Part shown: positions 1 through 64,000 of the stretch, piece by piece
Layout of the letters: the number at the start of each line of letters is the position of its first letter
How positions within the stretch are numbered: the first letter of the stretch is position 1
Position numbers and translations under genes: made by a program
The notes under the pieces: model-generated
Seen by the model: only the letters and a program-made list of their open reading frames with translations
The model's database searches: none
What the model was told of the DNA's origin: nothing
Assembly: GCA_030837085.1 (NCBI GenBank)
Contig: JAUPLE010000150.1
Coordinates: 3,016-67,015 of the forward strand
Source: Acidobacteriota bacterium
Lineage (GTDB): Bacteria > Acidobacteriota > Aminicenantia > UBA2199
DNA: 64,000 nt
Reading direction: 5' to 3'

Positions 1-384
1 CCTCTTAACCGGTAACTGATACGGGCGCCCTGTTCCGACCTGGCTGATGCACTAGTATCGTAAAAAGCCCTCGGGCCCACCGACAAAACCAATCCCATAT
101 TCTCACCAAGACAAATATTAACCATTTCCTTTATATCATCGTCTGTCAGGCGGAATATACCGCGTGTCTCGGTAAACCGATTGGGTTTGAATGAATATTG
201 CTTAATGTACTTAAGCATGGTTCTCATAACATCCGGAGTCTGGGCGCTGGCGATCTCAATACCATACTGCCCTCCGGCAGAAAAACGCTTCCCGGAATCA
301 TCTATTTCATAACTATCCCCTCTGGGGAGACCAATCGATTCCAGGTAATCTCTCACATCTTTGCCAATTAATTCTTTATTCATA
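1..384 (-). CDS. 5'-partial hypothetical protein (start ATG at 382-384, runs off the window start); absent from the ORF track because no stop lies in the window
   Basis: Reverse complement of 1-384 reads MNKELIGKDVRDYLESIGLPRGDSYEIDDSGKRFSAGGQYGIEIASAQTPDV... with no stop; AAGGAGG Shine-Dalgarno lies 6-8 nt upstream of the ATG (revcomp of 388-396). No recognisable family motif. Confidence 0.4.
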
Positions 385-694
385 ATAACCTCCTTTTTTG
401 AACTCAAACCATGAGTCTCTATTTTTATTCATTTTTTTTATTTCTTTCCAAAATATTTTGATATTATCGACCCCAGAATACAGTGCATTTATTTGCTGGA
501 ATAAAAATTGGATACTTACGTTATTGTTCGTGATGCTTAGTTACATCATTAATAATTCCCTTGTCAGCCTAAATGCTGCATGATGGTTGCTGACCGCTGG
601 GTGTATAATAATCAATATTAATTTTTGTTCATTCATCTTTACTACTTATTTCGAACAGTATTTTTAGCAAAACATTCCACCACAAGAAAGGTGT

Positions 695-1666
695 TCACCT
701 GGAAGATGAAGCCGTCCCTTTCTCCTGGAATTTGAGAATGTGAAAGCCCTTTAGAACAAAATAGACGTACTGTCCAGCACAACATATGGTGTGGGTTTTG
801 GGCATTGTTTTGTAAACGCCTATCTGGTAAGGATTCTTTGGATCCTTAACATTAAAGGCCGTCATTTTACCGTCACAGTTCCCGAAAAGATAGTGATCTT
901 TGACACAAATCTCTTTAACTTCTTTAGACTCAAATAGAGTATGAATGAGTCGGGGAGATTCCCGGTCTGAAAGATTGAAAATCTTGATCCCAAACCCCAC
1001 CGAACCTAAATACAAATAATCCTGTTCAACCTGGATATCCCAAACCCCTCTGGTTTCGGGAATTGTTTTGATTTTTCGAGGGGAAACGGGATTAGTGACA
1101 TCAATAATTTCAAGCCCATTATCAACATCGGCAAGATATACGAAATTGTCGACAACATCAAGTCTTACGGTGTGTCCGCCCTCACCGAATTTCCCCACTT
1201 TAACAGGCTTTCGAGGATTACTGATATCCATTATCTCCAATCCGCTGTAATAGTTGGCTACATAAGCATAAGAACCCCTGACTTGAATTTCATTTGTCAT
1301 CCCACCATCGTAACAACTTCCAAGAATTTCCGGGCGTTTCGGATCAGTCACATCTACAATTACCAGCCCTTTACCACTAGCCGAGGCATAGGCAAGGTTG
1401 TCTCTAACGACAATATGAAATACGGGCTGCCCAATCCGAACTTCTCCTACCTTTTCCGGACGGTCCGGTTTTTGAACATCTACGATCATTATTTTATCGT
1501 TATCTGTCAGATAAGCATAATGGCCGTCAACATAAACAGCATAAAATAGACTGGATTTGAATTTACCGATTCGATAGAGTGGGTCATTCGTCTCGGAGCT
1601 GCATGAAAAAATGGTATATCCCAACAAAGCCAGTAAAATTACCAATATAGAAATATTTTTTATCAT
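695..1666 (-). CDS. LVIVD-repeat (beta-propeller) lipoprotein
   Basis: N-terminus MIKNISILVILLALLGYTIFSCSSE is a signal peptide plus lipobox (IFSC). Repeated motifs GLVIVDVTDPKRPE, GLEIMDISNPRKP, GLEIIDVTNPVSP, IKIFNLSDRESP recur with LVIVD-type periodicity. GGAGGA SD before the ATG at 1664-1666. Confidence 0.7.
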   Translation of the reverse strand: MIKNISILVILLALLGYTIFSCSSETNDPLYRIGKFKSSLFYAVYVDGHYAYLTDNDKIMIVDVQKPDRPEKVGEVRIGQPVFHIVVRDNLAYASASGKGLVIVDVTDPKRPEILGSCYDGGMTNEIQVRGSYAYVANYYSGLEIMDISNPRKPVKVGKFGEGGHTVRLDVVDNFVYLADVDNGLEIIDVTNPVSPRKIKTIPETRGVWDIQVEQDYLYLGSVGFGIKIFNLSDRESPRLIHTLFESKEVKEICVKDHYLFGNCDGKMTAFNVKDPKNPYQIGVYKTMPKTHTICCAGQYVYFVLKGFHILKFQEKGTASSSR

Positions 1667-1769
1667 TATCTATCCTCCATTTACTTAATGGTATTTATTA
1701 GTTTGATCTCACTGTATTTTAAAAAAATGTAAATACCAATAGTCGATGAAACCTCGTTTCTATTATATA

Positions 1770-1794
1770 TTGACATAATAGCTCCCTATGTCAA
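1770..1794. promoter_or_regulatory. 8-bp perfect inverted repeat ttgacata-N9-tatgtcaa in the intergenic region upstream of the lipoprotein gene; candidate operator overlapping a possible -35
   Basis: Read directly: ttgacataatagctccctatgtcaa. Each arm contains TTGACA. Confidence 0.3.
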
Positions 1795-1814
1795 CTCCAG
1801 GTAAAACATTTTGT

Positions 1815-4190
1815 TTATTCGAATTTCAGCACATCCACGGGATTGGTTTGCGCAGCTTTTACTGTTTGCGCAATAACGGTTAATACCGCAATGGTCAGCG
1901 CAACTAAACCTGCCATGACAAACATCCACCAACCAATACTGATCCTGTAAGCATAAATCCGCAGCAAGCGATTCATGCCAAACCAGGCAACAGGCCAGGC
2001 AAAAAGATTTGCCCACAATACCCAGCGGGCAAAGCGGCTAGTAAGCAGCATCGTAATCCTGGAAACAGACGCGCCCAGAAGTTTACGGATACCGATCTGC
2101 TTTGTTTGTTGCCGAACCATGAAAGAGGACAAACCGAAAAGTCCAAGGCAAGATACCAATATCGCAAGAAATGTAAAAACTTGTAAAACGGTGCCGATCT
2201 TTCTTTCCACATTATAGAAATTGCTGATGGACTCATCCAGGAATTGATATGCAAAGGGATATTCCTGGCCAACGAATTCTTTCCATTTATTTTTTAAAAA
2301 ATCAATCGTTCCAGAGACCTTTCCAGGCATGATCTTAACGCATATCTCCGAAGGGGAGTTCGCAATTTTTAATACCAACGGTGGTATGCGATTGTGAAGG
2401 GATCCCTGATGAAAATCCCTTACTACACCGATTATCACTCCCTTGTTCCCCCTAAAAGAGAGCCATTTTCCCACAGGCGACTGAAGCCCCATGACCACTG
2501 CTGCGGTTTCATTCACCACATAATTAGAGATATCAGTTGAGAGGTCCGCTGAAAAGAATCTTCCGCTGGACATCTTCATATCAAAAAATTTCATAAAATC
2601 ATAGTCGACATTAAAGGGATGCAATACTACTGTATCTTCGGTATTTTTCCCTTCCCATTGGACATTAATCTCGTCGGATGAAAAGTGTATTGGCGACCAT
2701 GACCCGGTCACGGCGAGGATATCGGGATTCCGCAGCAATTCATTCTTAACAAGTTCAAAGTTTGTCCTGAATTTTCCCTGGGCCGGATAATAGACCACAT
2801 TGTTATTATCGAATCCCAGGTCTTTACTGCTAATATAATTAAGCTGGCTGAATACAACTATGATGCTGATAATTAAAATGATTGCTATAGTGAATTGGAA
2901 TATCACCAGTATCCTTTGCAGGTAGGGTTTGCGGCGCATCTTCTTACCCACCATTCCCTTCAATACCTGCGCCGGTTGAAAAGATGAAAGGAAAAGTGCA
3001 GGATAACCGCCAGAAACGATGCCTGTGAAAACAATGATCCCAATGATGCCCAGGACGATGGAAATGTTTTCGGAAAGATCCAGGGTAAATGTGATCTCTT
3101 TCGCCGATAGTTGATTAAAGGCAGGAAGAAATAGGAAAACCAGGAAAATTGCAATCAAAAACGCAAAAAGCGCTAAAACAATCGATTCACCAAAAAACTG
3201 CTTAATTAAATCCTTTTTTGTGGCCCCAACCACCTTGCGCATGCCCACCTCTTTGGCACGGTTTCCAGAAAGTGCTATTGCCAGGTTTACCGAATTGATG
3301 CAGGCAACCAGTAAAATCCATAGAGCTAACAGCGAGAAAATATATATATATAAAATATTACCCTTTCGAACGTTATCTTCATCATCCCTGTAATTGGAAT
3401 AAAGATGGACCCGTTCCAGGGGCTGGAAAAACACTCTAATGTTTTTCTTTACGGGGAGATAGTCCTTAGCCAGATCAGTGATTTTTTTCGACAATGCATC
3501 GGGGAAACTGTTCTCGCGAAGTTGAACATAGGTTACGAATCGGAATTGGCCCCAATCTTTCAAATTCAAACTCCAGAATGATTCCATATTAATGATGGGA
3601 AATATGCAATCAAACTGCATATGGGAATTATAGGGTATATCTTTCATAACACCTGTCACCTTAAAATCCACACTTGCGATCTTAATTATTTTGCCGATGG
3701 GGTCTTCGCCATCGCTAAAATACTTTTTGGCCATTTTTTCCGTTAACACCACCGAGTACCGGTCTATTAAAGCAGTTTTAGGATCGCCTTTTAGAAGAGG
3801 AAATGAAAACACTTCAAAAAACGATTCATCAGCAGTACCCAATCGATCGTTTGTAAAAAATTTTTCACCATTTTGAACCAACCATCCGTCAAAACTCTGG
3901 AATCTAGGTGAATAAACCACTTCGGGAAACATTTCTTCCAGTACAGGGCCAAGGCCATTGGGTGTTTTGGCATAATCGAAAGAACCGTGCTCAGTGCTTA
4001 ACTGCCCAATAAGTCGATATATGTTTTTCCCATTTACATGGAATTTATCATAGTTTAATTCGTCCCGAACCCATAATAGGATTATAATACAGCAGGCAAT
4101 CCCTATGGCGAGGCCCAAAATATTGATTAATGAATAGATTTTGCGTCTCACTATGTTTCTAATTGCAACTTTTAAATAATTTCTAAGCAT
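1815..4190 (-). CDS. ABC transporter permease, FtsX/MacB-like with duplicated permease modules (about 790 aa). Start refined to the ATG at 4188-4190; the ORF-track start at 4265 is a TTG inside the promoter -35 box.
   Basis: MLRNYLKVAIRNIVRRKIYSLINILGLAIGIACCIIILLWV is a typical MacB_PCD/FtsX N-terminus. Two FtsX-like 4-TM regions sit near the middle and the C-terminus. AAGGAGGA SD (4197-4204) lies 6 nt upstream of ATG 4190. Confidence 0.75.
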   Translation of the reverse strand: MLRNYLKVAIRNIVRRKIYSLINILGLAIGIACCIIILLWVRDELNYDKFHVNGKNIYRLIGQLSTEHGSFDYAKTPNGLGPVLEEMFPEVVYSPRFQSFDGWLVQNGEKFFTNDRLGTADESFFEVFSFPLLKGDPKTALIDRYSVVLTEKMAKKYFSDGEDPIGKIIKIASVDFKVTGVMKDIPYNSHMQFDCIFPIINMESFWSLNLKDWGQFRFVTYVQLRENSFPDALSKKITDLAKDYLPVKKNIRVFFQPLERVHLYSNYRDDEDNVRKGNILYIYIFSLLALWILLVACINSVNLAIALSGNRAKEVGMRKVVGATKKDLIKQFFGESIVLALFAFLIAIFLVFLFLPAFNQLSAKEITFTLDLSENISIVLGIIGIIVFTGIVSGGYPALFLSSFQPAQVLKGMVGKKMRRKPYLQRILVIFQFTIAIILIISIIVVFSQLNYISSKDLGFDNNNVVYYPAQGKFRTNFELVKNELLRNPDILAVTGSWSPIHFSSDEINVQWEGKNTEDTVVLHPFNVDYDFMKFFDMKMSSGRFFSADLSTDISNYVVNETAAVVMGLQSPVGKWLSFRGNKGVIIGVVRDFHQGSLHNRIPPLVLKIANSPSEICVKIMPGKVSGTIDFLKNKWKEFVGQEYPFAYQFLDESISNFYNVERKIGTVLQVFTFLAILVSCLGLFGLSSFMVRQQTKQIGIRKLLGASVSRITMLLTSRFARWVLWANLFAWPVAWFGMNRLLRIYAYRISIGWWMFVMAGLVALTIAVLTVIAQTVKAAQTNPVDVLKFE

Positions 4191-4196
4191 GTAAAT

Positions 4197-4204
4197 CCTC
4201 CTTT
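4197..4204 (-). promoter_or_regulatory. Shine-Dalgarno AAGGAGGA for the permease gene
   Basis: Revcomp of tcctcctt at 4197-4204; 6-nt spacer to the ATG. Confidence 0.6.
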
Positions 4205-4236
4205 TTTGTTTTTTTCGACTCTTCTGATAAAGGTAG

Positions 4237-4265
4237 AGTATACCTGATTTAATAAATATTGTCAA
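4237..4265 (-). promoter_or_regulatory. Near-consensus sigma70-type promoter for the transporter gene: -35 TTGACA (4260-4265), 17-nt spacer, -10 TATACT (4237-4242)
   Basis: Minus strand reads ...aaTTGACAatatttattaaatcaggTATACTct..., about 45 nt upstream of the ATG at 4190 and downstream of the NRPS stop at 4337. Confidence 0.5.
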
Positions 4266-4336
4266 ATTCTTCTTTGAAATCCTCCATCCCAGGAATTTTG
4301 AAACTTTCTAACGGCTCCAATTCACGATCCTAATGA

Positions 4337-7300
4337 TCAAGAGCATTCTTCATTCTCCCGGTCATCCAAAATTTTCCTGATTATCCTAGCATTCTTTTCC
4401 ACCGCACCAGGGTCCAGCATTGCCTGGTGTCTTCCATATCCCCTGTGGACTCGATAATCCCGGTTAGTTATTTTTCGCCAGCAATTGATATCCCGTCCTG
4501 GATTCCAATTATCAGTATCTTCTCCGGAAGTGATCAAATGCACATTGGCATTAATCACCTCCAATTTCTCTAACCCCAGGTAATATTCCAAATATTTTCC
4601 CGATTTTTTCAATATTCTTTCCCTTAGAAAAGCAGCACCTACTTTTTCAAGATATTCATCGATCTCTTTAGATAAAAGCGCCTTGTACCTATCCTTGTCG
4701 AATCCTTTATAATAGGTTTTCCTGTCTTCCACATAATAACAATCGGCAAATATCACAGTCGATACTTCATAACCGCGGTCTTCAAGGGCTTTCGTTACTT
4801 CAAAGCATAGCAACCCCGCAATTGAATGACCAAACATAATATAAGGGCTGTCCGGTTGAATATCTGTGATCAAATCAACATACCGGTCTATGCGATCATC
4901 AGTTTCTATAAAACTTAACGCATAAAACGAGTAATCATTAAAAAAAGATGCCAGGCCGGTATAATAGACTCCATAGCCGATTTGAGGGGGAAAGCAGAAA
5001 ATATTATTCTTTGCCGCCCGGTTCAGTAATGCCACCGGCTTCTCTATAAAATTCTTTGCTCTTATAGAATCCGAGACCCCCATTATAGTGGGATTGTTAA
5101 ATAATTGATTGATTGGTATCTCGATTCCCAATTCTCTATGGATTTTAGAGTTCAATATCATCAATTTCAAGGAATTCCCCCCTATTTCAAAGAAATTACT
5201 ATTAATACTTAGTTTTTTTTCTTGTTTTCCCAGGACTTCAATGCATAATTGGGTTGTTCTTTCCTCGATCTCATCACGCGGTGCCAAATACTGGTGAGCA
5301 GGTTCCGATAATTTGGGATCCGGTAAGGATTTCCGGTCAACTTTCCCACTGGGGGTCAGTGGTATTCTATCGATTGATACAAAATGGTGTGGAACCATGT
5401 AAATCGGCAATCTGCCGGTTAAGTAAGCACTTAATGCAGATTTCTCTATTGCGGTATCAGAAACGATATAGGCACACAAAAAGGCATTGCTGTCTTCTCC
5501 TTTTTTCAAAACGACGGCTTCTTTTATGTTTTCATATGTTAAAAGCTGATTTTCTATTTCTTGCAATTCGATCCTGAATCCCCGAATTTTAACCTGGTGA
5601 TCTGTTCGTCCCAGGAATTCGATATTTCCATCTGTCAACCATCTGGCTAAATCGCCGGTTTTGTAGAGACGCGACAGGTGACGGGTAAGGGGCGATGAAA
5701 TGAATTTCTCTGCGGTTAATTCCGGTCGATTTAAATATCCCCGGGCCACCCCTCGTCCGGCAATACACAATTCTCCAGGTATTCCTAACGGCTGTACACG
5801 ATTATATTTATCAAGTATAAAAAGATTCAAATTCCGAATCGGTTTTCCAATTGGAATACTTCCTGTCCAATCCCATCCGGATATTGAATATTTACTTGAA
5901 TATACTGTTGCTTCCGTTGGGCCGTATAGATTCTCCAATTCGGCACCTATACTAAAGCCCCTGAGTTTTTCGAGATACCCCGGCAGCAGAACTTCTCCTG
6001 CGAGAAAAACATATCTCAGGCTTGCCAGTTGCTTCCTATTCTCTTTGGTTAAATGCTCTAAAAACGCATTAAACATGGAAGGCACAAAGTTGATGTAGTT
6101 GATAAAATTTCGCTCAATCGAGTTCAATATCACCCGGGGATCCTTTTCACCGCCCTTTTCCAATATTACCACTTTTCCTCCCCCCAAATACCATCCGAAT
6201 AATTCTGTTACCGATACATCGAAGATATAAGAGGTTTTTAACAAATAGGTATCCGACACCCCTAACGGATATTCTTTTTGCAGCGAAAATAATAAGTTTA
6301 CTACGGAAGTATGCTCAATCATCGCCCCCTTCGGCCTTCCCGTAGAACCAGAAGTGTAGATGAGGTAAGCAAGGTGACTTGAATGATTGATGAATGATGA
6401 ATGATGAAAAGGCTCCCCAGGCTCAGTCATTAACAATTCACAATTAACAATTGACAATTGACAATTAGCCATTTTTTTCTTTTCATAATCAGTTAATAAA
6501 ATCTTTGCGCCACTGTCTTTCAACATATAATCGATTCTTTCCTGGGGATATTCGGGATCAATGGGCAAATAGGCGCCTCCAAATTTTAATATTCCAATTA
6601 TACCTGTTATCATTTCAGTGGAAGGTTTCATCATAATTCCAACAAAAGGGGGGGTCTCGGAGTTCCTCCCATTGTGTTGTAACACCTGGGCCAATAGGTT
6701 TGACTTTTTATTTAATTCTCTGTAAGTTATATGTAGGAACGATTCATGATTCGCGATTAGGGATGGACCTGCAACGGCAATATTGTCCGGGATTTTAGCC
6801 ACCTGTTCTTCGAATAATTGGTGAATTGTCTTTTCTTTGGGGTACGTCATTTCGGAATCGTTAAAATCATACAATATCCGGTTTTTTTCTTCTTCTGTTA
6901 TGATTTCTATTTGTGCTATTTTCTTATCTTTGTTTTCAATGATCGAAGATACTATTATTTTGAAAAATTCAATAAATTTTAAGATGGTTTCTTCTTTAAA
7001 CAGTTTCGTGCAATATTCGAGTGCAAAAAATAAGTAATTTTTACTTCCCACTCCATTCCAGGTTATATCAAATCGAGACAAGGGTTTCGTATAATTAGAG
7101 GCGCCGGCGCCGGTCCGGTGTGTTTCATTTTCTGCGGAGCTTGCCCTGGTATTTACATTCGAATCGATATCCTGCCAGGCAAACATCACATCAAACAGCG
7201 GATTGCGAGCGACATCTCTTCTTACGCTCAATTTTTCTACCAGGTCTTCAAATTGGTAATCCTGGTTTTCAAAGGCTTCCAGGCTCCGTTGGTTTACTTC

Positions 7301-8415
7301 TTGTAAAAAAGCCTTGAATGTTTTTTCACGGGAAGGATAATTTCTAAGGGCCAGGGTGTTGACAAACATACCGATTATACCTTCTAAATCGGCATGCCTC
7401 CGACCGGCTGTCGGAGTTCCTATAATAATATCATCCTGACCGCTGAGCTTGGTCATCAAAATATATAAAAGGGAAAGCAGCATTGTATATAGTGTGACGC
7501 CATTTTCAACAGCCATATTCATTAACGCCTGCGACTTTTCGGCGGGAATCTTGAAAAAGCGCCTACTACCCTCAAGGCTCTGAATATGGGGCCTGGGAAA
7601 ATCTGTAGGCAGTTCAAGCACCGGTATCTCCCCGGCTAGTTCCTTTAACCAATAGCCTTCCTGTTTCTTCCTTGCTTCTCTTTGCTCCTCACTGTTCTGC
7701 CATTCGGCGTAATCCTTATACTGGATTCTTAGCTTGGGTAACCCGTGATTATAACCTTGAGCATAACTATACATATAGGTAAATTCCCTTACCAGTATAT
7801 TGATAGAAGTGCCGTCGCAAATGATGTGATGCATATCTATCCCCAATATTAGTTCTCCGATCCCCGTTTCTATAATCCCGACTCTCAGCAGCGGCGTCTG
7901 CGACAGATCAAAAGGCCGGACGAAATCATCGACTTTATTATAGTATTCGATCTTAAAATCTACCTCCCGGTGGATTTTTTGGACCGGTTTATCTGCTGCA
8001 ATATAAAAAGATGTTCTTAAGGATTCATGCCTTTCGATCAATCGTTTAAAAGTGCTCTCTAATCTATTCACATCGATTCCCGTATCTGCTTCCTTATTGA
8101 GGTTTTTACCTAGTTTTTTAAATTCGGTAATATTGTAAACCGTACTGTTTAAATTCATTTGCTGGAGAAAATACATTCTCATCTGGGCTGAGGATAATTC
8201 ATAATAGTCCTTTTCAATTGCGGGGGGGATGGAGACATATTTTTGTTTTTGGACGTTCTTTTGGAAAAATTCGATAATTCCCTGTTTTTTTTCTTTTAAT
8301 TCACTTATTAGAGAGGGGGTTAGTTTTCCTTCGGGGGCCTGTACCTTTAATTTATCATCTACCACATCGATTTGAATATGCAACTCGTCCAGTTTTGTTA
8401 AAAATTGGGATATAC

Positions 8416-8419
<4 letters not shown>
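4337..8419 (-). CDS. NRPS termination module: TubC-like N-terminal docking domain - C - A - T - TE
   Basis: Docking-domain motif LKVQAPEGKLTPSLISELKEKKQGIIEFF. C motifs SSAQMRMYFLQQ, RHESLRTSF, HHIICDGTS, QYKDYAEWQ, IGMFVNTLALR. A motifs LAYLIYTSGSTGRPKG, YRTGDLARW, GRTDHQVKIRGFRIEL. T motif FFEIGGNSLK. TE motif FGHSIAGLL. ATGA start/stop overlap with the upstream gene at 8416-8419. Confidence 0.9.
4340..5077 (-). other. Thioesterase (type I TE) domain, active-site GHSIAG, Ser codon near 4823-4825
   Basis: GxSxG nucleophile elbow in an alpha/beta-hydrolase context at the extreme C-terminus of an NRPS. Confidence 0.8.
6431..6465. repeat. Tandem heptamer array (aacaatt cacaatt aacaatt gacaatt gacaatt) in an A-domain loop; adjacent gaatgat repeats at 6380-6404
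   Basis: Read directly; encodes ...MANCQLSIVNCELL... and FHHSSFINHSSHL in the a2-a3 loop of the terminal module A domain. Confidence 0.8.
8264..8419 (-). other. TubC-type N-terminal NRPS docking domain (about aa 3-52 of the terminal module)
   Basis: Matches the TubCdd pattern L..L...G..L..E...L.xxAPxGxLTPELxxxLxxHKxELL: here LDELHIQIDVVDDKLKVQAPEGKLTPSLISELKEKKQGII. Confidence 0.6.
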
Positions 8420-17454
<9,035 letters not shown>

Positions 17455-17487
17455 AACATTAATCTCCTTTGAATAATTTACTCAATT

Positions 17488-18429
17488 TTAAAATTCCCAG
17501 GCTCCATCATCCTCAAGTATACTTTTTGTCGGGAATTTTCTTTTCACACGTATATTTTCGTCGATATATTTTCCAATGTCTTTAAACTCAACCAAAGGCG
17601 GGACTGCATTTTTATGGAGTTTCATCCAACGCTCATCCGCTTTGACAATATCCTGCAATGAATACGGATTGGGGAGATTTAGTTTCTTAATATGTTCGGT
17701 AAATCTCGCCATCCTGCGATACCTTTCTTCTCTTGTGGGTTCGCAATCCAGGTCTCTTTTTTGAAGGAGCAGCAAATGTCTTGCTTTCTCGGGAAAAACA
17801 AGATAGCTTTTTCCCACCCACTCAGCGGAACTTACCTGCCCACCCGAATAATACCAATATGGATTTGTTTCAGCCTGGTAAATGTAATTCTTTAGTTCTG
17901 TAACAATATCAAAAGAATAAACCTTTTGATGTCCCGGGAGTTCGCCCCGTAAAAGCTTTAGAAACAGTATTTCACCTTCGCCGATTATGAATTTGTCGAT
18001 ATACGGTGTCCTTTCAATAAAAAATTCCAGGACCACCGAATCGATAGCAAGTTGGTCGTCAAAAACGCCCCCACCCATTACTGTCTTGATATGGGGATAT
18101 TTCTCCCTGGTGAGGTTAAAGACAAATAAAGACGCGGGGAGCGATCCCTTGAGTACAGAGAGGCACAATAACGCCGGTTTTTCTTCAGACAATATTTGAA
18201 GGATAAACATCCCCAGCCTGAAATAAAACTTATCTAGAATAAGCACTAGTTCCCGTGCCCGGGAATCATCGATATCTAAATAGAATGCCTGATAAAATAG
18301 TATTTTTACCAACTCGAGGTACTCTCCTTCATCTCTATAATGGATATGGGCCATCATATGATTGATTAAGACATCTTTTCCGATGTTATAAAAATTGCTT
18401 CTTTTATTTTGGGGGAAATATCTCTTCAT
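17488..18429 (-). CDS. Stand-alone cobalamin (B12)-binding-domain-like protein with no radical-SAM cysteine motif. A longer form (start 18631-18633) is interrupted by an in-frame TAG at 18580-18582.
   Basis: TVMGGGVFDDQLAIDSVVLEFFIERTPYIDKFIIGEGEILFLKLL matches the class-B rSAM B12-binding segment (GG....D.VV.GEGE). No CxxxCxxC anywhere. The in-frame upstream sequence encodes the canonical start of this domain (see finding). Confidence 0.55.
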   Translation of the reverse strand: MKRYFPQNKRSNFYNIGKDVLINHMMAHIHYRDEGEYLELVKILFYQAFYLDIDDSRARELVLILDKFYFRLGMFILQILSEEKPALLCLSVLKGSLPASLFVFNLTREKYPHIKTVMGGGVFDDQLAIDSVVLEFFIERTPYIDKFIIGEGEILFLKLLRGELPGHQKVYSFDIVTELKNYIYQAETNPYWYYSGGQVSSAEWVGKSYLVFPEKARHLLLLQKRDLDCEPTREERYRRMARFTEHIKKLNLPNPYSLQDIVKADERWMKLHKNAVPPLVEFKDIGKYIDENIRVKRKFPTKSILEDDGAWEF

Positions 18430-18644
18430 GGTCTCAAAATATTCATCATATATTTCTTTGAACTCCTTTTCAACCTTTAAATCGAAGGTTTTGACATTAT
18501 AGCCATGCTGAGCTAAGTAACTTTTGATGCAAGTTATTCCCAGGGTAGGGTTCAGTGGGATACAAAAAGGAAGTAATCCCTATAATATTTTCCCTTCCCA
18601 AATAACGTTATAGTTAGAATTTTTCTTTTTCATTTTTGCTTACA

Positions 18645-18650
18645 CTCCTT
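18645..18650 (-). promoter_or_regulatory. Shine-Dalgarno AAGGAG serving the upstream ATG (18631-18633) of the B12-binding gene
   Basis: Revcomp of 18631-18660 is aacttaaaatAAGGAGtgtaagcaaaaATG, placed 10 nt after the stop of the preceding NRPS gene. Confidence 0.5.
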
Positions 18651-18659
18651 ATTTTAAGT

Positions 18660-21600
18660 TTAGAATTCAAAGGCAATATAATCTTCCAGGGCAAAACCAT
18701 CTTTGCTGGCAAACAGGGAATGAGAAATTTTGATATCTTTCAACTTGATGTCTCTATTCCCTATTACATTCGTCATAATCTGCTTGAAATAGGTGATAAT
18801 CTTTTCTATGGTCTCTTTTTTAAATAAACTTGTGCCATATTCCATTGAAAGAGTGATGTTTTTACCTATATTTGTCCCGGTCAGGGCCAGGTCGAACCTG
18901 GTTATTTTGACTTCATGGGGATAAAAACTCATTTCTAAATCAGGTGTCTTACCATCCGGTTCACCTTCCAATTGAAGTTCCATATCATTGAAAATATAAA
19001 AGAAATCAAAGAGGGGATTCCTTCGAGCATCCCTTTTAGTGATGACCTTCCGTACCAGTTCTTCAAACTGGAAGTCCTGGTTGTCAAATGCTTCCAATGC
19101 CTTCTTTTTTACTTCACTTAGAAACTCCCTAAATGTTTTATCCCCGGCCGGTTCATTGACCAACACCAGCATATTCTGAAATGTTCCAATTATTTGTTCC
19201 AGGTCAGGATGTGTCCGACCTGACGCCCCGGTGCCGATAATGATGGTTTCCTGGGCGCAGATCCTGGATAACCATATGTTACATATTGCCAGGATAACCA
19301 TAAAAAGGGTGGCCCCTTCTTCCTGTGCTATTTTTTTTAACTGGCTCGTTTCTTCAACTCCTAATGCAAAATTGATAAGACTTCCCGCAAAGCTCTGTAT
19401 CTCGGGTCTCTCAAAATCAATGGGTAGGTTCAACTCCGGTATCCCCCTGTTCAAAACCTCTATCCAGTACTCCTCCTGTTTTTTTATCGCATCGCTTCCT
19501 TTTTTACTGTTCTGCCATTCTGAAAAATCCTTATACTGGATAGGTAATACGGGTAGTTCTTTGTCCACATCTCTAACCAGATGCCAGAACTCTTTCAGCA
19601 AAACTCCCTGTGATAATCCGTCGGCAACGATGTGATGCATATCTACCATTAGTATATATTCGTCAACATCCATTTCAATTAACCCTACTCGCAACAAGGG
19701 GGCTTGAGAAAGGTCAAAGGGCCTTAGAAAATGGCCAAAAATTGTCTCTGGGGAATGCCTTTGGGGACGTTCCGAATGATATTCAATTGCAAATTCCACC
19801 TCTCGGTGTATTCTTTGGCAAGGTTCACCTTCTACCAGTAAAAATGAGGTTCTAAAACTTTCATGCCGTTCGATCAGTTTGTTGAAGATATCCTCAAATT
19901 TTTTCTTATCCGGTTTCATTTTAAGTACGGCCATATTCGGCAGGTTGAAACCTGTATTCTCTAAATCTAATTGCTGGAGTACATAAAATCTCTTTTGTGC
20001 TGAAGATAATGGATAATATTCCTTTGCTTCCACCGGCTCGATCGATGCAAATTTATGTTCCTTTGATGCTCTCATGAACTGCACTTGTTCCGCCAGTTCC
20101 CTTATATAGGGAGTTTTAAATAAATCCACCAAAGTTAATTTTACATCCAGTGTTTTATATATTTTCGAGACCAAGATCATTGCGTTTAAAGAGTTCCCAC
20201 CGAGTTGAAAGAAGTTGGAATCTATACCGATCATATCTTTTTCTATTCCCAAAACTTCAGTCCATATCTCTACAAAACTTTCTTCCACCTTATTTCGAGG
20301 TCCAATATATGCTCCCTCTACCGTTTCGATTTGAGGCTCGGGAAGTGCTTTCCTGTCTATCTTCCCATTGGGAGTTACGGGAATGGCATCCAATGGAACA
20401 AAATAGGCTGGGATCATGTAATCCGGTAGTGTTTGTGACAGGTATTCTCTTAATTCTCTATGCTCGGGCATTCCACGGTTATTTTTCTCTAAAACGATAT
20501 AGGCACACAGGTATTTATCGCCGTGACCATTCACCTTACATACCACCACCGCATCTTTGATATTCTTATTGATAATTAACCGGCGCTCTATTTCTTCCAA
20601 TTCAATCCGGTTTCCCCTTATTTTAACCTGGTAGTCAAATCTTCCCAGGCATTCAATAGAACCATCCTCCCTAAAATAACCGATATCACCCGTTTGATAT
20701 AATACGGCAAAATCGGGGTCCTTAATTTTATCAAGAAAGGGATTGGGAATAAAAGAAGCCTGTGTCTTTTCAACATTCTGCCAATATCCTTTTCCAATAC
20801 CCACGCCTGCCACACATATCTCTCCTCTTATTCCCACTGGGCATAAAGCTAAATGCCGGTCCAGGATATAAATATGTAAATTCTGGAGCGGGTTACCTAT
20901 AGGAATAGTACTTTGGGTTTCAGAAAAAAGCACGGGAACCCTGTAGTGGGTAACATCATCCGATGCTTCTGTGGGGCCATAGGCATTTAAAAGGGGTATA
21001 CAGTGAAAATGACGGTACCATTCTCTTACCAGGGAAGGAGTTAGGGGTTCTCCGGTGGGTATCATCCACCTTAAATGCTTAAGTTCCCCTGCATTTTCCT
21101 GCACCACCGTTTCAAGGAAAGCGGTCATTAAGGAGGGTACTGATTCTAAAATGCTAACTCTACCTTTGCGAAGCACCTGAAAAAAATTCCAGGGTTCCAA
21201 AACGGTTTCTTTATCAACGATAAAAGTAGTTGCCCCCAGCAATAAACCGGTAAGAAATTGCCAGACGGATATATCGAAGCAGGAGGAGGCGGTTTGGGCA
21301 ATGGTATCCCCTGATGTCACGGACAGGTCGTTAATCTTGGCATAAAGATGATTGATCATTCCTAACTGGTGAATTAAAACTCCTTTGGGTTTACCCGTGG
21401 TGCCCGAAGTGTAGATCATATAGACAAATTGATCCGCCACACCGATCAATCCAGGGTTCTCCAGCAACTTGCCATGTTCATTGGTACTAAAGGATTTCTC
21501 ATAATCGAGGTAAAAGACCTGGTTCACCTGGATGGAAGAAGATGCCTCTTGAAGCCGGTTCAAATTTTCATGATTGTCCTCACTAGTTATCACTACTTTT

Positions 21601-24600
21601 GATCCGCTGTTCTCAAGTATATAAATAACCCGATCGGGGGGATAATCTACTTCAATGGGTATATAAGCCCCGTTTGTTTTAAAAACACCAATGATGGAAG
21701 CCAACATGGCAATACTTCTTTTAAGGTATAACGCGACGAAGGTATCTCTGATGCCCTTGCTCAATAAAAGATGCGCGATGTGGTTGGCTTCTTCATTTAA
21801 TCTACTGTAGGTGATATGGCGCTGATTGTGAATGGCCGCTATTTTATGGGGAGCCCTGTCCACCTGTTCTTCAAATAATGCCGGAAAACCTTTATCCCTT
21901 ACGACCTCCTTTTTTGTATTATTAAAGATATACAATATTTTTTCTTTCTCTTCTTCCGTTATTATTTCAATTTCTGCAATCCTCCGATCTCTATCACGGA
22001 TAACAGAGTTCACCACCTGTTTGAAGCAATTGACAAAACGTTTGATAGTCTCTTTTCTAAAAAGTTTTGTACAGTATTCGAATGAGAAAAACAGGAATTT
22101 TGGAGTTTTCATCCCGGTTAATGTCAAATCAAATTTCGTGGTTTTCTTTTCATACGAATACATACTCTTCGTTGAATTAAGGCGCTCTGACAGCGGGGAT
22201 TCAGTAGTTCCGCCTATGGCCCCCGTACCGGTATCTTTATCCGTAAAGGAAAACATAACGTCAAAAATGGGATTGCGGCTGGTGTCCCTGGCGACCGCGA
22301 CCTTTTCAACCAGTTCTTCAAATTGATAATCATGGTTTTCAAAAGCTTGTAACGTTCGCTCTTTTAATTCCTGCAAAAATCCTGTGTATACCTTTTCTGC
22401 CGCCGGGAAGTTCCTCAAGGCAAGTGTATTGACAAACATACCGATAATATTCTCCAGGTCAGCATGGTTGCGGCCCGCCACATCAACCCCTACGATGATA
22501 TCTTGCTGATTGCAGATATTTGATAGCGTTATATTGAATAGGGATAATAAAACCATAAATATTGTGGTGTCAGCCTTTGCAGCAATTTTTCCTAACGCTA
22601 TTGTTTCTGTTTCATCCAGGTTAAAGTATACCATAGCCCCTTCAAAACTCTGGACGACAGGTCTTGGGAAATCCGTCGGGATATCTAATACGGGGATTTC
22701 CCCCTGGAATTCTTTTAACCAATATTCTTCCTTTTTTTTCAGGGCTTCTATCACTGCGCGGCTTTGCTGCCACTCCGAATAATCTTTATAGTGAAGTTTC
22801 AACGGAGATAAATCTTCCCCGTTGTATAATGCCGAGATCTCACGGATCAATACTTCTTGCGAAACTCCATCGGTAATGATATGATGCATGTCCAACATCG
22901 CTATATTCTGCAGCCCTTCGGATTTTATCAGCCCTAACCGCAGCAAAGGGGCCAGGGTTAAATCGAAAGGCCGGATAAAATCCCGGAAAATCTCAGTTAC
23001 TGTTTTCTTCGCATTGCCCCCGGCTTCATGATACTCAATTCCGATGTTAATATTGGGATGAATTTTTTGAACCGGTTTTTCATGGATTAACTCAAAGGAG
23101 GTTCTTAAGCTTTCATGCCTGGAGATTAATTTACTGCAAATCTCTTCCATTTTTTTCTCATTCATCCCCTCGCCCAGGTTGAACAGGATCGGCATATTAT
23201 AGCTGGTACCTTCTAAGTCCAATTGCTGTAAAACATACAACCGTTTTTGAGACGATGAGAGGACATAATACTCTTTCTTTTCCACCGGTTCAATGGAGAT
23301 ATAGTTAACCGGAGTTTCTTTTTGGATAATTTGCGCCAATTCCCGAATAGTTTGCGCATCAAAAATTTCGGCCAGGGGTAATTTTATGTTCAGTGCCTTA
23401 TGGATTTTTGAAATCAGTAAGATCGCTTTAAGCGAATGGCCACCCAGTTCAAAAAAATTGCTGTTTATACCAATAACGCTTTTATCAATATCTAAAACCT
23501 CAGCCCAGATATCCGCCAATTTTTCTTCAATTTCATTGCGCGGAGCAATATAGCCGTCTCCTTTTTTTATTTCGGGGTCAGGCAGCGCTTTCCTGTCTAT
23601 TTTTCCATTGGGAGTTAGAGGAATTTTTTCCAAAATCATAAAATACGACGGTATCATATAATAAGGCAGGTTTAATGCTAAATGTTCCCGTAAATTAGGT
23701 AATGCAAGCTGGGCAGAAGGATGGAAAACCACATAAGCGCATAAATATTTCTCACCGTTTTCGTCTTCTTTTGCCACAGCCACTGCTTCTTTTACTGCAT
23801 CCAGGCTTAACAATTGATGTTCGATTTCTTCCAATTCGATTCGGAATCCCCTGACTTTCACCTGGTAGTCCTTGCGGCCCAGGAATTCCAGGTTGCCGTC
23901 TTCCCTAAAATAGCCGATATCACCTGTTTTATAAATAATTTCATAGTCATGGCCGCCAATTTCTGGGGCATAAGGATTGGGGACAAAGGACTTCGCAGTT
24001 TTCGTAGGATTTTTCAGATAACCTTTTCCCACCCCAATCCCGGCAATACAAATTTCGCCGGGAACTTTTGTTGGGCATAACGATAAATTGGTATCCATTA
24101 TGTATATGTGAAGATTTTGCAGCGGTTTGCCGATGGGAATGGTGCCCTGATCTTCCAGGTCAGCCGCCTCGATTACCCAGAGGGTAACATCATCTGATGC
24201 TTCTGCGGGGCCATAGGCATTTACCAACTTTATCCCGGGACAATGTCGGTACCACTGCCGGGCCAGGGCTACCGGCAGCGCTTCTCCGGTGGGTATCATC
24301 CATCTCAAATACTTCAACTCTTTATGGCCTTCCTGCTTAATTACTTCAAGGAAGGCAGCCATTAGCGCCGGCACAGCTTCCAGGATTGTAACCCTACCTT
24401 TCTGCAGCGAATAAATCAGGCGACTGGGTTCGCCTACCTCCTGGCGATCGACAATATAAACGGCACCTCCCAGGATCCCGGCTGTTAAAAATTGCCAGAC
24501 GGAGATATCAAACGAAAGTGAAGCGGTCTGGGCAATAATATCTTCTTCGGTTATACCCAGGAAAGCGATATTGGCATAGATATGATTGAGCATACCCAGG

Positions 24601-25961
24601 TGATGGATCATGACTCCCTTTGGCAATCCGGTAGTCCCGGAGGTGTAAATTATATAGGCGAGATTATCCGATGAAATAGGGAGCCGGGAATTTTCCGTCG
24701 AATATCCATTAAGGGTATGGCTCAATTGGGTGTCGCCATCCAGGTACAGCACCGTCAGCAAACCCGGAAGACGATCTTTTACTTGATTAACCGTTTCAAT
24801 ATTTTCCGTTTGCGTTATCAATACTTTTGCTTCGCAATCTTCAAGGATGTTTTTAATCCTTTCCCCCGGGTAATCGATATCGAGTCCCAGGTAAGCTCCC
24901 CCGGCTTTAAATGTCCCGAAAATGGATGCCAGCATTTTTATGCATCTTTTCATATATATTGCCACAAATGCATCGGCCGCTATTCCGTTACTACTTAAAA
25001 ACCGGGCAATACGGTTGGCCTCCCCGTTTAACTTCTTGTAGGTAATTTGATTGTTACCATTGAATATGGCGGCAATTCGATCCCCACACCGGTGGACCTG
25101 TTCCTCGAACAACTGGTGATAACATATATCTCGCCTGATATCCTTTTGGGTATTATTGAATTCAAAGAGTATCCGTTTCTTTTCCTCTAGTGAGAGGATC
25201 GTCACTGTCGATATGGTCGAATCAACACTAAAAAGGATTTGCTGCAAAAGAGTTTTCAAATGGATAATAAGTCTTTGAAACCTGGCTTGCTCGTACCGCT
25301 GCGAATTGTATTGAATGGAGCCTATAACGTTATCATCTGTTCTGAAAAATGAAAATACTGTGTTGGTCTGAATATTCCGGGTATATCTTTTATCCTGGAT
25401 ATTTTCCATTATAAGCATCACATCAAATAATGGGAAATCAATACCCGTCTCATCATAGGTTAAATCCAGTTGCTCAATCAATACTTCCATGGGGTAATTC
25501 TGATTTTCAATGGCTTCGGTAATAACCTGCAGCACCTGCAGCAACAGCTCTTTAAACGTCATCCCAGGAGCAATTTGACTTCGTAAGGGAAGAACGGTAT
25601 TGATAAATTCAATATCCACATCCTGTTTATAAATGGGGGAACCTAAAATGATATCGGAGTGTCCGGTATATTTATGGAGCAAAATAACCAATGCCGCCAC
25701 CAGGATCATATGCAACCTGGAATCAGCGCCTTTACTTAATTGCATTAACCGGCTAAATAGCTCACCCTCCAGGCAAAAATCCACACGCGCATCAGCTGCG
25801 GCGTATCCATTTTCGGAGGCATCGCTCTTTACGATAAATCGATCGTAATGAAAGTAACTTTTCACCCATTCTCCAGATAGTTTTTGTAACCAATAATCTC
25901 TCTCTTTGAGTTTTTGATTGGCTGCAATCATCAACCGGTCATTTATTTTTCGTTTCAGCAT
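18660..25961 (-). CDS. Bimodular NRPS: Clobe - A - T - C - A - T - C (2433 aa), ending in a full C domain plus tail ...DYIAFEF
   Basis: N-terminal Clobe (DYWLQKLSGEW, FINTVLPLRS, NQNYPME, FPLFDV). Two paralogous A domains (AYIIYTSGTTGLPKG / VYMIYTSGTTGKPKG; FDISVWQF; AYGP(A/T)EASDD; YKTGDIGYF / YQTGDIGYF). T motifs LGGHSLKA and LGGNSLNA. C domains with MHHIITDGVSQ and MHHIVADGLSQ. Confidence 0.9.
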   Translation of the reverse strand: MLKRKINDRLMIAANQKLKERDYWLQKLSGEWVKSYFHYDRFIVKSDASENGYAAADARVDFCLEGELFSRLMQLSKGADSRLHMILVAALVILLHKYTGHSDIILGSPIYKQDVDIEFINTVLPLRSQIAPGMTFKELLLQVLQVITEAIENQNYPMEVLIEQLDLTYDETGIDFPLFDVMLIMENIQDKRYTRNIQTNTVFSFFRTDDNVIGSIQYNSQRYEQARFQRLIIHLKTLLQQILFSVDSTISTVTILSLEEKKRILFEFNNTQKDIRRDICYHQLFEEQVHRCGDRIAAIFNGNNQITYKKLNGEANRIARFLSSNGIAADAFVAIYMKRCIKMLASIFGTFKAGGAYLGLDIDYPGERIKNILEDCEAKVLITQTENIETVNQVKDRLPGLLTVLYLDGDTQLSHTLNGYSTENSRLPISSDNLAYIIYTSGTTGLPKGVMIHHLGMLNHIYANIAFLGITEEDIIAQTASLSFDISVWQFLTAGILGGAVYIVDRQEVGEPSRLIYSLQKGRVTILEAVPALMAAFLEVIKQEGHKELKYLRWMIPTGEALPVALARQWYRHCPGIKLVNAYGPAEASDDVTLWVIEAADLEDQGTIPIGKPLQNLHIYIMDTNLSLCPTKVPGEICIAGIGVGKGYLKNPTKTAKSFVPNPYAPEIGGHDYEIIYKTGDIGYFREDGNLEFLGRKDYQVKVRGFRIELEEIEHQLLSLDAVKEAVAVAKEDENGEKYLCAYVVFHPSAQLALPNLREHLALNLPYYMIPSYFMILEKIPLTPNGKIDRKALPDPEIKKGDGYIAPRNEIEEKLADIWAEVLDIDKSVIGINSNFFELGGHSLKAILLISKIHKALNIKLPLAEIFDAQTIRELAQIIQKETPVNYISIEPVEKKEYYVLSSSQKRLYVLQQLDLEGTSYNMPILFNLGEGMNEKKMEEICSKLISRHESLRTSFELIHEKPVQKIHPNINIGIEYHEAGGNAKKTVTEIFRDFIRPFDLTLAPLLRLGLIKSEGLQNIAMLDMHHIITDGVSQEVLIREISALYNGEDLSPLKLHYKDYSEWQQSRAVIEALKKKEEYWLKEFQGEIPVLDIPTDFPRPVVQSFEGAMVYFNLDETETIALGKIAAKADTTIFMVLLSLFNITLSNICNQQDIIVGVDVAGRNHADLENIIGMFVNTLALRNFPAAEKVYTGFLQELKERTLQAFENHDYQFEELVEKVAVARDTSRNPIFDVMFSFTDKDTGTGAIGGTTESPLSERLNSTKSMYSYEKKTTKFDLTLTGMKTPKFLFFSFEYCTKLFRKETIKRFVNCFKQVVNSVIRDRDRRIAEIEIITEEEKEKILYIFNNTKKEVVRDKGFPALFEEQVDRAPHKIAAIHNQRHITYSRLNEEANHIAHLLLSKGIRDTFVALYLKRSIAMLASIIGVFKTNGAYIPIEVDYPPDRVIYILENSGSKVVITSEDNHENLNRLQEASSSIQVNQVFYLDYEKSFSTNEHGKLLENPGLIGVADQFVYMIYTSGTTGKPKGVLIHQLGMINHLYAKINDLSVTSGDTIAQTASSCFDISVWQFLTGLLLGATTFIVDKETVLEPWNFFQVLRKGRVSILESVPSLMTAFLETVVQENAGELKHLRWMIPTGEPLTPSLVREWYRHFHCIPLLNAYGPTEASDDVTHYRVPVLFSETQSTIPIGNPLQNLHIYILDRHLALCPVGIRGEICVAGVGIGKGYWQNVEKTQASFIPNPFLDKIKDPDFAVLYQTGDIGYFREDGSIECLGRFDYQVKIRGNRIELEEIERRLIINKNIKDAVVVCKVNGHGDKYLCAYIVLEKNNRGMPEHRELREYLSQTLPDYMIPAYFVPLDAIPVTPNGKIDRKALPEPQIETVEGAYIGPRNKVEESFVEIWTEVLGIEKDMIGIDSNFFQLGGNSLNAMILVSKIYKTLDVKLTLVDLFKTPYIRELAEQVQFMRASKEHKFASIEPVEAKEYYPLSSAQKRFYVLQQLDLENTGFNLPNMAVLKMKPDKKKFEDIFNKLIERHESFRTSFLLVEGEPCQRIHREVEFAIEYHSERPQRHSPETIFGHFLRPFDLSQAPLLRVGLIEMDVDEYILMVDMHHIVADGLSQGVLLKEFWHLVRDVDKELPVLPIQYKDFSEWQNSKKGSDAIKKQEEYWIEVLNRGIPELNLPIDFERPEIQSFAGSLINFALGVEETSQLKKIAQEEGATLFMVILAICNIWLSRICAQETIIIGTGASGRTHPDLEQIIGTFQNMLVLVNEPAGDKTFREFLSEVKKKALEAFDNQDFQFEELVRKVITKRDARRNPLFDFFYIFNDMELQLEGEPDGKTPDLEMSFYPHEVKITRFDLALTGTNIGKNITLSMEYGTSLFKKETIEKIITYFKQIMTNVIGNRDIKLKDIKISHSLFASKDGFALEDYIAFEF

Positions 25962-25994
25962 CGGTTATTTTGCTCCCTTTCTTTTTTAATTTTT

Positions 25995-27374
25995 TTAGCC
26001 TAATTCGCGTTCCAATTGATTGTTGACTTTTTCGAAAATTTCGATCGCCTTTTGAACAATTTTGGGAGTTGTTATTAAGGGGGGCAAAAAACGAACCACA
26101 TTGGAGTAGTGCCCACCCAATTCAACCAGCAGGCCATTTTCGAAGCATTTCTTACGCATCTGCTGGGCCATCTCAGGAAACGGTTCTTTACTATTCGGAT
26201 TTTTCACATATTCGATTCCGAAAAACATGCCGATTCCTCTTACCTCACCGATAAATTTCGATTTTTTCTGGATGCATACCAGGCTGCCCAGCATCTCTTT
26301 TCCCAGTTCTTTTACATATTTCTCAATGTGGTGAGATTTTGCGAATCTTATGGCCGATGCAGCGGCTGCAATACTCAACTGGTTTCCCCGGAAGGTCCCG
26401 GCGTGGGTACCTTTCTCCCAGGTATCCAGGTTTTTTTTATAGATCACCATTGCAATAGGCATACCAATACCCCCTAGACCTTTTGAGATTGTAATGATAT
26501 CAGGAACGGCCCTAAAATTTTCAAAAGAGAAAAAGGGACCAGTCCGGTAAAAACCGGATTGAATCTCATCAAAAATCAACGGTATTTCCAAATCATGGCC
26601 TATTTGCACCAGTTCTTCAAGAAAACCTTCTTTGGGAATAATGGTCCCCCCTTCTCCTTGTACCGGTTCAACAATAATGGCCGCCGGTTTTTCAATACCT
26701 GAGCATGGATTTTCCAATGAAATCCGGACATATTGGGCACACTCCACACGGCATGCATCGGGCTGTTTACCAAATGCACAGCGATAACAATAACAATAGG
26801 GCATGAAATGAACCCCAGGTTCTAAAGAAGGGACTTTTTTCCGATGGTGTAAATGGGCGGTGACGCTTAATGCACCACTTGTCATCCCATGATAAGCCCC
26901 CTGGAAGGAGATGATGCTGTGCCTACCGGTATTTATTTTGGCTAATTTTAAAGCGGCCTCAATTGCATCGGTTCCTGCGGGACCACAAAAATTAAACTTT
27001 GAATTTCCCCTTAATTCATCGGGTAATGAGGCATCCAGCTCTTCCATAAAGTCTACTTTATTCCTGGTGGGGAAATCCAACGATTGGATCATTTTTTTTT
27101 GCTGCTTTTCCATATCAGCCATTACATCTTTATTATTGTGCCCCAGGTTCAATACACCGCATCCGGCAAAAAAGTCTATATATTGATTGCCGTCTATGTC
27201 TTCTATAATAGAGCCCAAAGCTCTTTCAAAAGCGACCGGAATACTCTGGGGATAAGAGCGGTTATTTGCTTCCAACTCCCTCTGTTTTTCAAGCAATTTG
27301 AGAGAATTGGGCCCCGGTATATTCTCTGTCACAATAGCTGCTTCTTCAGTTAAATGATAACTTTCAAAACTCAT
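25995..27374 (-). CDS. Class-III (GABA/DABA/GSA-type) PLP-dependent aminotransferase with a Cys-rich insertion
   Basis: Family motifs DFFAGCGVLNLGHN, IISFQGAYHGMT, IVEPVQGEGG, LIFDEIQSGFYRTG, ITISKGLGGIGMP (putative PLP Lys). The insertion PYCYCYRCAFGKQPDACRVECAQY contains 7 Cys. Confidence 0.8.
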   Translation of the reverse strand: MSFESYHLTEEAAIVTENIPGPNSLKLLEKQRELEANNRSYPQSIPVAFERALGSIIEDIDGNQYIDFFAGCGVLNLGHNNKDVMADMEKQQKKMIQSLDFPTRNKVDFMEELDASLPDELRGNSKFNFCGPAGTDAIEAALKLAKINTGRHSIISFQGAYHGMTSGALSVTAHLHHRKKVPSLEPGVHFMPYCYCYRCAFGKQPDACRVECAQYVRISLENPCSGIEKPAAIIVEPVQGEGGTIIPKEGFLEELVQIGHDLEIPLIFDEIQSGFYRTGPFFSFENFRAVPDIITISKGLGGIGMPIAMVIYKKNLDTWEKGTHAGTFRGNQLSIAAAASAIRFAKSHHIEKYVKELGKEMLGSLVCIQKKSKFIGEVRGIGMFFGIEYVKNPNSKEPFPEMAQQMRKKCFENGLLVELGGHYSNVVRFLPPLITTPKIVQKAIEIFEKVNNQLERELG

Positions 27375-27414
27375 AATATCCTCCTATTTATAAATTATTT
27401 TCTATTCTTTGCTA

Positions 27415-30400
27415 TTAAAAACCAAAATCTTCGTTATTGCCCAGGAAGACAGGCAATGCCTCTCCCAGACCAGTTGAAACTGTAATGCTTTTCAATAAAA
27501 TATCCTTGTTTTGTGTCACCGTTCGTAATACCTCTTTATAAGAATCGATAAACTTTTCGATTGTTTCTCTTTTAAATAATTTGGTGCAATACATCAATGT
27601 GAAAGAAAAGTCGTTCCCTGATTCCACTACAGCCAACGTAATATCAACCGGAGACGTCCCCACATTGAATTCAGTAGGCACAAACTTCAGCCCCTCGACT
27701 TCCAAAAGGGATAAATTATTCCTTATCATAATGAATTCCACATCATTCAACGGATTCCTGCTCAAATTTTTAATGATACCCAACTTCTCCGCCAGCATTC
27801 CCAGGGGGTATAGATGATTTTTAAAGGCCATAAGTAGATTTTCTTTCACGCTGCTTAAAAAACCGGCAAAAGTTTTTTCTTCTTCTATGAGAGTCCTCAT
27901 GGGTATAACATTCATAAACACCCCGATGACTCTTTCTAATTCCTCCAGGTCCCTGCCAGCAATCGGTGAACCGACGATGATGTCTTTCTGCCCGGTATAA
28001 CGGGATAATAATATATTAAAAGCAGCTAATAATACCATGTACACCGTTGCGCCGGTATCTTCAGCCAATACATGGATGTTTTGGGTCACATGGTTCTCCA
28101 ACTTGAAATGAATCCATTCACCTTCAAAGCTTTGAGATTTGGGACGTGGATAATCGGTAGGCATATTTAACAACGGTATTTCCCCGGAAAATTTCTCCAG
28201 CCAATAAACTTCCTGTTTTTTGCACTCCCTGAACTCCAGGAATCGGTGCTGCCATTGGGCATAATCTTTGTATTGCAATTTTAATCCAGGTAATTGCTTA
28301 CCTCCATATAAAGCGACTAACTCTTCAAATATGATCTCCATGGAGTAACCATCGGTTATAATATGATGCATCCCGAAAAGCATAACATGATTCTCACCAG
28401 ACATTTTTACCAATTTCACCCTCATCAACGGCGGCTGTGTGAGATCAAAGGGGGTTCTGAATTTATTGATGATCGTCTTCATTTCATATTCCGGGTTCCC
28501 AGATTCAATCAGATCAACATATTCAATTTCGAAATCAGCGGTTTCATGGACTTTTATGACGGGTTGACCGGCGATTAAATGGAAGGATGTACGTAAACTT
28601 TCCTGTCTTCGGATTAATGCCCGCCACGCATTTTCAAAACGGGCAATATTTAATTTTCCCGATAAAGGAACATAACGAAATGTATTATAGGTTTCACTAA
28701 TATTTTCGAATTCATTGATAATAAAAAATTTTTTTTGAGCCACAGAAGCGGGATAATATTCTTTTTTTTCCACCGGTTCCAGGGATAAGCGGTCACTCTT
28801 AATTGATTTGTACCCGAACTTTTCCGCCATTTTCCAGGTGACATCTCCGAGGAAATCGGTATGATAATGATCCCTCCAATTATCTGCGACACCAGGATCA
28901 ATATGTTTGTGCCGCATGAATTTTACATCTCCTATCATACGTCCTTCCGAGTGAGTACTATCCGTCATTCGCCGATTTTGCTCTTTATAGGGTTGGATCA
29001 TTCCCGGGTGAAATTCCAGGTTAAGAAAACGGCAAATTCCTTCCATGCAATGATAGGGATCATACACCAGGTCTTCGAACTTTATCCAATGTTGACGGTT
29101 TTGGGGGATATTCTCCAAAAACTCCAGGATGTTCCGATGGGAAATAAACCAGATGGCTTCAGCTATCCGGCGCCTGGAGAGGGATAGATCGTGGGTGCTT
29201 TGATTACTAAAAAGTAAATCCAACCGTGCTTCTTCAAAAGAGTGAATCATCCCGTAAGGATGACGTATGAGATGGATATAGAGTGAGTTTGAAAAATCAC
29301 TTTCAGCCTTTTTCAACACCTCAAGGCTAAATGAATAATCCGGGGTTTTATCCACCAATAACCGATCGCCAATACCTTCTTGCAGCACCCGGTAAAACTG
29401 CTTAGTCGTCATAATCCGCTGCTGGAACTCCCGGATCATACGCCCGGCTTCTTCCACATCACACCCCTTAATTTCCATAAGCGCACGGATGGAAGATTGC
29501 AGGGTAAAGTTCACTTCATTGAGAGTATTATAAGAGAGTAAGCCTAATTCGGGAGGAGCAAATAATTTTGGATGTCCGGCCAGCATGACCCGTAGTAAAG
29601 TCGTACCGGAACGAGGGGGGGAGAGAATAAAAATTGCCGGTGGGTTCGCAGGAGATTGAGTTTCAAAAAGGGAAGGGGGAGATGGCAGCAAGTGCCGGAC
29701 CCTTTCAATGATCTCCATATCGACTCCCGGCTCCCCTCCAGGGGAATCAGGGGATATTGGCCTACCTGTTATTGCCCCTGCTGCTTCCGGATAGTTTTTA
29801 ATAATATAGCCAGCCAATTCAGTAATGGTGGGCGCTTCGAATATTATATTAATATGTACAATCTCATTCAACAACGTATTGTACCTGTTGACAAACTTCA
29901 TACCTTTAAGAGAATCCCCTCCTAATTCAAAAAAATTATCATGGATACCCACACGGTCAATCCCCAGGAGTTCCTGCCAGATTTCAACCAGTTTTTGCTC
30001 TATTTCATTTCCCGGTTCCACGTAACTCACGCTCAATTCAGGGCGCTGATGGCGTGGTTTTGCAGTACTTTGCTCTTCGACAATATCAATATCGGTAGAC
30101 AACATGCCGGAGGCATTGAAACGGTCTGTCATATGTTCTAAATCGATGGTAGATACCACCACACGGGGCATGGGATCAGCTAATATACGGCGAAATACAT
30201 CGATTCCTTCGGGAGGAGTAATACCTTCTTCCATAGCTTTGCCCCACAAATCCTTGTGTTTTTGCTCCGCAATCACTGAAACGCCGACATTTTGCCATCT
30301 ATCCCAGTTGATAGAGATGGCAATTGTACCGCTGTTAAAAAACCTGCTGGCCGCAAAGGCATCAAGAAAAGCGTTGGCAGCCGCATAAGCGGTTTGACCG

Positions 30401-33400
30401 GGTAAAGGAAAAATGGCCGCCATAGAAGAGCAAAAAATAAAGAAATCTAATTCATAATATTGCACCAGACGATGAATAACCAACGTTCCCATGACTTTGG
30501 GGGCTAATATTTCTTCCGACAATTCCCGTGTCCGCCTCATGATCATTGCCCCATCGGCGATACCGGCCGCATGGATGATACCGTTGATGGAACCGAAATG
30601 CTGTTGAGCCTGGGAAATCACCTGCTGCATTTGACTCTCATCCGTCACGTCGGCGCAGGACAGGAGAACTTCTGCGCCCGATGCTTCCAATTCCCGGATT
30701 TTACGAATTTTTTCGCCGGTTTTATCTTCATTGGGATGAGAAGATAACCAATTGTCCCACTCATCGCGCCCAGGCAGGGAGACTCGATCTATCAATACTA
30801 ATTTTGCTTTTACGCTCACTGCCAGGTACTCAGCCAGGATCAAACCCATCCCGCCAAGCCCCCCGGTAACCAGGTAAACACCTTTTTCTCTTAACCCTGC
30901 TGCCGGCAAAGAACCGGATTTCTTCATATTTACTGGTTCAAAGGCCAAAATCCATCGATGGTTGTTACGGTATGCAATGATTATATCTTTATCCTGGTTA
31001 TAATTTTCATGGCCATCCCGGGTTTTAATTTTGAATTCTCGCATCAGTTGACCTACCAGGACCTCTGATTCAGGTAGAGTAATATCTATTAAACAACAAC
31101 CAATGTTGCTGAATTCTTGTGCTATGGCTTTCACCGGTCCCATCAATGTTGCCTTCTCCGGGCATATAAGGTCTCCTCCGATGACATCCTGCGCATTGTT
31201 GGTAACCACTTTTAATTGGAAGTGATGACCGGCGTTCATCTTCCCTAAGGCCTGCGCCAGGGCCAGAAGGCTGTAAAATCCTTTATCAAGATATCTTTCC
31301 ACCTCCCCAAGTCCTAGACACCCGTTACCGGCGACAGAAACACTCCACAGGTGAATGATCGTATGCGGCAATTGTCCGGTTGCCCTTAATTTCCCGAACA
31401 ATGCATCATAATCATGAGTAACGGCCGGTTTAACCGTATACTCATCTTCTTTTAAATTGGTAAAGTCATCCCCCTCCCGCACAATCAATACCCGAAATCC
31501 TTCCTGCCTTAATTGCATTTCAATTTTATTTCCCAACCCGCCTTCATCTATAAAAAGTAATATTGTCCCGACCGGATCGTCCCAGGCAGAGGGTTCAAGG
31601 GGTCCCGGTAACCGGGTTCTCTTCCACGAAGGAATGTACAACCATTGGTCAATATCACTTCTTTTCTGCATCGGGGTTTCGAGGTACTTTTCCATACGGT
31701 TCTTTAAGTGGATATAATCGACATCCAACGGGAAACGCTGATGCTGGAAATTGTAGACAGGCAATGAAACTCGACGTCTTTTTTCATCCACATAAAACTT
31801 TTCCCAATCAATATCAATCCCATAAAGCCATAAATGCCCCAGCCTGTTCAACAGATAATAAATATCCGGCACAGTTTTTTTCTCATGCCGCACCAGGTTG
31901 ACCAACCGCTGTTCGGTTGTATAGTTTTCATGGTTCTTTACCAGGGCACACAAATCCTGCCCGGGACCGATTTCGAGAAATATAGAGTTCGGGGTTTTCA
32001 GCAACTCCCCAATCCCTTCGCCAAACCGGACAGTATCTTTCATATGCTTTACCCAATATTGGGAGTTCGTGGCTTCCTCCGCAGTAATCGTTTGAGCAGT
32101 TACATTTGAAATAAAGGGAATCCCCGGTGGATTTAATGTTGTTTTTCGTACTTCGTTTTCGAATTCCGCTAAAATTGGTTCCATAAGGGTTGAATGTCCT
32201 GCATAGGAAACATTTACTCGGACACTTAAATAACCCTTGTCTTTAAGTTCGTTTTCAAAGGCCTCGATGGCATTCGAGGTCCCGGATACGATGCAAGATG
32301 CCCCATTATCGATCGCGAGGGATAATTCACCATTAAGAAAGGGATTAACCTTTTTCATTGAGAGTGGAACACTCAACATCGCCCCCTTCGGCATTTTTTG
32401 CATCAATTGGCCGCGTAAAATCACCAACTTTAGCGCATCCTCCAGCGAGAAAACCCCTGACAAGCAAGCGGCTGTATATTCGCCAAAACTATAACCGATC
32501 ATTACTTCGGGTTTGATACCCCAACTGAGCAACAGCTTTGCCAGGGCATATTCAAATATAAATACTAACGGTTGGGTGATTTCTGTTTTTTTGACACTTT
32601 TTGCGGCCTGGTCCAGGTTTTCGGAAGGGTACAAAATCTCTTTCAAGTCATAACCTGCAATCGATTGAAACACATTAAAACAAATATCCATTTCCTCACG
32701 GAATATTCTCTCAATTCGATATAATCCCAATCCCATATTTACATACTGCGCCCCCTGGCCGGAAAACATAAAAACAATCCTTTTAACCTGGTTTTGGGAA
32801 TCGCTCGTATAAATTTTCCCCGCCTTGGGAGAAGAAATTATCTCAATCGCGTTCTTATTATCTGAACAAAGCAACATTTTGCGATACTGGAACGATTTTC
32901 TACCCACTTGAAGCGTATAAGCGATATCTGCTAGATCCATGGTTGGATGTCGGTTTAAGTATTCCAAAAAACTCTTTATGGCGCTGTCAAGAGACTCCTG
33001 GGTACGGGCTGAAAGTATTAAGATTTTCCATTCCCTTCCTATGGAAGATTCACCCAACGGAGGTGCTTCTTCAAGTACGGCATGAGCATTGGTTCCGCCG
33101 ATGCCAAAAGAACTGACCCCTGCCCGGCGCGGCGATGATGGATAAATATCATTCTTGCTCCATTCCTTTAACCGGATATTCACATAAAAAGGACTATTTT
33201 CAAAATCAATCCTATTGTTTGGTTTCCGGAAATGAAGACTGGGGGGAATTAAACAGTAGTACAGTGATAAAACCGTTTTAATGAATCCTGCTACACCGGC
33301 AGCAGCATTGAGATGCCCGATATTGGATTTAACCGAACCGATCGCGCAGTAGCCTGTTTTTTGTGTTTGAAAGGCCAGGGTCAGCGCTTTCATTTCAATG

Positions 33401-36400
33401 ACATCACCAAGGGAGGTTGCCGTACCATGGGCTTCTACATAACCGATAGTTTCCGGGTCTATTCCTGCAGCCTGATGTGCAACGGCAATAACCTCGGCCT
33501 GCCCCTCCAGCGCAGGTGCCGTATACCCCACTTTGCGGCTGCCATCATTATTAACGGCAGAACCTTTTACCACCGCATAAATGTGGTCACCATCGGCCAT
33601 TGCCTCTTCCAACCGTTTCAGCACCACAATACCAGCGCCATCACTAAATACGGTTCCACTGGCCTGTTCATCAAAAGTACGGTTGTGACCATCCCGGGAA
33701 AAAAGCATTCCTGCTTCATAAAGGTAACCCGTTTTGTAAGGCAGAGATAAGGAAACACCACCTGCCAGCGCCAGGTCGCATTTAGCCGTTAATAAGCCCT
33801 GGCAAGCCAGATCAATAGCTACCAATGAAGTGGAGCAGGCTGTATACATGTTAAAACTAGGACCTTTTAAATTCAATTTATAGGAAAGCCTCGTAGCCAT
33901 AAAATCCTTATCCAGCAACTGGATATCCATAAATTGTTCCGACGCGCTAATTCTTCCTAACAGGAGCGGTTTCGAGTTCCAGATAGGATTGGGTGATGCC
34001 CCGGCATAGACACCAATCAGCCCACGATATTTGTCCGGATCATACCCGGCATCCTCCAGGGCTTCCCATAAACACAAATGAAATATTCGCGTCTGGGGAT
34101 CCATTTCCCCTGCTTCCTGGGGAGAATAACCGAAAAAGAAAGCGTCAAAGTATTCGATATTTTCCAATACGCCTTTGGCTCTTACATAATCAGTATTTTC
34201 CAGTAATGCCTGATCGATACCGCATGCCGATAATTCTTCTTGTGAAAAGAAAGTAATCGATTCAATACCATTTATTAAATTGTTCCAGAAGTCATCGATA
34301 TTTCCTGCGCCCGGGAATCTCCCGGACATGCCGATAACAGCAATATCCAATCCGCTTCTCCCCGAATTTTCCCCGGTTTCATTTATTAAATATTTTTTAA
34401 TTCTCTCCTGAATGCGATATCTATCATGGCAAAATAAATCCAGGTTCTCTCTTTGCAATTTGGCAAATTTCATATCCGGCTCATTGGTGCTTAAATAGTC
34501 AGTTAAAGCGTTGATCGTCGGGTATCGAAATATGACCGCATCATCGATAGCTTTTCCTATGGCTTCTTGCAATCTACCTTTTATCTGTACTGCCCGGGTA
34601 GAATCACCTCCCACGTCGAAGAAGTTATCAAATTCCCCTACATTATCTTTTCCAAGCACATGTTTCCAGGTCTCCGCAATAATTTTTCGTATCTCAGTTT
34701 TTGTCAATTGTAATTTTGAAAGAGTTATCTCATTTTGTAAACCGGATAATTCACGAATTACCGGATTGTACATCCCGTCTAAATATTCCTTGCGTAATTT
34801 ATATCTCTGTACTTTTCCACTGGTAGTTTTAGGGATTATTTTTACCGGGATTATTTTGTCAATTTCAATACTCATTTTCTCTGCGATATGTTTTTTTAAA
34901 GCCGAGACCAACGGCAAGAAATCCTCCAGATTTCTTTTAAAAACAACAAAACAAATGATTTCATCCGACTGGCTGGCCTCATTATAAACACCACAAACAG
35001 CAATTTTTTCAAAATCCATTCCTTCCAACTTTTCGGCTTCCCTTTCTATATCATGAGGATAAACATTTTGAGCGTTTACAAAGATAATTTCTTTAGCTCT
35101 ACCGGTAATCACCAGGCGACCTTCCCGGGAGAATCCGATATCGCCTGTTTTAAGCCAACCGTCGGGGCGGATAGCCTCGGTAGTCGCTTCATCATTGTTG
35201 TAGTAACCACCGGTGACATTCTCACCCTTTATTTCGATGCCGCCAATGATTCTATCTGCAACTCGCTCACCCGCTTCATCCACGATTCGGACAAAACAAT
35301 CCGGAATTGGGGTGCCTACTTCCACAAAAGATATTGCCTTTACCCCCTTTTCCCTTTCTGTCACCTTTTGGCCAATGGAAAGACTATCCCTGTCAACGTT
35401 CACCACAACCATTTCATCCTCCGGTTCGGAAAATGAAACGGCAAGAGAAGCTTCAGCAAGACCATATACAGGAAAAATTACGGTTTTCTTAAGCCCAAAA
35501 GGAGTAAATTTATTAAGGAATTCCTGGCATACGTCAGCAGAAATCGGTTCTGCGCCATTGACGATCAATCGTAATGAAGATAAATCCAATTGATTATATT
35601 TATCCGGTTCAAAATGTTTCAGTACATATTTATAACCAAAATTCGGCGATACAGTCATGGTACTTTTAGTTTCGGCGATTTTCCGCAACCACAAGTGCGG
35701 ACGCCGAATAAACAGTTGCGGTATCATCAAATAATGATTCCAATCCGCAGTGTAAGGTACCATATGAAATCCAATAATTCCCATATCATGGGTCAACGGC
35801 ATCCAACTAAAAAACACATCCCCTTCTACTGGCGGTTTAATGCCTTTTATTATCGCTTTAATATTGGTCAATAAATTCTTATGTGTCAGCACGACTCCTT
35901 TAGGACTACCCGTGGATCCGGATGAAAATTGAATATAGGCAATATCCGACTCATCCGGGATATAAATATGGCCATGCCCTGCGGTTCTATGCAATTTCTC
36001 GATAAACATGGCGCTTTTTTCCATCTGGGCAATCATATCAGGGTAATTATTGTTTACGGCAAAGGCCTTTAAGGTTTCCAAATGCTTTTCAAAGGTAATT
36101 AAATATGGCCGGCTCAATAAGCGCCAGATGTTGAAGAGTTTGCACATGTACTCATCATTGGCAGCCAATGTAACAGGGATCGGGATTATCTTTCCCAATA
36201 AACAGGCCCAGAAAAATATTACAAAATCCCTGTTATCATTTATTTGAAATACCAATTGATCACCTGGTTTTACTCCGGCGGATTGGAGATTGAAAAGTAT
36301 TGCTCCCGCTTCCAGGTATATTTCATCATACGATAGAAAACGCTTTTCTTCAGCACTATCGATAAATGTAATGCCGATATCTTGCCTTCGCCTACTGCAA

Positions 36401-36429
36401 AACATTTCTACAAGATTTTTATAATTCAT
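27415..36429 (-). CDS. Hybrid initiation megasynthase: FAAL - ACP - KS - AT - KR - ACP - sulfotransferase (ST) - C (3004 aa), Ols/CurM-like with C in place of TE
   Basis: FAAL motifs IAYIQFSSGSTGSPKG, LKTGDIGF, GRAKEIIFVNAQNVYP. ACP FFDVGGDST. KS TACSTSLVAIDLAC, EAHGTATSLGD, NIGHLNAAAG. AT FMFSGQGAQY, GYSFGE, YAGHS. KR YLVTGGLGGMG, SSMAAIFPLPGQTAYAAAN. ACP FFELGGDSLK. ST ILSPPRSGTTLL (5'-PSB loop) and IHLIRHPYGMIHS (3'-PB). C domain YPASVAQKKFF, RQESLRTSF, MHHIITDGYSM. Tail ...GNNEDFGF. Confidence 0.9.
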   Translation of the reverse strand: MNYKNLVEMFCSRRRQDIGITFIDSAEEKRFLSYDEIYLEAGAILFNLQSAGVKPGDQLVFQINDNRDFVIFFWACLLGKIIPIPVTLAANDEYMCKLFNIWRLLSRPYLITFEKHLETLKAFAVNNNYPDMIAQMEKSAMFIEKLHRTAGHGHIYIPDESDIAYIQFSSGSTGSPKGVVLTHKNLLTNIKAIIKGIKPPVEGDVFFSWMPLTHDMGIIGFHMVPYTADWNHYLMIPQLFIRRPHLWLRKIAETKSTMTVSPNFGYKYVLKHFEPDKYNQLDLSSLRLIVNGAEPISADVCQEFLNKFTPFGLKKTVIFPVYGLAEASLAVSFSEPEDEMVVVNVDRDSLSIGQKVTEREKGVKAISFVEVGTPIPDCFVRIVDEAGERVADRIIGGIEIKGENVTGGYYNNDEATTEAIRPDGWLKTGDIGFSREGRLVITGRAKEIIFVNAQNVYPHDIEREAEKLEGMDFEKIAVCGVYNEASQSDEIICFVVFKRNLEDFLPLVSALKKHIAEKMSIEIDKIIPVKIIPKTTSGKVQRYKLRKEYLDGMYNPVIRELSGLQNEITLSKLQLTKTEIRKIIAETWKHVLGKDNVGEFDNFFDVGGDSTRAVQIKGRLQEAIGKAIDDAVIFRYPTINALTDYLSTNEPDMKFAKLQRENLDLFCHDRYRIQERIKKYLINETGENSGRSGLDIAVIGMSGRFPGAGNIDDFWNNLINGIESITFFSQEELSACGIDQALLENTDYVRAKGVLENIEYFDAFFFGYSPQEAGEMDPQTRIFHLCLWEALEDAGYDPDKYRGLIGVYAGASPNPIWNSKPLLLGRISASEQFMDIQLLDKDFMATRLSYKLNLKGPSFNMYTACSTSLVAIDLACQGLLTAKCDLALAGGVSLSLPYKTGYLYEAGMLFSRDGHNRTFDEQASGTVFSDGAGIVVLKRLEEAMADGDHIYAVVKGSAVNNDGSRKVGYTAPALEGQAEVIAVAHQAAGIDPETIGYVEAHGTATSLGDVIEMKALTLAFQTQKTGYCAIGSVKSNIGHLNAAAGVAGFIKTVLSLYYCLIPPSLHFRKPNNRIDFENSPFYVNIRLKEWSKNDIYPSSPRRAGVSSFGIGGTNAHAVLEEAPPLGESSIGREWKILILSARTQESLDSAIKSFLEYLNRHPTMDLADIAYTLQVGRKSFQYRKMLLCSDNKNAIEIISSPKAGKIYTSDSQNQVKRIVFMFSGQGAQYVNMGLGLYRIERIFREEMDICFNVFQSIAGYDLKEILYPSENLDQAAKSVKKTEITQPLVFIFEYALAKLLLSWGIKPEVMIGYSFGEYTAACLSGVFSLEDALKLVILRGQLMQKMPKGAMLSVPLSMKKVNPFLNGELSLAIDNGASCIVSGTSNAIEAFENELKDKGYLSVRVNVSYAGHSTLMEPILAEFENEVRKTTLNPPGIPFISNVTAQTITAEEATNSQYWVKHMKDTVRFGEGIGELLKTPNSIFLEIGPGQDLCALVKNHENYTTEQRLVNLVRHEKKTVPDIYYLLNRLGHLWLYGIDIDWEKFYVDEKRRRVSLPVYNFQHQRFPLDVDYIHLKNRMEKYLETPMQKRSDIDQWLYIPSWKRTRLPGPLEPSAWDDPVGTILLFIDEGGLGNKIEMQLRQEGFRVLIVREGDDFTNLKEDEYTVKPAVTHDYDALFGKLRATGQLPHTIIHLWSVSVAGNGCLGLGEVERYLDKGFYSLLALAQALGKMNAGHHFQLKVVTNNAQDVIGGDLICPEKATLMGPVKAIAQEFSNIGCCLIDITLPESEVLVGQLMREFKIKTRDGHENYNQDKDIIIAYRNNHRWILAFEPVNMKKSGSLPAAGLREKGVYLVTGGLGGMGLILAEYLAVSVKAKLVLIDRVSLPGRDEWDNWLSSHPNEDKTGEKIRKIRELEASGAEVLLSCADVTDESQMQQVISQAQQHFGSINGIIHAAGIADGAMIMRRTRELSEEILAPKVMGTLVIHRLVQYYELDFFIFCSSMAAIFPLPGQTAYAAANAFLDAFAASRFFNSGTIAISINWDRWQNVGVSVIAEQKHKDLWGKAMEEGITPPEGIDVFRRILADPMPRVVVSTIDLEHMTDRFNASGMLSTDIDIVEEQSTAKPRHQRPELSVSYVEPGNEIEQKLVEIWQELLGIDRVGIHDNFFELGGDSLKGMKFVNRYNTLLNEIVHINIIFEAPTITELAGYIIKNYPEAAGAITGRPISPDSPGGEPGVDMEIIERVRHLLPSPPSLFETQSPANPPAIFILSPPRSGTTLLRVMLAGHPKLFAPPELGLLSYNTLNEVNFTLQSSIRALMEIKGCDVEEAGRMIREFQQRIMTTKQFYRVLQEGIGDRLLVDKTPDYSFSLEVLKKAESDFSNSLYIHLIRHPYGMIHSFEEARLDLLFSNQSTHDLSLSRRRIAEAIWFISHRNILEFLENIPQNRQHWIKFEDLVYDPYHCMEGICRFLNLEFHPGMIQPYKEQNRRMTDSTHSEGRMIGDVKFMRHKHIDPGVADNWRDHYHTDFLGDVTWKMAEKFGYKSIKSDRLSLEPVEKKEYYPASVAQKKFFIINEFENISETYNTFRYVPLSGKLNIARFENAWRALIRRQESLRTSFHLIAGQPVIKVHETADFEIEYVDLIESGNPEYEMKTIINKFRTPFDLTQPPLMRVKLVKMSGENHVMLFGMHHIITDGYSMEIIFEELVALYGGKQLPGLKLQYKDYAQWQHRFLEFRECKKQEVYWLEKFSGEIPLLNMPTDYPRPKSQSFEGEWIHFKLENHVTQNIHVLAEDTGATVYMVLLAAFNILLSRYTGQKDIIVGSPIAGRDLEELERVIGVFMNVIPMRTLIEEEKTFAGFLSSVKENLLMAFKNHLYPLGMLAEKLGIIKNLSRNPLNDVEFIMIRNNLSLLEVEGLKFVPTEFNVGTSPVDITLAVVESGNDFSFTLMYCTKLFKRETIEKFIDSYKEVLRTVTQNKDILLKSITVSTGLGEALPVFLGNNEDFGF
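28810..29652 (-). other. PAPS-dependent sulfotransferase (ST) domain, CurM/Ols-type, between ACP2 and the C domain
   Basis: PPRSGTTLL near aa 2271-2279 and RHPYGMIHS near aa 2389-2397 are the sulfotransferase PAPS-binding signatures; the domain is about 280 aa. Confidence 0.75.
34750..36429 (-). other. Fatty acyl-AMP ligase (FAAL) loading domain (about aa 1-560)
   Basis: The adenylate-forming core has no downstream CoA-ligase features and is followed directly by an ACP, as in lipopeptide and olefin-synthase loading modules. Confidence 0.75.
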
Positions 36430-36477
36430 TGCTTGTTCCTTTAATGGCGGGATTCAACTTTCATAATACGATACAGA

Positions 36478-39400
36478 TCAAAAACCGAAACCGATTTCGT
36501 CCGCAGGCACCATTCCGGAAGTTGCCACCCCCAGATCACTGGAAATGGAAATATCCTTCAAATAAATGTCATTGTTTTCCATCACAGAAGCAATAATCTC
36601 TTCTAAATAAACAATAAACCTCTTAACCGTTTCCTTTTTAAAGAGGCATTTCCGATAAAATAATATGAGGGCCAACTCATTATTATATTCCATACCCACC
36701 AACCCCAGATCAAATTTCGCCTGTATATTAACATCGATTTGCTTTTGATTAACCAAAAGTTCACTATATCTAGCTTTTTCGTCGCGGGAATAAAAAGTCA
36801 AAAATACATCAAATAACGGATTGCGCATCCCTGTTCTCGTTATTACCAACTTATCCACTAGTTCTTCGAATTGATAGTCCTGGTTAGCAAAGGCATCCAT
36901 CGCCCTCTTTTTTACATTTCCCAGGAACTCCCTAAAGGTTATATTTTCGGAGGGGAAATTCTTCATTACCAAAGTATTTACAAACATACCAACAATTTTT
37001 TCTAAATCCGCATGCCTGCGGCCCATTATCACGGTACCGATGTTTATTTCCTCCTGACCGCTCAGTTTAAACAGCAATACATTAAGCAAAGAAAGAACAA
37101 TCATAAACATTGTAACATTTTCACGTCTTTCCAGCCCCCTTATTTTTCCCAGGTCATTTTTTTCTATCACAGAGATTACGTAGTCTCCCTCAATATTTTG
37201 ATAATTGGACCTCTGGAAATCAGTAGCTAAATTCAGATGAGTCATATCTCCTTTGAACTCCGTTAACCAATATTCTTCTTGCTGTTTAAGAGCATTTCGT
37301 TGTTCCCTGCAATTTTGCCACTCAGCATAATCTTTGTACTGAATCCGCAGTGGAGGTAATTCTTCTCCCCGGCTCAAAGCCATACTATCATCCATTAATA
37401 TATAGTGAGAAATTTCATCAGATATCACATGATGCATGTCCACCATCAATATATTTTCTTTCCTCCCGGTTAAAATAAAGCCCACCCGAAGGAGGGGGGG
37501 GTAGTGCAAATCAAACGAGCGGATGAAAATTTTCATTATATCTTTGATCTTAGCATCAGCCGCTTCTACGGAAGAGATATCAAAATCTTCTATTTCAAAT
37601 TCGATTTTATGGAACTCATGAACCCTCTGTCGTGGCTGATCTTCTATTATTTCCAGGGAGGTTCTCAAGCTTTCATGCCGTTGGATCAGTTTTCTAAAAA
37701 CATCCTCCAATTTTTTCTTTTCCAGGTCTTTTTGAATTTTAAACACCTGGGGTACGTTGTAAGCAGTACTCTTCATGCTCAATTGTTGTAAAAAATACAT
37801 CCGTTTCTGTGCTGACGATAATGAATAATACTCCTTTTTTTCCACGGGATATATCGATAAATATTTATCTTCAGCGGAGTAACTGATATAATGAGCTAAT
37901 GCTTCAACTGTGGGCGTTTTGAAAAAGTCTGCCAGGGGCATTTTCACATGAAACTCCTTATGAATTTTTGCCAACAGTATGGCTGATCTTAACGAGTGAC
38001 CACCTATTTCAAAAAAGTTAGAATGGATGCCTATTAACTCTTTTTCCCTTTCCAGAACGTTAGCGTACATCTCGATCAACTTCTCTTCTATTTTATTTCT
38101 CGGTCCGATATATTGTTTTCGTATCTCCCCGTCAGGGATCGGAAGTGCCTCTTTATCTATTTTCCCATTACGAGTTAAAGGGATGTTATCCAAATGAACA
38201 AAAAAGGAGGGGACCATATAATGCGGCAATTTCCCGGACAAATATTCCCGCAATTCCATACTATCAAATGTTTTTTCTGTCCCCATTACAGGAACAATAT
38301 AAGCACAAAGGTAACAATCTCCATTCTCTGCTGTCCGGGCAACGACAACGGTTTCTTTAATGTTCTTATGTCTTAATAAATGACTTTCTATTTCCCCCAA
38401 TTCGATCCGAAATCCCCTGATCTTAACCTGGTTATCGAGCCTCCCAAGGAATTCGATATTTCCATCAGGAAGCCATCGGACCAAGTCACCGGTGCGGTAA
38501 ACTTTGTCACTGGTCGTAAGCGATTGGTCATTTGTGAATGTGTTGGGAATGAATTTCTCTCCTGTCATGTCCGGGTTGTTTAAATATCCCCTACCGACAC
38601 CTATCCCGGCGATATGTAATTCACCTGGAGCGCCCGGGGGTTGAAGCTTCCCGCCAGAGCAAAGGATATAGGTTCTCATATTCACCAGGGGTTTACCGAT
38701 GGGAATACAATCCCGCTGTTTCATGTCGCCAGAAATTATGGTATAAGAAGTGGTCACATCACAGCACTCGGTGGGACCGTAAACATTAGTGATGGAGGTT
38801 CCCCCGTGGCCAAATCCGGTGAAAAACTGTTTCACCAACTTAGTGGATAAAGCTTCTCCCCCGATAACGAACTCCTTTACCTGGGGTGGAGGTACGTCTT
38901 GTTCCAGGCATTCCGATAATATTCGCATATGGGCAGGCGTTCCATCCACAATATCTACCCTATACCGCCTGTAAAATTCCAATAAACCAAAACCATCCAA
39001 CCGGGTATCCTCAGGGACAATATGCAAAGAATATCCAGACAATAATACCGTAAATACTTGTTTTACCGAAGCGTCAAATTCAAAAGGAGAAACCAAGCAT
39101 ACCTTCAACTCATTATCGCTATAACGATGGTAGATTCTTTCCCGCAAACCATGTACAAGGTTATTTACATTTCGATGTTCGAGCAACACCCCTTTAGGTG
39201 TTCCGGTAGAACCGGAAGTAAAGAAGACGTAAGCTAAATTACTGGGCCGATTGACAGGCAGCGGATTGGGAACCGATTCAGCCGGTAGTACTGCCATGGC
39301 ATCCAGGAGCAGGACTTTCCTTAAGGCCGATTTCGCAACATCAGTACTCCCTGAACATTGTTCAAGGAAGGCAAGTCCGGGAACTTTTTTCAATACCTCT

Positions 39401-42162
39401 TTAGTGGGTAATTTCCCTTTATTTTCAATGACCTTCCCTATCAATTCACAAAAGGTGTTTTCACCTTCCCCCAGCACCACTAAGTCAATGTTACTGTCCT
39501 GCAAGATAGCTTCATAATCACTTGTAGCGTAGGGTCCGCCAACAATAATGGGCACATCGATGCCCCATTGTCTCACATTGGCAGCAGTTTTATGGAAAAA
39601 CTGGCGGTAAAAGGTTAAGGTACGGATACCGATCAAATCAGGTTTGAAATCCTCGAGTAGTAATTTCAATTCCCCGTAACTATCAAAATCAATGCGGGAT
39701 TTGGCTATTTTACCGTTAATATTTTCCCCATACTGCTCTTTTAAAACGGTCATGAGATAAATCAATCCCAACGGCGGTTCCACTACATCATAGAGCATAT
39801 TATCGCTCTGATGAGTAAAAAATTGGGATAAATCCAGGAGCAATACTTTCAATGCATTGGCTGCCGGGGCGAGGGAAGGAAAATATTGGCTCAATTTCTT
39901 ATTCATATCGGGGATGGCCACCTTCTCTTCCCCAAGGCACGACGCTGTCCCTAATTCTTGCTTGGAAATATCAATAAATTGCAGCAGATCGTCGAAGGTC
40001 TTAATATCAACCGGTAAATAACTGTTATACTTCTGGATAATTTCATCTTCGGTCAATAGTTTCATCTGGTACGGCAACACATGCAGTAAACGCTCCCGGG
40101 AAATGAAATATTCGTTGAAAAATTCTGCCTGGTACTTCAGGGTAAATGCTTTATTAAAGGGCAACGTATCGGGCAATTCATGATACGCCAGGTCGGAGGA
40201 ATCCACAATAGCCTGCCGGGAAATACCGTTTTCCAGGGCCAACTTTTCCATTTCGGTATTGGGATAAATCTTCAATACATGCACATAGGGAAAGTGGACC
40301 CACTTAAAGCTTTTAATGAATTCCAGGGTCATCATGGCTTCTGCTTCTGTCTCGGTAGGGAAGCCATGAATTGTATTAAGCTCCAAGATAACGTTGGGGT
40401 ATTTTTGGCATATGTACTCTACATTTTGACGGAACCGTTGGAGATTTAATTTCTTACCGATCAGTTCCTGGAGCCTGGCCGAAGCAGTTTCCAGTGCCAA
40501 TGCAATACGAACGGTCCCGGCTCTAACCATTAGGTCGATATACTCCTCGGTTAATATATCCCCTCGCAAACATAAAAAAAGCTGGAGGTCCAGGCCATTT
40601 TCAATAATTAATTCCAAGAATCTTCGGCTATTTTTCTGATTGACATTGAATACATCATCCAGAAAAGTAAACCGTTTTACCCCTATCTTGTAATAAAACT
40701 TCACTTCCTCGAAAAGATATTCTGCGGAATGAGCCTCATGGGTTTTGGGCCAAATTTTGTGGCAGAAGGCGCAATTATAAGGGCAGCCACGAGTTCCTAG
40801 CATAGCGATGTTATGTTTAACGAGGGATTGACCGATATAGCGGTTGTACTTCTCATAATCCACCAAGGATCTGTTCGCACGAGGTAACCGATCCAGGTTT
40901 TTAATCATCGGTCGTTTGGCAGTAATTGATACACTGCGGTCACCGGATTGGAGATTTTGCAATTTAGTAAACATAAACTTCTTTACAGCGTTATTGACTG
41001 TTACCAGGACAGGAGTATTGGCTTCATTCAACATTGTAGTGATCCGTTTCTCCGGGAATGCCGGATTAATCGGTAAATAAGCGCCCCCAGCTTTTAAAAT
41101 ACCCAGTATCCCCACTATCATCTCGATAGACCGATCTACCATGAGCCCCACGATACAATCAGAGGTCACTCCATTTGCTCTTAATTCACTGGCCAATTGG
41201 TTTGCCTTACCGTTTAAACCCAAATAGGTCAACTGCTGATCCTGGTATACAGCCACTACGGCATCCGGAGTTTTGTCCACCTGTTCTTCAAATAACTGGG
41301 GAATTGTCTTATCCCCGAGATACCCTGCAGTTATCGCGTCACCATTATTAAAATCAAAAAGCAATCGCTTCTTTTCCACTTCGGACAAAAACGAGATATT
41401 GGAAACAACCTGTTTTATATCCTTAAGCGCATTCTCGGCCAAATTGATAAAATGGTTCACCAACTGTATGATATAATTTTTGTGGAATAGACTGTTATCG
41501 TACAGGAGATTGCCCTCTATCAGATCTGCCTCCCGCCGGAAGCAAAAGTGGAGTTTTGTGCCCAATCCACTACCGCTGGTTTTACTATGAATATTTTCAA
41601 ATGAACAGAATATCTGAGATAAAGTAGTCCCAGGTTGAAATGAAACACCGCCGAATATATTTTCCATCAGATTATCAAAAGGATAATCCTGGTTTTCATA
41701 AGCATCCAGAAGCGACTTTCGGGTTTTTAGCAGTAAGTCGATGAAGGGAAGGTCCCTGTCAAGGGGAACGCGGATTAACAAGTAACGGTTTACAGTATCA
41801 CGTTTTACATTGAGCCTGTACAGGGGTGACACAACACTGATGTCCCGGCTTCCAGTGTAACGATAAATTAGCAATTTTACAATGGTGAGAAAAAAGATAT
41901 ATAATGAAAGATCGGAATTTTTACTAAATTTTATTAATCGCCGACACAAATCTTCCGGGAAACAAATGCCGGTTTTTCCTATCCCTCCCCGGGACTCGGG
42001 CGCTGGTACATTCCCGTCGACCGGAATCTCCGTTACTTCCATATCAGAAGTCAATGTATTCACCCAATACTCCCTTTGTTTTGCAAATTTGGGACTTGAT
42101 AGTAAAATATTCTCGTCGATCTTCAGAATCTTTTCAAACACCATTTTTTTCTCCTTTCGCAT
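36478..42162 (-). CDS. NRPS module Clobe - A[rSAM-B12 insertion between a2 and a3] - T - C (1894 aa), tail ...EIGFGF
   Basis: A1/A2 LTYLGLNGKANQLA and LKAGGAYLPIN. Then about 515 aa containing GCPYNCAFC plus a B12 Rossmann segment. Then A3 LAYVFFTSGSTGTPKG, A8 GRLDNQVKIRGFRIELGEIE. T FFEIGGHSL. C MHHVISDEISH. Confidence 0.85.
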   Translation of the reverse strand: MRKEKKMVFEKILKIDENILLSSPKFAKQREYWVNTLTSDMEVTEIPVDGNVPAPESRGGIGKTGICFPEDLCRRLIKFSKNSDLSLYIFFLTIVKLLIYRYTGSRDISVVSPLYRLNVKRDTVNRYLLIRVPLDRDLPFIDLLLKTRKSLLDAYENQDYPFDNLMENIFGGVSFQPGTTLSQIFCSFENIHSKTSGSGLGTKLHFCFRREADLIEGNLLYDNSLFHKNYIIQLVNHFINLAENALKDIKQVVSNISFLSEVEKKRLLFDFNNGDAITAGYLGDKTIPQLFEEQVDKTPDAVVAVYQDQQLTYLGLNGKANQLASELRANGVTSDCIVGLMVDRSIEMIVGILGILKAGGAYLPINPAFPEKRITTMLNEANTPVLVTVNNAVKKFMFTKLQNLQSGDRSVSITAKRPMIKNLDRLPRANRSLVDYEKYNRYIGQSLVKHNIAMLGTRGCPYNCAFCHKIWPKTHEAHSAEYLFEEVKFYYKIGVKRFTFLDDVFNVNQKNSRRFLELIIENGLDLQLFLCLRGDILTEEYIDLMVRAGTVRIALALETASARLQELIGKKLNLQRFRQNVEYICQKYPNVILELNTIHGFPTETEAEAMMTLEFIKSFKWVHFPYVHVLKIYPNTEMEKLALENGISRQAIVDSSDLAYHELPDTLPFNKAFTLKYQAEFFNEYFISRERLLHVLPYQMKLLTEDEIIQKYNSYLPVDIKTFDDLLQFIDISKQELGTASCLGEEKVAIPDMNKKLSQYFPSLAPAANALKVLLLDLSQFFTHQSDNMLYDVVEPPLGLIYLMTVLKEQYGENINGKIAKSRIDFDSYGELKLLLEDFKPDLIGIRTLTFYRQFFHKTAANVRQWGIDVPIIVGGPYATSDYEAILQDSNIDLVVLGEGENTFCELIGKVIENKGKLPTKEVLKKVPGLAFLEQCSGSTDVAKSALRKVLLLDAMAVLPAESVPNPLPVNRPSNLAYVFFTSGSTGTPKGVLLEHRNVNNLVHGLRERIYHRYSDNELKVCLVSPFEFDASVKQVFTVLLSGYSLHIVPEDTRLDGFGLLEFYRRYRVDIVDGTPAHMRILSECLEQDVPPPQVKEFVIGGEALSTKLVKQFFTGFGHGGTSITNVYGPTECCDVTTSYTIISGDMKQRDCIPIGKPLVNMRTYILCSGGKLQPPGAPGELHIAGIGVGRGYLNNPDMTGEKFIPNTFTNDQSLTTSDKVYRTGDLVRWLPDGNIEFLGRLDNQVKIRGFRIELGEIESHLLRHKNIKETVVVARTAENGDCYLCAYIVPVMGTEKTFDSMELREYLSGKLPHYMVPSFFVHLDNIPLTRNGKIDKEALPIPDGEIRKQYIGPRNKIEEKLIEMYANVLEREKELIGIHSNFFEIGGHSLRSAILLAKIHKEFHVKMPLADFFKTPTVEALAHYISYSAEDKYLSIYPVEKKEYYSLSSAQKRMYFLQQLSMKSTAYNVPQVFKIQKDLEKKKLEDVFRKLIQRHESLRTSLEIIEDQPRQRVHEFHKIEFEIEDFDISSVEAADAKIKDIMKIFIRSFDLHYPPLLRVGFILTGRKENILMVDMHHVISDEISHYILMDDSMALSRGEELPPLRIQYKDYAEWQNCREQRNALKQQEEYWLTEFKGDMTHLNLATDFQRSNYQNIEGDYVISVIEKNDLGKIRGLERRENVTMFMIVLSLLNVLLFKLSGQEEINIGTVIMGRRHADLEKIVGMFVNTLVMKNFPSENITFREFLGNVKKRAMDAFANQDYQFEELVDKLVITRTGMRNPLFDVFLTFYSRDEKARYSELLVNQKQIDVNIQAKFDLGLVGMEYNNELALILFYRKCLFKKETVKRFIVYLEEIIASVMENNDIYLKDISISSDLGVATSGMVPADEIGFGF
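39328..40875 (-). other. Embedded radical-SAM core followed by a B12-binding Rossmann domain (rSAM then B12 order) inside the A domain
   Basis: rSAM motifs GTRGCPYNCAFCHKIW (CxxxCxxC), GVKRFTFLDDVFN, ALETASARLQELIGKK, IHGFPTETEAEA. Then B12 motifs LLLDLSQ..EPPLGLIYLMTVLK, PIIVGGPYATSDYE, DLVVLGEGENTFCELI. Confidence 0.8.
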
Positions 42163-42231
42163 TTTTCAATGGCTACCCTCTACAAGGTTGTTGGGGAATA
42201 CTTACCCAACGCTGAAAACGGCTGCTTTATA

Positions 42232-45200
42232 TTAATAGTCGAATTCGGCCTCCAATTCAGTTGTGCGCTCCGAAGCAGACTGTACTACATCTACACAGCT
42301 ATAATCGTCACCCCGCATTTTTTTGATAAGCTCCTCTCGATCGGTTTCACTCAGGATGCATATCTCTGAAATTTTTTGCCTTGGATTAACCAGAACAGAA
42401 GAGACAATGGCCTTGAAATATTTGATCAACCGTGATATTGTTTCCGCCCTATATAGTTTGGTGCAGTACTGGAAGGTAAAATATAATTTTTCTCCTCTCT
42501 CGTTGGCAGTGAGAGTCAATTCGAATTTTGTTGTGTTATTCTCAAAGCCGATGATCGGAGCTTTCACTGCGACCTGGGATTGTGAGACTGGCAAAGGTGG
42601 TTCCTGTGGCACAATCTTACTCATATTTTCCATGGCAAAGACCACATCAAATAAGAGGTGGTGGCCGATATCCCTTCCCTGTGCTACTTTCTCTATCAGG
42701 TCTTCAAAACGGTAGTCCTGGTTTTCAAAGGCTTCCAGCGATCGTAACTTCACTTCATCAAGAAAATCGACGAAACGTTTCTCTCCTGAAGGAAAATTTC
42801 GCAGTGCTAACATGTTGACAAACATTCCAATGATCTTTTCCAGATCGGCATGCCCTCGGCCAGCCGTGGCAGTGCCCACAAGGATGTCTTCCTGGTGGGA
42901 AACGTGAAATAACAATATATAATATATGGACAGTAATACCATGAACAAGGTACTTTCTTCTTGCCGTGCCATTTCATTCAACGCCATTGTTATTTCAGCA
43001 TCAAGCTCGAACGCAATAACCCTTCCTTCGAAGCTCTGTAAAAAGGTCCTGGGATAATCAAGGGGCATTTTCAACCGGGGAATTTCTCCAGCTAACTGCT
43101 TTAGCCAGTACTCTTGCTGTCGTTTGAAAGCGTTGGTTTCGGACTGCTGATGTTGCCATTGGGAATAATCTTTATATTGGAGTTTTAAAGGAGGTAATTG
43201 GTTTCCCACATACAATGCGTTGTAATCCTGTTCTAATACCTGTTGAGAAACGCCATCCGATATGATGTGATGCATGTCTACCATCAGGATGTACCCTCCA
43301 TTCTTGGATTTTGTGATTCCCACTCTCAAAAGCGGCACCTGGGATAAATCAAAAGCCCGGACAAAACGTTGGATCCTTTTTCCAGCTTCCCGGGGAGAGT
43401 CCGATGAGTCGTAACCATCATCATATTGTTCTAATTCAATAGCGATGTCGTCGAATATCCGCTGAGCAGGTTCCCCATCGATCAATTCAAAAGAAGTTCT
43501 TAAGCTTTCATGCCTTTGTATTAATTTCTTGAAGGTATTCTTCAATCTATCCTTATCCACCTCACCTTCAAATACCAGGATTTTAGTCAGGTTGTAAGAG
43601 ATACTATCCGGGTTCATTTGCTGGAAGAAGAACAGTCTCTCCTGTGCAGGAGAGAGTGGATAGTATTCTTTCTTCTCCACAGAATCAATCGATAGGTATT
43701 TAGCTTTTTTATCTTTATCATTCCTAGCATCCTTCATTGTTATGTACCCGCTCAATCCCATTAATGTGGGTGTTTTAAATAACTGGACGAGGGGGATTTT
43801 CACGTCAAAGGTCTTGTGAATTTTCGAAATTAAGATGGTGGCTTTTAAGGAATGTCCGCCCAGATCGAAAAAATTGGCATTCAAACTAATGGTATTTTCA
43901 GCTATTCCCAGTACATCCGACCATATCTGTACTAGTTTTCTTTCTACCTCAGTCGTGGGGGGTATATACTCGGCTTTTACTTGTAAAGTCATCTTCCGCA
44001 ATCCTCGGGTGTCTATTTTACCACTGGCAGTGAGAGGCATTTTATCTACCTGGACAATGTAGGTGGGGATCATATAATTGGGCAATTTCGCACCCAGGCA
44101 GTCTCTAATTTCTGATGCCACTTGCAGTCTACTCGATACCACATAAGCACAGAAGTTTTTATCTCCCCTTTCATCTTCTTTTACCAAAACTACAGCCTCT
44201 TTTATATCTTCCATTTCCCGGAGGTGTTTTTCAATCTCCCCCAATTCAATGCGGAATCCCCTTATTTTTACTTGCTGGTCCACACGACCCAGGAATTCAA
44301 TATTCCCATCCGGCAGCCATCGGGCTTGATCTCCGCTTCGGTACATGATCGCTCTTTCTACAAATGGATTAGGTATAAATTTTTCAGCAGTCAACTGAGG
44401 CTGGTTCAAATATCCCCGAGCCACACCTTCTCCTGAAATGCAAAGCTCTCCCTGACCACCGATGGGCACCGGATTGAAATCATTGTCTAGTATATACAAC
44501 CTGTAATTCATCAAAGGTTTTCCAATGGGTATCCGTTGATTCAATGTAATTCCGTCGCATAGATAAAGGGCCGCGTTGATGGTAGTTTCTGTAGGACCGT
44601 ATATATTGAGAATACTCTCTGTTCTAAAAGTCTCTTTTAGCGCGACATAGAGCTCAGGGCTGAAGGTATCACCCCCCACAAACAAGTATTTTATCCAAAT
44701 CTTATCCTTTTCTATATTCTCTAGAAGCACCTTCATGAAGGCGGGAACGATATTCAATATGTTGATTTTGTTATCATGGATAAAGGGCCATAGTTTTAAG
44801 GGATCTTTCTTGACCTCTTCGCTAACCAGGAAAATTTTCGCACCAGTGGTTAGTGCAGAAAACAGATGCATCACCGAAACATCAAAGGTAATGGCTGCCA
44901 GCAGTAGATAATTGAAAGAGGCGTCCAGTTGGAACTTTTTCTTCAGACCTGTCAATTGATTGACTATATTACGGTGTTGGATCAGGGCGCCTTTGGGAAT
45001 ACCTGTGGAGCCGGAGGTGTAAATGATATAAGCAAGGTCATTGGAATTATTAATAGGTTCCGGGTTCTGATTGGATTCCCCATACAGGATGTCCGCAATG
45101 CGATCCGACAAAACCACTTCTCGGCACCTCTGCCGAAGTCTCGACTTTTCATCTTTTTCCAAAAAGGCGATTCCCTGGATATTCTTCAATACCTCGTCAT

Positions 45201-47943
45201 CCGGTAATTTTCCCCCGTTGTTCATGATTGCGGTCATCAACTCCGCCATGGTAATCTCGCCTTCCTCCAAGACAGCAAGATCGATATTAGTATCTTGCAG
45301 CATAATGTCGTAACTGCTGGTCGCGTAAGGTCCACCGGCAATAATAGGCCCATCGAAACCCCATTGACGAATTAAAGCGAGGCTTTTGTGGCAAAAGTTC
45401 CTGAAGTAATTCATACTACGCACGCCAATAATATCGGGTTTGAAATTTTCCACTAGTGCCTTCATCTCGGCATAGTTATCGAAATCTACCTGGGATTTAG
45501 CTATCTTTCCAGTAATCCGTTCCCCAAAGATTTTATTCAAATAGGTCAACAAATACATCAGCCCCAAAGGCGGGTCTACTACATGGTACATCTCCAGTCT
45601 TTCATGTGAAAAATGCTGCGATAGATCCAGTAACAGCAGACGTGTGGAGGAAGGATTATTTTTATGTACGGGGAAATATTGCCTCACTTTTTCATTAAAA
45701 TTTTCTACTTTCCCGTAATCTTCGGGTAAAAACTCCCCTTTGATCTCATCCCTGGCGATGCCGATATAATTAAGCAAGTCTAAAAAAGTTTTGATATCTA
45801 CCGGGAGGTAACTGTTGTACTTTTGAACCAATTCATCTTCTGTTAGCATAGCCATTTGATTGGGCAGCACATTTCGCAATCGTTCTTTGTTCAGAAAAAA
45901 TTCTCCCAGATACTCTGCCTGACATTGGCGAGTAAAACTCTCCGAGAAGGGCAAGGTATAAGGTAGTTCATGGTATCCCAGGTCCATTGATTTCACAATA
46001 GATTCCTCAGAGATGCCGTGCTCCATGGCAAATCGAGCCATGGCGGTGTTGGGGTAAATTTTTAATATGTGCATATAGCCGAAAGGAAGCCAGCGGAAAC
46101 TTTTTATAAATTCCAATGAAGCCCTGGCTTCTTCTTCGGTCTCAGTGGGGAAACCGTGCATAATTTGAACTCCCAGTATAGCCCGTGGATAGTTTTCGAT
46201 AATATATTCGACATTCCTATGCAGCCTTTCGATATTCACATTCTTGCGGATCAATTTTTGCAGCCGGGGGGAGGCGGTCTCCAATGCCAGGTCCATTGTA
46301 ACTGCTCCAGCTTCCATCATGAGGTCGATAAAATCCGGCGTCAGGATATCCCCCCGGATGCCGTTGGGATAGTGCATGTGTATTTTTAATTTGTTTTTGA
46401 TCACCAATTGGTAAAATTTACCGATTTCCTTTTTATTGAAATTAGGCAGGTCATCGGTGAATCCAAATCGCCGAATGCCCATATTGTAATACATATTGAC
46501 TTCCTCGAAAAGGTTCTCGCCTGAGCGCAGCGAGTATTTATCGGGCCAGATTTTAAAACAATAGAGGCATTTAAAAATACATCCCCTACTGAATTGAACT
46601 GTAATGCTGTTTTTAACCATGGATTGTCCGATATAAGGATGATACTTTTCATAATCCACCAATGAACGATTGGGGAACTGCAGTGTATCTAGGTCCATCA
46701 CCTGAGGTCGTTTAGGGGTAACGATTTTTTTACTACATCTTCCTTCAAAATTCTGAAAATTGATATACTTAAATTTACAAATCAGTTCATCTTTGGTTAG
46801 TAATAGAGAGGCACTGCTGTCATCCAGCATAGTGAGGCTTCGTGCTTCTGGCAAATCTGCGCTAATAGGTAGATAAGCCCCCCCGGCTTTTAGAATTGCC
46901 AGTATGCTCACCACCATATCCAAGGAATTATCCATCAGGATGCCTGCAATTTTGTCTGATCCGAGCCCTCTTTTTCTCAACATTCGTGCCAGCCGATTTG
47001 CCATCTCATTTAATTGGTTGTAAGACAGGCATTGAATTCCATCCGTCGCCACAACAGCGATTTTGTGGGGTGTCTTTTCCACCTGCTCTTCAAATAAGAG
47101 ATGAAGGGTTTTCTGATTCGGGTAGTCAGCATCGGTACGATTAAAATGAAACAAAAGTTGATTTCGTTCTTCTTCTGAAAGAAAATTTACAAGGGATAAT
47201 GGGACATTAACCCCAGGCAACGCACGGTTCAATAAATGAATTAAGTTAGAAATAATCCCTTGAATAGTACTTTTCCGATAAACCAGAGGATTGTACTCTA
47301 CCTTCCCTTCAATACTCCCTCCATCTACTCGGAGAAAAGAAAAAATCAAATGAAGGTGGAGATGAAGGCGTTGCAAATATTTTGGCTCATGAATATTTTC
47401 AAGTAGTACCACTGTATCAAATAACCGGAAATCCCCCTCAGCGGCAGGTATATTCAACTGTTCTGCCAAAATCTCCACCGGGAAATTCTGGTGTTCCACT
47501 GCCTCTTGAAGGGTCTCTCTTACTCGCAGCAGGAGATCCTTAAAAGTCATGCCATCACTCAACTGTGCCCTTACAGCCAGGAGTGTATTGATAAACTCGC
47601 GATCAGCTTCCTGCTTATAGATGGGCGTTCCGACAATGATATCGTTTATTCCTGTATATTTATTTAATAATTGCATCAGGCCTGCCAGCAAAAGAATATG
47701 TAGTGTGTAATCATTGCCGCCGCAGATATTCATTATACTGGACGTCAGAGAGTCACTAAATTTAAAATCTACTTCCTCCGGTTCTTTGGGTTGATACCCG
47801 GGGACACTGTGTTTTATCACAAAATCATATGGAAAACTGCTCTTTATCCATTCGCCAGCCAAATGCTTTAACCAATAATTTTTTTCTTTAAGATTCTGAT
47901 TGGCTGCGATCAATTGCTCTTCTGAATAATATATACTTCTCAT
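42232..47943 (-). CDS. NRPS module Clobe - A[rSAM-B12 insertion between a2 and a3] - T - C (1903 aa), tail ...ELEAEFDY; paralog of 36478..42162
   Basis: A1/A2 LSYNQLNEMANRLA and LKAGGAYLPIS. Insertion with SRGCIFKCLYCFKIW and B12 segment. A3 LAYIIYTSGSTGIPKG, YRSGDQARW, GRVDQQVKIRGFRIELGEIE. T FFDLGGHSLKA. C MHHIISDGVSQ. Confidence 0.85.
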   Translation of the reverse strand: MRSIYYSEEQLIAANQNLKEKNYWLKHLAGEWIKSSFPYDFVIKHSVPGYQPKEPEEVDFKFSDSLTSSIMNICGGNDYTLHILLLAGLMQLLNKYTGINDIIVGTPIYKQEADREFINTLLAVRAQLSDGMTFKDLLLRVRETLQEAVEHQNFPVEILAEQLNIPAAEGDFRLFDTVVLLENIHEPKYLQRLHLHLHLIFSFLRVDGGSIEGKVEYNPLVYRKSTIQGIISNLIHLLNRALPGVNVPLSLVNFLSEEERNQLLFHFNRTDADYPNQKTLHLLFEEQVEKTPHKIAVVATDGIQCLSYNQLNEMANRLARMLRKRGLGSDKIAGILMDNSLDMVVSILAILKAGGAYLPISADLPEARSLTMLDDSSASLLLTKDELICKFKYINFQNFEGRCSKKIVTPKRPQVMDLDTLQFPNRSLVDYEKYHPYIGQSMVKNSITVQFSRGCIFKCLYCFKIWPDKYSLRSGENLFEEVNMYYNMGIRRFGFTDDLPNFNKKEIGKFYQLVIKNKLKIHMHYPNGIRGDILTPDFIDLMMEAGAVTMDLALETASPRLQKLIRKNVNIERLHRNVEYIIENYPRAILGVQIMHGFPTETEEEARASLEFIKSFRWLPFGYMHILKIYPNTAMARFAMEHGISEESIVKSMDLGYHELPYTLPFSESFTRQCQAEYLGEFFLNKERLRNVLPNQMAMLTEDELVQKYNSYLPVDIKTFLDLLNYIGIARDEIKGEFLPEDYGKVENFNEKVRQYFPVHKNNPSSTRLLLLDLSQHFSHERLEMYHVVDPPLGLMYLLTYLNKIFGERITGKIAKSQVDFDNYAEMKALVENFKPDIIGVRSMNYFRNFCHKSLALIRQWGFDGPIIAGGPYATSSYDIMLQDTNIDLAVLEEGEITMAELMTAIMNNGGKLPDDEVLKNIQGIAFLEKDEKSRLRQRCREVVLSDRIADILYGESNQNPEPINNSNDLAYIIYTSGSTGIPKGALIQHRNIVNQLTGLKKKFQLDASFNYLLLAAITFDVSVMHLFSALTTGAKIFLVSEEVKKDPLKLWPFIHDNKINILNIVPAFMKVLLENIEKDKIWIKYLFVGGDTFSPELYVALKETFRTESILNIYGPTETTINAALYLCDGITLNQRIPIGKPLMNYRLYILDNDFNPVPIGGQGELCISGEGVARGYLNQPQLTAEKFIPNPFVERAIMYRSGDQARWLPDGNIEFLGRVDQQVKIRGFRIELGEIEKHLREMEDIKEAVVLVKEDERGDKNFCAYVVSSRLQVASEIRDCLGAKLPNYMIPTYIVQVDKMPLTASGKIDTRGLRKMTLQVKAEYIPPTTEVERKLVQIWSDVLGIAENTISLNANFFDLGGHSLKATILISKIHKTFDVKIPLVQLFKTPTLMGLSGYITMKDARNDKDKKAKYLSIDSVEKKEYYPLSPAQERLFFFQQMNPDSISYNLTKILVFEGEVDKDRLKNTFKKLIQRHESLRTSFELIDGEPAQRIFDDIAIELEQYDDGYDSSDSPREAGKRIQRFVRAFDLSQVPLLRVGITKSKNGGYILMVDMHHIISDGVSQQVLEQDYNALYVGNQLPPLKLQYKDYSQWQHQQSETNAFKRQQEYWLKQLAGEIPRLKMPLDYPRTFLQSFEGRVIAFELDAEITMALNEMARQEESTLFMVLLSIYYILLFHVSHQEDILVGTATAGRGHADLEKIIGMFVNMLALRNFPSGEKRFVDFLDEVKLRSLEAFENQDYRFEDLIEKVAQGRDIGHHLLFDVVFAMENMSKIVPQEPPLPVSQSQVAVKAPIIGFENNTTKFELTLTANERGEKLYFTFQYCTKLYRAETISRLIKYFKAIVSSVLVNPRQKISEICILSETDREELIKKMRGDDYSCVDVVQSASERTTELEAEFDY
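45124..46671 (-). other. Embedded radical-SAM core followed by a B12-binding domain inside the A domain
   Basis: CxxxCxxC encoded at 46558-46581 (revcomp gga tgt att ttt aaa tgc ctc tat tgt = GCIFKCLYC). rSAM motifs GIRRFGFTDD, ALETASPRLQKLIRK, MHGFPTETEEEA. B12 motifs LLLLDLSQ..DPPLGLMYLLTYLNK, PIIAGGPYATSSYD, DLAVLEEGEITMAELM. Confidence 0.8.
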
Positions 47944-47965
47944 GGTACGATCTCCTTTTTCTTTT

Positions 47966-50900
47966 TTAAAAATTAAAATTTACCTCCGGCATATTAACCT
48001 GAGCCGTCTCCAGCCGGTGAGAAACTTTGATGTCTTTTAGTTTAATATTTTTATTTTCAGTCACAATACGAGAAATTTCTTCATAATGTTTGGCAAATCT
48101 CTCAATAGTTTCCCTTTTAAATAACTTTGTACAATATCTTAATGTAAAATGAACAACCTCAGAAATTTCATTAGCATGAATAATAATATCAAATTGTGTG
48201 GTCTTCACCTCTATAGGATAGAGACTAAAAACCAAATTACCAAGTCCCGGTCCCTCTTTGGGTACATTTGAATTCTCGACATAAATATTATGGAGGGTAA
48301 AATGAGTATCAAATAATACCTGCCGTCCGGCATCCCGCTGGATACCGAGCAGGTTAACCAGTTCATCGAATTGATAATCTTGGTTTTCATAGGCTTTTAA
48401 TGCATTGGTTTTTACTTCTTTTAGAAAATCAAGAAAGGTAATTTCTCCGTAGGGGTGATTACGCATAGCCAATGTATTCACAAAAAATCCGATAACATGC
48501 TCCAGGTCTACATGGGGACGCCCCGCGCTGGAACTTCCCACCACTATATCTTCCTGCCCGGTGTATTTATACAAAAGGATATTATAAATAGCTAATAATG
48601 CCATGTAAAGGGTGGCCCCCACTTTTGAGGCAATTTCATAAATGTCCGCTATTAGATTTTTATCTAGGACAAATATGATGGTATCTCCTTCAAAGCTCTG
48701 GACCTTCTGCCTAGGGTAATCGGTAGATAAATTGAGCGTCGGGATATCACCGGAAAAGACATTTAGCCAGTATTCTTCTTGCTTTTTGAGAACACCGGAT
48801 TCTCTTAGATTATTTTGCCAGATGGAAAAATCTTTATACTGGATTCTTATAGAGGGAAGTTCCATTCCGGCAAACAATGATATAAATTCTCTGATATATA
48901 GCTGGAATGATGTCCCGTCACTAATGATATGATGCATATCGTATATTAACAGATGGTTCTCTTCTGCCAATTTTAACAGCCCCACCCTCTGCAAGGGAGC
49001 TTTACCCAGATCAAAAGGCTGCACAAAAGCATTGATGATGTCTTTGATTTGCTGGTTTGAAATGGCGTGGATTTCGCTGTTTGCGTCTATCTGGGTAATT
49101 TTTAAACCGACACTTTCATGCACTCTCTGTACCGGATGATGATCCACCATTTCAAAGGAAGTCCGAAGCAACTCATGCCGTTCTATCATTCGATTAATTG
49201 TGCTCTCTAAGCATTCATAGTCTAGGGGACCATCAACTTGATACACCCCCGGGATATTATCACTGGTTGTAGTCTTGATCTGACTTAACAAAAACATGCG
49301 CATCTGTGCGGAGGATAATGGATAATATTCCTTTTTTTCTACCGGCTGAATCGAGGTATATATCTCTTCCTCCGATCCCATCAAGTACCGGGATAATTCT
49401 CTTATAGTTGGAGTTTTAAACACTTCTCCCACAGGTAATTTCATATTTAATTCTTTATTTACCCTTGCAGCCATTATCGTGGCGTTTAACGAGTGCCCAC
49501 CTAGTTCGAAGAAATTGGAATCGATGCCGAAGGTATTTTTTTCCTTCCCCAGCAATGCAGACCATATCTTCATGAGTGTTTCTTCAACATCATTCCGGGG
49601 AGCTACCAATTCCTTCCTTGTTTCTAATCCAGGTTCCGGCAGTGCTTTTATATCAACCTTACCATTTGGAGTTAATGGCAACCGCTCCAGCGAAATAAAA
49701 TACATTGGGATCATATAATCCGGTAATTCTTCCCGCAGGTATTCCCTCAGTTCTTTGGATAAAGAGCCTGTATCCGGCATCCTATTATTTACTTCAAATG
49801 TATATTCAACTCCATTAAACAGCGCTTCGTAAAATTGTTTCATGGAAATATCTTTCCTTTCGAGGTTCCCGCTTGATCCGGGAGAATAGATCATATACGC
49901 AGGCCGATCCGGCCGGATTTCAGTGGGAATTTCGATCATATTGGGAGTATCGTCTTCCTTTTCCATTTCTTCGATATGGGTTATATTAATAATGGCTATA
50001 TTCATATTAACTCTATTTCTCAATTTTTCCGCTGTGTCCACCCAATCATCATTGGTTACTATAATTCGACTTTCGGAATCTTCAAGGATATTAGTCAATT
50101 CTTCCAGGGAAGAAGAAGTATCTAAATGAACATATACCTTACCGGATTTCATCGCTCCAACGGCTCCAATTGCCAGGTGAGTATCCTGGTTGACTAGTAG
50201 TGCAATGGTTTCCAGTTTTTCTTCTTCTCTTTTTTCTTCCTGGATATAAGTGACCGAATGGGCTTTTTCCCTTTGTTCTTCAAGGGCTTTTCGCATTTCC
50301 ATACCTCTTGAACCACACACCGGGCAATCGGGATCCGGTTCTATTTTAAGCTCTTCCAGGAAATTCCCTCTCCAACCGATTTCCCAATCAAATCCCTGCT
50401 CTTTACATAGCCTTATGAAATGATCACTGAAAAGATGAGTCATTGCTTTATATCCTGGAGTAAAAGCCAGGTCAGTGGCGGCACCTCTTTGATTAAAATA
50501 AAAAAATTTGTTATAAGCCGGTTCTTCAAATCCCAATAAAATTTTCAATGCTTCATTTACTACTACTCCAGTACTGATGAAAAGGGATGTTGATACGACA
50601 GGAAGGGGGTTTTTACTATAATTCGCGACATAATGTTTCATCGCATTAACTATAGTTTCCAGCTTTGCCTTATCGAATAGGCAGTGATAACATGGAGTAT
50701 GGGGTGAATGTAATACCGCCGCATAAGCATTAATATCCGTCATAGATATGATCAAATGAGGAATTTGTTTAACAATTGCACATTCAGATAAGATGAACTT
50801 ATCTGCCGGGCCATCGAACATATCGAAAATAATGGCCGAATCTCCTACTAGTTCAAATACGTTTTCACGGGTTAGTTTCTGGGTGCATGGTACTACCTTA

Positions 50901-53900
50901 ACATGGGGATTGGTTTTGCCGACCGTAATTTGGGCAGAGATTGCTTTGTTCATTCCCAGGCGTTCGTCGTTATGTAAGAACTGACGGTTTAAGTTACTTA
51001 ATTCAACTGTATCAAAATCGCAGATTTTAATAGTCCCAAAACCAGCTAATGCCAGTTGAGTAACTGTGGGAGAAGCACCGCCGCCGGCACCGGCAACAAA
51101 TACGGTGGTGCTCTTCAATTTTTCCTGGGAAGCCTGGCCCCAACCGGCCAAAAGCATCTGGCGAATGTACCTGATTCGTTCTTGCTTCGATAATTTGTAT
51201 CGGTCATCATACTTCTCAAGGATGAGACAGGCCAACCGATTGGCATATTGATCCAAGGTTTCAAAGGTTAACGAGCGCTTGTTGGATTTTACAGCGATTT
51301 TCTTGCGGTTCATTCCCGCTTGCTCAATATAATGTTTTTTAATTCCTAACTCCCGGAAAGTAATTACTTTTTTCTGATTTTCCATTTTCTCTTTCCGGTC
51401 GACCCGAGGAGGAGATATCCCCTCATTTGCTTTTGAAACGATGTAGGCACATATGTATTTCTCTCCCTGCTCGTCGCCAGGTTTGACACCGAGCATTGCG
51501 GCAGCCTTTACAATCACCAGCGCATCATCCACAATAGGATGTTTACGCAACCGATTCTCTATCTCTCCCAATTCGATCCGGTATCCCCTAATCTTTACTT
51601 GTTTATCGATTCTTCCAAGGAATGCTATAGTACCATTGGACAGCCAGCAGGCAAGATCGCCAGTACGGTAGGCAGGATAATGAAGTGACGAAGTGATGGT
51701 GGAATGCAGTGATGGAAAGACAAACTTATCTATGGTTAATTCCGGTTGGTTCAAATAGCCCCTAGCCAGACAGGTTCCAGATATGCACAATTCACCCGGA
51801 ACACTTATGGGTAATAAATTCAAATCCTTCCCCAATACATATATATTGGCATTATAGATGGGTTTTCCTATTACCGGTTGTTGTTGATATTTTTCAAAAT
51901 TTTCAAAATCGACAAAGGTGGAAATGCAACCGATGGTAGCTTCCGTGGGACCGTAATGATTCATGATATGAAGATGGGGACAAAGTGCATGGGCTTTTTC
52001 AAGGTCTTTCACGTTAATGGGTTCACCACCTATCACAGCCAATCGCAACGTCCGGCATTTCAGCAGGGAAAAACCGGGCGCATTAATAATTGCTGAGAAA
52101 AGAGAAGGAGTTACCTTTAAATAAGTAATTTCCTTCTGCAGAATGTAGTCCAATAACCCGTCGGGCAATAAATACATTTCCCTGGATAATATGTGTAATT
52201 GGCCGCCGTTTAAAATCGAGGGGAATAATGTAGTATAACCTAGGTCAAAGGCAAAAGAAGATGTCAATATGGCCTTATCACATGGAGTTAAACTTGTGGT
52301 TTTGGTGAACCAATGAACATAATTGACTACGCTCCGATGGGAAAGGATAGTGCCTTTTGGTTTACCGGTGGTGCCGGAGGTGTAGATGACGTAAGCATCA
52401 TTGTCTGCTAAGGCAGTTAATCCGAAGGTTGAGATTGAGAGAGATGATAGATTTGAGATATCGATTATTCCAAAAGATACCTTCTCTATCCCAGCTTTAA
52501 GCTTAGCTATGGTTTCTGGTGTTGCCACCAAAGTTTTTGCATTGCTATCCTTTAACATATATTCAATTCGACCACTGGGGAATTCCGGATCTATTGGCAT
52601 AAAAGCACAGCCAGCTTTCATTATTCCCAAAATTCCTACAGGTATATCTACAGAACGCTCCAACATGATGCCCACAACTTGATTCGGAGTTACCCCCTTT
52701 AACTTTAACTCCATTGACAGTTGATTTGCTTTTTCATGCAACTGTCGATAAGTCAGCACTTGGTTAACAATTAATCCTCTTCTGATGTCTTTTTTGTATT
52801 GATCTACCTTTTTATTCATTTCCAGATAAAAGCTGGTGATCATGGAATTCATTCGATCATCTTTAAAATAAATGTATGGATAATTAAGTTCTTCAGTTGT
52901 TAAATAATTAGAGTTATTGTTAAAGCTTTTTTGACTGTAGGTTAAAAACTCCTCAAAATTAGAGGCATAAGCATACATCTGGTATTTTCCAGCATCCTCT
53001 AAGATTGGTGCCCCCGGTTGAGCATGCAAACGCGCCCAATGTAGTTCACCAAAACATGAATGGTTATTTATAATTTTAGACAGCAATTGTTTACTAGGCT
53101 CAATATCTTCCTGAGTAAAACAAGGGAGACCAGTGATTAAATTCAACCTTACTTCAATATTAGGATATTCATCACATCGGTCCATAAACTGCATAATATC
53201 TTCATCAGTAGGCTGGGGCTTGACCAATCCCATGGAGAATAACAACTTCCTGTGCGTCTCGGAGGGAGTACAAATATCGAAATCCCAGTATACATATTTA
53301 AAGGTTTGGCTGACCAACTTGATCAATTGCGCGGATGGGGGTGTTAATGTAGAAAAAATACAAAAGTGCCCGGAGAGATCAATTCCCTCCCATATCTGTC
53401 GACAATATTCAACTAGACGCTTATCCAGGATATCAAATTCGAACATAAAAGTAGATGTATATGGTTTGGCCTCCATTATATCTTTCCTGACTTCTTCTAC
53501 TCCACGTTTAAATACTTTTTTTCGGTTGAATGCCTTTTGATGTACTCGATTACAACCGCCACAGTATAGGCAGTTCATTTCACACCCTTTATGGGTAACG
53601 ATAAAAAATGTGCCCAAACGTGAAGTATAATGGGAAAGTAATATTTCATCCAGGTGTGATAGATAAACTTCCCGACTGACGGTCTCATCCTGAACATAAC
53701 CGATTGGATTCACAATAATCCGCCCGTCATTTTTATATACGCAATTGGGGATACTACCAATATCCTCTCCCCGGCATATTCTCAACAGTGGGTCCTCACC
53801 ATCCCCTCGAACCAGGATATCAAAACAGTCATACATCATTATTTTTTCCGGGTAATAGGAAGCAGTATTGCCCCCCACAACAATTTTTATTTCTAATGAA

Positions 53901-55630
53901 TTATTTCGGGCATATTCTTTTATGATTGTCCCCATTTCGATTACCCGTGCGATGTAGAGAAACCACTTCATACTAATGGCAACAATTTCCGGCTGAACCT
54001 GCTGCAAAAGTGTCTCAATATTTTTTTTCATGGAAGCATAGTCCGTACTATTATCATAGAACTGGCAGCGTGTTTTGATCCCCTTCCGCATTAAATAAGA
54101 ACCCAGGTATAATAAACCAGTAGAAGGAGTCCCCGATGTATCTCCCAGAAGTAACACTTGGGCTTTAGTTATTTCTTCATCTTTAAATTTCCGCCAAAAC
54201 CAGTCTATACTTAATTCTGTGACCACTTCCTTTTCAAAACTACCGCTGTGCGACTTCGACGATCGGGCTTCCATTCCATCGTCATTAACTCCCACCAGAT
54301 CGATCAAATGGTTCCGGTAAAGAGTTTGAACCAATGGAACCAAATCTTCAAATTCATCCACAGTATAAATCTCCGGCCGGTTATTGAATTGAAAGAAAAC
54401 TTCCAAGAGGTCGGTCTTGTTCATAGTATATATGAGAAATGCAGCTTCATTATCTTCCATGGTTTTAATTTGTTTATAAATGGTTTTTAAATTTCTCCTG
54501 CCGTCAAAAAGTACAATTAACTCAGCCATATTCTTATTGACAATCACACTGTTGTGCCAATTTGTTTTTAACAATTTCCAACCACTTTTAGAGAAAGGCT
54601 GCTCCAGATCAGCATGATAAATAAAAAGATTCTTATTAAAACAACAGGTTTCCATTTGTTTATTCACCCCGACGTCTGTGCCTATGGATTCCAACAAGTT
54701 ATATATATCACTCAGATCAATAGGAGAAAACACAGCGGTTTTATCCGGAGTTTTTTCCACCTGCTCTTCAAACCATTGATGGATGGTCTTTCCAGAAGGG
54801 TATCCTGTCTCAGTATTATTAAAATCCAGTAGAATCTGCTTTTTCTCTTGCGGAGTTAGCATGCCCAGGTGAGAAAGCGGTAAATCTACATTAAAAATGG
54901 CCTCCCGAAGCAGTTGGTTAAAATGGCCGACCAGCTTTTCTAGGGTGGTTTTCTTATACAATGCCGTGTTATATTCCAAAATTCCTATGATATAGGGAAT
55001 ACTCCCATCTGCTTCTTCTATCCGGAAAATAAATGTCAGACTGCACGGAGTATGTCGGAGATATTTTTTATTATGGATATTTTCAAGTAGAACCGCCACA
55101 TCAAAAAGTGGCGATCCCTCTTCAAATGTATCTGCATCAAACTTTAGTTTTTCTGTTAACAGTTCGATCGGATAATTTTGATTATCAATAGCATCGGTGA
55201 GGGTTTGTCTTACCTGCAATATGAATTCTCTAAAAGAGACATTCTTTCCCACCCTATTTCTCAACACCAATATCGTATTTATAAAATCACCGTCCATTTC
55301 TTGTTCATAAATAGGTGTTCCGACAATAATGTCTCGATTGCCGATATACTTGTGCAGTAAAAGGATGACGCCAGCAATAAACAGCAAGTTCAAGGTGAAA
55401 TTTGAACCTTTACTCAACACCATTAATTTAGCTGCAATTTCCTCATCAAATTTAAAAATGGTGGAATCAAACTCAGCGGCTTCATCAATATAGGTACTTG
55501 TTTTTTTGTAGTCATAGGGGAAATGGGCTTTTACCAATTCTCCAGCCAATTGCTTTAGCCAAAAATCCTTTTCCTTTAAATTTTGTTCTGCGGCTATTCT
55601 CAACAATTTTGGATAATTCTTATGGATCAT
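47966..55630 (-). CDS. NRPS module Clobe - unknown 200-aa region - [B12 then rSAM] - A[ThiF/E1-like domain plus degenerate A fragment at a8-a9] - T - C (2554 aa), tail ...EVNFNF
   Basis: Clobe (DFWLKQLAGE, FINTILVLRN, NQNYPIE, SPLFDV). A core A1 LTYRQLHEKANQLS, A3 AYVIYTSGTTGKPKG, A5 NHYGPTEAT, A7 YRTGDLACW, A8 GRIDKQVKIRGYRIELGEIE, A9/A10 LPDYMIP..PNGKVD. T FFELGGHSLNA. C MHHIISDGTSF. Confidence 0.85.
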   Translation of the reverse strand: MIHKNYPKLLRIAAEQNLKEKDFWLKQLAGELVKAHFPYDYKKTSTYIDEAAEFDSTIFKFDEEIAAKLMVLSKGSNFTLNLLFIAGVILLLHKYIGNRDIIVGTPIYEQEMDGDFINTILVLRNRVGKNVSFREFILQVRQTLTDAIDNQNYPIELLTEKLKFDADTFEEGSPLFDVAVLLENIHNKKYLRHTPCSLTFIFRIEEADGSIPYIIGILEYNTALYKKTTLEKLVGHFNQLLREAIFNVDLPLSHLGMLTPQEKKQILLDFNNTETGYPSGKTIHQWFEEQVEKTPDKTAVFSPIDLSDIYNLLESIGTDVGVNKQMETCCFNKNLFIYHADLEQPFSKSGWKLLKTNWHNSVIVNKNMAELIVLFDGRRNLKTIYKQIKTMEDNEAAFLIYTMNKTDLLEVFFQFNNRPEIYTVDEFEDLVPLVQTLYRNHLIDLVGVNDDGMEARSSKSHSGSFEKEVVTELSIDWFWRKFKDEEITKAQVLLLGDTSGTPSTGLLYLGSYLMRKGIKTRCQFYDNSTDYASMKKNIETLLQQVQPEIVAISMKWFLYIARVIEMGTIIKEYARNNSLEIKIVVGGNTASYYPEKIMMYDCFDILVRGDGEDPLLRICRGEDIGSIPNCVYKNDGRIIVNPIGYVQDETVSREVYLSHLDEILLSHYTSRLGTFFIVTHKGCEMNCLYCGGCNRVHQKAFNRKKVFKRGVEEVRKDIMEAKPYTSTFMFEFDILDKRLVEYCRQIWEGIDLSGHFCIFSTLTPPSAQLIKLVSQTFKYVYWDFDICTPSETHRKLLFSMGLVKPQPTDEDIMQFMDRCDEYPNIEVRLNLITGLPCFTQEDIEPSKQLLSKIINNHSCFGELHWARLHAQPGAPILEDAGKYQMYAYASNFEEFLTYSQKSFNNNSNYLTTEELNYPYIYFKDDRMNSMITSFYLEMNKKVDQYKKDIRRGLIVNQVLTYRQLHEKANQLSMELKLKGVTPNQVVGIMLERSVDIPVGILGIMKAGCAFMPIDPEFPSGRIEYMLKDSNAKTLVATPETIAKLKAGIEKVSFGIIDISNLSSLSISTFGLTALADNDAYVIYTSGTTGKPKGTILSHRSVVNYVHWFTKTTSLTPCDKAILTSSFAFDLGYTTLFPSILNGGQLHILSREMYLLPDGLLDYILQKEITYLKVTPSLFSAIINAPGFSLLKCRTLRLAVIGGEPINVKDLEKAHALCPHLHIMNHYGPTEATIGCISTFVDFENFEKYQQQPVIGKPIYNANIYVLGKDLNLLPISVPGELCISGTCLARGYLNQPELTIDKFVFPSLHSTITSSLHYPAYRTGDLACWLSNGTIAFLGRIDKQVKIRGYRIELGEIENRLRKHPIVDDALVIVKAAAMLGVKPGDEQGEKYICAYIVSKANEGISPPRVDRKEKMENQKKVITFRELGIKKHYIEQAGMNRKKIAVKSNKRSLTFETLDQYANRLACLILEKYDDRYKLSKQERIRYIRQMLLAGWGQASQEKLKSTTVFVAGAGGGASPTVTQLALAGFGTIKICDFDTVELSNLNRQFLHNDERLGMNKAISAQITVGKTNPHVKVVPCTQKLTRENVFELVGDSAIIFDMFDGPADKFILSECAIVKQIPHLIISMTDINAYAAVLHSPHTPCYHCLFDKAKLETIVNAMKHYVANYSKNPLPVVSTSLFISTGVVVNEALKILLGFEEPAYNKFFYFNQRGAATDLAFTPGYKAMTHLFSDHFIRLCKEQGFDWEIGWRGNFLEELKIEPDPDCPVCGSRGMEMRKALEEQREKAHSVTYIQEEKREEEKLETIALLVNQDTHLAIGAVGAMKSGKVYVHLDTSSSLEELTNILEDSESRIIVTNDDWVDTAEKLRNRVNMNIAIINITHIEEMEKEDDTPNMIEIPTEIRPDRPAYMIYSPGSSGNLERKDISMKQFYEALFNGVEYTFEVNNRMPDTGSLSKELREYLREELPDYMIPMYFISLERLPLTPNGKVDIKALPEPGLETRKELVAPRNDVEETLMKIWSALLGKEKNTFGIDSNFFELGGHSLNATIMAARVNKELNMKLPVGEVFKTPTIRELSRYLMGSEEEIYTSIQPVEKKEYYPLSSAQMRMFLLSQIKTTTSDNIPGVYQVDGPLDYECLESTINRMIERHELLRTSFEMVDHHPVQRVHESVGLKITQIDANSEIHAISNQQIKDIINAFVQPFDLGKAPLQRVGLLKLAEENHLLIYDMHHIISDGTSFQLYIREFISLFAGMELPSIRIQYKDFSIWQNNLRESGVLKKQEEYWLNVFSGDIPTLNLSTDYPRQKVQSFEGDTIIFVLDKNLIADIYEIASKVGATLYMALLAIYNILLYKYTGQEDIVVGSSSAGRPHVDLEHVIGFFVNTLAMRNHPYGEITFLDFLKEVKTNALKAYENQDYQFDELVNLLGIQRDAGRQVLFDTHFTLHNIYVENSNVPKEGPGLGNLVFSLYPIEVKTTQFDIIIHANEISEVVHFTLRYCTKLFKRETIERFAKHYEEISRIVTENKNIKLKDIKVSHRLETAQVNMPEVNFNF
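49853..50179 (-). other. Degenerate duplicate of an A-domain a2-a3 segment, following the ThiF-like domain
   Basis: LAIGAVGAMKSGKVYVHLD resembles A2 LAILKAGGAYVPLD. PAYMIYSPGSSGNLERKD resembles A3 LAYxIYTSGSTGxPKG but has lost the P-loop Thr/Gly and Lys residues. Confidence 0.5.
50306..51118 (-). other. ThiF/MoeB (E1-like adenylyltransferase) domain embedded between A8 and A9 of the A domain
   Basis: VFVAGAGGGASPTVTQLALAGFGTIKICDFDTVELSNLNRQ is the E1 nucleotide-binding signature. Downstream zinc-knuckle CYHC...CPVCGS. DNA checked at 51061-51120. Confidence 0.8.
52931..54163 (-). other. B12-binding domain followed by a radical-SAM core (canonical class-B order), located before core motif A1 of the A domain
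   Basis: B12 motifs AQVLLLGDTSGTPSTGLLYLGSYL, IKIVVGGNTASYYPEKI, DILVRGDGEDPLLRI. rSAM motif THKGCEMNCLYCGGC (CxxxCxxC), followed by about 200 aa of rSAM-like barrel sequence. Confidence 0.75.
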
Positions 55631-55644
55631 AAAACACTCCTTTC

Positions 55645-58600
55645 TTAAAATTCCAATTCCATTTTCGGCTGATCAACTGTGGCACTTAAAAAATGGTGCG
55701 AAATGGTGATATCTTTTATTTTGATATCTTTATTATCTATTACGCTGGCTATAATTTGTTTGAAGTAAGCTATGAACTTCTCTATGGTTTCTTGTTTAAA
55801 CAATTTCGAACAGTATTCGACTGTGAATCTCACCTTTCCCTGAATATCCTCGCAAAAAAAGGCCATATCAAACTTTGAGGCCTGGTTATCATACTTATAC
55901 GGTCTAAATTTCAATCCAGATGGCCCGGTTCCAGAAATATCATCTACCGCTCTTGTCTCATTCTTTTGGTTCTGTAGAATAAGGGCGACATCGAACAATG
56001 GATTTCTGCCCATTTTTCTGGATACTAATATTTTTTCTACCAGCTCTTCAAATTGGTAATCCTGGTTTTCAAATGCCAACAAAGCTTTTTCTCTGACTTC
56101 CGCTAAAAATACTTTGAATGTCTTTTCTTTGCAGGGATAATTCCTTATTGCCAGTGTATTTACAAACATACCGATGAGAGGTTCAATATCCGGGAATCTC
56201 CTCCCTGCAATCCCCGTACCAATAATGATATCTTCCTGGCCACTGAGTTTGGCCAGTAATACACTATAAAACGCAATCAATACCATAAACAGGGTGACAT
56301 CTTCTTCCCGGGCTAATTCTTTAATATCTGTGGTTTCCTTTTCGGTTATTTCAGACTTTACCCAACCACCCTCAAAACTCTGATAAGGCGGTCTTTCATA
56401 ATCGAATGGCATATTCAATTCTGGAATACCTCCGCTAAACTCTTTTAACCAATAATCCTCCTGGTGCTTTAGCGCCAACTTGACTTCAGGATTGCTCTGC
56501 CATTCCGAATAATCTTTGAATTGAAGTTTTAAGGATGTCAATTCTTTGCCAACCATGAGAATCATGAACTCCCTTACAAATATTCCCATTGAAATACCGT
56601 CCGATATTATATGATGTGTATCTACAATTAAAAAATGTTCTGTCTCAGCTATTTTTATCACTCCCACTCTTAATAAAGGCGCTTTTGATAAATCAAAAGC
56701 TCTAACAAAAGTTTTTATCATTTTATCGATTTTTTCGTTTACTAAGATCGAGGCCCCGGGTGATATATCGTTTTTTGAAAGGTCATAATAGTCTATCTCA
56801 AAATCCACAGATTTGTGTACCTTCTGCACGGGTGTATCATTTACCATTACAAATGATGTTCTCAAACTCTCATGTCTTTCGATCAGCTTCCTAAAAATTT
56901 TCCCCAGTCTATCTTTATCGCACTCCCCCTCCAGTATCACCATATTGGGCATGTTATAACCGAAGCTGTCTGGTTGAATTTCCTGCATGAGGTAAATTCT
57001 TTTTTGCGCAGAAGATAAGGAATAATATTCTTTTTCCTCAGTAAGCTCTATCTCCATAAGTACAAGCGGTATTTCATTATCTAATTTCCCTGAAATATAA
57101 TTAGCTAAACCTTTTATTGTAGGTGTGTTAAAAAACTCAGGAATTGGTACCCGGGTTCCTATCTCTTTCTGAATTCTTGCAACAACAGCTATAATTTTCA
57201 GAGAGTCCCCCCCCAATTCGAAAAAATCATCATCAATACCCACAGGTTTAATACCAAAAAACCTCTGCCAGATATTAACCAATTCTTGCTGAGTTTTATT
57301 TTCTGGGGGAGTATAGGAAGTAGAAATTTTAGGTCTCTCATAAAACGTATCGAAATGATCATCATCAAGTGAATCAACAATGCCCGATTCTAATTTTATG
57401 TTATAATTATCTACATATTTAACTACTTCTCCTAAATCGCGTGATGAAATAATTACATGAGCCAAATCATTCTCAAGTATACGGTCAAAAACCTGGATAC
57501 CTTGCGAAGGTGATATGGCCAAAATATTATCACTAAGGTCGGTGGAGAGATTTGCTGCTTTCGCAGCTTTGATTGCCATGCCCACTTCACTCCAATCACA
57601 CCAATCGATAGTTACTGTATAGGTACCTTGTTTCTGTTTATAATAAGCAAATACTCCCAGGAATTCATGGCCTGCGTTATATCCAACCTGACCGAATTTT
57701 ATTTTATATAGGAGATTGCCGATGGATGAAAAAAGGACCATAAAATCCAATTTATTATTTGCCAGGAGTTCATTTATTACTAGAGTACCTCTCACTTTTG
57801 CAGCCAAGAGTTCTTCTGTCATCTCGCGTGTCCGACGATGAATAACACCTGCATAATCGATAAGTCCTGCTGCATGGATAACTCCGTTTATTTTCCCGAA
57901 ACGTTCCTCTGATTTCCCGATAGCTTCTTTCATTCGTTCATAATTTGATACATCGACATGATGAATATATATCTCCGCTCCGAGGTTTTCCATTTCTCTT
58001 ATTTTTCGTATCTGCTGGCAAAAGGTTTCCCCCTCTTTGTCATCGCGCGTCAAACAATCATCCCATTGATCGCGTGGTGGGAAATCCAAAATATCGATTA
58101 ATATTAACCTGCTCTTATGTCTTCGCGCCATATGTTCAGCGATAGTAAATCCCATGCCTCCTAATCCACCGGTAATCAAGTAAACACCATTTTCCTTGAA
58201 ACGACAACTATTTTGGGAGTTGCCATTCAGTCGGATGGGTTCGTAGCTTTCTTTCCAGCGATAACTGCCGCGATAAGCCACCACTAAATGCTCAGAAAAG
58301 TTCGTAGAAAACTCCCGGAGAATTTGAGTTACGAGTAAATCCATTTTATCAACATCCAGACCAGGATCAATAATATCGATACTCCGACAGCAAACATTAC
58401 TATATTCTAGGGGAATTACCTTGACAGGTCCAAGAATGGTCGCTTTTTCAGGGCATAATGCTTCCTCTCCTGTTGCGGACTGCATACTACTGGTAATAAC
58501 TCCTAGTTGAATTTCATGATAAATACTATTTTTTCCGATGGCCTGGGCGATATTAAGCAGGCTATAAAGTCCTAAATCTTGCACTTGATCGATTATTCCT

Positions 58601-60759
58601 AATTTCAGCCTATTTTCATTGCCAGAAGCTATAGACCAACAATGGATAATATTATCAGGTACATTCCCGGATTTCAAAAGCTCTTTGAATAACATGTCGT
58701 AACTATTAGTGTCCTGTGGATTAACTGTATACTCATTGAAATTAATCCCTCGATAGGCTGCCCCGGGTCTAACAATCACCATATTAGTATTTTCTTCTTT
58801 CAACCGTTCTGCCAGATGCTCCCCCACCGGAACACCATTCAAAAACAAAAGCCAAATAGATTGCGTTCGCGATCTTTCTATACTATTAGGAAGGGGTGAA
58901 TATGTCCATGTCGGTATATAAAACCAACCTGTCATATCATGAATTTTTTCCAGACGCTTTTTTGGAAAAAGAGATTCTTCTTTAATAAATGGATCCATAT
59001 CAATCCAATAACGTTGCTTTTCAAAGGGATATTTAGGAAGTGGGACACAGTAGCCATTGTTGTTTTTTGAATAAAATTCCTTCCAGTCAATTTTTCGTCC
59101 ATTTAACCATAACCGACCGATACGAATTAATGATTCCCTATCCACCGTGTTTTCTATTTTAATGGGAGAAGTGACTTCATCTTCAGCTAAAAGCACGTGA
59201 GTTTCACCTGCTTCCGGTGACTTTAAGGCATGTATGATTTCTTCCACCATCGAACATACCGCCATCCACCTGTATTTGAATTCCTTCCGGCCTAAATGCA
59301 ATGTATAAACAACATCTGCAAGGTTTATGCTGGGATTCTTTTCGAGATAATTTGCTAAATTTTGAGTCATTTTTTGCAAAGCGATTTCACTTTTAGCAGA
59401 TAATAATATTAACTGGTATGGTCGTAATAGAGACGACTCTTCATCGACTCCCGCCCTTTTGGGGGGTTCCTCAAGAATAATATGGGCGTTGGTGCCGCCC
59501 TGGCCAAAGGAACTGATCCCTGCTCGCAATGGATATCGCCCATTTTCCCACGCCGTCGGTTTTGAATTGACATAAAAGGGGCTGCTTATAAAATCGATGC
59601 CGGGATTGGGTATTTCAAAATACAAACTGGAAGGAATATAGCTATGTTTTAATACCAATACGGTTTTAATAAATCCTACCACCCCGGCAGCAGAATCCAG
59701 GTGTCCCACATTGGTTTTTACGGAGCCAAGGGCGCAAAAACCTTTTTTATTAGTATTGAAGGCCAATTTTAGCCCTTCGATTTCAACCGGGTCTCCCAGG
59801 GCTGTTCCGGTTCCGTGGGCTTCAATGTAACCAATGCTCTCAGCTTCCACTTCCGCCATTTGAAAAGCCGTTTTAATGACTTCGGCCTGGCCATCAACAC
59901 TGGGGGCGGTGAAACCGGCCTTCCTGACGCCGTCATTGTTTATTGCAGACCCCTTTACCACTGCATAAATATGATCCCTATCAGCAATGGCATCCTGGAG
60001 GCGTTTCAAAACCACAACACCGGCGCCATCCCCAGCGGCAAATCCATTGCCCCCAGCATCAAAAGCCCGACAGTGGCCATCCGGCGATCCGATCATCCCC
60101 TCCTGGTATGTATAACCCCTTTTACGAAAGCGGATAACGGTAACACCGCCGGCTAATGCTATATCGCATTCGCCGTTCAATATGGACTGGCAGCCCAGGT
60201 GTATAGCCACTAATGATGTGGAACAGGCGGTGTATAATACAAAACTCGGCCCCTTTAAATCCAGCTTATAGGAGATACGCAGCGTTAAATAATCCTTCTG
60301 GCTCAACTGATTGGCTGCAAAACTTCCAATTTCACTATCTTTGCCGGATAATAAGACACGTGCTTGCCAGTTGAAATTGGGGGTGGCACCGGCATAAAGA
60401 CCGATTAAACCATCATATATCCCGGGAATACAGCCGGCATCTTCTAATGCCGCCCATACGCATTCATGAAAAATCCGCACCTGGGGATCCATAATTTCGG
60501 CTTCTCTCGGTGTATATCCAAAAAAAGGGGCGTCAAAGCACTCGATTCCTTCGATTATGCCGCTGGCTTTTACATAATGAGGATGCTCCAGTAACGCCGG
60601 ATCAAGACCATCGTCAAGCAATTCTTCATCGCTGAAAAACGAGATGGACTCCCTACCGTTTTTTATATTATCCCAGAATTCATGAATATCCACTGCACCG
60701 GGAAATTTCCCTGCCATTCCGATCACAGCGATCTCCAATCCTGTTCGTTCTTTCTCCAT
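55645..60759 (-). CDS. PKS-NRPS protein KS - (AT excised) - KR - ACP - C (1704 aa), tail ...PKMELEF
   Basis: KS motifs YTACSTSLVAIHLGC, EAHGTGTALGD, NVGHLDSAAG. The KS-AT linker (ILLSAKSEIALQ...) joins the post-AT linker (IRIGRLWLNGRKIDWKEFY) with no GQGAQ/GHSxG between. KR YLITGGLGGMG, FSSIGNLLYKIKFGQVGYNAG. ACP FFELGGDSLK. C THHIISDGISM. Confidence 0.85.
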   Translation of the reverse strand: MEKERTGLEIAVIGMAGKFPGAVDIHEFWDNIKNGRESISFFSDEELLDDGLDPALLEHPHYVKASGIIEGIECFDAPFFGYTPREAEIMDPQVRIFHECVWAALEDAGCIPGIYDGLIGLYAGATPNFNWQARVLLSGKDSEIGSFAANQLSQKDYLTLRISYKLDLKGPSFVLYTACSTSLVAIHLGCQSILNGECDIALAGGVTVIRFRKRGYTYQEGMIGSPDGHCRAFDAGGNGFAAGDGAGVVVLKRLQDAIADRDHIYAVVKGSAINNDGVRKAGFTAPSVDGQAEVIKTAFQMAEVEAESIGYIEAHGTGTALGDPVEIEGLKLAFNTNKKGFCALGSVKTNVGHLDSAAGVVGFIKTVLVLKHSYIPSSLYFEIPNPGIDFISSPFYVNSKPTAWENGRYPLRAGISSFGQGGTNAHIILEEPPKRAGVDEESSLLRPYQLILLSAKSEIALQKMTQNLANYLEKNPSINLADVVYTLHLGRKEFKYRWMAVCSMVEEIIHALKSPEAGETHVLLAEDEVTSPIKIENTVDRESLIRIGRLWLNGRKIDWKEFYSKNNNGYCVPLPKYPFEKQRYWIDMDPFIKEESLFPKKRLEKIHDMTGWFYIPTWTYSPLPNSIERSRTQSIWLLFLNGVPVGEHLAERLKEENTNMVIVRPGAAYRGINFNEYTVNPQDTNSYDMLFKELLKSGNVPDNIIHCWSIASGNENRLKLGIIDQVQDLGLYSLLNIAQAIGKNSIYHEIQLGVITSSMQSATGEEALCPEKATILGPVKVIPLEYSNVCCRSIDIIDPGLDVDKMDLLVTQILREFSTNFSEHLVVAYRGSYRWKESYEPIRLNGNSQNSCRFKENGVYLITGGLGGMGFTIAEHMARRHKSRLILIDILDFPPRDQWDDCLTRDDKEGETFCQQIRKIREMENLGAEIYIHHVDVSNYERMKEAIGKSEERFGKINGVIHAAGLIDYAGVIHRRTREMTEELLAAKVRGTLVINELLANNKLDFMVLFSSIGNLLYKIKFGQVGYNAGHEFLGVFAYYKQKQGTYTVTIDWCDWSEVGMAIKAAKAANLSTDLSDNILAISPSQGIQVFDRILENDLAHVIISSRDLGEVVKYVDNYNIKLESGIVDSLDDDHFDTFYERPKISTSYTPPENKTQQELVNIWQRFFGIKPVGIDDDFFELGGDSLKIIAVVARIQKEIGTRVPIPEFFNTPTIKGLANYISGKLDNEIPLVLMEIELTEEKEYYSLSSAQKRIYLMQEIQPDSFGYNMPNMVILEGECDKDRLGKIFRKLIERHESLRTSFVMVNDTPVQKVHKSVDFEIDYYDLSKNDISPGASILVNEKIDKMIKTFVRAFDLSKAPLLRVGVIKIAETEHFLIVDTHHIISDGISMGIFVREFMILMVGKELTSLKLQFKDYSEWQSNPEVKLALKHQEDYWLKEFSGGIPELNMPFDYERPPYQSFEGGWVKSEITEKETTDIKELAREEDVTLFMVLIAFYSVLLAKLSGQEDIIIGTGIAGRRFPDIEPLIGMFVNTLAIRNYPCKEKTFKVFLAEVREKALLAFENQDYQFEELVEKILVSRKMGRNPLFDVALILQNQKNETRAVDDISGTGPSGLKFRPYKYDNQASKFDMAFFCEDIQGKVRFTVEYCSKLFKQETIEKFIAYFKQIIASVIDNKDIKIKDITISHHFLSATVDQPKMELEF

Positions 60760-60762
60760 TTT

Positions 60763-63477
60763 TTATCCTTTCCCAGCTTCCAGTCGCTTCTGAAGTCGCT
60801 GCCGCCGGTCCATTTTGCCTCTTTCAAGGGCTGCCGATCGATCGCGATGGTCTGCCATTGATACCTCTTTTTTAGCGTTGGGATTTAAATACTCCGCTAA
60901 CGAATGCACGGTGGTATACCGGAACATGCTGACTATCGGTATTTCCAACTGGAATACTTCTCTTAACTTGCCATTTATCCTGATAATATCGAAAGAGGTT
61001 CCACCCACCTCGAAATAGTTGTCGTGGATGCCGACTTTATCCCGGTTTAAAACTTCCTGCCATATCCCGGCGATCTTTTTCTCTATTTCATTTTGTGGGG
61101 CCACATAAGTGGCGCTGGGATCTATTCGTTTGGCCAATAACTCCAGGGCCTTGCGGTCCACTTTCCCATTGAGAGTCAGGGGTATTTTTTCTACTTGCAT
61201 AAAATGCGCCGGAATCATATAGTCGGGCAGTACACCGGCCAGGTATTCCCTCAATTGGGGAATATTAAATTCTTTTTCCGTCGCAATATATGCAAATAGG
61301 GACGGAACAGCGCCAGCGCTTTCCTTAAATAATACTACGGCCCCTTTTATGTCTTCATGCTTCAATAGTTGAGTTTCGATTTCTCCCAATTCGATGCGGA
61401 AACCCCTTATCTTTACCTGGTGATCGATGCGGCCTAAAAATTCGATGTTACCGTCGGGCAACCACCGGGCCAGGTCGCCGGTACGATAAAACTTTGAATG
61501 ATGAGTGATGAATGATGAATGATGAAGATCGATAAATTTTTCCGCGGTTAATTCCGGGCGGTTCAAATATCCCCTGGCTAACCCTACTCCTGAGATGCAC
61601 AGCTCCCCTTTTACTCCAATGGGTTGGAAACGCTGGTTTTGATCTACTATGTGTAAATTGATATTATCGATAGGTCTACCGATTGGTATCTCATTGATGT
61701 TTTCTCCAGCCAAACAATTAAAGAAAGAGACATCTACGGTGGCTTCCGTAGGGCCGTATAAATTTACCAAATTGACGCCGAATTTGGCGGTCAACAATTG
61801 TCGGAACATTGCAACCTGACGCCCCCCTAATGCTTCCCCACTGGAAAATACCTGTCTTAAATTGGAAAGCCCGGTCAGGTTGACGGAATATTCACAATAT
61901 TCCAGAAAAACCTGCAACATGGAGGGGACAAAGTGTATTGTACTGATCTTGTTTCTTGCGATGGTTTTTATTATCGCTTCCGGGCTTTTTTCTTCATCGA
62001 CGCCCAGAAGGCAAAGCGAAGCGCCCTGGAAGGACCACCAGAATAATTCCCATACAGACACATCGAAAACTGCAGGTGTTTTTTGCAAGATCACATCCCC
62101 TGGGTTGATTGGGTAATATTTTTGCATCCAATGGAGCCGATTCACCACTGAGTGATGTTCGATCATTACACCTTTTGGATTCCCTGTGGATCCAGATGTG
62201 TAAATGACATAGGCGATATTTGAAGAATTGGAAGCGTGGCAGCATGGAAGCGTGGAAGGGTGGAAATTAGAAGGTTCTAAAGAATCTATAAAAATAATTT
62301 CAACATCCTTCTTCTCTTTTGCTATTCCACTCTTCCAATCTTCCGCCCTTCTTATCATTATCTTTGCTGCACTGTCCTTCAACATGTAATTGATGCGTGC
62401 TTCCGGGTATTGCGGGTTGATGGGCAAATATGCGCCCCCGGATTTTAAGATACCGAAAATTCCGATAATCATCTCCAGGGACCGTACCACCATAATACCC
62501 ACTATGATATTGGGTTTCACTCCTTTTTCTCTTAATAGGCCGGCCAATTTACCGGAGCTTTCGTTCAATTCCCGATAAGAAAGATACGTCTTCTCTTCTT
62601 CTCTTCTTCTCTTCTTCGCATCTCCTTCTGCTCCTACAACCGCGATATGGTCCGGCGATCTCTCAGCCTGCGCCTCGAACAATTGATGTATGGTTTTATC
62701 CCTTGGATATTCCGCTGCCGTATCGTTAAATTCATATAATAATTGCTGTTTTTCTTCAACGGTCAAGACATCCAACAGATACACCTTCTGTCCCGGGTTC
62801 TCTACCATGCCATCCAGCAAGTGGAGCACATTCCTGCTGAATCGTTCAGCCGTTTCCCCGGCATGGGGGGATGAAGGATATTTTACTGTTATAACCATTT
62901 GTGTATTAGACTCAGATAGGACAAACACCAGGTCGAAACGGTCAAGATACCGGTTTTCCACTTGCAGCGAATCATAAGTTAGAGCAATCTTGAAGATGTT
63001 TATAGATCTGTTATTATTTATTTCCTGTAATTCCGCTAAAATACAATCTAAAGAGAATTCCGAATAATTAACCGCCTCGATCACTTCCTGTTTAGTTTGA
63101 TCAATCAACTCTTTAACGGTCAAAGGAGAGGAAATCCGGTTCCTGCAAAATAGTATATTCCTATCCTTCCCGTCATTTCCGCCTGCTACAGGGGGCATTA
63201 TACCCACGATCAAATCTTCAATACCTGTATATTTGTTCAGAACGATATTCAAGGCGCTGAGAAACAAAATAAACAAACCGATATCGGAATTTTTAGCTAT
63301 TTTTTTCAATTTAACTATTAACTCCTCCGGGATGTTTAATTGAAAGGAAAGGGCCTGAGATTTCGCTGTGGTTTCTTTTATTATATCATGTATTGATGGC
63401 AACGATATTACCGGCAATTCTCCCGACAGTTTTTTCAGCCAGTATTCGTCGATAACTGTCTTTTTTATCTGCTCCAT
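60763..63477 (-). CDS. NRPS module Clobe - A - T (904 aa) with a basic C-terminal tail, feeding the downstream KS
   Basis: Clobe (DEYWLKKLSGE, NYSEFSLD). A motifs LSYRELNESSGKLA, AYVIYTSGSTGNPKG, FDVSVWELF, NLYGPTEAT, YRTGDLARW, GRIDHQVKIRGFRIELGEIE, LPDYMIP, LNGKVDRKAL. T YFEVGGTSF. Tail ...RRQRLQKRLEAGKG. Confidence 0.85.
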   Translation of the reverse strand: MEQIKKTVIDEYWLKKLSGELPVISLPSIHDIIKETTAKSQALSFQLNIPEELIVKLKKIAKNSDIGLFILFLSALNIVLNKYTGIEDLIVGIMPPVAGGNDGKDRNILFCRNRISSPLTVKELIDQTKQEVIEAVNYSEFSLDCILAELQEINNNRSINIFKIALTYDSLQVENRYLDRFDLVFVLSESNTQMVITVKYPSSPHAGETAERFSRNVLHLLDGMVENPGQKVYLLDVLTVEEKQQLLYEFNDTAAEYPRDKTIHQLFEAQAERSPDHIAVVGAEGDAKKRRREEEKTYLSYRELNESSGKLAGLLREKGVKPNIIVGIMVVRSLEMIIGIFGILKSGGAYLPINPQYPEARINYMLKDSAAKIMIRRAEDWKSGIAKEKKDVEIIFIDSLEPSNFHPSTLPCCHASNSSNIAYVIYTSGSTGNPKGVMIEHHSVVNRLHWMQKYYPINPGDVILQKTPAVFDVSVWELFWWSFQGASLCLLGVDEEKSPEAIIKTIARNKISTIHFVPSMLQVFLEYCEYSVNLTGLSNLRQVFSSGEALGGRQVAMFRQLLTAKFGVNLVNLYGPTEATVDVSFFNCLAGENINEIPIGRPIDNINLHIVDQNQRFQPIGVKGELCISGVGLARGYLNRPELTAEKFIDLHHSSFITHHSKFYRTGDLARWLPDGNIEFLGRIDHQVKIRGFRIELGEIETQLLKHEDIKGAVVLFKESAGAVPSLFAYIATEKEFNIPQLREYLAGVLPDYMIPAHFMQVEKIPLTLNGKVDRKALELLAKRIDPSATYVAPQNEIEKKIAGIWQEVLNRDKVGIHDNYFEVGGTSFDIIRINGKLREVFQLEIPIVSMFRYTTVHSLAEYLNPNAKKEVSMADHRDRSAALERGKMDRRQRLQKRLEAGKG
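61496..61523. repeat. Tandem heptamer gaatgat gagtgat gaatgat gaatgat in an A domain; encodes HHSSFITHHS before YRTGDL
   Basis: Read directly. Confidence 0.8.
62591..62614. repeat. Perfect 3x tandem octamer (ttctcttc)3 in the A-domain N-terminal coding region; encodes KKRRREEEK
   Basis: Read directly. Nearby at 62221-62270 there are tggaagcgtgg-type imperfect repeats. Confidence 0.8.
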
Positions 63478-63505
63478 ATATATTTTTCTCCGGGGCTATC
63501 ACATT

Positions 63506-64000
63506 TTAAAAATCAAACTCAATCTCTTTTACCTTACCAAGTTCTTTTTCGACGGGAATCGTATAATCCAGGTACTGGAGTTTAGCTTGCCGGTTGTTCA
63601 ATATATTTTCGACCAGGATTAAAAAACGTTCCTTCATCAACTCGATGGTCTCACGTTTGAACAATTTTGAACAATACTGGAAAGTACAGGAAATGCCGTT
63701 CTCTCTTTCCGATGCTTCTAAAGTTAAATCAAACTTGGATGTTTTCATTTCTAGCCCGTATGGCGCCGCCTTTACTTCCATTACAACTACACCTTTATCG
63801 CCCATCGACGTTATGGTCTGCAGTACAAAGGCGACATCGAACAGGGGATTTCGGCTGCGATTGTTTCTTAAGTTCAGCTTATTTACCAATAAACTGAAAG
63901 GATAGTCCTGGTTATCAAATGCTTCCAGGGTATTTTGTTTCACTTCCCGTAACAAGTCTTCAAAAGTTTTATGGGCCGCCGGCCGGTTTCTTAAAGCCAG
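63506..64000 (-). CDS. 3'-terminal part (end of a C domain) of an upstream NRPS gene that continues beyond the window; tail ...KEIEFDF
   Basis: AFDNQDYPFSLL (C6-like), RNPLFDVAFVLQ (C7-like), FQYCSKLFKRETIE. The reading frame is open to position 64000. Confidence 0.8.
   Translation of the reverse strand: MALRNRPAAHKTFEDLLREVKQNTLEAFDNQDYPFSLLVNKLNLRNNRSRNPLFDVAFVLQTITSMGDKGVVVMEVKAAPYGLEMKTSKFDLTLEASERENGISCTFQYCSKLFKRETIELMKERFLILVENILNNRQAKLQYLDYTIPVEKELGKVKEIEFDF

Follow-up and report, generated by a model that had tools for sequence, protein, structure and literature searches.

Half condensation domains and aromatic C-terminal tails at natural C|A splits between NRPS subunits

The NRPS proteins described here meet between the C domain and the A domain of a module. 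At these junctions upstream proteins end in a condensation (C) domain followed by a short aromatic tail, and six downstream proteins begin with half of such a domain, its C-terminal lobe without the catalytic N-lobe, which is referred to below as a psi-lobe. The tail and the half C domain look like an undescribed natural plug and socket joining NRPS subunits. Our working proposal, which we regard as evenly poised, is that A-T-C-type subunits are cut at the C-A linker, with the psi-lobe acting as a support for the A domain and probably as a socket, and with a [DE]FxF tail as the tether. A bolder form of the proposal is tentative and in our judgement somewhat doubtful. It holds that the psi-lobe is a portable socket specific for the [D/E]-F/W-x-F-COOH tails of upstream C domains and free radical-SAM enzymes, that x and the flanking residues encode partner choice, and that such pairs form an unrecognised, phylum-spanning class of docking pairs defining natural A-T-C exchange units.

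The window, the whole stretch of 64,000 nucleotides that was analysed, has all its large ORFs on the minus strand and is part of a peptide-antibiotic gene cluster with an NRPS/PKS line. According to the sequence-only reading of this DNA, six ORFs (starts 63477, 55630, 47943, 42162, 25961 and 17454) begin with a homologue of the C-lobe, and this was borne out by Pfam, a local HMM and structure comparison. Pfam PF00668 matches the six N-termini only over profile positions 182-195 to 456 (E 6e-19 to 2e-32), in agreement with the local C-domain HMM, to which the psi-lobes align from positions 179-185 onward. Alignment confirmed that C1-C3, including HHxxxDG, are absent from all six. Functional C domains have both lobes and HHxxxDG, a combination present in the upstream terminal C domains and missing from the psi-lobes. 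As had been claimed, a normal C-A linker comes after each psi-lobe; it ends in FN(N/D/R)(T/G) at aa 250-271 and leads into an A domain. The shared motifs assigned to these lobes (GTxIYKQExDxxFINT, NQNYPxE and FPLFDV) are clean in four of them and divergent in the 63477 and 42162 copies, which align with the 47943 copy at 28-29% identity. The six regions are as follows.

62719..63477, minus strand: psi-C-lobe and C-A linker (aa 1-253) of ORF 60763-63477, divergent; Pfam 195-456, E 5.7e-22; FNDT at aa 250; not in the main psi clade of the NJ tree
54812..55630, minus strand: psi-C-lobe and C-A linker (aa 1-273) of ORF 47966-55630; Pfam 188-456, E 3.2e-31; FNNT at aa 270
47134..47943, minus strand: psi-C-lobe and C-A linker (aa 1-270) of ORF 42232-47943; Pfam 182-456, E 1.6e-32; FNRT at aa 267
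41341..42162, minus strand: psi-C-lobe and C-A linker (aa 1-274) of ORF 36478-42162, divergent; Pfam 186-456, E 5.6e-19; FNNG at aa 271; outside the main psi clade
25149..25961, minus strand: psi-C-lobe and C-A linker (aa 1-271) of ORF 18660-25961; Pfam 188-456, E 5.4e-28; AlphaFold2 model of aa 1-800
16663..17454, minus strand: psi-C-lobe and C-A linker (aa 1-264) of ORF 8416-17454; Pfam 191-456, E 1.6e-27; FNNT at aa 261

On the upstream side, seven proteins had been said to end in a complete C domain with an aromatic tail. Six do so; the window edge truncates the seventh (EFDF), of which the C-lobe alone is visible. The six carry a full C domain (profile positions 2/3 to 444-455) with HHxxxD(G/E), followed by 10-31 aa that end in F/L-x-F/Y (ELEF, NFNF, EFDY, GFGF, DFGF and AFEF). 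An eighth tail, AWEF, missing from the earlier list, is found on ORF 17488-18429, and the window thus holds seven or eight tails and six psi-lobes. The terminal C domains and their tails are listed below.

63509..64000, minus strand: C domain truncated by the window edge to its C-terminal part, tail ...KEIEFDF; Pfam Condensation 297-453, E 5e-30
55648..57033, minus strand: terminal full C domain (HHIISDG) and tail ...DQPKMELEF of ORF 55645-60759 (KS-KR-ACP-C); Pfam 3-446
47969..49333, minus strand: terminal full C domain and tail ...MPEVNFNF of ORF 47966-55630; Pfam 2-454 and alignment
42235..43671, minus strand: terminal full C domain and the longest tail (~31 aa, ...TELEAEFDY) of ORF 42232-47943; Pfam 2-455 and alignment
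36481..37836, minus strand: terminal C domain (HHVISDE) and tail ...ADEIGFGF of ORF 36478-42162, next ORF without a psi-lobe; Pfam 2-449 and alignment
27418..28764, minus strand: terminal C domain and tail ...NNEDFGF of ORF 27415-36429 (FAAL..KS-AT-KR-ACP-sulfotransferase-C); Pfam 2-444
18663..20024, minus strand: terminal C domain and tail ...EDYIAFEF of ORF 18660-25961; Pfam 3-447 and alignment

The anatomy of the junctions places the module boundary between C and A, as the earlier reading had it: in the Pfam domain maps and alignment the upstream protein ends in C and the downstream protein supplies the A-T of the same module. Inspection of the C-termini also upheld the statement that the tail is missing from the two proteins ending in T, 8416-17454 and 60763-63477. 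The first of these ends in T-...KMEEITI and is the partner in the window's one classical T|C docking junction (8416/4337), correctly singled out beforehand as the only one of TubC type; TubC_N was found in ORF 4337-8419 only (PF18563, E 4.9e-13).

8261..8413, minus strand: TubC_N beta-hairpin docking domain of ORF 4337-8419; PF18563, E 4.9e-13, aa 3-53

The generalisation that every partner starts with a half-domain applies to six ORFs and fails at the GFGF junction, where ORF 36478-42162 is followed by a FAAL-starting protein at 36429. An aminotransferase without a tail separates the DFGF protein (27415-36429) from the next psi-lobe ORF. Junctions that were merely frameshifts or assembly errors inside ordinary C-A genes would be a trivial explanation of this layout, and one that the earlier reading itself named as a refutation, but nothing was found in its favour; it is hardly credible and was rejected. 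Every upstream protein already has a complete C-lobe, which gives two lobes per module whatever the frame. The junctions have intergenic gaps of 14-69 nt, several with purine-rich (GGAG-type) stretches ahead of the start, and the stop codon of the window-edge EFDF ORF (63506-63508) lies 28 nt ahead of the 63477 start. Moreover, the same layout was found in more than 30 independent assemblies, including finished-quality genomes of cultured strains.

The eighth tail belongs to a protein of another kind, encoded immediately upstream of the ORF with start 17454, which has a psi-lobe.

17488..18429, minus strand: 313-aa decayed remnant of a free-standing B12-binding radical-SAM protein, tail ...DDGAWEF; BLASTP against ~565-aa homologues of eight loci

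The homologues comprise B12-binding and Radical_SAM domains, and the remnant matches only their aa ~60-243 and ~420-572, with the radical-SAM core deleted and an in-frame stop in its upstream extension. The ~565-aa proteins bear the same tail and are encoded between a C-tail ORF and a psi-lobe ORF at loci L002, L005, L010, L011, L012, L013, L019 and L023. BLASTP gave no match between ORF 17488-18429 and the radical-SAM inserts of the A domains in the window, and weak matches between these inserts and the full-length homologues. Within the window most of the B12-radical-SAM enzymes are built into A domains, and a single free copy has decayed. In related clusters the same tail may bring free B12-radical-SAM tailoring enzymes to the same module.

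A survey of other genomes shows a two-way association of tails and psi-lobes. Of 40 psi-lobe ORFs at 26 loci and in the window, about 34 are preceded, within ~120 nt, by an ORF with a C-terminal tail [FLIMVWY]x[FYWL], and at all seven loci picked by the tail alone, including Bacillus thuringiensis and two Paenibacillus genomes, the next ORF has a psi-lobe. The psi-lobe stands at the ORF start in 25 of 25 genome loci. The tail is present on 78 of the 120 nearest relatives of one terminal C-lobe, and these 78 sequences define the motif [DE]FxF-COOH (D/E at position -4 in 61, F at -3 in 65 and F at -1 in 71). Both the preceding tails and the conserved motif positions among the relatives indicate that the association of tail and psi-lobe is not due to chance. 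The hosts are MAGs of Aminicenantes, Deferrimicrobium, Clostridia, Bacteroidales and Omnitrophota, as well as cultured Paenibacillus and B. thuringiensis; the same junction is present in P. larvae. There are variants: in L001 and L015 the FGF is internal with 16-18 more residues after it, and in L006 one tail precedes a partner that starts at a bare C-A linker, SEEEKNRILFEFNRT, without a psi-lobe. A search of 40 pairs for covariation of psi-lobe columns with tail positions -2 to -5 gave nothing significant (best permutation p 0.0014 in 636 tests).

The earlier suggestion that the tail is a candidate docking motif is strengthened by this pairing across phyla, by the tail on B12-radical-SAM enzymes and by its predicted disorder. 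In the AlphaFold2 model of the terminal C domain of ORF 55645-60759 the fold is predicted with confidence up to about aa 440 of 462 and the final 15 residues form a coil with pLDDT of ~50, and the tail is accordingly predicted to be disordered. The tail segment has an acidic, Pro/Gly-rich sequence and, at ~22-27 aa, exceeds the cis linker (~16 aa). In MAFFT alignments the tail ends fall on the Phi-x-F of the C-A linker ..LLYEF|NNT and stop exactly ahead of N-x-T; in ORF 42232-47943 a linker-like helix (LSETDREELIKKM) is retained ahead of the tail, which lies ~25 aa beyond it. By this alignment the tail position is plausibly homologous to the W]-[NATE point of the C-A linker, and the tail may be a partial truncation remnant of the linker Phi-x-F-N, not a new element.

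These alignments also suit an explanation in which the junction has no dedicated function and is an evolutionary scar. The C-A linker would have undergone unequal recombination or gene fission, leaving a dead half-domain on one side and a linker stub Phi-x-F on the other, with the subunits pairing through generic C/A/T contacts. The match of the tails to Phi-x-F-N right before N-x-T agrees with such an origin, as does the position of the cut, which is plausibly the W]-[NATE point of the exchange units of the Bode laboratory (PMC8362031). However, radical-SAM enzymes, which have no C-A linker, bear the same tail, and the tail exceeds the cis linker in length, has its own acidic, Pro/Gly-rich composition, and is predicted to be disordered and not packed on its own C domain. 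Furthermore, E|C-type junctions of the same loci lack it (C-like ends preceding a full C domain in L011 and L014), and the psi clade, its reading frames intact, has been kept at ~42% identity in at least five phyla. We therefore consider a functionless scar improbable.

The psi-lobes form a lineage of their own. In the NJ tree 74 of 90 N-terminal lobes fall into one clade without any canonical lobe. Psi-lobes share 42% mean identity with one another and canonical lobes 34%, against 26% for comparisons of one group with the other. A psi HMM scores psi-lobes at 220-320 bits versus 100-160 for canonical lobes, whereas the local C HMM gives psi-lobes 46-96 bits versus more than 500 for true C domains. 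They share a specific N-terminal motif, AANQN(I/L)KE(R/K)(D/N)YWL. The view of the psi-lobe as a duplicate of the neighbouring C-lobe was not sustained for any recent event, since most copies belong to this old, separate and more conserved clade. A recent duplication was rejected on the same scores and tree, with DNA repeats just 60-80% identical, the level of ordinary module paralogy.

Compared by alignment, the psi-lobes are shorter by ~20-26 residues in the stretch from C7 to the KFDL strand and by ~6 residues ahead of C5. The model of a canonical C domain has an extra strand there (E375-378), which is absent from the psi-lobe model. From topology knowledge and the secondary structure of the two models, as opposed to coordinates, the lost 20-26 residues were assigned to the latch crossover segment. 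Loss of the catalytic N-lobe together with this putative segment would leave the psi-lobe incapable of condensation catalysis. Completion of a C domain by the psi-lobe with an N-lobe in trans was considered and rejected, as the C domain upstream needs no completion and the putative latch region is gone from the psi-lobe.

In the AlphaFold2 model of aa 1-800 of ORF 18660-25961 the psi-lobe has a confident C-lobe-like fold (pLDDT mostly above 90). The modelled psi-lobe and A domain superpose on solved C-A didomains with TMq of 0.67-0.74 versus 0.48 on A-only structures; such placements are predictions biased by the C-A structures in training. Psi-lobes also match positions 23-222 of TIGR03443, a Lys2-type reductase (E 1e-10 to 1e-12). 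The model, its superposition and this match to the Lys2 N-terminal extension fit the earlier idea that the psi-lobe preserves the C-A platform, and it is probably kept because the A domain depends on that platform. Like the psi-lobe, the 'ADA' extension of Lys2 (fungal alpha-aminoadipate reductases) is a C-lobe homologue of ~200 aa ahead of an A domain, and Kalb et al., in ChemBioChem in 2015, reportedly found it necessary for A-domain activity. Unlike the psi-lobe ORFs, Lys2 is a stand-alone A-T-R protein without an upstream partner or tail, and we know of no docking role for its extension.

The same evidence suits a narrower explanation, in which the psi-lobe only supports folding or activity of the A domain, as in ADA, and the tail docks on the A core, the A sub-domain, T or the linker, or the upstream C domain docks by its own surfaces. 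Both the modelled position in the canonical platform site and the Lys2 match favour it. In Paenibacillus sp. RC73 C-psi-lobe-A occurs within one chain, three times, where docking is not needed and the role of the psi-lobe is independent of it. Two junctions, that in L006 and the GFGF/FAAL one of the window (36478/36429), have a tail and no downstream psi-lobe, which implies that the psi-lobe is not strictly required and that the A domain or the linker could act as receptor instead; the lack of detectable covariation among the 40 pairs points the same way. Against support alone, the psi-lobe consistently marks the ORFs that follow tails (7/7 and ~34/40), and scaffolding does not obviously need a psi-specific N-terminal motif or conservation above that of canonical C-lobes. 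We consider this narrower explanation rather unlikely.

Under the plug-and-socket reading, the line would consist of natural A-T-C-type units, whose polypeptides break in the C-A linker instead of at the usual T|C point. The protein upstream of each break would keep a complete, catalytically competent C domain, and this domain may act in trans, joining the chain on its own T to the aminoacyl-S-T of the following protein. The psi-lobe would occupy the canonical C-lobe site on the A core, as modelled, and serve as receptor for the tail. The ~20-aa disordered acidic tether after the upstream C domain, ending in [D/E]-F-x-F-COOH, would act as a short linear docking motif; by binding to the psi-lobe/A platform of the downstream protein it would keep the upstream C domain close enough to reach the downstream T.

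No paper describing the C|psi-lobe-A junction or the FxF tail was found in the literature searched, where unrelated 'C-lobe' papers partly obscured the search. If the reading is true, N-terminal 'partial condensation domains', otherwise perhaps dismissed as fragments, would gain a function through it, and it would show a way for anaerobes to bring radical-SAM tailoring enzymes to carrier-bound amino acids.

Among known systems, the closest in principle are the SLiM/beta-hairpin (TubC_N-type) docking pairs of NRPS and PKS-NRPS lines (review PMC9113145). Both arrangements combine a short disordered C-terminal motif upstream with a folded N-terminal domain downstream, and in the TubC_N pairs one motif type can recruit several partners, tailoring enzymes included, as the tail would here. 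In contrast to TubC_N pairs, the putative receptor here is a half C domain of ~250 aa and not a domain of ~50 aa arranged alpha-beta-beta-alpha-alpha, the motif follows a C domain or radical-SAM enzyme and not a carrier protein, the junction is C|A and not T|C, and the motif is [DE]FxF-COOH and not a charged beta-strand. Pfam found no TubC_N on the six psi-lobe N-termini, matching Condensation only. The junctions also differ from COM-domain (E|C) pairs, in which an upstream E domain with a donor helix meets a full C domain whose N-terminus is the acceptor, whereas the psi-lobe proteins are without a whole N-lobe.

The polymyxin synthetase offers a natural parallel: PmxA ends in a C domain, and PmxE|PmxA is split likewise. 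In this synthetase (PmxE|PmxA|PmxB, Paenibacillus polymyxa) the last module is split between PmxA and PmxB, PmxB has a length of 1102 aa, and no docking device for the split is described in these papers (PMC3708778, PMC6429003). We estimate that PmxB is ~200 aa longer than A-T-TE requires. The likeness, a module split at C|A, is drawn from the description and the length of PmxB; related Paenibacillus clusters carry the psi-lobe/tail junction. The plug-and-socket reading, if true, could explain the assembly of such long-known split modules.

Splitting and recombining at the C-A linker is among the most productive current strategies of NRPS engineering and depends on synthetic zippers. In the engineered XU / 'type S' NRPS the C-A linker is cut at its W]-[NATE motif and the subunits are joined by synthetic coiled-coil zippers (Bozhueyuek et al. 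2021, PMC8362031), and their authors described joining subunits in trans in this way as new to nature (PMC8362031). Such reliance on zippers follows from the lack of any natural docking device for the C-A cut described in the literature searched. The junctions reported here resemble type S in their A-T-C subunits, in the need for condensation over a non-covalent C/A junction and, plausibly, in the linker position, with tails ending where W/F aligns and downstream linkers reading ..F-x-F-N-x-T. They differ in being built of natural parts, with an extra half C domain on the A side, where the type S zippers are synthetic. If the reading is true, a natural C|A plug and socket would provide engineers with native parts, and the psi-lobe, if indeed a socket, could be moved into other synthetases, among them polymyxin-type lines, so that they can be split at the C-A linker and recombined.

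A further relative is the X domain of glycopeptide NRPS, a degenerate, non-catalytic C-type domain that recruits trans-acting tailoring enzymes (summarised in PMC8949500). The psi-lobe is likewise a degenerate C-type domain that has lost catalysis and a candidate recruiter of tailoring enzymes to its module. The X domain is full length, with both lobes, lies between the last T and TE, and binds P450s (Oxy) through the P450s' own surface; no P450 was found in the present cluster. Unlike the X domain, the psi-lobe is a single lobe at the N-terminus of its protein, ahead of an A domain.

All thirteen large ORFs of the window lie on the minus strand. In the list below, drawn from Pfam and local HMMs, ORFs are named by their start coordinate, and psi-lobe denotes an N-terminal half C domain, comprising the C-terminal lobe only, that opens an ORF ahead of an A domain.

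Domain organization of the large ORFs of the window
Window edge, minus: partial ORF, ends in C
Start 63477, minus: p63477, psi-lobe-A-T
55645-60759, minus: p60759, KS-KR-ACP-C
Start 55630, minus: p55630, psi-lobe-A-T-C, A domain with B12-binding and ThiF-family inserts
Start 47943, minus: p47943, psi-lobe-A-T-C, radical-SAM/B12 insert in A domain
36478-42162, minus: p42162, psi-lobe-A-T-C, radical-SAM/B12 insert in A domain
27415-36429, minus: p36429, FAAL..KS-AT-KR-ACP-sulfotransferase-C
25995-27374, minus: p27374, class-III aminotransferase
Start 25961, minus: p25961, psi-lobe-A-T-C-A-T-C
17488-18429, minus: p18429, 313 aa
Start 17454, minus: p17454, psi-lobe-A-T-C-A-T-C-A-T
Start 8419, minus: p8419, TubC_N-C-A-T-TE

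Pfam identifies KS, KS-AT linker families, KR and ACP in p60759 and no acyltransferase domain, whereas p36429 has one; possibly p60759 is a module without its own AT that is supplied in trans. The FAAL-initiated PKS protein p36429 stands mid-operon, after p42162, which ends in C and a tail, and before the free aminotransferase; this enzyme might make a beta-amino acyl-ACP to which the upstream peptide would be joined. The related locus L019 has the same order of C-tail, aminotransferase and psi-lobe. The sulfotransferase domain of p36429 (29008-29640, minus) lies directly between ACP and the terminal C domain (ACP-ST-C), unlike the ACP-ST-TE arrangement of olefin-forming PKS termini; the relative L030 has T-ST-C, as in p36429.

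The six psi-lobe regions match only positions ~182-195 to 456 of the Pfam Condensation profile (E 6e-19 to 2e-32), and their match to a local HMM trained on the window's terminal C domains begins at position ~180, in agreement with the sequence-only reading that six ORFs open with a C-domain C-terminal lobe. In an alignment with the ten true C domains of the window they begin with the YWL helix that comes right behind motif C4; motifs C1-C3, including HHxxxDG, are absent as proposed, and the downstream side of the junction has no catalytic lobe. The expected normal linker (..EEKxxLLxxFNxT, aa 250-271) and the A domain follow. The conserved motif set ascribed to all six is clean in four copies, the psi-lobes of p63477 and p42162 being much more divergent.

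In six upstream proteins the last domain is a full C domain (profile 2/3 to 444-455) whose HHxxxD(G/E) motif is intact; a tail of 10-31 further residues follows, with the endings ELEF, NFNF, EFDY, GFGF, DFGF and AFEF. Seven proteins with a complete terminal C domain had been claimed; the window edge truncates the seventh (EFDF). Both T-ended proteins lack a tail, as stated in that reading, and the classical docking junction at p8419 was borne out by a TubC_N domain in Pfam. The idea of one psi-lobe partner per tail had to be given up: tails outnumber psi-lobes, an eighth (AWEF) occurring on p18429, and the GFGF protein precedes p36429, which has no psi-lobe. Two C domains read HHxxxDE where HHxxxDG is expected: the terminal one of p42162 (HHVISDE, 37000-37836, minus) and the second one of p17454 (HHIITDE, about 13400-14760, minus).

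Successive tails ahead of one psi-lobe ORF are alike (GFGF/DFGF at 36481-36540 and 27418-27477; AFEF/AWEF at 18663-18722 and 17491-17550), and across loci the x residue is equal in 5 of 11 successive-tail pairs versus ~1.7 expected (hand count). This resemblance is possibly a specificity code, or a sign of two chains converging on p25961.

A profile of the six psi-lobes was searched against 1.8 billion proteins. Among the 150 top-scoring representatives, ~40 start with a psi-lobe at 220-320 bits, whereas their internal canonical C-lobes score 100-160 bits. A neighbour-joining tree built from 208 lobes groups 74 of the 90 N-terminal lobes in a clade without any canonical lobe; the divergent copies of p63477 and p42162 sit outside it. 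Psi-lobes share on average 42% identity with one another and canonical lobes 34%; across the two groups the mean is 26%. Compared with canonical lobes, psi-lobes lack ~6 residues before C5 and ~20-26 residues between C7 and the KFDL strand, where the canonical model has an extra strand (E375-378) that is absent from the psi-lobe model. From published descriptions of the C-domain fold, in which the latch crosses to the N-lobe (PMC11546977, PMC10510592), we infer that the residues missing between C7 and KFDL are the latch.

An AlphaFold2 model of p25961 aa 1-800 (37-row alignment; pLDDT 81, pTM 0.72, psi-lobe mostly >90) was matched over its whole length by Foldseek to the solved C-A didomains of Txo1/2, LgrA, McyB, EntF and PvdL (TMq 0.67-0.74, 715-840 columns), versus TMq 0.48 for A-only structures, and the psi-lobe is therefore modelled at the normal C-lobe position on the A core. 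Psi-lobes also match the N-terminal residues 23-222 of a Lys2-type alpha-aminoadipate reductase model; Kalb et al. are said to have found in 2015 that the N-terminal extension of this reductase is needed for A-domain activity.

For the terminal C domain of p60759, the AlphaFold2 model (84-row alignment; pLDDT 89, pTM 0.88) is confident to ~residue 440, whereas the last ~15 residues are coil with pLDDT ~50, and thus the model gives no sign of the tail packing against the C domain that carries it. MAFFT aligns the tail ends to the Phi-x-F in ..LLYEF|NNT of the cis linker; exchange units and "type S" NRPSs split by zippers are cut at this W]-[NATE point (PMC8362031). The tether exceeds the cis linker in length and is acidic and Pro- and Gly-rich, and in p47943 it lies ~25 aa past a linker-like helix. 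Descent of the tail from the C-A linker is thus plausible but unproven.

The suggested database survey for this arrangement found it from both sides. A scan of a genome collection with four psi-lobes as queries revealed 25 loci (32-49% identity; the window is not among them) in Candidatus Aminicenantes, Deferrimicrobium, Clostridia, Bacteroidales and Omnitrophota MAGs, and in every one the psi-lobe is an ORF start, with a conserved opening ..AANQN(I/L)KE(R/K)(D/N)YWLxKLSG. Across all ORF adjacencies of 26 loci and the window, the upstream ORF ends in [FLIMVWY]x[FYWL] for ~34 of 40 psi-lobe ORFs, an ending absent from C-like ends that precede a full C domain. In reverse, 78 of the 120 nearest database relatives of the p60759 terminal C-lobe plus tail end in a tail (D/E at -4 in 61, F at -3 in 65, mostly G/E/D at -2, F at -1 in 71). 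Genomic context was examined for seven tail-bearing relatives, including Bacillus thuringiensis and two Paenibacillus genomes, and in all seven a psi-lobe-starting ORF lies 56-359 nt downstream; in Paenibacillus larvae, PKS..T-C-"RIEFDF*" is followed by a truncated psi-lobe ORF. Since it is recovered in both directions and in several phyla, the tail/psi-lobe pairing is real and statistically solid, and the chance that the junction is an artefact is negligible.

In eight loci (L002, L005, L010, L011, L012, L013, L019 and L023), a ~565-aa protein is encoded between the C-tail ORF and the psi-lobe ORF. Pfam and NCBIfam identify it as a B12-binding radical-SAM enzyme, and it ends in ..NAVPxLVEF..(20-30 aa)..[DG][FW]xF. 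This non-NRPS enzyme bears the same C-terminal motif exactly when encoded ahead of a psi-lobe ORF, and no other observation argues as strongly for the tail as a recruitment signal over a mere stump of the C-A linker. A junction that is only a scar without function is unlikely. The junction device appears also to recruit radical-SAM enzymes. Tryptophan occupies -3 in 4 of 11 radical-SAM tails versus 1 of 78 C-type tails. Matching residues ~60-243 and ~420-572 of these homologues with the radical-SAM core gone, p18429 is by its sequence a decayed copy of such a gene (17488-18660, minus; in-frame stop in the upstream extension, 313-aa frame open, AWEF tail kept), and could be a pseudogene or a surviving adaptor.

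Radical-SAM domains also occur inside A domains. Inserts of ~540-560 aa with Radical_SAM and B12-binding domains split those of p47943 and p42162 (45175-46785 and 39304-40992, minus) at A-domain position ~126, by estimate between motifs A2 and A3; at the same site, 40-57 aa of p25961 and p17454 are of low confidence or unaligned. The p55630 A domain is split earlier (position ~36-44) by ~650 aa (52757-54709, minus; B12-binding only in Pfam) and carries a ThiF-family domain (PF00899, E 6e-47; 50489-51169, minus) between the A core and the A C-terminal sub-domain. The metagenome relative L032 has the Radical_SAM/B12 arrangement; in the literature searched, no account of a radical-SAM enzyme lying within an A domain was found.

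The sequence-only reading, a C|A split with the tail as candidate docking motif and the psi-lobe keeping the C-A platform, is with these corrections largely right. The upstream C domain would condense in trans with the T-bound amino acid downstream, the psi-lobe would maintain the A-domain platform, and the tail would tether the C domain or radical-SAM enzyme to the psi-lobe/A platform. The acceptor carrier protein touches the N-lobe of the C domain (PMC10510592), and therefore the downstream T domain must reach the upstream protein, which a tether of ~20 residues fixed to the platform would make possible. We regard this full model, with the psi-lobe as socket, as evenly balanced. A less probable but serious alternative is that the psi-lobe is a support domain only and the tail docks elsewhere. 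Tails precede psi-less partners at two junctions, p42162/p36429 and L006 (4973-9924), where a 498-aa protein, whose sole domain is C between an N-terminal helical stretch and the tail IQFGF, precedes an A-T-C protein that opens at the bare C-A linker SEEEKNRILFEFNRT and ends in ITFGF ahead of a psi-lobe ORF; this pair is a C|A split without a psi-lobe. The Paenibacillus sp. RC73 protein P0053 (WP_404591406) has a full C domain, a second degenerate C-lobe and A-T three times in one chain (aa 934-1650, 2253-2968 and 3572-4289), a cis form of the module with a duplicated lobe, and this lobe, of a psi lineage outside the main clade, has a role without docking. Tail and psi-lobe showed no significant covariation over 40 pairs, and FGF is internal rather than terminal in L001 and L015. 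All four observations count against the psi-lobe as socket.

Natural C|A splits have long been known from polymyxin synthetase (PMC3708778, PMC6429003), whose PmxB has, by estimate from its length, ~200 aa beyond the needs of A-T-TE. In the searchable literature, a limited library, no description of the psi-lobe/tail pairing was found, and what is new is a junction device of two parts, conserved and widespread, for modules split at C|A. It works like a SLiM/docking-domain pair (PMC9113145) and lacks both defining features of the TubC_N class. The psi-lobe has in common with the X domain (PMC8949500) that it is a dead C-type domain employed in recruitment; it differs in consisting of one lobe only, placed at an N-terminus. 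In subunit logic the window junctions equal the engineered XU/type S design.

Follow-up and report, generated by a model that had tools for sequence, protein, structure and literature searches.

The locus at positions 18633 to 17488 of the window (the whole 64-kb stretch of DNA that was analysed) is most probably a pseudogene in which a stand-alone, cobalamin-dependent radical-SAM enzyme of class B has recently been inactivated, a reading to which we assign a probability of approximately 0.9. In the NRPS/PKS clusters of Ca. Aminicenantes, the gene for this enzyme sits between two genes for megasynthases, and the one that follows it directly opens with a condensation (C) domain. The copy in the window bears two lesions. 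The first has turned the TTG codon of Leu18 into TAG, so that ribosomes starting from the preserved SD sequence and ATG would yield a 17-residue peptide only. The second is an in-frame loss of approximately 570 nt comprising the radical-SAM core with its [4Fe-4S] CxxxCxxC motif, so that even a read-through product would be incapable of radical-SAM chemistry. A preliminary description of this DNA had left three options, namely a recent nonsense pseudogene, a sequencing error and amber read-through; we retain the first and set aside the other two for the reasons given below.

Reading frame and translation signals

On the minus strand, a single frame of 381 codons was read directly between positions 18633 and 17488; it begins with MKKKNSNYNVIWEGKIL, is interrupted by a TAG codon, continues as GLLPFCIPLNPTLGITCIKSYLAQHGYNVKTFDL... 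and ends in ...EDDGAWEF followed by TAA. The coordinates of all features are listed in Table 1. This reading confirmed the TAG, and the ATG 17 codons ahead of it, where the preliminary description had placed them, although its leader peptide, given as ...NVIGKGKIL, should read ...NVIWEGKIL. The AAGGAG that it had reported behind the stop codon of the preceding NRPS gene is likewise present; the spacing from that TAA (18662..18660) is 9 nt, and the distance to the ATG is 11 nt. Both the SD sequence and the ATG are intact, and the 363 codons past the TAG contain no additional stop and no frameshift. As had been stated, the frame lacks a CxxxCxxC motif, since none was found in the translation of its 381 codons. 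Past the TAG, no start codon occurs before the ATG at 18429, where the annotated 313-aa ORF begins; the initial strand and helix of the B12-binding domain are missing from this ORF.

Table 1. Features of the pseudogene locus and its flanking genes (window coordinates)
Feature	Position	Strand	Basis or remark
SD sequence (AAGGAG) of the ancestral gene	18645..18650	-	Direct reading
Ancestral ATG of the B12-radical-SAM gene, now opening a 17-codon peptide	18631..18633	-	Aligned with the start of orthologue P0002
In-frame TAG, codon 18	18580..18582	-	Direct reading and alignment
N-terminal cobalamin-binding domain remnant, codons 19-240	17914..18579	-	PF02310, TIGR03975, identity to P0002
In-frame deletion junction	17911..17916	-	Protein alignment, DNA alignment to L003, two tblastn segments
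C-terminal domain remnant of the family, codons 241-381	17491..17913	-	Identity to P0002
C-terminal DDGAWEF	17491..17511	-	Tail conserved across the family
Annotated 313-aa ORF (NCBI 'hypothetical protein QG657_966')	17488..18429	-	Opens at an internal Met
NRPS gene upstream (2433 aa; C-terminus ...EDYIAFEF)	18660..25961	-	
Downstream NRPS gene, 3012 aa, C-domain N-terminus ...ELAIAASQSIEEENYWL	8416..17454	-	Putative docking partner for the ancestral enzyme

Family of origin

A search of 5.8 billion proteins returned 1161 homologues; those listed came, where named, from Candidatus Aminicenantes. Among the matches listed, the sole 313-aa protein was the window ORF itself; all others were 543-591 aa in length (typically approximately 570 aa) and contained the Pfam B12-binding and Radical_SAM domains. 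Genomes hold paralogous copies of the family, with several per contig. The homologues align from the very first residue past the TAG, and identity to full-length homologues was 65-69% on both sides of the gap left by the core. With the best homologue, the intact 571-aa protein P0002, tblastn yielded two segments: the B12-binding remnant matched residues 3-242 with 66% identity, and the C-terminal remnant matched residues 430-571 with 69% identity.

PF02310 was the only Pfam domain detected in the window frame (E 6.9e-7; 29.6 bits, under the gathering score of 32.1), and PF04055, which represents the radical-SAM core, was not detected in this frame by the Pfam scan. The NCBIfam model TIGR03975, which describes B12-dependent radical-SAM C-methyltransferases, aligned to residues 21-233 of the window protein over the first third of its 606 positions. 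The preliminary description had claimed that the annotated ORF starts inside the B12-binding domain, and the alignment of both TIGR03975 and the homologues from just past the TAG bears this out. Scores against this model were 33.6 bits for the window gene and 108.9 bits for its intact orthologue P0002, both below the curated cut-off of 281.85 bits; P0002 reached no curated NCBIfam cut-off, TIGR03975 being its best match, and the context of the window is NRPS/PKS, not RiPP. Its domain content places the intact family among the radical-SAM enzymes of class B. The window gene has retained the cobalamin-binding Rossmann-type domain of this class, whereas the CxxxCxxC core and an uninterrupted frame are both missing, and we class it as a family-derived pseudogene.

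Two lesions relative to the intact syntenic relative

In the alignment, the TAG coincides with the second Leu of a conserved KILLALLPFW stretch. Because this codon is TTG in all five closest orthologues, the nonsense codon can be explained by a single T-to-A change, that is, by one transversion. P0002 is encoded on contig CDLUOR010000503.1 of assembly GCA_975971625.1 (locus L003), where it lies between two large genes with 80-84% nucleotide identity to the NRPS genes flanking the window gene. In the DNA alignment, L003 carries TTG where the window carries TAG, and a clean gap of approximately 570 nt opens between ...GTT TAT TCT T and TT GAT ATT GTT ACA GAA....

At the protein level, alignment columns 245-433 (approximately 190 residues) are missing from the window protein, and these correspond to the whole radical-SAM core. 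The deletion of approximately 570 nt starts right behind ...VYS and stops right ahead of (T)LD(L/I)VTEL; the lost segment comprises the cluster motif SRSCPFQCKFCSE and the remainder of the radical-SAM barrel as far as GFPGETEEDFQQT. A check for microhomology found that both ends of the deletion sit in similar (S/T)-L-x-D-(I/L) segments. The gene had been described as a B12 module without a radical-SAM core; this view needs revision, because the core was lost secondarily through an in-frame deletion of approximately 190 codons from an enzyme of approximately 570 aa.

Constraint and timing of the loss

We compared the window gene with its relatives for signs of relaxed constraint. In the Tajima relative-rate test, 39-48 unique amino-acid changes fell on the window lineage, compared with 19 on that of P0002. 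At columns where nine relatives agree, the window gene deviated 13 times and close orthologues 0-5 times. In a 48-sequence alignment, it also showed the most deviations at columns with at least 95% conservation (8, the median being 2 and the next-highest value 7), and these included W24C, P30T and G157C. Terminal-branch pN/pS values from a leave-one-out analysis were 0.12-0.14 for the window gene and 0.04-0.11 for four of the five intact orthologues; the fifth, P0005, reached up to 0.20 in one of two settings. These comparisons suggest that constraint on the window gene was relaxed only mildly. The pairwise omega between the window and L003 was 0.12, and this value, together with the pN/pS of approximately 0.13, indicates that the lineage spent most of its history under purifying selection.

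Synonymous sites are near saturation (dS 1.4-1.7), and they accordingly give no date for the inactivation. The loss would nonetheless seem recent relative to the long branch that leads to the nearest known relatives, and the lesion count, with one stop, one deletion and no frameshifts, fits this reading. Since the deletion is in frame and cleanly removes a single domain, the gene may for a time have encoded a functional core-less protein, until the TAG was acquired.

Possible read-through of the TAG codon and the search for core-less relatives

Amber suppression, whether by a suppressor tRNA, by pyrrolysine insertion or through a leaky context, might instead produce a 381-aa core-less cobalamin-binding protein, which would act as a non-catalytic cofactor-handling protein or adaptor docked on the downstream NRPS. 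We consider this very improbable. The preserved SD sequence, ATG and frame past the TAG would be expected of such a gene, as would an in-frame deletion that excises one domain cleanly. An AlphaFold2 model of the 363 residues past the TAG, built with 47 homologues, also points in this direction, because it is moderately confident across the B12-binding domain. Its mean pLDDT was 75; confidence was low at the deletion junction (model residues 227-238), and the last approximately 28 residues (336-363) had pLDDT values below 50 and are predicted to be disordered. In a Foldseek search against the PDB, the best match of this model was the cobalamin domain of TokK, at a weak E-value of 0.02. TokK was also a weak match by sequence, and the closest solved relatives are thus remote. 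Against a functional remnant stands the loss of nearly invariant family residues, namely W24C, P30T and G157C.

Stop codon usage in the window might at first seem to favor read-through, as TAG ends none of its 13 large ORFs, which close with 9 TAA and 4 TGA codons. The preliminary description had counted 14 gene ends with 10 TAA; its 4 TGA and the absence of TAG stand, and the other two counts are each lower by one. In-frame TAG is also absent from the 20,692 codons of these ORFs, but necessarily so, because TAG was used to delimit them, and out-of-frame TAG trinucleotides are common within them. In related Aminicenantes loci, however, TAG is an ordinary gene end (three of seven genes in L008, and further cases in L009 and L012), and the genes that it terminates include intact members of the B12-radical-SAM family. 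The TAG of the window gene stands where all close orthologues have TTG, the codon of a conserved Leu, and the position is therefore not conserved as a recoding site. ARAGORN found no tRNA gene within the 64-kb window. On this evidence from the window and from related loci, we rejected amber recoding as unsupported, and with it the read-through option of the preliminary description.

The core-less protein that read-through would yield also has no counterpart among the cluster representatives searched. We used the 363 residues past the TAG as a phmmer query against 1.84 billion cluster representatives and obtained 196 matches. Apart from a few short ones, matches with two segments were at least 527 aa long, and those checked proved to be full-length enzymes, fusions to NRPS domains or fragments, with two irregular exceptions (P0134 and P0185); single-segment matches were fragments. 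Among five longer two-segment matches that were scanned (915-2077 aa), four were fusions with NRPS C or C-A-T domains, and the fifth, P0127, contained B12-binding and radical-SAM domains only. The short matches P0134 and P0185 carry other, irregular deletions or truncations, which differ from that of the window gene. Their presence indicates that decay recurs among family members without giving rise to a conserved core-less form. A conserved core-less architecture was thus not found among the 1.84 billion representative proteins, and a natural core-less B12 family was rejected as a candidate.

Possible translation of the 313-aa ORF and possible assembly artefacts

A second alternative is that the 313-aa ORF is translated on its own from the ATG at 18429, for example to supply a C-terminal domain whose WEF tail occupies or regulates the docking site on the NRPS encoded downstream. 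The ORF comprises 313 open codons and has been called as a gene in three assemblies, and its C-terminal domain and tail are well preserved, as reflected in the 69% identity to P0002. However, no SD-like or GGAG-like site is present in the 30 nt before this ATG, and the product would begin within the B12-binding domain. No homologue starts at this point, and the other starts that lie inside the domain belong to single-segment fragments of longer family proteins. Independent translation of this ORF is, in our judgment, highly unlikely.

That the TAG, the deletion or both are artefacts, for example through the collapse of paralogous radical-SAM genes during metagenome assembly, is barely credible: the window derives from an Acidobacteriota MAG and the family is highly paralogous, with several copies per contig, but the 1401-nt region 17400-18800, which spans both the TAG and the deletion junction, was reproduced with 100% identity in the Logan assemblies of SRR24011133 and SRR24011138. 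The same ORF lies there on contigs of 25 kb and 5 kb, respectively, and the full overlaps with these Logan contigs showed 99.98% and 100% identity. Because the two assemblies are independent and come from other runs, we rejected a sequencing or assembly error, which the preliminary description had still entertained for the TAG.

C-terminal tail, gene order and proposed docking of the intact enzymes

The family to which the pseudogene is related carries the tail motif [DE]x[DN][FW]xF-COOH; the window gene ends in DDGAWEF. Among 119 full-length homologues, the final residue was F in 107 and position -3 was F or W in 110, and positions -4 to -7 were mostly acidic. In the window, six NRPS/PKS proteins have the C-termini FEF, FGF, FGF, FDY, FNF and LEF. 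The likeness between DDGAWEF and the NRPS tails, which the preliminary description had pointed out, is therefore upheld, and the tail is a property of the whole family.

Gene order followed a similar regularity. In all ten intact relatives whose neighborhoods were read, the gene lay between megasynthase genes, and the upstream protein ended in an aromatic-x-aromatic/aliphatic sequence. The downstream gene was visible in nine of these loci and started with a C domain in every case (9/9; in the ninth locus, L013, the C domain was shown by Pfam matches), and a ...KE..[YF]WL motif was found in 8/9 called N-termini. The window gene is likewise flanked by megasynthase genes, and the one directly downstream begins with a C-domain N-terminus of the ...[YF]WL type.

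In two loci, the tails of the NRPS and radical-SAM proteins appear to co-vary: in L008, an NRPS ending in ...DEFDL is followed by a radical-SAM protein ending in ...EDFDL, and in L012 the respective tails are ...NEYMDFVL and ...DEYMDFGF. Natural fusions of the order B12-radical-SAM-linker-C-A-T link the C-terminal domain of the radical-SAM part directly to the N-terminus of the C domain (...ILAATSQYGKECDFWLKKL in P0131) and have a covalent linker in place of the tail. From gene order, tail co-variation and these fusions, we infer that docking of the intact enzymes onto the downstream C domain is plausible. For the window copy, docking is irrelevant, as translation ends at codon 18. Its ancestor would have acted in trans on the assembly line as a tailoring enzyme, probably as a C-methyltransferase, and its disordered acidic and aromatic C-terminal tail would have held it to the C domain downstream; the product of the organism would now be without that modification.

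Implications

On the pseudogene reading, a candidate for amber recoding and a supposed 'B12-only' module both fall away, and the 313-aa hypothetical protein of the public annotation is identified as a pseudogene fragment. The context carries more weight than the locus itself: NRPS/PKS clusters of Ca. Aminicenantes systematically interleave B12-dependent radical-SAM enzymes, either stand-alone or embedded in modules, with synthetase subunits, and a terminal docking motif appears to be common to both. The intact relatives could form an as yet undescribed class of radical-SAM tailoring enzymes, cobalamin-dependent and acting in trans, that connect to NRPS assembly lines through the [DE]x[DN][FW]xF-COOH motif by which the NRPS subunits themselves would reach the next C domain, a tentative proposal that we rate below even odds. 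Among the papers searched, there was no description of NRPS-linked radical-SAM enzymes of Aminicenantes, of radical-SAM-interrupted NRPS modules or of B12-radical-SAM docking.

If this proposal is true, synthetase subunits and a tailoring enzyme would share a new docking code, the radical-SAM-B12 domains embedded in cis would be its fused counterpart, and the window copy would represent the lineage-specific loss of one such enzyme. Confirmation would point to on-assembly-line radical C-H functionalization in an uncultured phylum, and would offer a simple peptide tag for bringing tailoring enzymes to engineered NRPSs. The window cluster, compared with an L003-type cluster, amounts to a natural knock-out of one such enzyme.

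Comparison with known systems

Docking between NRPS subunits is known from COM donor/acceptor pairs and from short C-terminal peptides that are bound by N-terminal docking domains. To our knowledge, the tail motif of the present clade is unlike COM or β-hairpin docking sequences. The arrangement in the clade is nevertheless reminiscent of NRPS docking elements, in that the megasynthase and the radical-SAM protein share a short, apparently disordered tail and the next protein opens with a C-domain N-terminus. A further parallel is found in interrupted A domains with embedded methyltransferases, since two NRPS proteins of the window carry an embedded tailoring unit (at 39442..40815 and 45238..46596) that separates the C domain from most of the A domain. 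In the window, however, the embedded unit is a radical-SAM and B12-binding pair, whose order is permuted relative to that of the stand-alone enzyme.

Among characterized enzymes, the intact relatives share with TokK (PDB 7kdx/7kdy) and with RiPP C-methyltransferases of the PoyC/TIGR03975 type the order of cobalamin-binding Rossmann domain, CxxxCxxC core and C-terminal domain. CysS, a class B cobalamin-dependent radical-SAM methylase from the natural-product pathway of cystobactamid biosynthesis (PMC12846815), has the same domain order as the intact relatives, whereas the window copy has lost its catalytic core and contains a nonsense codon. Compared with TokK, CysS and PoyC, the family represented in the window is distinguished by its position between NRPS genes and by its conserved acidic/aromatic tail.

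The window gene itself resembles the ordinary pseudogenes of bacterial secondary-metabolite clusters, which likewise combine a nonsense codon with a deletion, have an intact close relative, keep their translation signals and show few further lesions. Only the deletion sets it apart in this company, being in frame and removing one domain cleanly.

C-terminal tails and fusions of the radical-SAM family

The C-termini of the megasynthase subunits encoded in the window were inspected together with those of the related loci L003–L013, and a short acidic tail ending in an aromatic-x-Phe/Tyr/Leu motif was found to close these subunits (FEF, FGF, FGF, FDY, FNF and LEF in the window). This motif is common to the megasynthases and to the family of B12-binding radical-SAM proteins of Ca. 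Aminicenantes. The tails of adjacent proteins also appear to co-vary; at locus L008 the NRPS tail DEFDL is followed by the radical-SAM tail EDFDL, and at locus L012 NEYMDFVL is followed by DEYMDFGF. Judging from these sequences, the motif may represent a docking code.

The phmmer search with the 363 residues of the radical-SAM remnant that follow the TAG also retrieved longer matches, namely P0123, P0131, P0133 and P0160, along with about 25 other representatives of 800–1300 aa. Five longer matches were subjected to a domain scan, and four of them carried a C-terminal NRPS fusion (B12-rSAM-C or B12-rSAM-C-A-T). At the fusion junctions that we read, a linker to the N-terminus of the C domain takes the place of the aromatic tail. 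Such fusions constitute evidence of the Rosetta-stone type for a physical link between the radical-SAM enzyme and the downstream module.

Divergence and probable decay of the radical-SAM genes

We compared the window with L003, the syntenic contig (CDLUOR010000503.1) that carries an intact 571-aa radical-SAM gene, and found that nucleotide identity was 76–92% in the flanks, compared with 63–75% in a block of ~2.1 kb (window ~16747..18870). This block takes in the remnant together with the adjoining ends of both NRPS genes, ~70 codons at the 3' end of the upstream one and ~230 codons at the 5' end of the downstream one. The dS was 1.7 for the radical-SAM gene and 0.5–0.66 for the flanks. These results suggest either a cassette exchange of the radical-SAM gene with the adjoining termini, or much faster evolution there than in the flanks.

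Two homologues from public metagenomes, P0134 (362 aa) and P0185 (325 aa), have also lost parts of the radical-SAM core, through internal deletions or truncations that differ from the one in the window. Paralogues of this family seem to undergo decay, or to be mis-assembled, repeatedly.

Other genes and embedded radical-SAM units

Features of the window and of the related locus L008
Feature	Location	Strand	Remark
Megasynthase ORFs with acidic aromatic tail	18660.., 27415.., 36478.., 42232.., 47966.., 55645..	-	
NRPS with embedded Radical_SAM and B12-binding	36478..42162	-	embedded part about 39442..40815
NRPS with embedded Radical_SAM and B12-binding	42232..47943	-	embedded part about 45238..46596
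Class-III aminotransferase, diaminobutyrate--2-oxoglutarate transaminase type	25995..27374	-	NCBIfam E 1.9e-143, under equivalog cut-off
Duplicated MacB/FtsX-type permease	1815..4265	-	downstream of NRPS genes
LVIVD-repeat beta-propeller protein	695..1666	-	downstream of NRPS genes
B12-rSAM gene of another type	L008 20282..21716		protein start MMKKTPDIDCLLIGHNEM
328-aa rSAM gene	L008 3611..4597		

The aminotransferase gene is located within the NRPS operon, which points to synthesis of a diamino acid, e.g. Dab, as a building block for the assembly line. The permease has a subunit of the darobactin exporter, DarB, as its second-best match in NCBIfam; it and the lipoprotein-like beta-propeller protein may play a role in export or self-protection.

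The related cluster L008 contains two additional radical-SAM genes (table), each of another type; radical-SAM tailoring enzymes are unusually abundant in these Aminicenantes clusters. Two NRPS proteins of the window contain embedded Radical_SAM domains with intact cluster motifs (CPYNCAFC at aa 460 and CIFKCLYC at aa 455), each followed by a B12-binding domain at aa ~790–907, and the inserted unit separates the C domain from most of the A domain. Gene 1 of L008 displays the same architecture, and a literature search found no description of such a unit embedded in an NRPS module. In these proteins the radical-SAM domain precedes the B12-binding domain, an order permuted relative to that of the stand-alone B12-rSAM enzyme.

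What the first reader, a model, noticed from the sequence alone, without database searches (positions are those of the whole stretch)
27415..36429. Ols/CurM-like loading-PKS-sulfotransferase block that ends in a condensation domain instead of the decarboxylating thioesterase
FAAL-ACP-KS-AT-KR-ACP-ST is the exact domain string of olefin synthase and of the CurM terminal module. In those systems the ST sulfonates the beta-hydroxyacyl-ACP, and the TE then hydrolyses, decarboxylates and eliminates sulfate to give a terminal alkene. Here the ST (ILSPPRSGTTLL, IRHPYGMIHS) is followed by a complete C domain (MHHIITDGYSM) and the docking tail ...EDFGF. The beta-sulfated, or merely beta-hydroxylated, fatty acyl chain would therefore be passed into peptide assembly. 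This predicts either an O-sulfated lipopeptide or a sulfate-elimination product (alpha,beta- or beta,gamma-unsaturated acyl chain) formed without a TE. The AT motifs are also atypical. GYSFGE replaces GHSxGE, and YAGHS sits where HAFH/YASH normally lies, so the extender unit may not be simple malonyl.
Basis: partly seen in the sequence, partly recalled or inferred. Interest (0 to 1): 0.8.

Follow-up and report, generated by a model that had tools for sequence, protein, structure and literature searches.

The report
Sulfotransferase-bearing lipid-loading module feeding a peptide synthetase
One intact 3004-residue enzyme from an uncultured Acidobacteriota genome activates a fatty acid, extends it once, probably adds a sulfate to the new hydroxyl and hands the chain to a peptide assembly line instead of releasing an alkene, so the likely product is a sulfated lipopeptide; this is an untested variant of a known enzyme logic.

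Summary
ORF 27415-36429 (minus strand) encodes FAAL-ACP-KS-AT-KR-ACP-ST-C with no thioesterase, and all catalytic motifs are intact. An independent assembly carries the identical protein.

- **ST domain:** it belongs to the CurM/Ols family (E 1e-62). It keeps the PAPS loop, the Glu and the Lys. It has Gly at the CurM "His" position and an 8-residue deletion seen in only one other relative.
- **ST followed by C is recurrent, not unique:** it occurs in at least 24 modules from several phyla. Most of these sit behind Ser-, Thr- or Tyr-type adenylation domains.
- **Precedent for a kept sulfate:** the OciA and DysB loading modules are linked to products that retain sulfate.
- **AT domain:** it is ZmaA-like (GYSFG), which suggests an ACP-tethered extender such as hydroxymalonyl. 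The genes that would make that extender are not in the window.
- **Neighbouring aminotransferase:** it is a diaminobutyrate (Dab) transaminase. The next NRPS starts with two Dab-type modules.

Best reading: a lipid-loading module that delivers a beta-O-sulfated acyl chain onto Dab, with the sulfate retained (about 0.5). Sulfate acting as a leaving group remains possible (about 0.2). This is a new variant of a known kind, of moderate interest.

The parts
34750..36429 (-). FAAL domain (res 1-560), fatty acid activation
   Evidence: Pfam AMP-binding 24-410. NCBIfam fatty acyl-AMP ligase PRK09192, E 9e-111.
34489..34695 (-). ACP1 (res 579-647), GGDST Ser motif at 607-612
33070..34347 (-). KS (res 695-1120) with TACSTS, EAHGT and NIGHL motifs intact
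31936..32775 (-). AT (res 1219-1498), ZmaA-like. GYSFGE at 32479-32496, YAGHS at 32191-32205, uncharged 'RXR' position (YLSV) at 32215-32232.
   Evidence: Best PDB hit is ZmaA-AT 4qbu, E 1.5e-93, against CurL AT at 1e-60. Motif table in PMC4207774. Alignment of 24 ATs.
30292..31569 (-). KR with its structural subdomain (res 1621-2046), YAAAN catalytic Tyr
   Evidence: Pfam Beta-ketacyl_N 1621-1786 and KR 1850-2046
29794..30009 (-). ACP2 (res 2141-2212), GGDSL
28795..29664 (-). ST domain (res 2256-2545), CurM/Ols family. PAPS loop PPRSGTT at 29599-29619. PPELG (Glu kept, His replaced by Gly) at 29542-29556. Shortened segment NTLNEVNFTLQSSIRA at 29482-29529. VDKTP at 29341-29355. IRHPYGMIHS at 29239-29268.
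27484..28764 (-). Complete C domain (res 2556-2982), MHHIITDG at 28348-28371, elongation type
   Evidence: Pfam E 3e-107. Best PDB hit is the TycC PCP-C structure 2jgp, E 1.6e-103; the surfactin starter C scores only 2.6e-26.
27418..27483 (-). C-terminal acidic/aromatic docking tail ending NNEDFGF
   Evidence: The same kind of tail ends proteins X, B, C, D, E and H and ORF I.
25995..27374 (-). Diaminobutyrate-2-oxoglutarate transaminase family gene (supplies Dab)
   Evidence: NCBIfam NF005393 E 1.9e-143; TIGR00709 392 bits against a cutoff of 401.6.
18660..25961 (-). NRPS H: N-terminal half-C lobe, then A-PCP-C-A-PCP-C. Both A codes are DIWEITADDK (Dab-like). Presumed acceptor of the acyl chain.
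36478..42162 (-). NRPS E, directly upstream. It ends in a C domain (HHVISDE) with tail ...EIGFGF and has no obvious acceptor module.
4337..8419 (-). Terminal NRPS K (dock-C-A-PCP-TE). The TE is of the fengycin/surfactin type, not the CurM type.

Best explanation
The gene encodes a lipid-loading (lipoinitiation) megaenzyme of a very large NRPS/PKS operon in an Acidobacteriota MAG.

**Steps read directly from intact domains**
- The FAAL adenylates a fatty acid and loads ACP1.
- The KS extends the chain by one unit that the AT places on ACP2.
- The KR reduces the 3-keto group to a 3-hydroxyl.

**Inferred steps**
- The CurM/Ols-family ST transfers sulfate from PAPS to the hydroxyl of the ACP2-bound chain.
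- The terminal, ordinary elongation-type C domain then condenses this O-sulfated acyl thioester with the amine of Dab. That Dab is loaded on the first module of the next NRPS (H), which the C-terminal ...EDFGF tail recruits through H's N-terminal half-C lobe.
- The sulfate ester stays in the product. The product would be an anionic sulfate next to cationic Dab residues in a lipopeptide, released by a surfactin/fengycin-type TE.

**AT substrate (inferred from motifs only)**
- The ZmaA-like AT (GYSFG, YAGH, uncharged RXR site) probably takes an ACP-tethered, C2-functionalised extender, with hydroxymalonyl-ACP the closest match.
- In that case the acyl unit would be 2,3-dihydroxy, with one hydroxyl sulfated.
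For: - **Domain order and motifs:** intact throughout. An independent assembly carries the identical protein.
- **ST conservation:** 66 of 69 columns that are at least 90% conserved across 152 family members are kept. These include R2273/S2274/G2275/T2277, E2294, K2361, R2389, S2397, R2445 and D2501.
- **ST-C is recurrent:** 24 ST domains directly followed by C were found. Two are KS-AT-KR-ACP-ST-C proteins (P0168, P0258). A Hydrogenedentota MAG has FAAL-KS-AT-KR-ST followed by an ORF that starts with C-A-PCP (L046).
- **Substrates of NRPS-embedded STs:** the adenylation domain in front is mostly Ser-, Thr- or Tyr-type (about 17 of 24 readable codes). This fits O-sulfation of carrier-bound hydroxyls. 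For Tyr, elimination is impossible.
- **C domains after an ST are ordinary:** they do not form a special clade. F's C ranks other post-ST C domains only from position 242 of 770. Its best solved relative is an elongation C.
- **Precedent and field view:** the OciA and DysB ST-containing loading modules match sulfated glyceric acid products. A 2025 paper says ST homologs without a TE probably give sulfated metabolites.
- **Link to Dab:** G is a Dab transaminase and H's two A codes are Dab-like.
- **AT:**
Against: - No biochemistry exists for any ST-C module.
- The ST lacks two residues conserved in 98-99% of the family (an Arg and a Gly) because of an 8-residue deletion. It also has Gly where CurM and Ols have His. 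Its activity or substrate could therefore differ.
- No hydroxymalonyl- or aminomalonyl-ACP genes lie in the window, and the cluster runs off the window end.
- The protein upstream (E) also ends in a C domain with a similar tail and has no acceptor of its own. The way F joins the line is therefore unresolved.
- A surfactin-type TE could need the 3-hydroxyl as the cyclisation nucleophile. That would clash with sulfation if the extender is plain malonyl.
- The Dab and Tyr code assignments rest on my memory of published specificity codes.
Confidence: 0.5

Rival explanations
1. Sulfate acts as a leaving group without a TE. The ST activates the 3-hydroxyl and the sulfate is then lost. Loss could happen on ACP2 (E1cB, giving a 2-enoyl chain, or a 2-oxoacyl chain if a 2-hydroxyl is present) or after amide formation (alkene, or ring closure by a neighbouring N or O). 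The final lipopeptide would carry no sulfate.
For: - The ST is closest to the two 'activating' STs whose sulfate is eliminated.
- No DH domain is present in the module.
- Many NRPS-embedded STs follow Ser/Thr modules, where elimination would give dehydroamino acids.
- The window ST and P0258 share a modified segment and Gly at the His position. This could reflect a changed reaction.
Against: - Established knowledge, from my memory of Gu et al. 2009: in CurM the sulfated acyl-ACP persists until the specialised TE acts.
- No CurM-type TE or other eliminating enzyme is in the window.
- C domains after STs are ordinary and of mixed origin.
- Tyr-type ST modules cannot eliminate.
- A DH domain would be the cheaper way to make an alkene.
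Confidence: 0.22
2. F is an in-line module rather than a starter. The ZmaA-like AT would load aminomalonyl- or hydroxymalonyl-ACP. ACP2 would then carry a 2-amino (or 2-hydroxy)-3-hydroxy fatty acyl unit, a long-chain threonine analogue. The orphan terminal C domain of protein E would acylate its C2 amine or hydroxyl, the ST would sulfate the 3-hydroxyl, and F's C domain would pass the whole chain to H. A related variant has E and F both docking on H and acylating the two amines of Dab.
For: - F sits in the middle of a single co-directional operon with 33-69 bp gaps.
- Every other junction pairs a terminal C plus tail with a half-C N-terminus. E's terminal C has no such partner, and E and F have near-identical tails (IGFGF and DFGF).
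- Both characterised ATs with the GYS motif use ACP-tethered hydroxy- or aminomalonyl units.
- STs in NRPS modules mostly follow Ser/Thr, which are also 2-amino-3-hydroxy acyl units.
Against: - I know of no precedent for a C domain acylating a PKS-built acceptor on an ACP.
- No aminomalonyl- or hydroxymalonyl-ACP genes are in the window.
- L046 shows the same block opening its own ORF, followed by C-A-PCP, which looks like a starter.
Confidence: 0.15
3. The ST is a catalytically dead relic that serves only as a spacer. The module would simply deliver a 3-hydroxy (or 2,3-dihydroxy) fatty acyl chain, as in many lipopeptides, with the hydroxyl free for TE-mediated lactonisation.
For: - An Arg conserved in 98% and a Gly conserved in 99% of the family are lost through the 8-residue deletion, and the His is replaced by Gly.
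- The TE is of the surfactin/fengycin type, and the surfactin TE uses the 3-hydroxyl of the lipid (plus established knowledge).
Against: - All PAPS-binding and core catalytic positions are kept (66 of 69 conserved columns).
- The same deletion plus Gly occurs in an unrelated KS-AT-KR-ACP-ST-C protein (P0258). This argues for a maintained functional subtype rather than decay.
- The His position varies across the whole family: His 36%, Glu 29%, then Gln, Tyr and Asp.
Confidence: 0.1

Closest known systems
Olefin synthase (Ols, Picosynechococcus PCC 7002) and the CurM terminal module of curacin A
   Same: The ST belongs to the same family (4gox E 9e-55, 4gbm E 1e-62). The order FAAL-ACP-KS-AT-KR-ACP-ST matches Ols, and KS-AT-KR-ACP-ST matches CurM. 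The PAPS loop, Glu and Lys are conserved.
   Different: There is no TE, so no hydrolysis, decarboxylation or sulfate elimination, and no terminal alkene. A C domain plus docking tail passes the chain to an NRPS. The AT is ZmaA-like rather than the malonyl (GHS/HAFH) type. The ST has Gly in place of His and an 8-residue deletion.
ZmaA (zwittermicin A) KS-AT-KR-ACP module with a hydroxymalonyl-ACP-specific AT
   Same: ZmaA-AT is the best solved match to this AT (E 1.5e-93, 54% identity). Both have an identical GYSFG active-site motif, a non-HAFH/YASH lid motif and an uncharged 'RXR' site.
   Different: The lid motif is YAGH rather than GAAH, and the RXR site is LSV rather than MCM. No extender-unit genes (ZmaN/D/G/E type) are in the window. 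ZmaA has no FAAL, ST or terminal C.
OciA (cyanopeptolin/oscillapeptin) and DysB (dysinosin) loading modules with an embedded ST
   Same: In both, an ST sits beside a carrier domain and upstream of a C domain in an NRPS starter unit, and the sulfate is retained in the product.
   Different: Those modules build sulfated glyceric acid from an FkbH-type domain. They do not build a fatty acyl chain from a FAAL-primed PKS module. I could not retrieve their sequences, so the relatedness of the STs was not tested here.
FAAL-PKS lipoinitiation of lipopeptides (mycosubtilin/iturin MycA, puwainaphycin)
   Same: A FAAL-ACP-KS block is fused or coupled to a C domain that starts a peptide (established knowledge; PMC4219810 listed).
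   Different: Those systems transaminate the 3-keto group to a beta-amino fatty acid. Here a KR and an ST process it. The adjacent class-III aminotransferase is a Dab transaminase, not a beta-keto-acyl aminotransferase.

Membership tests
CurM/Ols-type 'activating' sulfotransferase domain (Pfam PF13469; PDB 4gbm, 4gox) | Sequence similarity across the whole domain | tested here: met
   phmmer E 1.1e-62 (CurM ST) and 8.8e-55 (Ols ST) over about 280 residues. Pfam Sulfotransfer_3 E 5.8e-27.
CurM/Ols-type 'activating' sulfotransferase domain (Pfam PF13469; PDB 4gbm, 4gox) | PAPS-binding loop (PRSGxT), the RHP...S motif, the conserved Glu of PPEL and the Lys of VDK | tested here: met
   All are present, and 66 of 69 columns at least 90% conserved in 152 family members are kept. 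The catalytic role of the Glu is recalled from McCarthy et al. 2012, which could not be retrieved.
CurM/Ols-type 'activating' sulfotransferase domain (Pfam PF13469; PDB 4gbm, 4gox) | His two residues after the Glu (PPEL-H) | tested here: not met
   The residue is Gly here. None of 24 STs followed by C have His, and the family as a whole varies at this position (His 55 of 152, Glu 44, then Gln, Tyr, Asp).
CurM/Ols-type 'activating' sulfotransferase domain (Pfam PF13469; PDB 4gbm, 4gox) | Full-length segment after PPEL with the conserved Arg and EG | tested here: not met
   The segment is 31 residues instead of 39-40. An Arg (98% conserved) and a Gly (99% conserved) are missing. Only P0258 shares this.
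Olefin synthase / CurM off-loading system | A TE directly after the ST that hydrolyses, decarboxylates and eliminates sulfate | tested here: not met
   A C domain follows the ST. The only TE in the window is fengycin/surfactin-like and sits at the end of protein K.
Olefin synthase / CurM off-loading system | FAAL-ACP-KS-AT-KR-ACP upstream of the ST | tested here: met
ACP-dependent (hydroxymalonyl/aminomalonyl/methoxymalonyl) acyltransferases, ZmaA-AT type | Tyr replaces His in GHSxG, a non-canonical YASH motif, and an uncharged or hydrophobic RXR site | tested here: met
   GYSFGE, YAGH and (Y)LSV, compared with ZmaA GYSFG, GAAH and (L)MCM.
ACP-dependent (hydroxymalonyl/aminomalonyl/methoxymalonyl) acyltransferases, ZmaA-AT type | Extender-unit biosynthesis genes (FkbH/ZmaN-type, a discrete ACP, two dehydrogenases) in the cluster | tested here: inconclusive
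   None occur among the window ORFs. The cluster continues beyond position 64000, and attempts to extend it failed.
NRPS/PKS modules with an in-line ST and a retained sulfate (OciA, DysB) | ST between a carrier domain and a C domain | tested here: met
   The order is ACP2-ST-C. The same junction occurs in 24 other modules.
NRPS/PKS modules with an in-line ST and a retained sulfate (OciA, DysB) | Sulfated final product | not testable with these tools
   This needs mass spectrometry of the metabolite or an in vitro assay.
Lipoinitiation 'starter' C domains | C domain of the starter subtype | tested here: not met
   The best solved match is the TycC elongation C (E 1.6e-103). The surfactin starter C scores 2.6e-26. 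F's C resembles generic elongation C domains.

The most novel reading that the evidence does not exclude
The ST may work as an in-line activating group with no thioesterase. Sulfation of the ACP- or peptide-bound 3-hydroxyl would be followed by loss of sulfate, giving an unsaturated acyl unit, a 2-oxo acyl unit (from a 2,3-diol) or a ring-closed acyl unit. By extension, the many Ser/Thr-PCP-ST-C modules would make dehydroamino acids by sulfation-elimination. That would be an NRPS counterpart of the phosphorylation or glutamylation routes used for lanthipeptides. A second novel element not excluded by the evidence is that two chains (the peptide from E and the lipid from F) converge on the two amines of one Dab.
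Probability: 0.2. Interest if true: 0.85.

Novelty: new variant of a known kind. Interest (0 to 1): 0.55.

Why it matters
Only the ST-TE alkene-forming pair has been studied biochemically, as far as I know and could find. This protein, with the roughly two dozen ST-C modules found here in Acidobacteriota, Chloroflexota, Bacteroidota, Burkholderiales and Hydrogenedentota, shows that CurM-type STs are a portable tailoring domain placed in the middle of assembly lines.

Testing one of them would settle whether they install permanent sulfate esters or act as in-line leaving-group activators. Permanent esters would point to a largely unexplored class of sulfated lipopeptides and peptides.

The host cluster comes from an uncultured, probably anaerobic lineage and carries several other unusual features. 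That makes it a good target for heterologous expression.

Tried and rejected
1. **Iturin/mycosubtilin-like beta-amino fatty acid route through the neighbouring aminotransferase.** Rejected. G is a diaminobutyrate-2-oxoglutarate transaminase family protein, and the next NRPS has two Dab-like A domains.
2. **The missing His shows a dead ST.** Rejected. The position varies across the family and is never His in ST-C modules.
3. **A specialised C-domain clade is coupled to the ST.** Rejected. Post-ST C domains are scattered among 770 C domains.
4. **F's C is a starter-type C.** Rejected.
5. **A hidden CurM-type TE exists.** Rejected. The only TE is fengycin/surfactin-like.
6. **Retrieving McCarthy et al. 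2012 for residue roles.** The paper is not held. A search for a secondary source gave nothing useful.
7. **Extending the locus upstream to look for extender-unit genes.** Protein A is not on record, and the contigs for B and for the HAD gene do not reach upstream.
8. **The representative-library search.** It was dominated by giant multi-C NRPSs, and only 12 of the top 150 hits contained an ST.
9. **A literature check of the Dab specificity code.** It found nothing.
10. **The myxoglucamide paper.** It has no ST and is not relevant.
Full report
**Observation.** All large ORFs in the window lie on the minus strand. ORF 27415-36429 translates to a 3004-residue protein. Pfam and NCBIfam give the order FAAL, ACP, KS, AT, KR (with its structural subdomain), ACP, Sulfotransfer_3 and a full-length Condensation domain (profile positions 2-444 of 456), with no thioesterase. 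A local phmmer map agrees. The identical protein, with the same flanking genes, is present in an independent Logan assembly, so the ST-C fusion is real.

**The ST domain.**
- It is an unambiguous relative of the two solved activating sulfotransferases, CurM ST (E 1.1e-62) and Ols ST (E 8.8e-55).
- I aligned 152 family members gathered. The window ST keeps 66 of the 69 columns that are at least 90% conserved. These include the PAPS loop (R2273, S2274, G2275, T2277), the Glu of PPEL (E2294), the Lys of VDK (K2361), R2389/H2390/P2391 and S2397.
- First difference: the residue after PPEL is Gly, whereas CurM and Ols have His. This position varies across the family (His 55 of 152, Glu 44, then Gln, Tyr, Asp) and is never His in the 24 STs that are followed by a C domain. 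It therefore cannot decide activity.
- Second difference: an 8-residue deletion just downstream removes an Arg and a Gly conserved in 98-99% of the family. Only one other sequence shares the deletion and the Gly: P0258, an unrelated KS-AT-KR-ACP-ST-C protein.
- I could not retrieve the CurM ST structure paper. The functional meaning of that segment stays open. My recollection that it lies in the mobile active-site flap is unverified.

**How unusual is ST followed by C?** It is not unique.
- Metagenomic fragments show ST-C junctions.
- Among the best 150 hits of the exhaustive representative search, 12 giant synthetases contain STs. Two have KS-AT-KR-ACP-ST-C (P0168, P0258) and the rest have C-A-PCP-ST-C.
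- The genome scan found full ST-C matches in Acidobacteriota, Thermoanaerobaculia, Anaerolineae, Caldilineales, Bacteroidota, *Sphaerotilus* and *Delftia* sp. PS-11. It also found a Hydrogenedentota MAG with FAAL-KS-AT-KR-ST ending one ORF and C-A-PCP starting the next (L046).
- In the NRPS-embedded cases, the adenylation domain in front of the ST mostly has a Ser-, Thr- or Tyr-type specificity code, about 17 of 24 readable codes. The code assignments are from my memory of published codes. The extraction was validated on the GrsA reference, which returned DAWTIAAICK.
- The C domains behind STs do not form a clade. With F's C as query, other post-ST C domains rank from position 242 of 770 downwards. 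F's C is closest to an ordinary elongation C (TycC, E 1.6e-103) and far from the surfactin starter C (2.6e-26).

**Literature.**
- The Planktothrix cyanopeptolin synthetase OciA and the dysinosin synthetase DysB each carry an ST in the loading module. Both are matched to products with a retained sulfated glyceric acid.
- A 2025 study of olefin synthases states that ST homologs lacking a TE probably give sulfated metabolites rather than olefins.
- I found no paper in the held library describing a FAAL-PKS-ST-C module or any biochemical test of an ST-C junction.

**The AT domain.**
- The best solved match is ZmaA-AT (E 1.5e-93, 54% identity), well above CurL AT at 1.3e-60.
- ZmaA-AT is specific for hydroxymalonyl-ACP. 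It has GYSFG in place of GHSxG, GAAH in place of YASH, and hydrophobic residues at the RXR carrier-recognition site. ZmaF, specific for aminomalonyl-ACP, has GYSLG.
- The window AT has GYSFGE, YAGH and an uncharged LSV at the RXR site. P0168, whose ST is the nearest neighbour of the window ST in a neighbour-joining tree, also has a GYSFGE AT.
- Two cautions apply. Overall identity to ZmaA-AT is matched by several GHS/HAFH ATs in the same sample, so only the motifs are diagnostic. No extender-unit genes are in the window. The cluster continues beyond position 64000, where another NRPS ends with a C domain and the tail EIEFDF. I could not extend the sequence.

**Context.**
- The operon reads X (cut by the window edge), A, B, C, D, E, F, G, H, I, J, K.
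- Proteins X, B, C, D, E, F and H end in a full C domain plus a short acidic/aromatic tail. Proteins A, C, D, E, H and J begin with only the C-terminal lobe of a C domain (YWLxxLSG...).
- F has no such lobe. As a result, E's terminal C (HHVISDE) has no obvious acceptor, and E and F carry near-identical tails (IGFGF and DFGF).
- The gene after F is a diaminobutyrate-2-oxoglutarate transaminase family member (E 1.9e-143). This removes the iturin-like beta-amino fatty acid idea.
- H begins with two modules whose code, DIWEITADDK, is Dab-like.
- K ends in a fengycin/surfactin-type TE (E 1e-37 and 4e-34). CurM TE is not among its matches.
- A HAD hydrolase just outside the window start is 100% identical to a protein of an NCBI Acidobacteriota MAG. 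Its next named relatives are Aminicenantes.

**Mechanism.**
- Shown by intact domains: fatty acid activation, one KS extension, ketoreduction, and transfer by a C domain to a downstream NRPS.
- Inferred: the ST sulfates the new hydroxyl using PAPS, the acceptor is Dab on H, the sulfate is retained, and the extender is ACP-tethered and C2-functionalised.
- I favour retention (about 0.5) for five reasons: the OciA and DysB precedents; Tyr-type ST modules cannot eliminate; post-ST C domains are ordinary and of mixed origin; no eliminating enzyme is in the window; and a DH domain would be the economical way to an alkene.
- Sulfate as a leaving group stays a live alternative (about 0.2).
- An in-line or convergent topology that uses E's orphan C domain is possible (about 0.15).
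- A dead ST is the least likely (about 0.1), because the core motifs are kept and the unusual deletion recurs in P0258.

**Verdict.** The protein is a member of the CurM/Ols ST family but not of the olefin-synthase off-loading system. I file it as a new variant of a known kind: an assembly-line ST without a TE, here fused to a FAAL-primed, ZmaA-like PKS module. Interest is moderate, and it would be high if the sulfate proves to be an in-line leaving group.

Noticed in passing
window 42232-47943 (-) and 36478-42162 (-); also 47966-55630 (-): Two NRPS modules have a B12-binding/radical-SAM domain of about 550 residues inserted inside the adenylation domain, after about A-domain residue 105 (Pfam Radical_SAM 450-616, B12-binding about 790-907). 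A third module has a B12-binding region ahead of its A domain. No paper in the held library links interrupted adenylation domains with radical SAM. Standalone B12-rSAM methylation of a nonribosomal peptide was reported for discodermin DscE.
   Followed up: partly
window 47966-55630 (-), protein residues 1488-1714: A ThiF (E1-like adenylyltransferase) domain (Pfam E 6e-47) is inserted between the core and the C-terminal part of an A domain. That A domain's code, DLTKRAHIC, looks Asp/Asn-like.
   Followed up: no
window: C-termini of ORFs ending at 63506, 55645, 47966, 42232, 36478, 27415 and 18660; N-termini of ORFs starting at 63477, 55630, 47943, 42162, 25961 and 17454: The subunit junctions are unusual. 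The upstream protein ends with a complete C domain plus an acidic/aromatic tail (EIEFDF, MELEF, VNFNF, AEFDY, EIGFGF, NEDFGF, IAFEF). The downstream protein starts with only the C-terminal lobe of a C domain (YWLxxLSG). P0168 from the representative library shows the same N-terminus and the tail DDQDDWGI.
   Followed up: partly
window 17488-18429 (-): A 313-aa ORF has no Pfam family and only weak similarity to the N-terminal B12-binding part of rSAM methyltransferases (TIGR03975, E 7e-6). It ends with the same kind of docking tail (EDDGAWEF), which suggests a trans-acting partner recruited to the NRPS.
   Followed up: partly
window 55645-60759 (-): This PKS module is KS-KR-ACP-C with no AT; only about 130 residues separate the KS-AT linker from the KR structural subdomain. 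The only AT in the window is the ZmaA-like AT of the target protein, which may serve this module in trans.
   Followed up: no
window 36478-42162 (-), C domain residues 1443-1871; window 8416-17454 (-), second C domain: Two C domains have HHxxxDE instead of HHxxxDG. One of them is the terminal C of protein E, which lacks an obvious acceptor module.
   Followed up: no
loci L003, P0225 and P0263 (genome and representative hits): Three A-PCP-ST-C modules have Dab-like codes (DIWEITADDK, DIWEMTADDK, DIWELTADDK) rather than a hydroxy-amino-acid code. This hints at N-sulfation, or at an ST acting on the upstream part of the chain.
   Followed up: no
just outside the window start (locus L082 7062-7877); window 695-4265: A HAD hydrolase next to the window is 100% identical to NCBI 'MAG: Acidobacteriota bacterium QG657_959', with Aminicenantes relatives at 62%. 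The cluster is flanked by an ADOP/MacB-type duplicated permease and an LVIVD-repeat lipoprotein.
   Followed up: partly
proteins P0019 and many of P0013-P0120: Stand-alone ACP-ST proteins of about 430 aa, with His at the CurM His position, are common in cyanobacteria (for example Anabaena sp. PCC 7108). Their function is unknown to me.
   Followed up: no

Follow-up and report, generated by a model that had tools for sequence, protein, structure and literature searches.

A permuted radical SAM and B12-type unit embedded between motifs a2 and a3 of two consecutive NRPS adenylation domains

Introduction

What is a radical SAM (rSAM) unit doing inside an adenylation (A) domain? The question is raised by two consecutive NRPS subunits, here called A and B, that are encoded in a 64,000-nucleotide stretch of bacterial DNA analysed as a whole (the window). 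Three sites of A-domain insertion are recognised, a2-a3, a6-a7 and a8-a9 (PMC8341866). The inserts treated in that 2020 census are class-I methyltransferases only, and a 2024 review (PMC11355689) adds Ox and KR domains; radical SAM and cobalamin are mentioned in neither. The author of an earlier note on this DNA knew of no described cis-embedded B12-radical-SAM unit, and indeed no description of an NRPS-embedded rSAM domain was found in the full-text literature, these two papers included, in which subscription journals are thinly covered, so that absence is not proof.

Results

Both subunits are encoded on the minus strand, as are all the features given below. Subunit A (36478..42162, 1894 aa, ending in ...EIGFGF; ORF, translation, Pfam and motif map) and subunit B (42232..47943, 1903 aa, ending in ...EAEFDY; ORF, Pfam and motifs) are intact, with unbroken reading frames, and share one layout: a half-C domain, A(a1-a2), an insert composed of an rSAM core, a helical bundle and a B12-type Rossmann domain, A(a3-a10), T and C. 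Both are elongation subunits, and the cluster to which they belong is a large NRPS/PKS hybrid. In subunit A the N-terminal ~280 aa (41323..42162) form the C-terminal half of a C domain, without HHxxxD; aa 28-169 align by BLASTP to residues 185-330 of the subunit's own full C domain, and Pfam finds there a second Condensation stretch. The N-terminal part of the A domain follows (aa 285-396, 40975..41310; motif map and model) with a1, LTYLGL, and a2, LKAGGAYLPI. After the insert, the A domain resumes (aa 946-1345, 38128..39327; Pfam and motifs) with a Glu-like code, DAKDVGVDV(K), and the T (PP-binding) domain (37885..38085; Pfam) and a full C domain with HHVISD (36535..37836; Pfam and motif map) complete the subunit. 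In subunit B the corresponding parts, located by motif map, Pfam or both, are the A-domain N-part with a1 and a2 (aa 280-391, 46771..47106), the A-domain C-part with a3 to a10 and an unassigned code, DVMNFGIIN(K) (43984..45126), the T domain (43741..43941) and the full C domain with HHIISD (42328..43671).

The earlier note had proposed that both A domains are split after A2, and the motifs bear this out: LKAGGAYLPIN and LKAGGAYLPIS are followed, 625 aa (subunit A) and 624 aa (subunit B) further on, by a normal a3, LAYVFFTSGSTGTPKG and LAYIIYTSGSTGIPKG, respectively. In the four uninterrupted A domains of the window in which both a2 and a3 could be located, the only ones used for this comparison, the spacing is 79-102 aa. 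Motifs a1, a2, a3, a5, a7, a8 and a10 were all located in both interrupted domains, together with the T serine and the HHxxxD of the C domain, so the A domain is otherwise complete as had been claimed. The insert had been put at about 515 aa; it is indeed large, and its refined size is slightly larger, 549 aa in subunit A (aa 397-945, 39328..40974) and 548 aa in subunit B (aa 392-939, 45127..46770; Pfam and profiles).

The expected domains are nested as predicted. Pfam placed Radical_SAM (PF04055) between two AMP-binding stretches in subunit A (aa 457-616, 40315..40794, E 1.8e-19) as well as in subunit B (aa 450-613, 46105..46596, E 8.9e-20). The cluster motifs lie at 40762..40785 (CPYNCAFC, within GCPYNCAFC, with C460, C464 and C467 as its Cys triad) and 46558..46581 (CIFKCLYC, within GCIFKCLYC), and the other rSAM motifs that had been quoted are also present (GVKRFTFLDD and ALETASARLQ in subunit A, GIRRFGFTDD and ALETASPRLQ in subunit B). 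The B12-type Rossmann domain of subunit A (aa 771-934, 39361..39852) carries PPLGLIYL, IGIRTLT, GGPYATS and GEGE, the latter within DLVVLGEGE, and scores 46.5 bits with Pfam B12-binding, above the cutoff of 32.1. Its counterpart in subunit B (aa 791-902, 45238..45573) scores 27.7 bits, below that cutoff, and keeps PLG, GGP and EGE (PPLGLMYL, GGPYATS and DLAVLEEGE). The spacing of PLG, GGP and EGE resembles the corrinoid-binding signature. AlphaFold gave confident models in which the two parts of the A domain come together as one fold around the insert (pLDDT ~95 for the A-domain N-part of subunit A), and both A-domain halves align to PheA in the model with a target TM of 0.76. Each of the two A domains thus keeps its core motifs while a foreign catalytic domain separates two of these, at the recognised a2-a3 site; this foreign domain matches Radical_SAM and B12-binding only, and none of the insert types described so far (class-I M domain, KR, Ox/MOx).

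We then looked at the relation of the insert to class-B (B12-binding) rSAM enzymes. It has both the CxxxCxxC rSAM core and the Rossmann-type B12-binding domain of that class, and the latter is not N-terminal to the rSAM core: the native order is rSAM then B12, and class-B profiles become colinear with the insert only after in-silico re-permutation. The insert is thus a circular permutant of the canonical class-B architecture, in agreement with the affinity and the reversed order read from the letters by the earlier note. None of the curated class-B families (ApyD, PhpK, KedN5, MgmA, TsrM-type, RiPP C-MT and others) reached its cutoff, all scores being far below; the best was 110 bits (123 after permutation) against a cutoff of 750 bits. 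The idea of a circularly permuted insertion held for the permutation itself but not for its tie to the insertion: it is a family-wide trait, and since the order rSAM-then-B12 is also that of stand-alone homologues (540-580 aa), it was neither made by the insertion nor is unique to it. As a result of the permutation, the unit starts and ends at what was once the junction between the B12 and rSAM domains. Judging from the canonical fold, its two termini should therefore be close neighbours, a geometry that would be well suited to insertion into a loop of a host. We are aware of no earlier natural example of a circularly permuted class-B rSAM fold.

A search for homologous inserts, as had been suggested, returned a large NRPS-associated family, with 931 clusters (50% identity) at E<=1e-30 in public data. 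The unit is hence not a rarity of this cluster. Its members are mostly embedded at a2-a3, and are also found before T, after C or as stand-alone proteins in NRPS operons; the family is confined almost only to NRPS contexts, and the design with rSAM and B12 domains inside an A domain is common in uncultured, apparently anaerobic lineages. The one cultured bacterium with a stand-alone homologue is [Clostridium] polysaccharolyticum (FOHN01000005). No dedicated curated model exists for it in NCBIfam or Pfam, and the hits inspected bore only generic source names. When a genome collection was scanned with the family alignment, the matches listed were mostly generic B12-rSAM proteins, only two (L004 and L005) being close. 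The two modules, called paralogous in the earlier note, are not a recent pair: the inserts of subunits A and B are 51% identical to each other, less than to many metagenomic homologues (up to 62-79%), the closest relative being a partial protein, 79% identical, from the MAG GCA_024227675.1.

This recurrence bears on whether a misassembly or a frameshift might have fused separate rSAM and NRPS genes. We found no evidence supporting such an artefact, and an exact second copy of the window's proteins was absent from the collection searched. Against it stand two independent reading frames, each unbroken over ~1,900 aa, and insert junctions that recur in more than 100 independently assembled proteins, including one from a complete 9.1-Mb genome record and one from a Clostridiaceae MAG in which normal and interrupted modules lie within one polypeptide. 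As the interrupted architecture recurs across hundreds of independent assemblies, neither misassembly nor a frameshift accounts for it, and we consider the chance of such an artefact negligible.

Alignment of 55 family members, only ~56% identical, showed that the three cluster Cys, the SAM-region motifs and the Rossmann motifs are invariant. This conservation argues against an inert insert, that is, a structural, docking or redox/oxygen-sensing module only modulating A-domain activity. Such a role would agree with the former proposal that a2-a3-interrupted A domains are inactive (PMC8341866), and two relatives, P0004 and P0015, retain just an a1-a2 fragment or a degenerate a3, so that parts of such fusions can decay; but the host A domains of subunits A and B keep all core motifs and the unit persists as a stand-alone protein in NRPS operons. 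We thus regard an inert insert as improbable.

The identity of the host residues was then considered. The interrupted A domains have Thr-, Ile-, Leu-, Val-, Asp-, Glu/Gln- and Pro-like codes, and never a Gly code. Since the hosts vary in specificity and Gly is never among them, the target would be a position common to many residues, most likely C-beta. Grouping the units by host specificity gave a weak signal (59.5% vs 57.9% identity, with the nearest neighbour in the same group for 51 of 92 units), which fits co-inheritance and substrate adaptation alike.

These data led us to weigh what the unit might catalyse. We think it most plausible, at about an even chance, that it is a cobalamin-dependent radical C-methylase acting on the carrier-tethered residue, most likely at C-beta. 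In such a mechanism the A domain would activate an amino acid and load the downstream T domain, whose phosphopantetheine arm would offer the aminoacyl, or possibly peptidyl, thioester to the embedded unit; presentation of the thioester by the T domain has been shown for class-I methyltransferase inserts. SAM would be cleaved reductively at the [4Fe-4S] cluster, and the resulting 5'-deoxyadenosyl radical would take a hydrogen atom from an sp3 carbon that is not activated, probably C-beta. Methylcobalamin would supply a methyl group to the substrate radical, cob(II)alamin would be reduced and then re-methylated by a second SAM, and the C-methylated residue would be condensed by the downstream C domain.

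It is possible, if rather less probable, that the unit is an active rSAM enzyme that carries out another anaerobic radical step on the tethered residue. The step might be a BchE-like beta-hydroxylation or oxidation, an AprD4-like dehydration or desaturation, or the formation of a C-C or C-X bond, and the Rossmann domain would then be a cobalamin-free scaffold or one not engaged in methyl transfer. However, the B12-domain rSAM enzymes characterised so far are for the most part methylases, and so are most of the families matched here (ApyD, PhpK, KedN5, MgmA, TsrM, CysS, TokK, HpnR and RiPP C-methyltransferases). In the 55 members conservation is as strong in the Rossmann domain as in the rSAM core, PLG, GGP and EGE being invariant. 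The AprD4 model (NF033070) gave 61 and 40 bits against an equivalog cutoff of 500 bits, which places the unit outside the AprD4-type diol dehydratases.

An rSAM epimerase of the PoyD/YydG type, replacing E domains by taking the C-alpha hydrogen of any loaded residue, has in our estimate a smaller chance still than an inert insert. E domains are no rarer after interrupted modules than after normal ones (12/85 vs 8/87), and such an epimerase would thus be redundant. No conserved Cys beyond CxxxCxxC, which could act as hydrogen-atom donor or auxiliary cluster ligand, was found in the 55 members; EpeE came out much lower in rank than the B12-rSAM enzymes, and a B12 domain is present throughout the family, whereas the rSAM epimerases known to us lack one. 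The unit thus does not fit the PoyD/YydG type, and this reading was rejected.

Two further loci of the window carry B12-like domains. Subunit C (47966..55630), the next module upstream, has a B12-rSAM insert unlike those of subunits A and B (52766..54733); it lies before a1, is in the canonical order, with the B12 domain followed by a divergent rSAM domain (CEMNCLYC), and is accompanied by a ThiF insert. The best match of this insert type hints at an Aminicenantes-like origin of the DNA. Pfam gave no support at E<=1 for a segment resembling RRE/PqqD that had been picked by eye at the start of the first insert of subunit C. In the same operon, a small ORF (17488..18429, ending in ...DDGAWEF) encodes a B12-like Rossmann domain on its own, lacking an rSAM core, and gave weak matches only.

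Discussion

Returning to the C-methylase reading, we think it a little short of an even chance that these units represent a hidden large class of nonribosomal assembly lines, in which an in-line permuted cobalamin radical-SAM domain serves as a general tailoring domain and alkylates unactivated carbons of many carrier-bound residues (Thr, Ile, Leu, Val, Asp, Glu/Gln, Pro). Most of these assembly lines would belong to uncultured lineages (Aminicenantes/Acidobacteriota, Clostridia, Bacteroidales, Desulfobacterota), which seem to be anaerobic. If so, such tailoring would parallel, on the NRPS side, the C-methylation of polytheonamide-type RiPPs, and the permutation would be what made the class-B rSAM fold insertable into an A-domain loop. 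Every A-domain insert described to date carries out a polar reaction, be it ketoreduction, oxidation or SN2 methylation of an N, O or S atom, and a cis-embedded radical SAM/cobalamin unit would add functionalisation of unactivated C-H bonds to the on-line reactions of NRPSs. It would also explain how heavily C-alkylated nonribosomal peptides could arise in anaerobes without oxygenases, and would give a portable "C-methylation domain" for NRPS engineering. A 931-cluster family with no curated model or known product is a sizeable block of unexplored chemistry. Finding the substrates of orphan B12-rSAM enzymes is a long-standing problem, and it is directly tractable here because the host A domain defines the carrier-tethered substrate.

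Among known systems, the class-I methyltransferase-interrupted A domains (TioN, TtbB; families 3 and 4 of Lundy et al. 2020, PMC8341866) share the same host domain and the same a2-a3 loop. All ten core motifs are likewise kept, the A domain is predicted to fold around the insert, and the insert would by analogy act on the residue after T loading. In contrast, the TioN/TtbB-type insert is a 260-270-aa Rossmann-fold SN2 methyltransferase, whereas that described here is a ~549-aa Fe-S/cobalamin-type radical enzyme, expected to act on an unactivated carbon rather than on N, O or S, and its activity would depend on anaerobic conditions and a reductant, and probably on cobalamin as well. The class-B (cobalamin-dependent) methylases PoyC/PoyB, DscE (discodermin), CysS (cystobactamid) and ApyD, whose substrates are peptides or NRPS intermediates, belong to the same superfamily as the unit by sequence and fold, and two of them, DscE and CysS, are enzymes of nonribosomal pathways (PMC12858407, PMC7966384); the CysS crystal structure 9n1b carries a pantetheine-bearing ligand. 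These are separate proteins with an N-terminal B12 domain, whereas the unit is permuted and cis-fused inside an A domain. AprD4, a diol dehydratase of the radical SAM type that also has a B12-like domain, is ~20% identical to the unit; unlike the unit, it has its domains in canonical order, acts on an aminoglycoside and is not associated with NRPSs. Finally, Mmp10, an rSAM enzyme with a C-terminal cobalamin-binding domain, has the same rSAM-first, cobalamin-second order as the unit.

Two adenylation domains are split by a radical SAM-B12 unit

A single NRPS/PKS operon fills the window on the minus strand, to which all window coordinates below refer. Subunits A (36478..42162, 1894 aa) and B (42232..47943, 1903 aa), two of its NRPS proteins, are encoded by uninterrupted ORFs. 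An earlier note had described, in each, an A domain split between core motifs a2 and a3 by radical SAM (rSAM) and B12-binding domains. All the motifs quoted there are present in the translations, and a2 was mapped to aa 356 (A) and 351 (B) and a3 to aa 981 and 975, a spacing of 625 and 624 aa, compared with 79-102 aa in the uninterrupted A domains of the window with both motifs located (n=4). In Pfam, Radical_SAM (E-values of 1.8e-19 in A and 8.9e-20 in B) followed by B12-binding (cutoff 32.1 bits, exceeded in A with 46.5 but not in B with 27.7) sat between two AMP-binding stretches in both subunits, and AMP-binding_C, PP-binding and a full Condensation domain came after. Refined boundaries place the inserts at 39328..40974 (A; aa 397-945, 549 aa) and 45127..46770 (B; aa 392-939, 548 aa). 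Taken together, the ORFs, motifs, a2-a3 spacing, Pfam order and insert limits confirm the observation; an artefact is a minor alternative.

AlphaFold gave confident models. The insert of subunit A, modelled from 55 family sequences (pLDDT 89.2, pTM 0.88), forms a single compact unit of rSAM barrel, helical bundle and Rossmann domain. In the model of the A[insert]-T segment (1156 aa; pLDDT 88.2, pTM 0.76), only the two junctions and the a8 hinge were of lower confidence. Because PheA (1amu) and 4d4i/4d56 align over the A-domain parts on either side of the insert, with target TM-scores of 0.76-0.78, the two halves are predicted to reassemble around it.

The unit is a circular permutant found in a large family

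The cobalamin-type (class-B) affinity proposed earlier held: within NCBIfam, all matches of the isolated insert were to B12-binding rSAM families (ApyD, PhpK, BchE, ladderane-lipid rSAM, BzaD, HpnJ, AprD4, KedN5 and MgmA), and each lay far under its cutoff (110 bits against 750 for the top one). The rSAM part aligned to profile positions ~165-390, the region after the N-terminal B12 domain in canonical enzymes, and the C-terminal Rossmann part to N-terminal positions (17-153 of KedN5). We then re-joined the Rossmann segment in silico ahead of the rSAM segment and re-ran the profiles. Judged by these alignments, the unit truly is a circularly permuted version of the class-B architecture, since ApyD, BchE, BzaD and KedN5 now matched as one unbroken stretch from profile position ~14-21, with higher scores (123 vs 110, 110.6 vs 96.8 and 73.4 vs 59.9 bits). 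Given the canonical fold, both termini of the permuted unit lie at the former B12-to-rSAM junction and should therefore be adjacent, as insertion into a loop requires.

Homologous inserts proved numerous. A word-indexed search returned 686 relatives (the top 120 being 47-79% identical to the query), and an exhaustive search of 1.84 billion representatives gave 931 clusters at E<=1e-30, of which the top 150 were nearly all proteins of 1,400-7,548 aa, ~10 having two copies. The relatives, generically named "AMP-binding protein" or "radical SAM protein" at NCBI, come from Aminicenantes, Acidobacteriota, Clostridia, Bacteroidales, Deferrimicrobium, Desulfobacula and Deltaproteobacteria MAGs. Among 267 retrieved proteins and the two subunits of the window, we located 250 units: 100 cleanly between a2 and a3, 17 at a2-a3 with an a2 missed by the search pattern, 78 in stand-alone proteins of 530-600 aa, 13 with a2 upstream in proteins that then end, and 7 directly before a T domain. 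Individual arrangements included A10-[unit]-T-C (P0080), unit-ACP (P0087), C-[unit] (P0088) and proteins of ~720 aa with an a1-a2 fragment only, the unit and a helical tail (P0001, P0004, P0010, P0020 and P0026). Because of these last proteins, some stand-alone forms may, speculatively, be escapees from NRPSs. The embedded unit is much wider in scope than had been seen from this cluster. Since the stand-alone members share the rSAM-then-B12 order, the permutation is, across the sequences compared, a family-wide trait; the earlier suggestion of a permuted insertion thus stands for the permutation itself, not for its origin in this insertion event.

Stand-alone members also occur in NRPS operons. 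At locus L001, three follow in tandem a 3,949-aa NRPS/PKS that itself has an embedded unit, and at L004 one polypeptide has both an interrupted A domain and a normal one. The end of an NRPS/PKS operon in the cultured [Clostridium] polysaccharolyticum (FOHN01000005.1, 10001..12981) encodes a stand-alone permuted protein of 546 aa, which shares 49% identity with the query, and directly after it a canonical-order B12-rSAM protein (441 aa); this locus is therefore a tractable system for product discovery.

Other features of the operon

Subunit C (47966..55630), the next NRPS subunit upstream of subunit B, has two inserts in one A domain. The first (52766..54733), between the A-domain start (FEEQVEKTPDKTAV) and a1, comprises ~190 aa of no assigned function, a B12-binding domain (Pfam, 42 bits) and a divergent rSAM (CEMNCLYC; TIGR04190, 110 bits). 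Unlike the A and B inserts, it is thus placed before a1 and in canonical B12-then-rSAM order. It belongs to a rare family of 16 hits, and the closest of them (63% identical), likewise NRPS-embedded, lies in the complete Candidatus Aminicenantes genome CP070627.1. In the second insert (49706..51445), between a8/a9 and a10, a ThiF/MoeB-type E1 adenylyltransferase domain (Pfam, 163 bits) divides a pseudo-A N-fragment that has a degenerate a3 (YSPGSSGNLE); to our knowledge, no NRPS A domain with a ThiF insert has been described. The code of the subunit C A domain, DLTKVGHIG, is presumably Asp-like. Between two NRPS genes, the ORF 17488..18429 (313 aa) encodes a B12-like Rossmann domain by itself, with GGGVFDD and IIGEGE and only weak matches to Pfam and TIGR03975. 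No rSAM core was found in this protein, and its C-terminus, ...DDGAWEF, resembles the NRPS subunit tails.

Such short acidic-aromatic tails are found wherever the next protein begins with a half-C domain (...YWL.KLSGE...). In the window they read EFDF, ELEF, NFNF, EFDY, GFGF, DFGF, AFEF and AWEF (ORFs at 63506, 55645, 47966, 42232, 36478, 27415, 18660 and 17488), and they also occur at L085, L001 and L004. They are possibly a docking code recruiting trans-acting units, because NRPS subunits and stand-alone rSAM proteins have matching tails at L085 (two NRPS subunits and one rSAM protein, all ending DFAF) and L001 (NRPS and stand-alone unit, both LENE). The N-terminal ~280 aa of subunits A and B are the C-terminal half of a C domain (41323..42162 and 47119..47943), and ORFs starting at 55630, 25961, 17454 and 63477 begin likewise, despite the complete C domain already ending the preceding subunit; the half-C could serve as a docking receptor or be what remains of a C:A platform.

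A diaminobutyrate-2-oxoglutarate transaminase-like gene (25995..27374; 478 bits, below the 671 cutoff) adjoins an NRPS (18660..25961) whose two A domains both have the code DIWEITADD, which suggests supply and incorporation of 2,4-diaminobutyrate. The hybrid subunit at 27415..36429 (3004 aa) has, in order, an acyl-AMP-ligase-like AMP-binding domain, KS, AT, KR, ACP, sulfotransferase, second carrier and C domain; a CurM-like sulfotransferase is unusual midway along a lipopeptide assembly line.

Constraints on function

Nine-residue specificity codes were taken by alignment to a GrsA fragment, the control giving the expected DAWTIAAIC. The interrupted A domains had 57 distinct codes (n=125), including DFWNIGMVH (23 cases), DGFFLG[VM]VY (14), DAKD[LI]GVVD (7), DAWFLGNVV (5) and DLTKVGHIG (5), which, by the Stachelhaus table, we take to be Thr-, Ile-, Glu-, Leu- and Asp-like, respectively; presumed Val-, Gln-, Asn- and Pro-like codes were also present. 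Subunit A has DAKDVGVDV, presumably Glu-like, and subunit B the unassigned code DVMNFGIIN. Unit identity was about equal within and between host specificity groups (59.5% and 57.9%), and this, with the variety of codes, indicates that the chemistry is not tied to one side chain. Gly-type codes were found in none of the 125 interrupted A domains but in 4 of the 110 normal ones from these proteins (p=0.047), and the target is most likely a position common to all non-Gly residues.

Over 55 sequences with a mean identity of 56%, 41 columns are invariant (CxxxCxxC, PLG, GGP and EGE among them), which argues that the unit is likely catalytically active; an inert insert is a minor alternative. A role as epimerase, also minor, is unlikely, since E domains are no less frequent after interrupted modules (12/85) than after normal ones (8/87) and the family alignment contained no invariant cysteine beyond the cluster triad.

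Class-B methylases have peptides and NRPS intermediates among their substrates. PoyC acts on Val C-beta. Others act on discodermin (DscE; PMC12858407) and in cystobactamid assembly (CysS, whose structure 9n1b carries a pantetheine ligand; PMC7966384), and M-domain inserts modify a residue only after its attachment to the T domain (PMC8341866, PMC11355689). By analogy, we propose that the embedded unit would C-methylate the T-tethered residue, as the earlier note had suggested, a reading that we judge to be about as likely as not. The aminoacyl (or peptidyl) thioester would enter the rSAM active site, the 5'-deoxyadenosyl radical would abstract a hydrogen, most likely from C-beta, and methylcobalamin would deliver the methyl group, giving in subunit A a C-methyl-Glu-type residue. 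The main rival, doubtful in our judgment, is a different radical reaction, like those of AprD4 or BchE: among solved structures AprD4 lies closest, and the unit, which has the class-B rSAM parts in non-canonical order, reaches no curated-family cutoff.

Comparison with described interrupted A domains

In a 2020 census, bacterial interrupted A domains fall into seven families. Every one carries a class-I M domain, 260-390 aa long, and neither radical SAM nor cobalamin is mentioned anywhere in the text (PMC8341866); a 2024 review adds only Ox and KR inserts (PMC11355689). Even a stand-alone rSAM methyltransferase beside an NRPS was called "an unusual enzyme combination" in a 2025 Entotheonella paper. 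In keeping with the novelty claimed earlier, we found no description of an NRPS-embedded rSAM-B12 unit in the full texts searched, which included few subscription-journal papers, so that an earlier report is possible. Subunits A and B have the defining anatomy of an interrupted A domain and belong to the same kind of system, a2-a3 being a known site; whereas the described inserts are of class-I M, Ox or KR type, here an rSAM and B12 unit occupies the site, and it is this type of insert, with its class-B parts in an order other than the canonical one, that appears to be new.

Follow-up and report, generated by a model that had tools for sequence, protein, structure and literature searches.

Given the presence of an E1-like fold inside an NRPS A domain, we questioned whether this domain is a working enzyme and on which substrate it might act. 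The locus lies in a 64,000-bp stretch of DNA (the window), for which a sequence-only reading had proposed a ThiF/MoeB-type domain and a degenerate A-domain fragment at the a8–a9 junction, the site where methyltransferase (M) inserts sit (PMC8341866). A Pfam search bore out the ThiF assignment (PF00899 at aa 1488–1714, E = 5.8e-47, 160.3 bits versus a cutoff of 28.1, far above chance). The intact nucleotide loop, the zinc tetracysteine and the degenerate fragment at a8–a9 were likewise recovered, and all of the motif strings that had been quoted were located in a single 2554-aa ORF with zero internal stop codons (Table 1).

The domains of the host NRPS run in the order half C, B12/radical-SAM cassette, A (Asp) carrying the ThiF cassette, T and C (Pfam), and the presence of the downstream condensation domain implies that the module is internal to an assembly line. 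The host A-domain core retains its a8 motif (GRIDKQVKIRGYRIELGEIE, aa 1339–1358) and the T domain its GGHSL motif (aa 2044–2048). The B12/radical-SAM cassette interrupts the same A domain as ThiF, after the pre-a1 stretch FEEQVEKTPD; it includes a B12-binding domain (aa 502–615, Pfam) and a CxxxCxxC motif (aa 683–690), and scores 110 bits against TIGR04190, under the cutoff of 500 (NCBIfam). This cassette had gone unnoticed in the sequence-only reading, as had the existence of a whole family of such inserted ThiF domains.

Table 1. Features of the host NRPS gene, with window coordinates and the basis of each assignment.
Feature	Residues (aa)	Window position	Strand	Basis
Host NRPS gene	2554 aa	47966..55630	(-)	Single uninterrupted ORF; domains by Pfam
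B12-binding/radical-SAM cassette (~655 aa)	301–955	52766..54730	(-)	Pfam, NCBIfam and motif positions
Host A-domain core, a1–a8 all intact	956–1358	51557..52765	(-)	Pfam AMP-binding and motifs
A-domain C-terminal subdomain, first half	1359–1399	51434..51556	(-)	Sequence; ends EKYICAYIV
Second A-domain remnant, pre-a1 and a1 (LTFETLDQYANRLA)	1418–1474	51209..51379	(-)	GrsA 29–84 collinear, E = 3e-05
ThiF/MoeB-type E1-like adenylyltransferase domain	1480–1775	50306..51193	(-)	Pfam, structure search, AF2 model
Second A-domain remnant, a2 (AMKSGKVYVHLD) to degenerate a3 P-loop (YSPGSSGNLERK)	1809–1930	49841..50206	(-)	GrsA 92–222 collinear, E = 3e-11
A-domain C-terminal subdomain, second half, a9 and a10	1956–2000	49631..49765	(-)	Pfam AMP-binding_C and motifs
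Carrier (T) domain	2018–2083	49382..49579	(-)	Pfam PP-binding, E = 5.7e-15
Downstream condensation domain (HHIISDG)	2100–2543	48002..49333	(-)	Pfam Condensation and motif

After the insert, the AMP-binding_C match (aa 1954–1991, Pfam) covers only profile positions 41–76, implying that the A-domain C-terminal subdomain is split at a8–a9; the equivalent first half in a relative (L013) matches profile positions 1–38. EKYICAYIV (aa 1390–1398) stands before the insert, and a9 (LPDYMIP, aa 1969–1975) and a10 (PNGKVD, aa 1988–1993) follow it. The insertion site had thus been correctly placed, but the insert is larger than was reported: the stretch 49853–51118 (minus strand) corresponds to aa 1505–1926, while the whole insert spans aa 1400–1955 (window 49766–51433), and ThiF, whose start is marked by the arginine-finger helix RYIRQ (aa 1487–1491), begins ~25 residues upstream of the reported start. 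The degenerate A-domain fragment after ThiF was also rightly recognised (a2 motif at aa 1826–1837, a3 P-loop at aa 1915–1926), but the decayed a1 segment N-terminal to ThiF (aa 1454–1467) and the nested origin were overlooked. ThiF lies between a decayed a1 copy on one side and a decayed a2–a3 copy on the other, both from a second A domain. Disorder is predicted from the remnant a3 region onward, and both remnants are missing from two relatives (L013 and L014) that retain ThiF. The cassette probably originated as a second A domain interrupted by ThiF between a1 and a2, with the catalytic core then lost, and the leftover a1 and a2–a3 stubs may now be linkers.

MoeB (1jw9_B) was the top solved-structure match to the ThiF domain in a profile search (4.1e-32). 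When an AF2 model of the domain (pLDDT 82.7) was superposed on ThiF and MoeB, target TM-scores were 0.88–0.94; Foldseek matched the model to Uba4, MoeB, PaaA, ThiF and MccB, with PaaA and MccB among the top structural matches. Key residues are R1490, the G-loop at 1514–1520 (GAGGGAS), D1538, R1549 (in SNLNRQ, aa 1545–1550), K1562, D1606 and the zinc cysteines 1647, 1650, 1769 and 1772 (CYHC, aa 1647–1650; CPVC, aa 1769–1772). All 32 sequences (the window and 31 relatives) retain MoeB R14, the G-loop, D62, R73, K86, D130 and the four zinc cysteines, including the ATP-binding Arg and Asp that the earlier reading had singled out for comparison with MoeB. The sulfur-transfer cysteine (ThiF C184/MoeB C187) is kept in 0/32, with residues such as T, S, E, D and Q in its place. 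A clade-specific insert of ~50 aa, marked by QGFDWEIGWRG (aa 1745–1755), falls between the CxxC pairs, and scores against the MoeB, ThiF and MoeZ equivalogs were all far under cutoff (e.g., 141.5 versus 449, NCBIfam). No RRE or peptide-clamp domain was found among the window ORFs. Modelling ThiF together with the T domain (AF2, pTM 0.53) gave no confident inter-domain contact.

We assessed how the domain is conserved and distributed relative to the rest of the module. Compared with the closest relative (L008), identity falls from 80% in ThiF to 60% in the A core and 32% in the A-domain remnants; across L008–L010 the ranges are 77–80% for ThiF, 58–60% for the A core, 55–58% for the T domain and 32–37% for the remnants. 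Judged by these identities, ThiF is the best-conserved segment of the module and is under strong purifying selection. NRPS-linked ThiF domains score at least 223 bits, versus at most 93 bits for every other ThiF protein, and the best 59 representatives (50% identity clusters; 298–605 bits) match over nearly the full domain and are nearly all 900–6200 aa long. In intact relatives, ThiF is found at a1–a2, a2–a3, a8–a9, the A-domain N-terminus (at the extreme N-terminus of ThiF-A-T initiation modules in L020, L027–L029 and L032) or, in NRPS clusters, encoded as a separate gene, and B12/radical-SAM domains or genes occur alongside it in at least 13 loci. The hosts belong to Aminicenantes, Deferrimicrobium, Omnitrophota, Clostridia and Halanaerobiales, all of which we take to be anaerobic groups. 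On sequence grounds, ThiF-in-NRPS is a dedicated family, recurrent across NRPS genes; no description of a ThiF domain within an NRPS was found in the searchable literature.

The host A-domain code, DLTKVGHIG(K), is an exact aspartate code (MAFFT alignment to GrsA), DLTKVGHI being that of SrfAB-M2 in surfactin (PMC3207962, PMC10548584). Asp- or Glu-type codes occur in 22 of 53 typed hosts (16 with DLTK/DLSK..GHIG, Asp; six with DAKD, Glu-type, one exactly DAKDLGVVD), although the Asp-code hosts are mutually related and these counts are not independent events. Several others carry DPRH/DARH, with DPRHLA[IV]LA agreeing at 8/9 extracted positions with the alpha-aminoadipate code DPRHLALLAK (PMC12283262). 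Hydrophobic, Ser, Thr, Gly or small-residue codes were seen in 0/53 typed hosts. The remaining typed hosts have His278-containing DAMH/SAMH codes, of which DAMH presumably resembles the Glu code DAWHFGGVDK; with ~31/53 host codes uncharacterised, labelling those as acidic is partly extrapolation. Within the host proteins, A domains that lack ThiF have ordinary codes (Ile, Leu, Val, Thr, Ser and Gly), host code and ThiF subclades track each other, and one stand-alone ThiF (L007) directly precedes a C-A(DLTKFKHIG)-T-C gene. Farther stand-alone relatives in gut Lachnospiraceae adjoin Dlt-like ligase and MBOAT genes, not Asp modules, implying that the common denominator of the family may be A-domain/carrier systems generally rather than acidic residues.

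Among the functions suggested by the sequence-only reading, adenylation of a second carboxylate is favoured because the host A domains carry Asp/Glu-type codes. We put at about an even chance the combined proposition that the inserted E1-like (ThiF/MoeB-fold) domain is functional in adenylation and that it serves as an in-line tailoring domain, adenylating the free side-chain carboxylate of a carrier-bound Asp or Glu. Since the Asp code is exact and K278 and H322 are intact, the beta-carboxylate should be free at selection, and chemistry there would have to follow loading. We infer the tethered side-chain carboxylate as substrate, the dimerisation and everything after adenylation. The host A domain would pick free L-aspartate and attach it via the alpha-carboxyl to the neighbouring carrier domain; ThiF, probably as a homodimer, would then spend ATP to adenylate the free beta-carboxylate while the residue or peptide end is still carrier-bound; and a nucleophile would capture the acyl-adenylate. 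Capture by an amine would give a branch, ring or side-chain amide; an intramolecular N would instead close a lactam or imide, and sulfide would leave a thioacid. No nucleophile-supplying partner (glutaminase or amine donor) was identified. As a rule, ThiF-like enzymes with no role in sulfur transfer activate a carboxylate by adenylation, leading to an amide, ring or thiolactone (PMC12596934).

Sulfur chemistry, whereby ThiF would make a thiocarboxylate, is unlikely. Here either an adenylated ThiS/MoaD-type carrier encoded elsewhere would donate sulfur to the NRPS intermediate, or the tethered carboxylate would be adenylated and attacked by free sulfide to give a thioacid side chain. The nearest solved relatives are indeed sulfur-carrier activators (MoeB, ThiF and Uba4), the zinc tetracysteine is kept, acyl-adenylates of ThiS and MoaD react in vitro with sulfide, which would be plentiful in presumably anaerobic hosts, and the direct-sulfide version fits all evidence for in-line tailoring, the nucleophile being the sole difference. 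However, the variable cysteine position and low equivalog scores argue against it, as does the ~50 aa insert, located in the C-terminal part of the domain, through which MoeB contacts MoaD. As had been stated, no YcaO, ThiS or MoaD gene is visible in the window, and the domain search of window ORFs also returned no rhodanese, cysteine desulfurase or JAMM; no ThiS/MoaD-like ORF ending in Gly-Gly was found in the window or within ~10 kb in relatives L001–L038. Sulfur-carrier recruitment, the other function suggested, is therefore left without support. It is also improbable that the fold is a non-catalytic dimerisation or scaffold element, joining two NRPS modules or recruiting the B12/radical-SAM partner, much as inactive ThiF-like proteins dock with YcaO cyclodehydratases. 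Such a role would fit the B12/radical-SAM co-occurrence and the obligate dimerisation of ThiF and MoeB. Binding-only ThiF-like proteins are also documented in azoline RiPP pathways (PMC12596934). However, pure scaffolds normally lose their ATP-, Mg- and phosphate-binding residues, which are invariant here across several phyla, and ThiF conservation exceeds that of the catalytic A core.

We similarly consider it doubtful, to much the same degree, that ThiF is an alternative loader, adenylating another acid (a free acid, N-acyl amino acid or peptide C-terminus) and passing it to the phosphopantetheine thiol as a second building block. E1 chemistry ends in a thioester, some relatives are ThiF-A-T initiation modules, and in the window the second A domain lost its own core while ThiF was kept. 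However, each module has one T domain alongside a conventional A domain that is fully intact and clearly Asp-coded, leaving a second loader no free carrier; neither a peptide clamp nor a precursor-peptide gene was found among the window ORFs, and this reading does not account for why hosts are so tightly confined to Asp/Glu-type codes. That the cassette is functionless recombination debris of a tandem A-A fusion is by far the least probable explanation. The flanking a1 and a2–a3 pieces are decaying (low identity, degenerate P-loop, predicted disorder), yet the ORF is intact, ThiF is highly similar to its relative from another genome while the linkers around it diverged or were deleted, its catalytic residues are invariant, and at least 59 cluster representatives retain the same domain across four different positions, a conservation pattern that effectively refutes a relic.

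In-line tailoring has parallels in known systems. M-interrupted A domains (families 1–7 of Garneau-Tsodikova and co-workers, PMC8341866) likewise hold a tailoring domain at a8–a9, use the a2–a3 site also occupied by ThiF relatives, include di-interrupted examples, and have a guest whose presumed substrate, as here, is the residue that its host A domain loads. In contrast, the guest here is an ATP-dependent E1-like adenylyltransferase rather than a SAM methyltransferase, lies between stubs left from a second A domain and belongs to a family that also uses the a1–a2/N-terminal site, and the second interruption is a B12/radical-SAM cassette; the words ThiF, MoeB and radical SAM are absent from the 2020 survey of interrupted A domains (PMC8341866). 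MoeB, ThiF and Uba4, the best sequence and structure matches, share the fold, nucleotide loop, Arg finger, catalytic Asp and zinc tetracysteine, but the window domain differs in being NRPS-embedded, in its QGFDW..GWRG insert and sub-equivalog scores, and in lacking a carrier-protein gene and a conserved sulfur-transfer cysteine.

In the RiPP enzymes MccB, PaaA, GrcB and IndF, the adenylated carboxylate is captured intramolecularly, yielding succinimide/phosphoramidate, indolizidinone from Glu side chains, thiolactone or indolylamide (PMC12596934). These enzymes have an N-terminal RRE/peptide clamp and ribosomal precursor peptides, whereas the window domain has no RRE and presumably acts on a non-ribosomal intermediate bound to a carrier. 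Substrates of known ThiF-like enzymes are almost always protein or peptide C-termini; only OxzB, an oxazolone synthetase, has a small-molecule substrate, and it is the sole validated non-RiPP member according to a 2025 review (PMC12596934). OxzB adenylates an N-acyl amino acid carboxylate for cyclisation, but is a free-standing ThiF-nitroreductase fusion acting on free N-acyl-Tyr, with no NRPS or carrier protein. The closest functional precedent is the AMDH domain, which bears an ATP-binding motif and interrupts A domains of a single specificity (Asn) in CysH (cystobactamid) and AlbIV (albicidin); it works in cis on the side-chain carbonyl of carrier-bound Asn, giving beta-cyano-Ala by dehydration or isoAsn by isomerisation (PMC7966384). 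Its fold is unrelated and has a PP-loop SGGKD motif that is absent from the host NRPS protein, and its Asn host code and carboxamide substrate contrast with an Asp code and, putatively, a carboxylate here.

The stretch at 49853-51118 singled out by the sequence-only reading lies on the minus strand within one uninterrupted open reading frame (47966-55630), where it encodes aa 1505-1926 of a 2,554-aa NRPS, and all the strings quoted in that reading were found at their places in the protein. As proposed there, a ThiF domain is inserted at the a8-a9 site: the host adenylation (A) domain retains all ten of its core motifs, foreign sequence lies between a8 and a9, and the AMP-binding_C match picks up at profile position 41 after the insert, which makes this an interrupted A domain of the a8-a9 type. 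The occurrence of a ThiF domain within an A domain is far beyond chance. The insert is, however, larger than had been noted (aa 1400-1955, 49766-51433), and it is nested. On the N-terminal side of ThiF, aa 1418-1474 (with LTFETLDQYANRLA) match the pre-a1 and a1 region of GrsA (residues 29-84); on the C-terminal side, aa 1809-1930 are collinear with GrsA residues 92-222, from a2 to shortly beyond the a3 P-loop, which is degenerate here (YSPGSSGNLERK). Because the stubs on both sides are collinear with GrsA, the cassette represents the N-terminal portion of another A domain (A'), itself interrupted by ThiF at a1-a2, of which the a4-a8 core is missing. An intact ancestor-like state occurs in two relative proteins (P0005 and P0006), in which ThiF separates a1 from a2 within an A domain that is complete. 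The ThiF domain proper extends from ~aa 1480 to ~aa 1775, with the RYIRQ Arg-finger helix at aa 1487-1491 and its C-terminal edge just after the second CxxC (CPVC, aa 1769-1772).

Features of the ThiF-containing NRPS (aa numbering) and of the surrounding cluster (nucleotide positions in the window)
Feature	Position	Strand	Basis or remark
Condensation domains	both ends of the 2,554-aa protein; C-terminal one aa 2100-2543	-	Pfam
B12-binding	aa 502-615	-	Pfam
AMP-binding	best stretch aa 956-1293	-	Pfam
ThiF (PF00899)	aa 1488-1714	-	Pfam, E=5.8e-47, 160.3 bits, gathering cutoff 28.1
AMP-binding_C	aa 1954-1991	-	Pfam, profile positions 41-76 only
PP-binding	aa 2018-2083	-	Pfam
Host A core, a1 to a8	aa 959-1358	-	motif positions; a8 = aa 1339-1358
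Host a9/a10	aa 1969-1993	-	motif positions; a9 = aa 1969-1975
FAAL-like A, ACP, KS, AT, KR, ACP, sulfotransferase, C gene	27415-36429	-	
B12-binding/radical-SAM cassette, gene 47966-55630	52766-54730	-	CxxxCxxC at aa 683
B12-binding/radical-SAM cassette, gene 42232-47943	~45064-47046	-	CxxxCxxC at aa 455
B12-binding/radical-SAM cassette, gene 36478-42162	~39283-41250	-	CxxxCxxC at aa 460
313-aa ORF, relic of stand-alone B12/radical-SAM protein	17488-18429	-	no Pfam match

The proposed ThiF-family membership was borne out by a significant PF00899 match (see table). Using a profile of the domain and 17 homologues, the top solved-structure matches were MoeB (1jw9_B, 4.1e-32) and ThiF, and an AF2 model of the domain (pLDDT 82.7, pTM 0.84) matched Uba4, MoeB, PaaA, ThiF and MccB in Foldseek (E 1e-16 to 1e-20, target TM-scores up to 0.94), the predicted structure having a Rossmann-like E1 adenylation fold. 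Residues were scored by alignment to E. coli MoeB, with the sequence taken from the solved-structure search, across a clade comprising the ThiF domain of the window and 31 relatives. MoeB R14, D62, R73 and K86 correspond to R1490, D1538, R1549 and K1562 in the window, and D127/D130 to D1603/D1606. The nucleotide loop is likewise kept (GAGGGAS, aa 1514-1520), as is the zinc tetracysteine, with C1647/C1650 matching the first CxxC pair of MoeB and C1769/C1772 forming the second, at a spacing between pairs ~50 aa longer than in MoeB. The first CxxC pair, which was the one scored, is invariant in 32/32 members, and the scored residues are invariant in all 31 relatives aside from two G-loop exceptions, namely Asp at the second glycine in one relative locus (L009) and Ala at the fourth position in roughly one member in three, the window among them. 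The catalytic (sulfur-transfer) cysteine, also marked for inspection in the sequence-only reading, is not there: the position of ThiF C184 and MoeB C187 is T in the window and variable in the clade (T, S, E, D, Q, H, L).

Compared with the equivalent modules of its three closest relatives (L008-L010), identity was 77-80% for ThiF, 58-60% for the A core, 58-64% for the a9-a10 subdomain, 55-58% for the T domain and only 32-37% for the A' remnants, and in two further loci (L013 and L014) the remnants are gone entirely, leaving ThiF directly between a8 and a9. Together, these identities and losses indicate that ThiF is the most constrained part of the module and that the A' stubs are decaying linkers. 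In an AF2 prediction of a 696-aa segment (a1 stub, ThiF, a2-a3 stub, a9-a10, T), the ThiF and T domains were well folded, with no confident domain arrangement (pTM 0.53), and the chain was disordered from the a3* region onward, in agreement with the decaying-linker view. In MoeB, the R14-type Arg finger works across the dimer, and the ThiF domain would by homology be expected to dimerise.

The clade is set apart by a sharp score gap: in a search of 5.8 billion proteins its members scored at least 223 bits, compared with at most 93 bits for other ThiF proteins. HMMER, run exhaustively over 1.84 billion cluster representatives, returned 18,513 ThiF-like matches, the top 59 of which (298-605 bits) cover the near-full domain, including the clade-specific C-terminal part, and are nearly all 900-6200 aa long. 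In GTDB genomes, 31 clade loci were found, spread over Aminicenantes, Ca. Deferrimicrobium, Omnitrophota, Halanaerobiales and many Clostridia, with Aminicenantes and Deferrimicrobium MAGs as the nearest named relatives of the window. Cultured carriers include Ruminiclostridium hungatei DSM 14427, Clostridiaceae bacterium M8S5 and Wukongibacter sp. M2B1. Strain M8S5 encodes a natural ThiF-A-T protein of 909 aa (P0028). In PMC11916717, where the last of these carriers (L030 here) is called W. baidiensis M2B1, the baidienmycins of the strain are assigned to another cluster, and 16 of its clusters are uncharacterised.

Architectures varied among these loci. ThiF is placed at a8-a9, usually with a B12/radical-SAM cassette upstream, in the window, L008-L014, L016 and L025; N-terminal to or at a1-a2 of an intact A domain in L015, L017, L019-L021, L023, L026-L029, L032 and L034; and at a2-a3 in L018, L022 and L024. 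Stand-alone ThiF proteins of ~300-320 aa also occur inside NRPS clusters, for example in L007 (A-T-C, ThiF, C-A-T-C, TE) and L004 (NRPS-PKS, carbamoyltransferase-like, ThiF). In a neighbour-joining tree, all architectures fall on one long branch apart from MoeB, and the ThiF subclades follow the host A-domain code. At L013 (5717-12310), and in P0007 and P0008, the rSAM-A(Asp)-ThiF-T module comes last, with a thioesterase after it, which would put the modified Asp at the C-terminus of the products. A 306-aa stand-alone subgroup (P0013, P0014, P0016, P0018, P0020, P0033; 57-64% identical to the window ThiF) has lost the RYxRQ helix and has an altered or lost NRQ motif, and may be a divergent side branch, degenerate or repurposed; one member (P0016, L002 10001-13449) shares an operon with a 432-aa protein with no Pfam match and a PLP aminotransferase/desulfurase-like protein. 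More distant stand-alone relatives (42-46% identity) occur in gut Lachnospiraceae (Roseburia, Coprococcus; L033, L035-L038), where, judging ORF N-termini by eye, they are preceded by a response-regulator/histidine-kinase pair. In L038, the relative is followed by a DltA-like ligase, MBOAT and type II thioesterase (again by eye rather than Pfam), pairing an E1-like protein with an A-domain/carrier system other than NRPS. The two-component and Dlt-like context of these gut relatives gives no pointer to the NRPS function.

We assessed the substrate codes of host A domains from a MAFFT alignment anchored on GrsA, the sequence of which reproduces the canonical DAWTIAAICK (control extraction DAWTIAAIC, as known). 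The code of the window host, DLTKVGHIG, is the aspartate code of surfactin SrfAB-M2 (PMC3207962; PMC10548584). All a8-a9 relatives in the GTDB set share DLTK[VA]GHIG except L025 (DAKDVGV.., Glu-type) and L016 (DARHLSLMI), and in L007 the gene immediately after the stand-alone ThiF has the A-domain code DLTKFKHIG. Typing was extended to the 59 cluster representatives, of which 53 were typable, and the host counts, which are not phylogenetically independent, were 16/53 for DLTK/DLSK..GHIG, 6/53 for DAKD with ThiF at a8-a9 (one of them DAKDLGVVD, identical to the Glu code of surfactin), 1/53 for DGKDLGVVD on the N-side, 7/53 for DARH, DPRH or DPRS, 21/53 for DAMH, DAVH, DAIH, SAMH or SAVH, and 2/53 for other codes. 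Codes for hydrophobic residues, Ser, Thr, Gly or Pro were absent from all 53 typed hosts, yet the A domains without ThiF in these proteins have the usual codes for Ile, Leu, Val, Thr, Ser and Gly. DPRHLALLAK has been reported for alpha-aminoadipate (PMC12283262), and DPRHLA[IV]LA agrees with it at 8/9 extracted positions; the host codes are absent from the supplement of that study. Judged from these codes, the case for a link between ThiF and dicarboxylic amino acids is strong for ~40% of hosts, and for the remaining hosts such a link is plausible but unproven. Hosts with the SAMH code are without Asp235, which suggests a substrate lacking a normal alpha-amino group.

The window holds one large minus-strand NRPS-PKS cluster, which includes several conventional NRPS modules, a second KS-KR-T-C gene, a class-III aminotransferase, a terminal TubC-dock-C-A-T-TE gene and a MacB-type transporter. 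An aminotransferase gene identical to that of the window, between NRPS genes of matching lengths, is present in Logan assemblies of SRR24011133 and SRR24011138. With the FAAL-like gene, a domain of loading type lies midway along the gene order, suggesting a non-collinear or two-part assembly line; its sulfotransferase is followed by a condensation domain, where CurM-type terminal-alkene modules have a thioesterase. Two genes, 47966-55630 (at 54773-55630) and 60763-63477, start with the C-terminal half of a condensation domain only, the former without HHxxxDG and the latter covering Pfam profile positions 195-456. The genes preceding these two end in an apparent C-terminal part of a C domain, and genes 42232-47943 and 36478-42162 have two condensation stretches each. 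The half domains could reflect a docking or split-domain arrangement.

B12-binding/radical-SAM cassettes of ~650 aa are present in three consecutive NRPS genes (see table), at the N-terminal edge of A domains and, visibly in two of the three, after the pre-a1 FEEQVxKTPD; their best NCBIfam match is TIGR04190, at 110 bits against a cutoff of 500. The combination of a stand-alone rSAM methyltransferase with an NRPS was described in 2025 as 'an unusual enzyme combination' (PMC12858407), wording by which NRPS-embedded B12/radical-SAM cassettes look unreported. A distinct, stand-alone B12/radical-SAM family is encoded next to or near ThiF-NRPS genes in L012, L018, L025 and L030, with more distant homologues in L027-L029; intact homologues are 562-581 aa long and 48-54% identical to each other. 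The 313-aa ORF in the window aligns to residues 65-247 and 428-569 of these homologues, having undergone an internal deletion in which the radical-SAM core is missing. ThiF and B12/radical-SAM domains co-occur in at least 13 loci, which hints that their chemistry is coupled. Among accessory genes of 29 loci, this stand-alone family alone recurs broadly, and no glutaminase, desulfurase or rhodanese was found around them; recurrence of MatE, penicillin amidase and NAD-binding reductase genes is confined to the SAMH subgroup. There, an 835-aa penicillin-amidase family protein is encoded at L023 4677-8230 (R. hungatei), with counterparts in L019, L026 and L034, most of these loci also encode a MatE exporter, and a 316-aa 6PGDH-like NAD-binding reductase is found in L019, L021, L023 and L026.

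We put at about even the chances that the ThiF domain acts in line, adenylating the side-chain carboxylate of tethered aspartate for subsequent capture. Since the exact Asp code keeps K278 and H322, the binders of the beta-carboxylate, the host A domain would pick free aspartate with its beta-carboxylate unmodified. It would use up the alpha-carboxylate in the thioester, leaving the side chain as the only carboxylate in the module for an adenylating enzyme; the ThiF domain would then adenylate it, and a nucleophile would capture the acyl-adenylate. ThiF modules are initiating (L018, L028), internal (window) or terminal before a TE (L013), and the chemistry is therefore probably independent of neighbouring residues. 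In internal modules the alpha-amine could not be consumed before condensation, which favours either action after condensation or a nucleophile (amine or sulfide) that is external or belongs to a side chain. M domains act on the carrier-bound residue. The a8-a9 and a2-a3 sites are M-domain sites too (PMC8341866), and, apart from those of sulfur-carrier and ubiquitin-like systems, ThiF-like enzymes adenylate a carboxylate for capture by a neighbouring N, S or O nucleophile (PMC12596934). A wider proposal falls slightly short of even odds in our estimation: NRPS lines of anaerobes may hold an unrecognised class of E1-like tailoring domain that works on carrier-bound Asp, Glu or aminoadipate-type residues by re-activating their side-chain carboxylate, that performs new chemistry with B12/radical-SAM partners, and that forces its module to dimerise. 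If so, side-chain thioacids, branched or cyclic amides, and imides would be possible chemistry new to NRPS.

Recruitment of a sulfur carrier, which the sequence-only reading had raised, would fit the zinc tetracysteine that the domain shares with MoeB/ThiF sulfur-carrier adenylyltransferases, but classical sulfur-carrier chemistry is disfavoured. The reading had seen no ThiS- or MoaD-like gene, and this held across the window and 38 relative loci (L001-L038), where no credible 50-130-aa ORF ending in GG was found (the scan gave four spurious ORFs only), although a carrier could still be encoded elsewhere in the genome. Pfam domains of ThiS/MoaD, rhodanese, desulfurase or YcaO type are absent from all window ORFs, and the transfer cysteine is not conserved. 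Every equivalog score is also well below cutoff (MoeB NF006444, 141.5 vs 449; MoeB TIGR02355, 104.6 vs 376.55; ThiF TIGR02356, 131 vs 275.25; MoeZ, 117.4 vs 647; all NCBIfam), and on these scores, the lack of a nearby carrier gene and the unconserved cysteine, we rejected a bona fide MoeB or ThiF. A thioacid formed from free sulfide is instead a possible variant of in-line side-chain adenylation.

The conservation profile contradicts the idea that the domain is pure scaffold or a dead relic, as do its invariant catalytic residues, and use of the E1 domain as a second loader would not account for an intact Asp A domain with only one T domain. Two other candidates were set aside, namely the docking partner of a YcaO enzyme, as no YcaO is encoded among window ORFs of at least 80 aa and the E1 catalytic residues are intact, and a RiPP-type MccB/PaaA enzyme, as the protein has no RRE-type Pfam match. 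In-line side-chain adenylation, if true, would constitute a new type of NRPS catalytic domain, with ATP-driven activation of a second carboxylate on the assembly line. Orphan products of anaerobes would then be predicted to contain new structural features, and engineers would gain a portable cassette with at least three tolerated insertion sites. The cultured carriers make the function directly testable.

By score, residues and predicted fold, the window domain is a member of the ThiF/E1-like superfamily (PF00899), and it differs in setting from the systems described so far. Interrupted A domains of families 1-7 (PMC8341866) have a SAM-methyltransferase guest, whereas the guest here is ThiF and the 2,554-aa protein has no methyltransferase Pfam match. 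The 2020 catalogue of interrupted A domains includes no ThiF or radical-SAM guest (PMC8341866), and this is thus a new guest type outside those families. RiPP ThiF-like enzymes have an N-terminal RRE/peptide clamp, in contrast to the window ThiF, which starts at the RYIRQ helix after the a1 stub, and YcaO-associated E1-like docking proteins have an adjacent YcaO and usually degenerate E1 residues, neither of which applies here. AMDH domains (CysH/AlbIV) provide a direct precedent, being ATP-binding-motif domains inserted in Asn-specific A domains that act on carrier-bound Asn (PMC7966384). They have a PP-loop SGGKD and an Asn-specific host, unlike the Asp-code host of the window, whose protein has no SGGKD or SGGxD motif; the resemblance is apparently functional only. 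Full-text literature searches found no description of a ThiF-in-NRPS architecture. The only validated non-RiPP ThiF-like enzyme, OxzB, is characterised by a fused nitroreductase, for which the window protein has no match (ThiF-nitroreductase proteins were only remote matches to the window ThiF, at 39-49 bits), and a 2025 review posed the use of such enzymes in NRPS as a question (PMC12596934). At the level of genomes, the window locus and ~60 cluster-level relatives give an answer: NRPS A domains have acquired an E1-like domain repeatedly, and that domain is under strong selection and apparently tied to acidic-residue modules.
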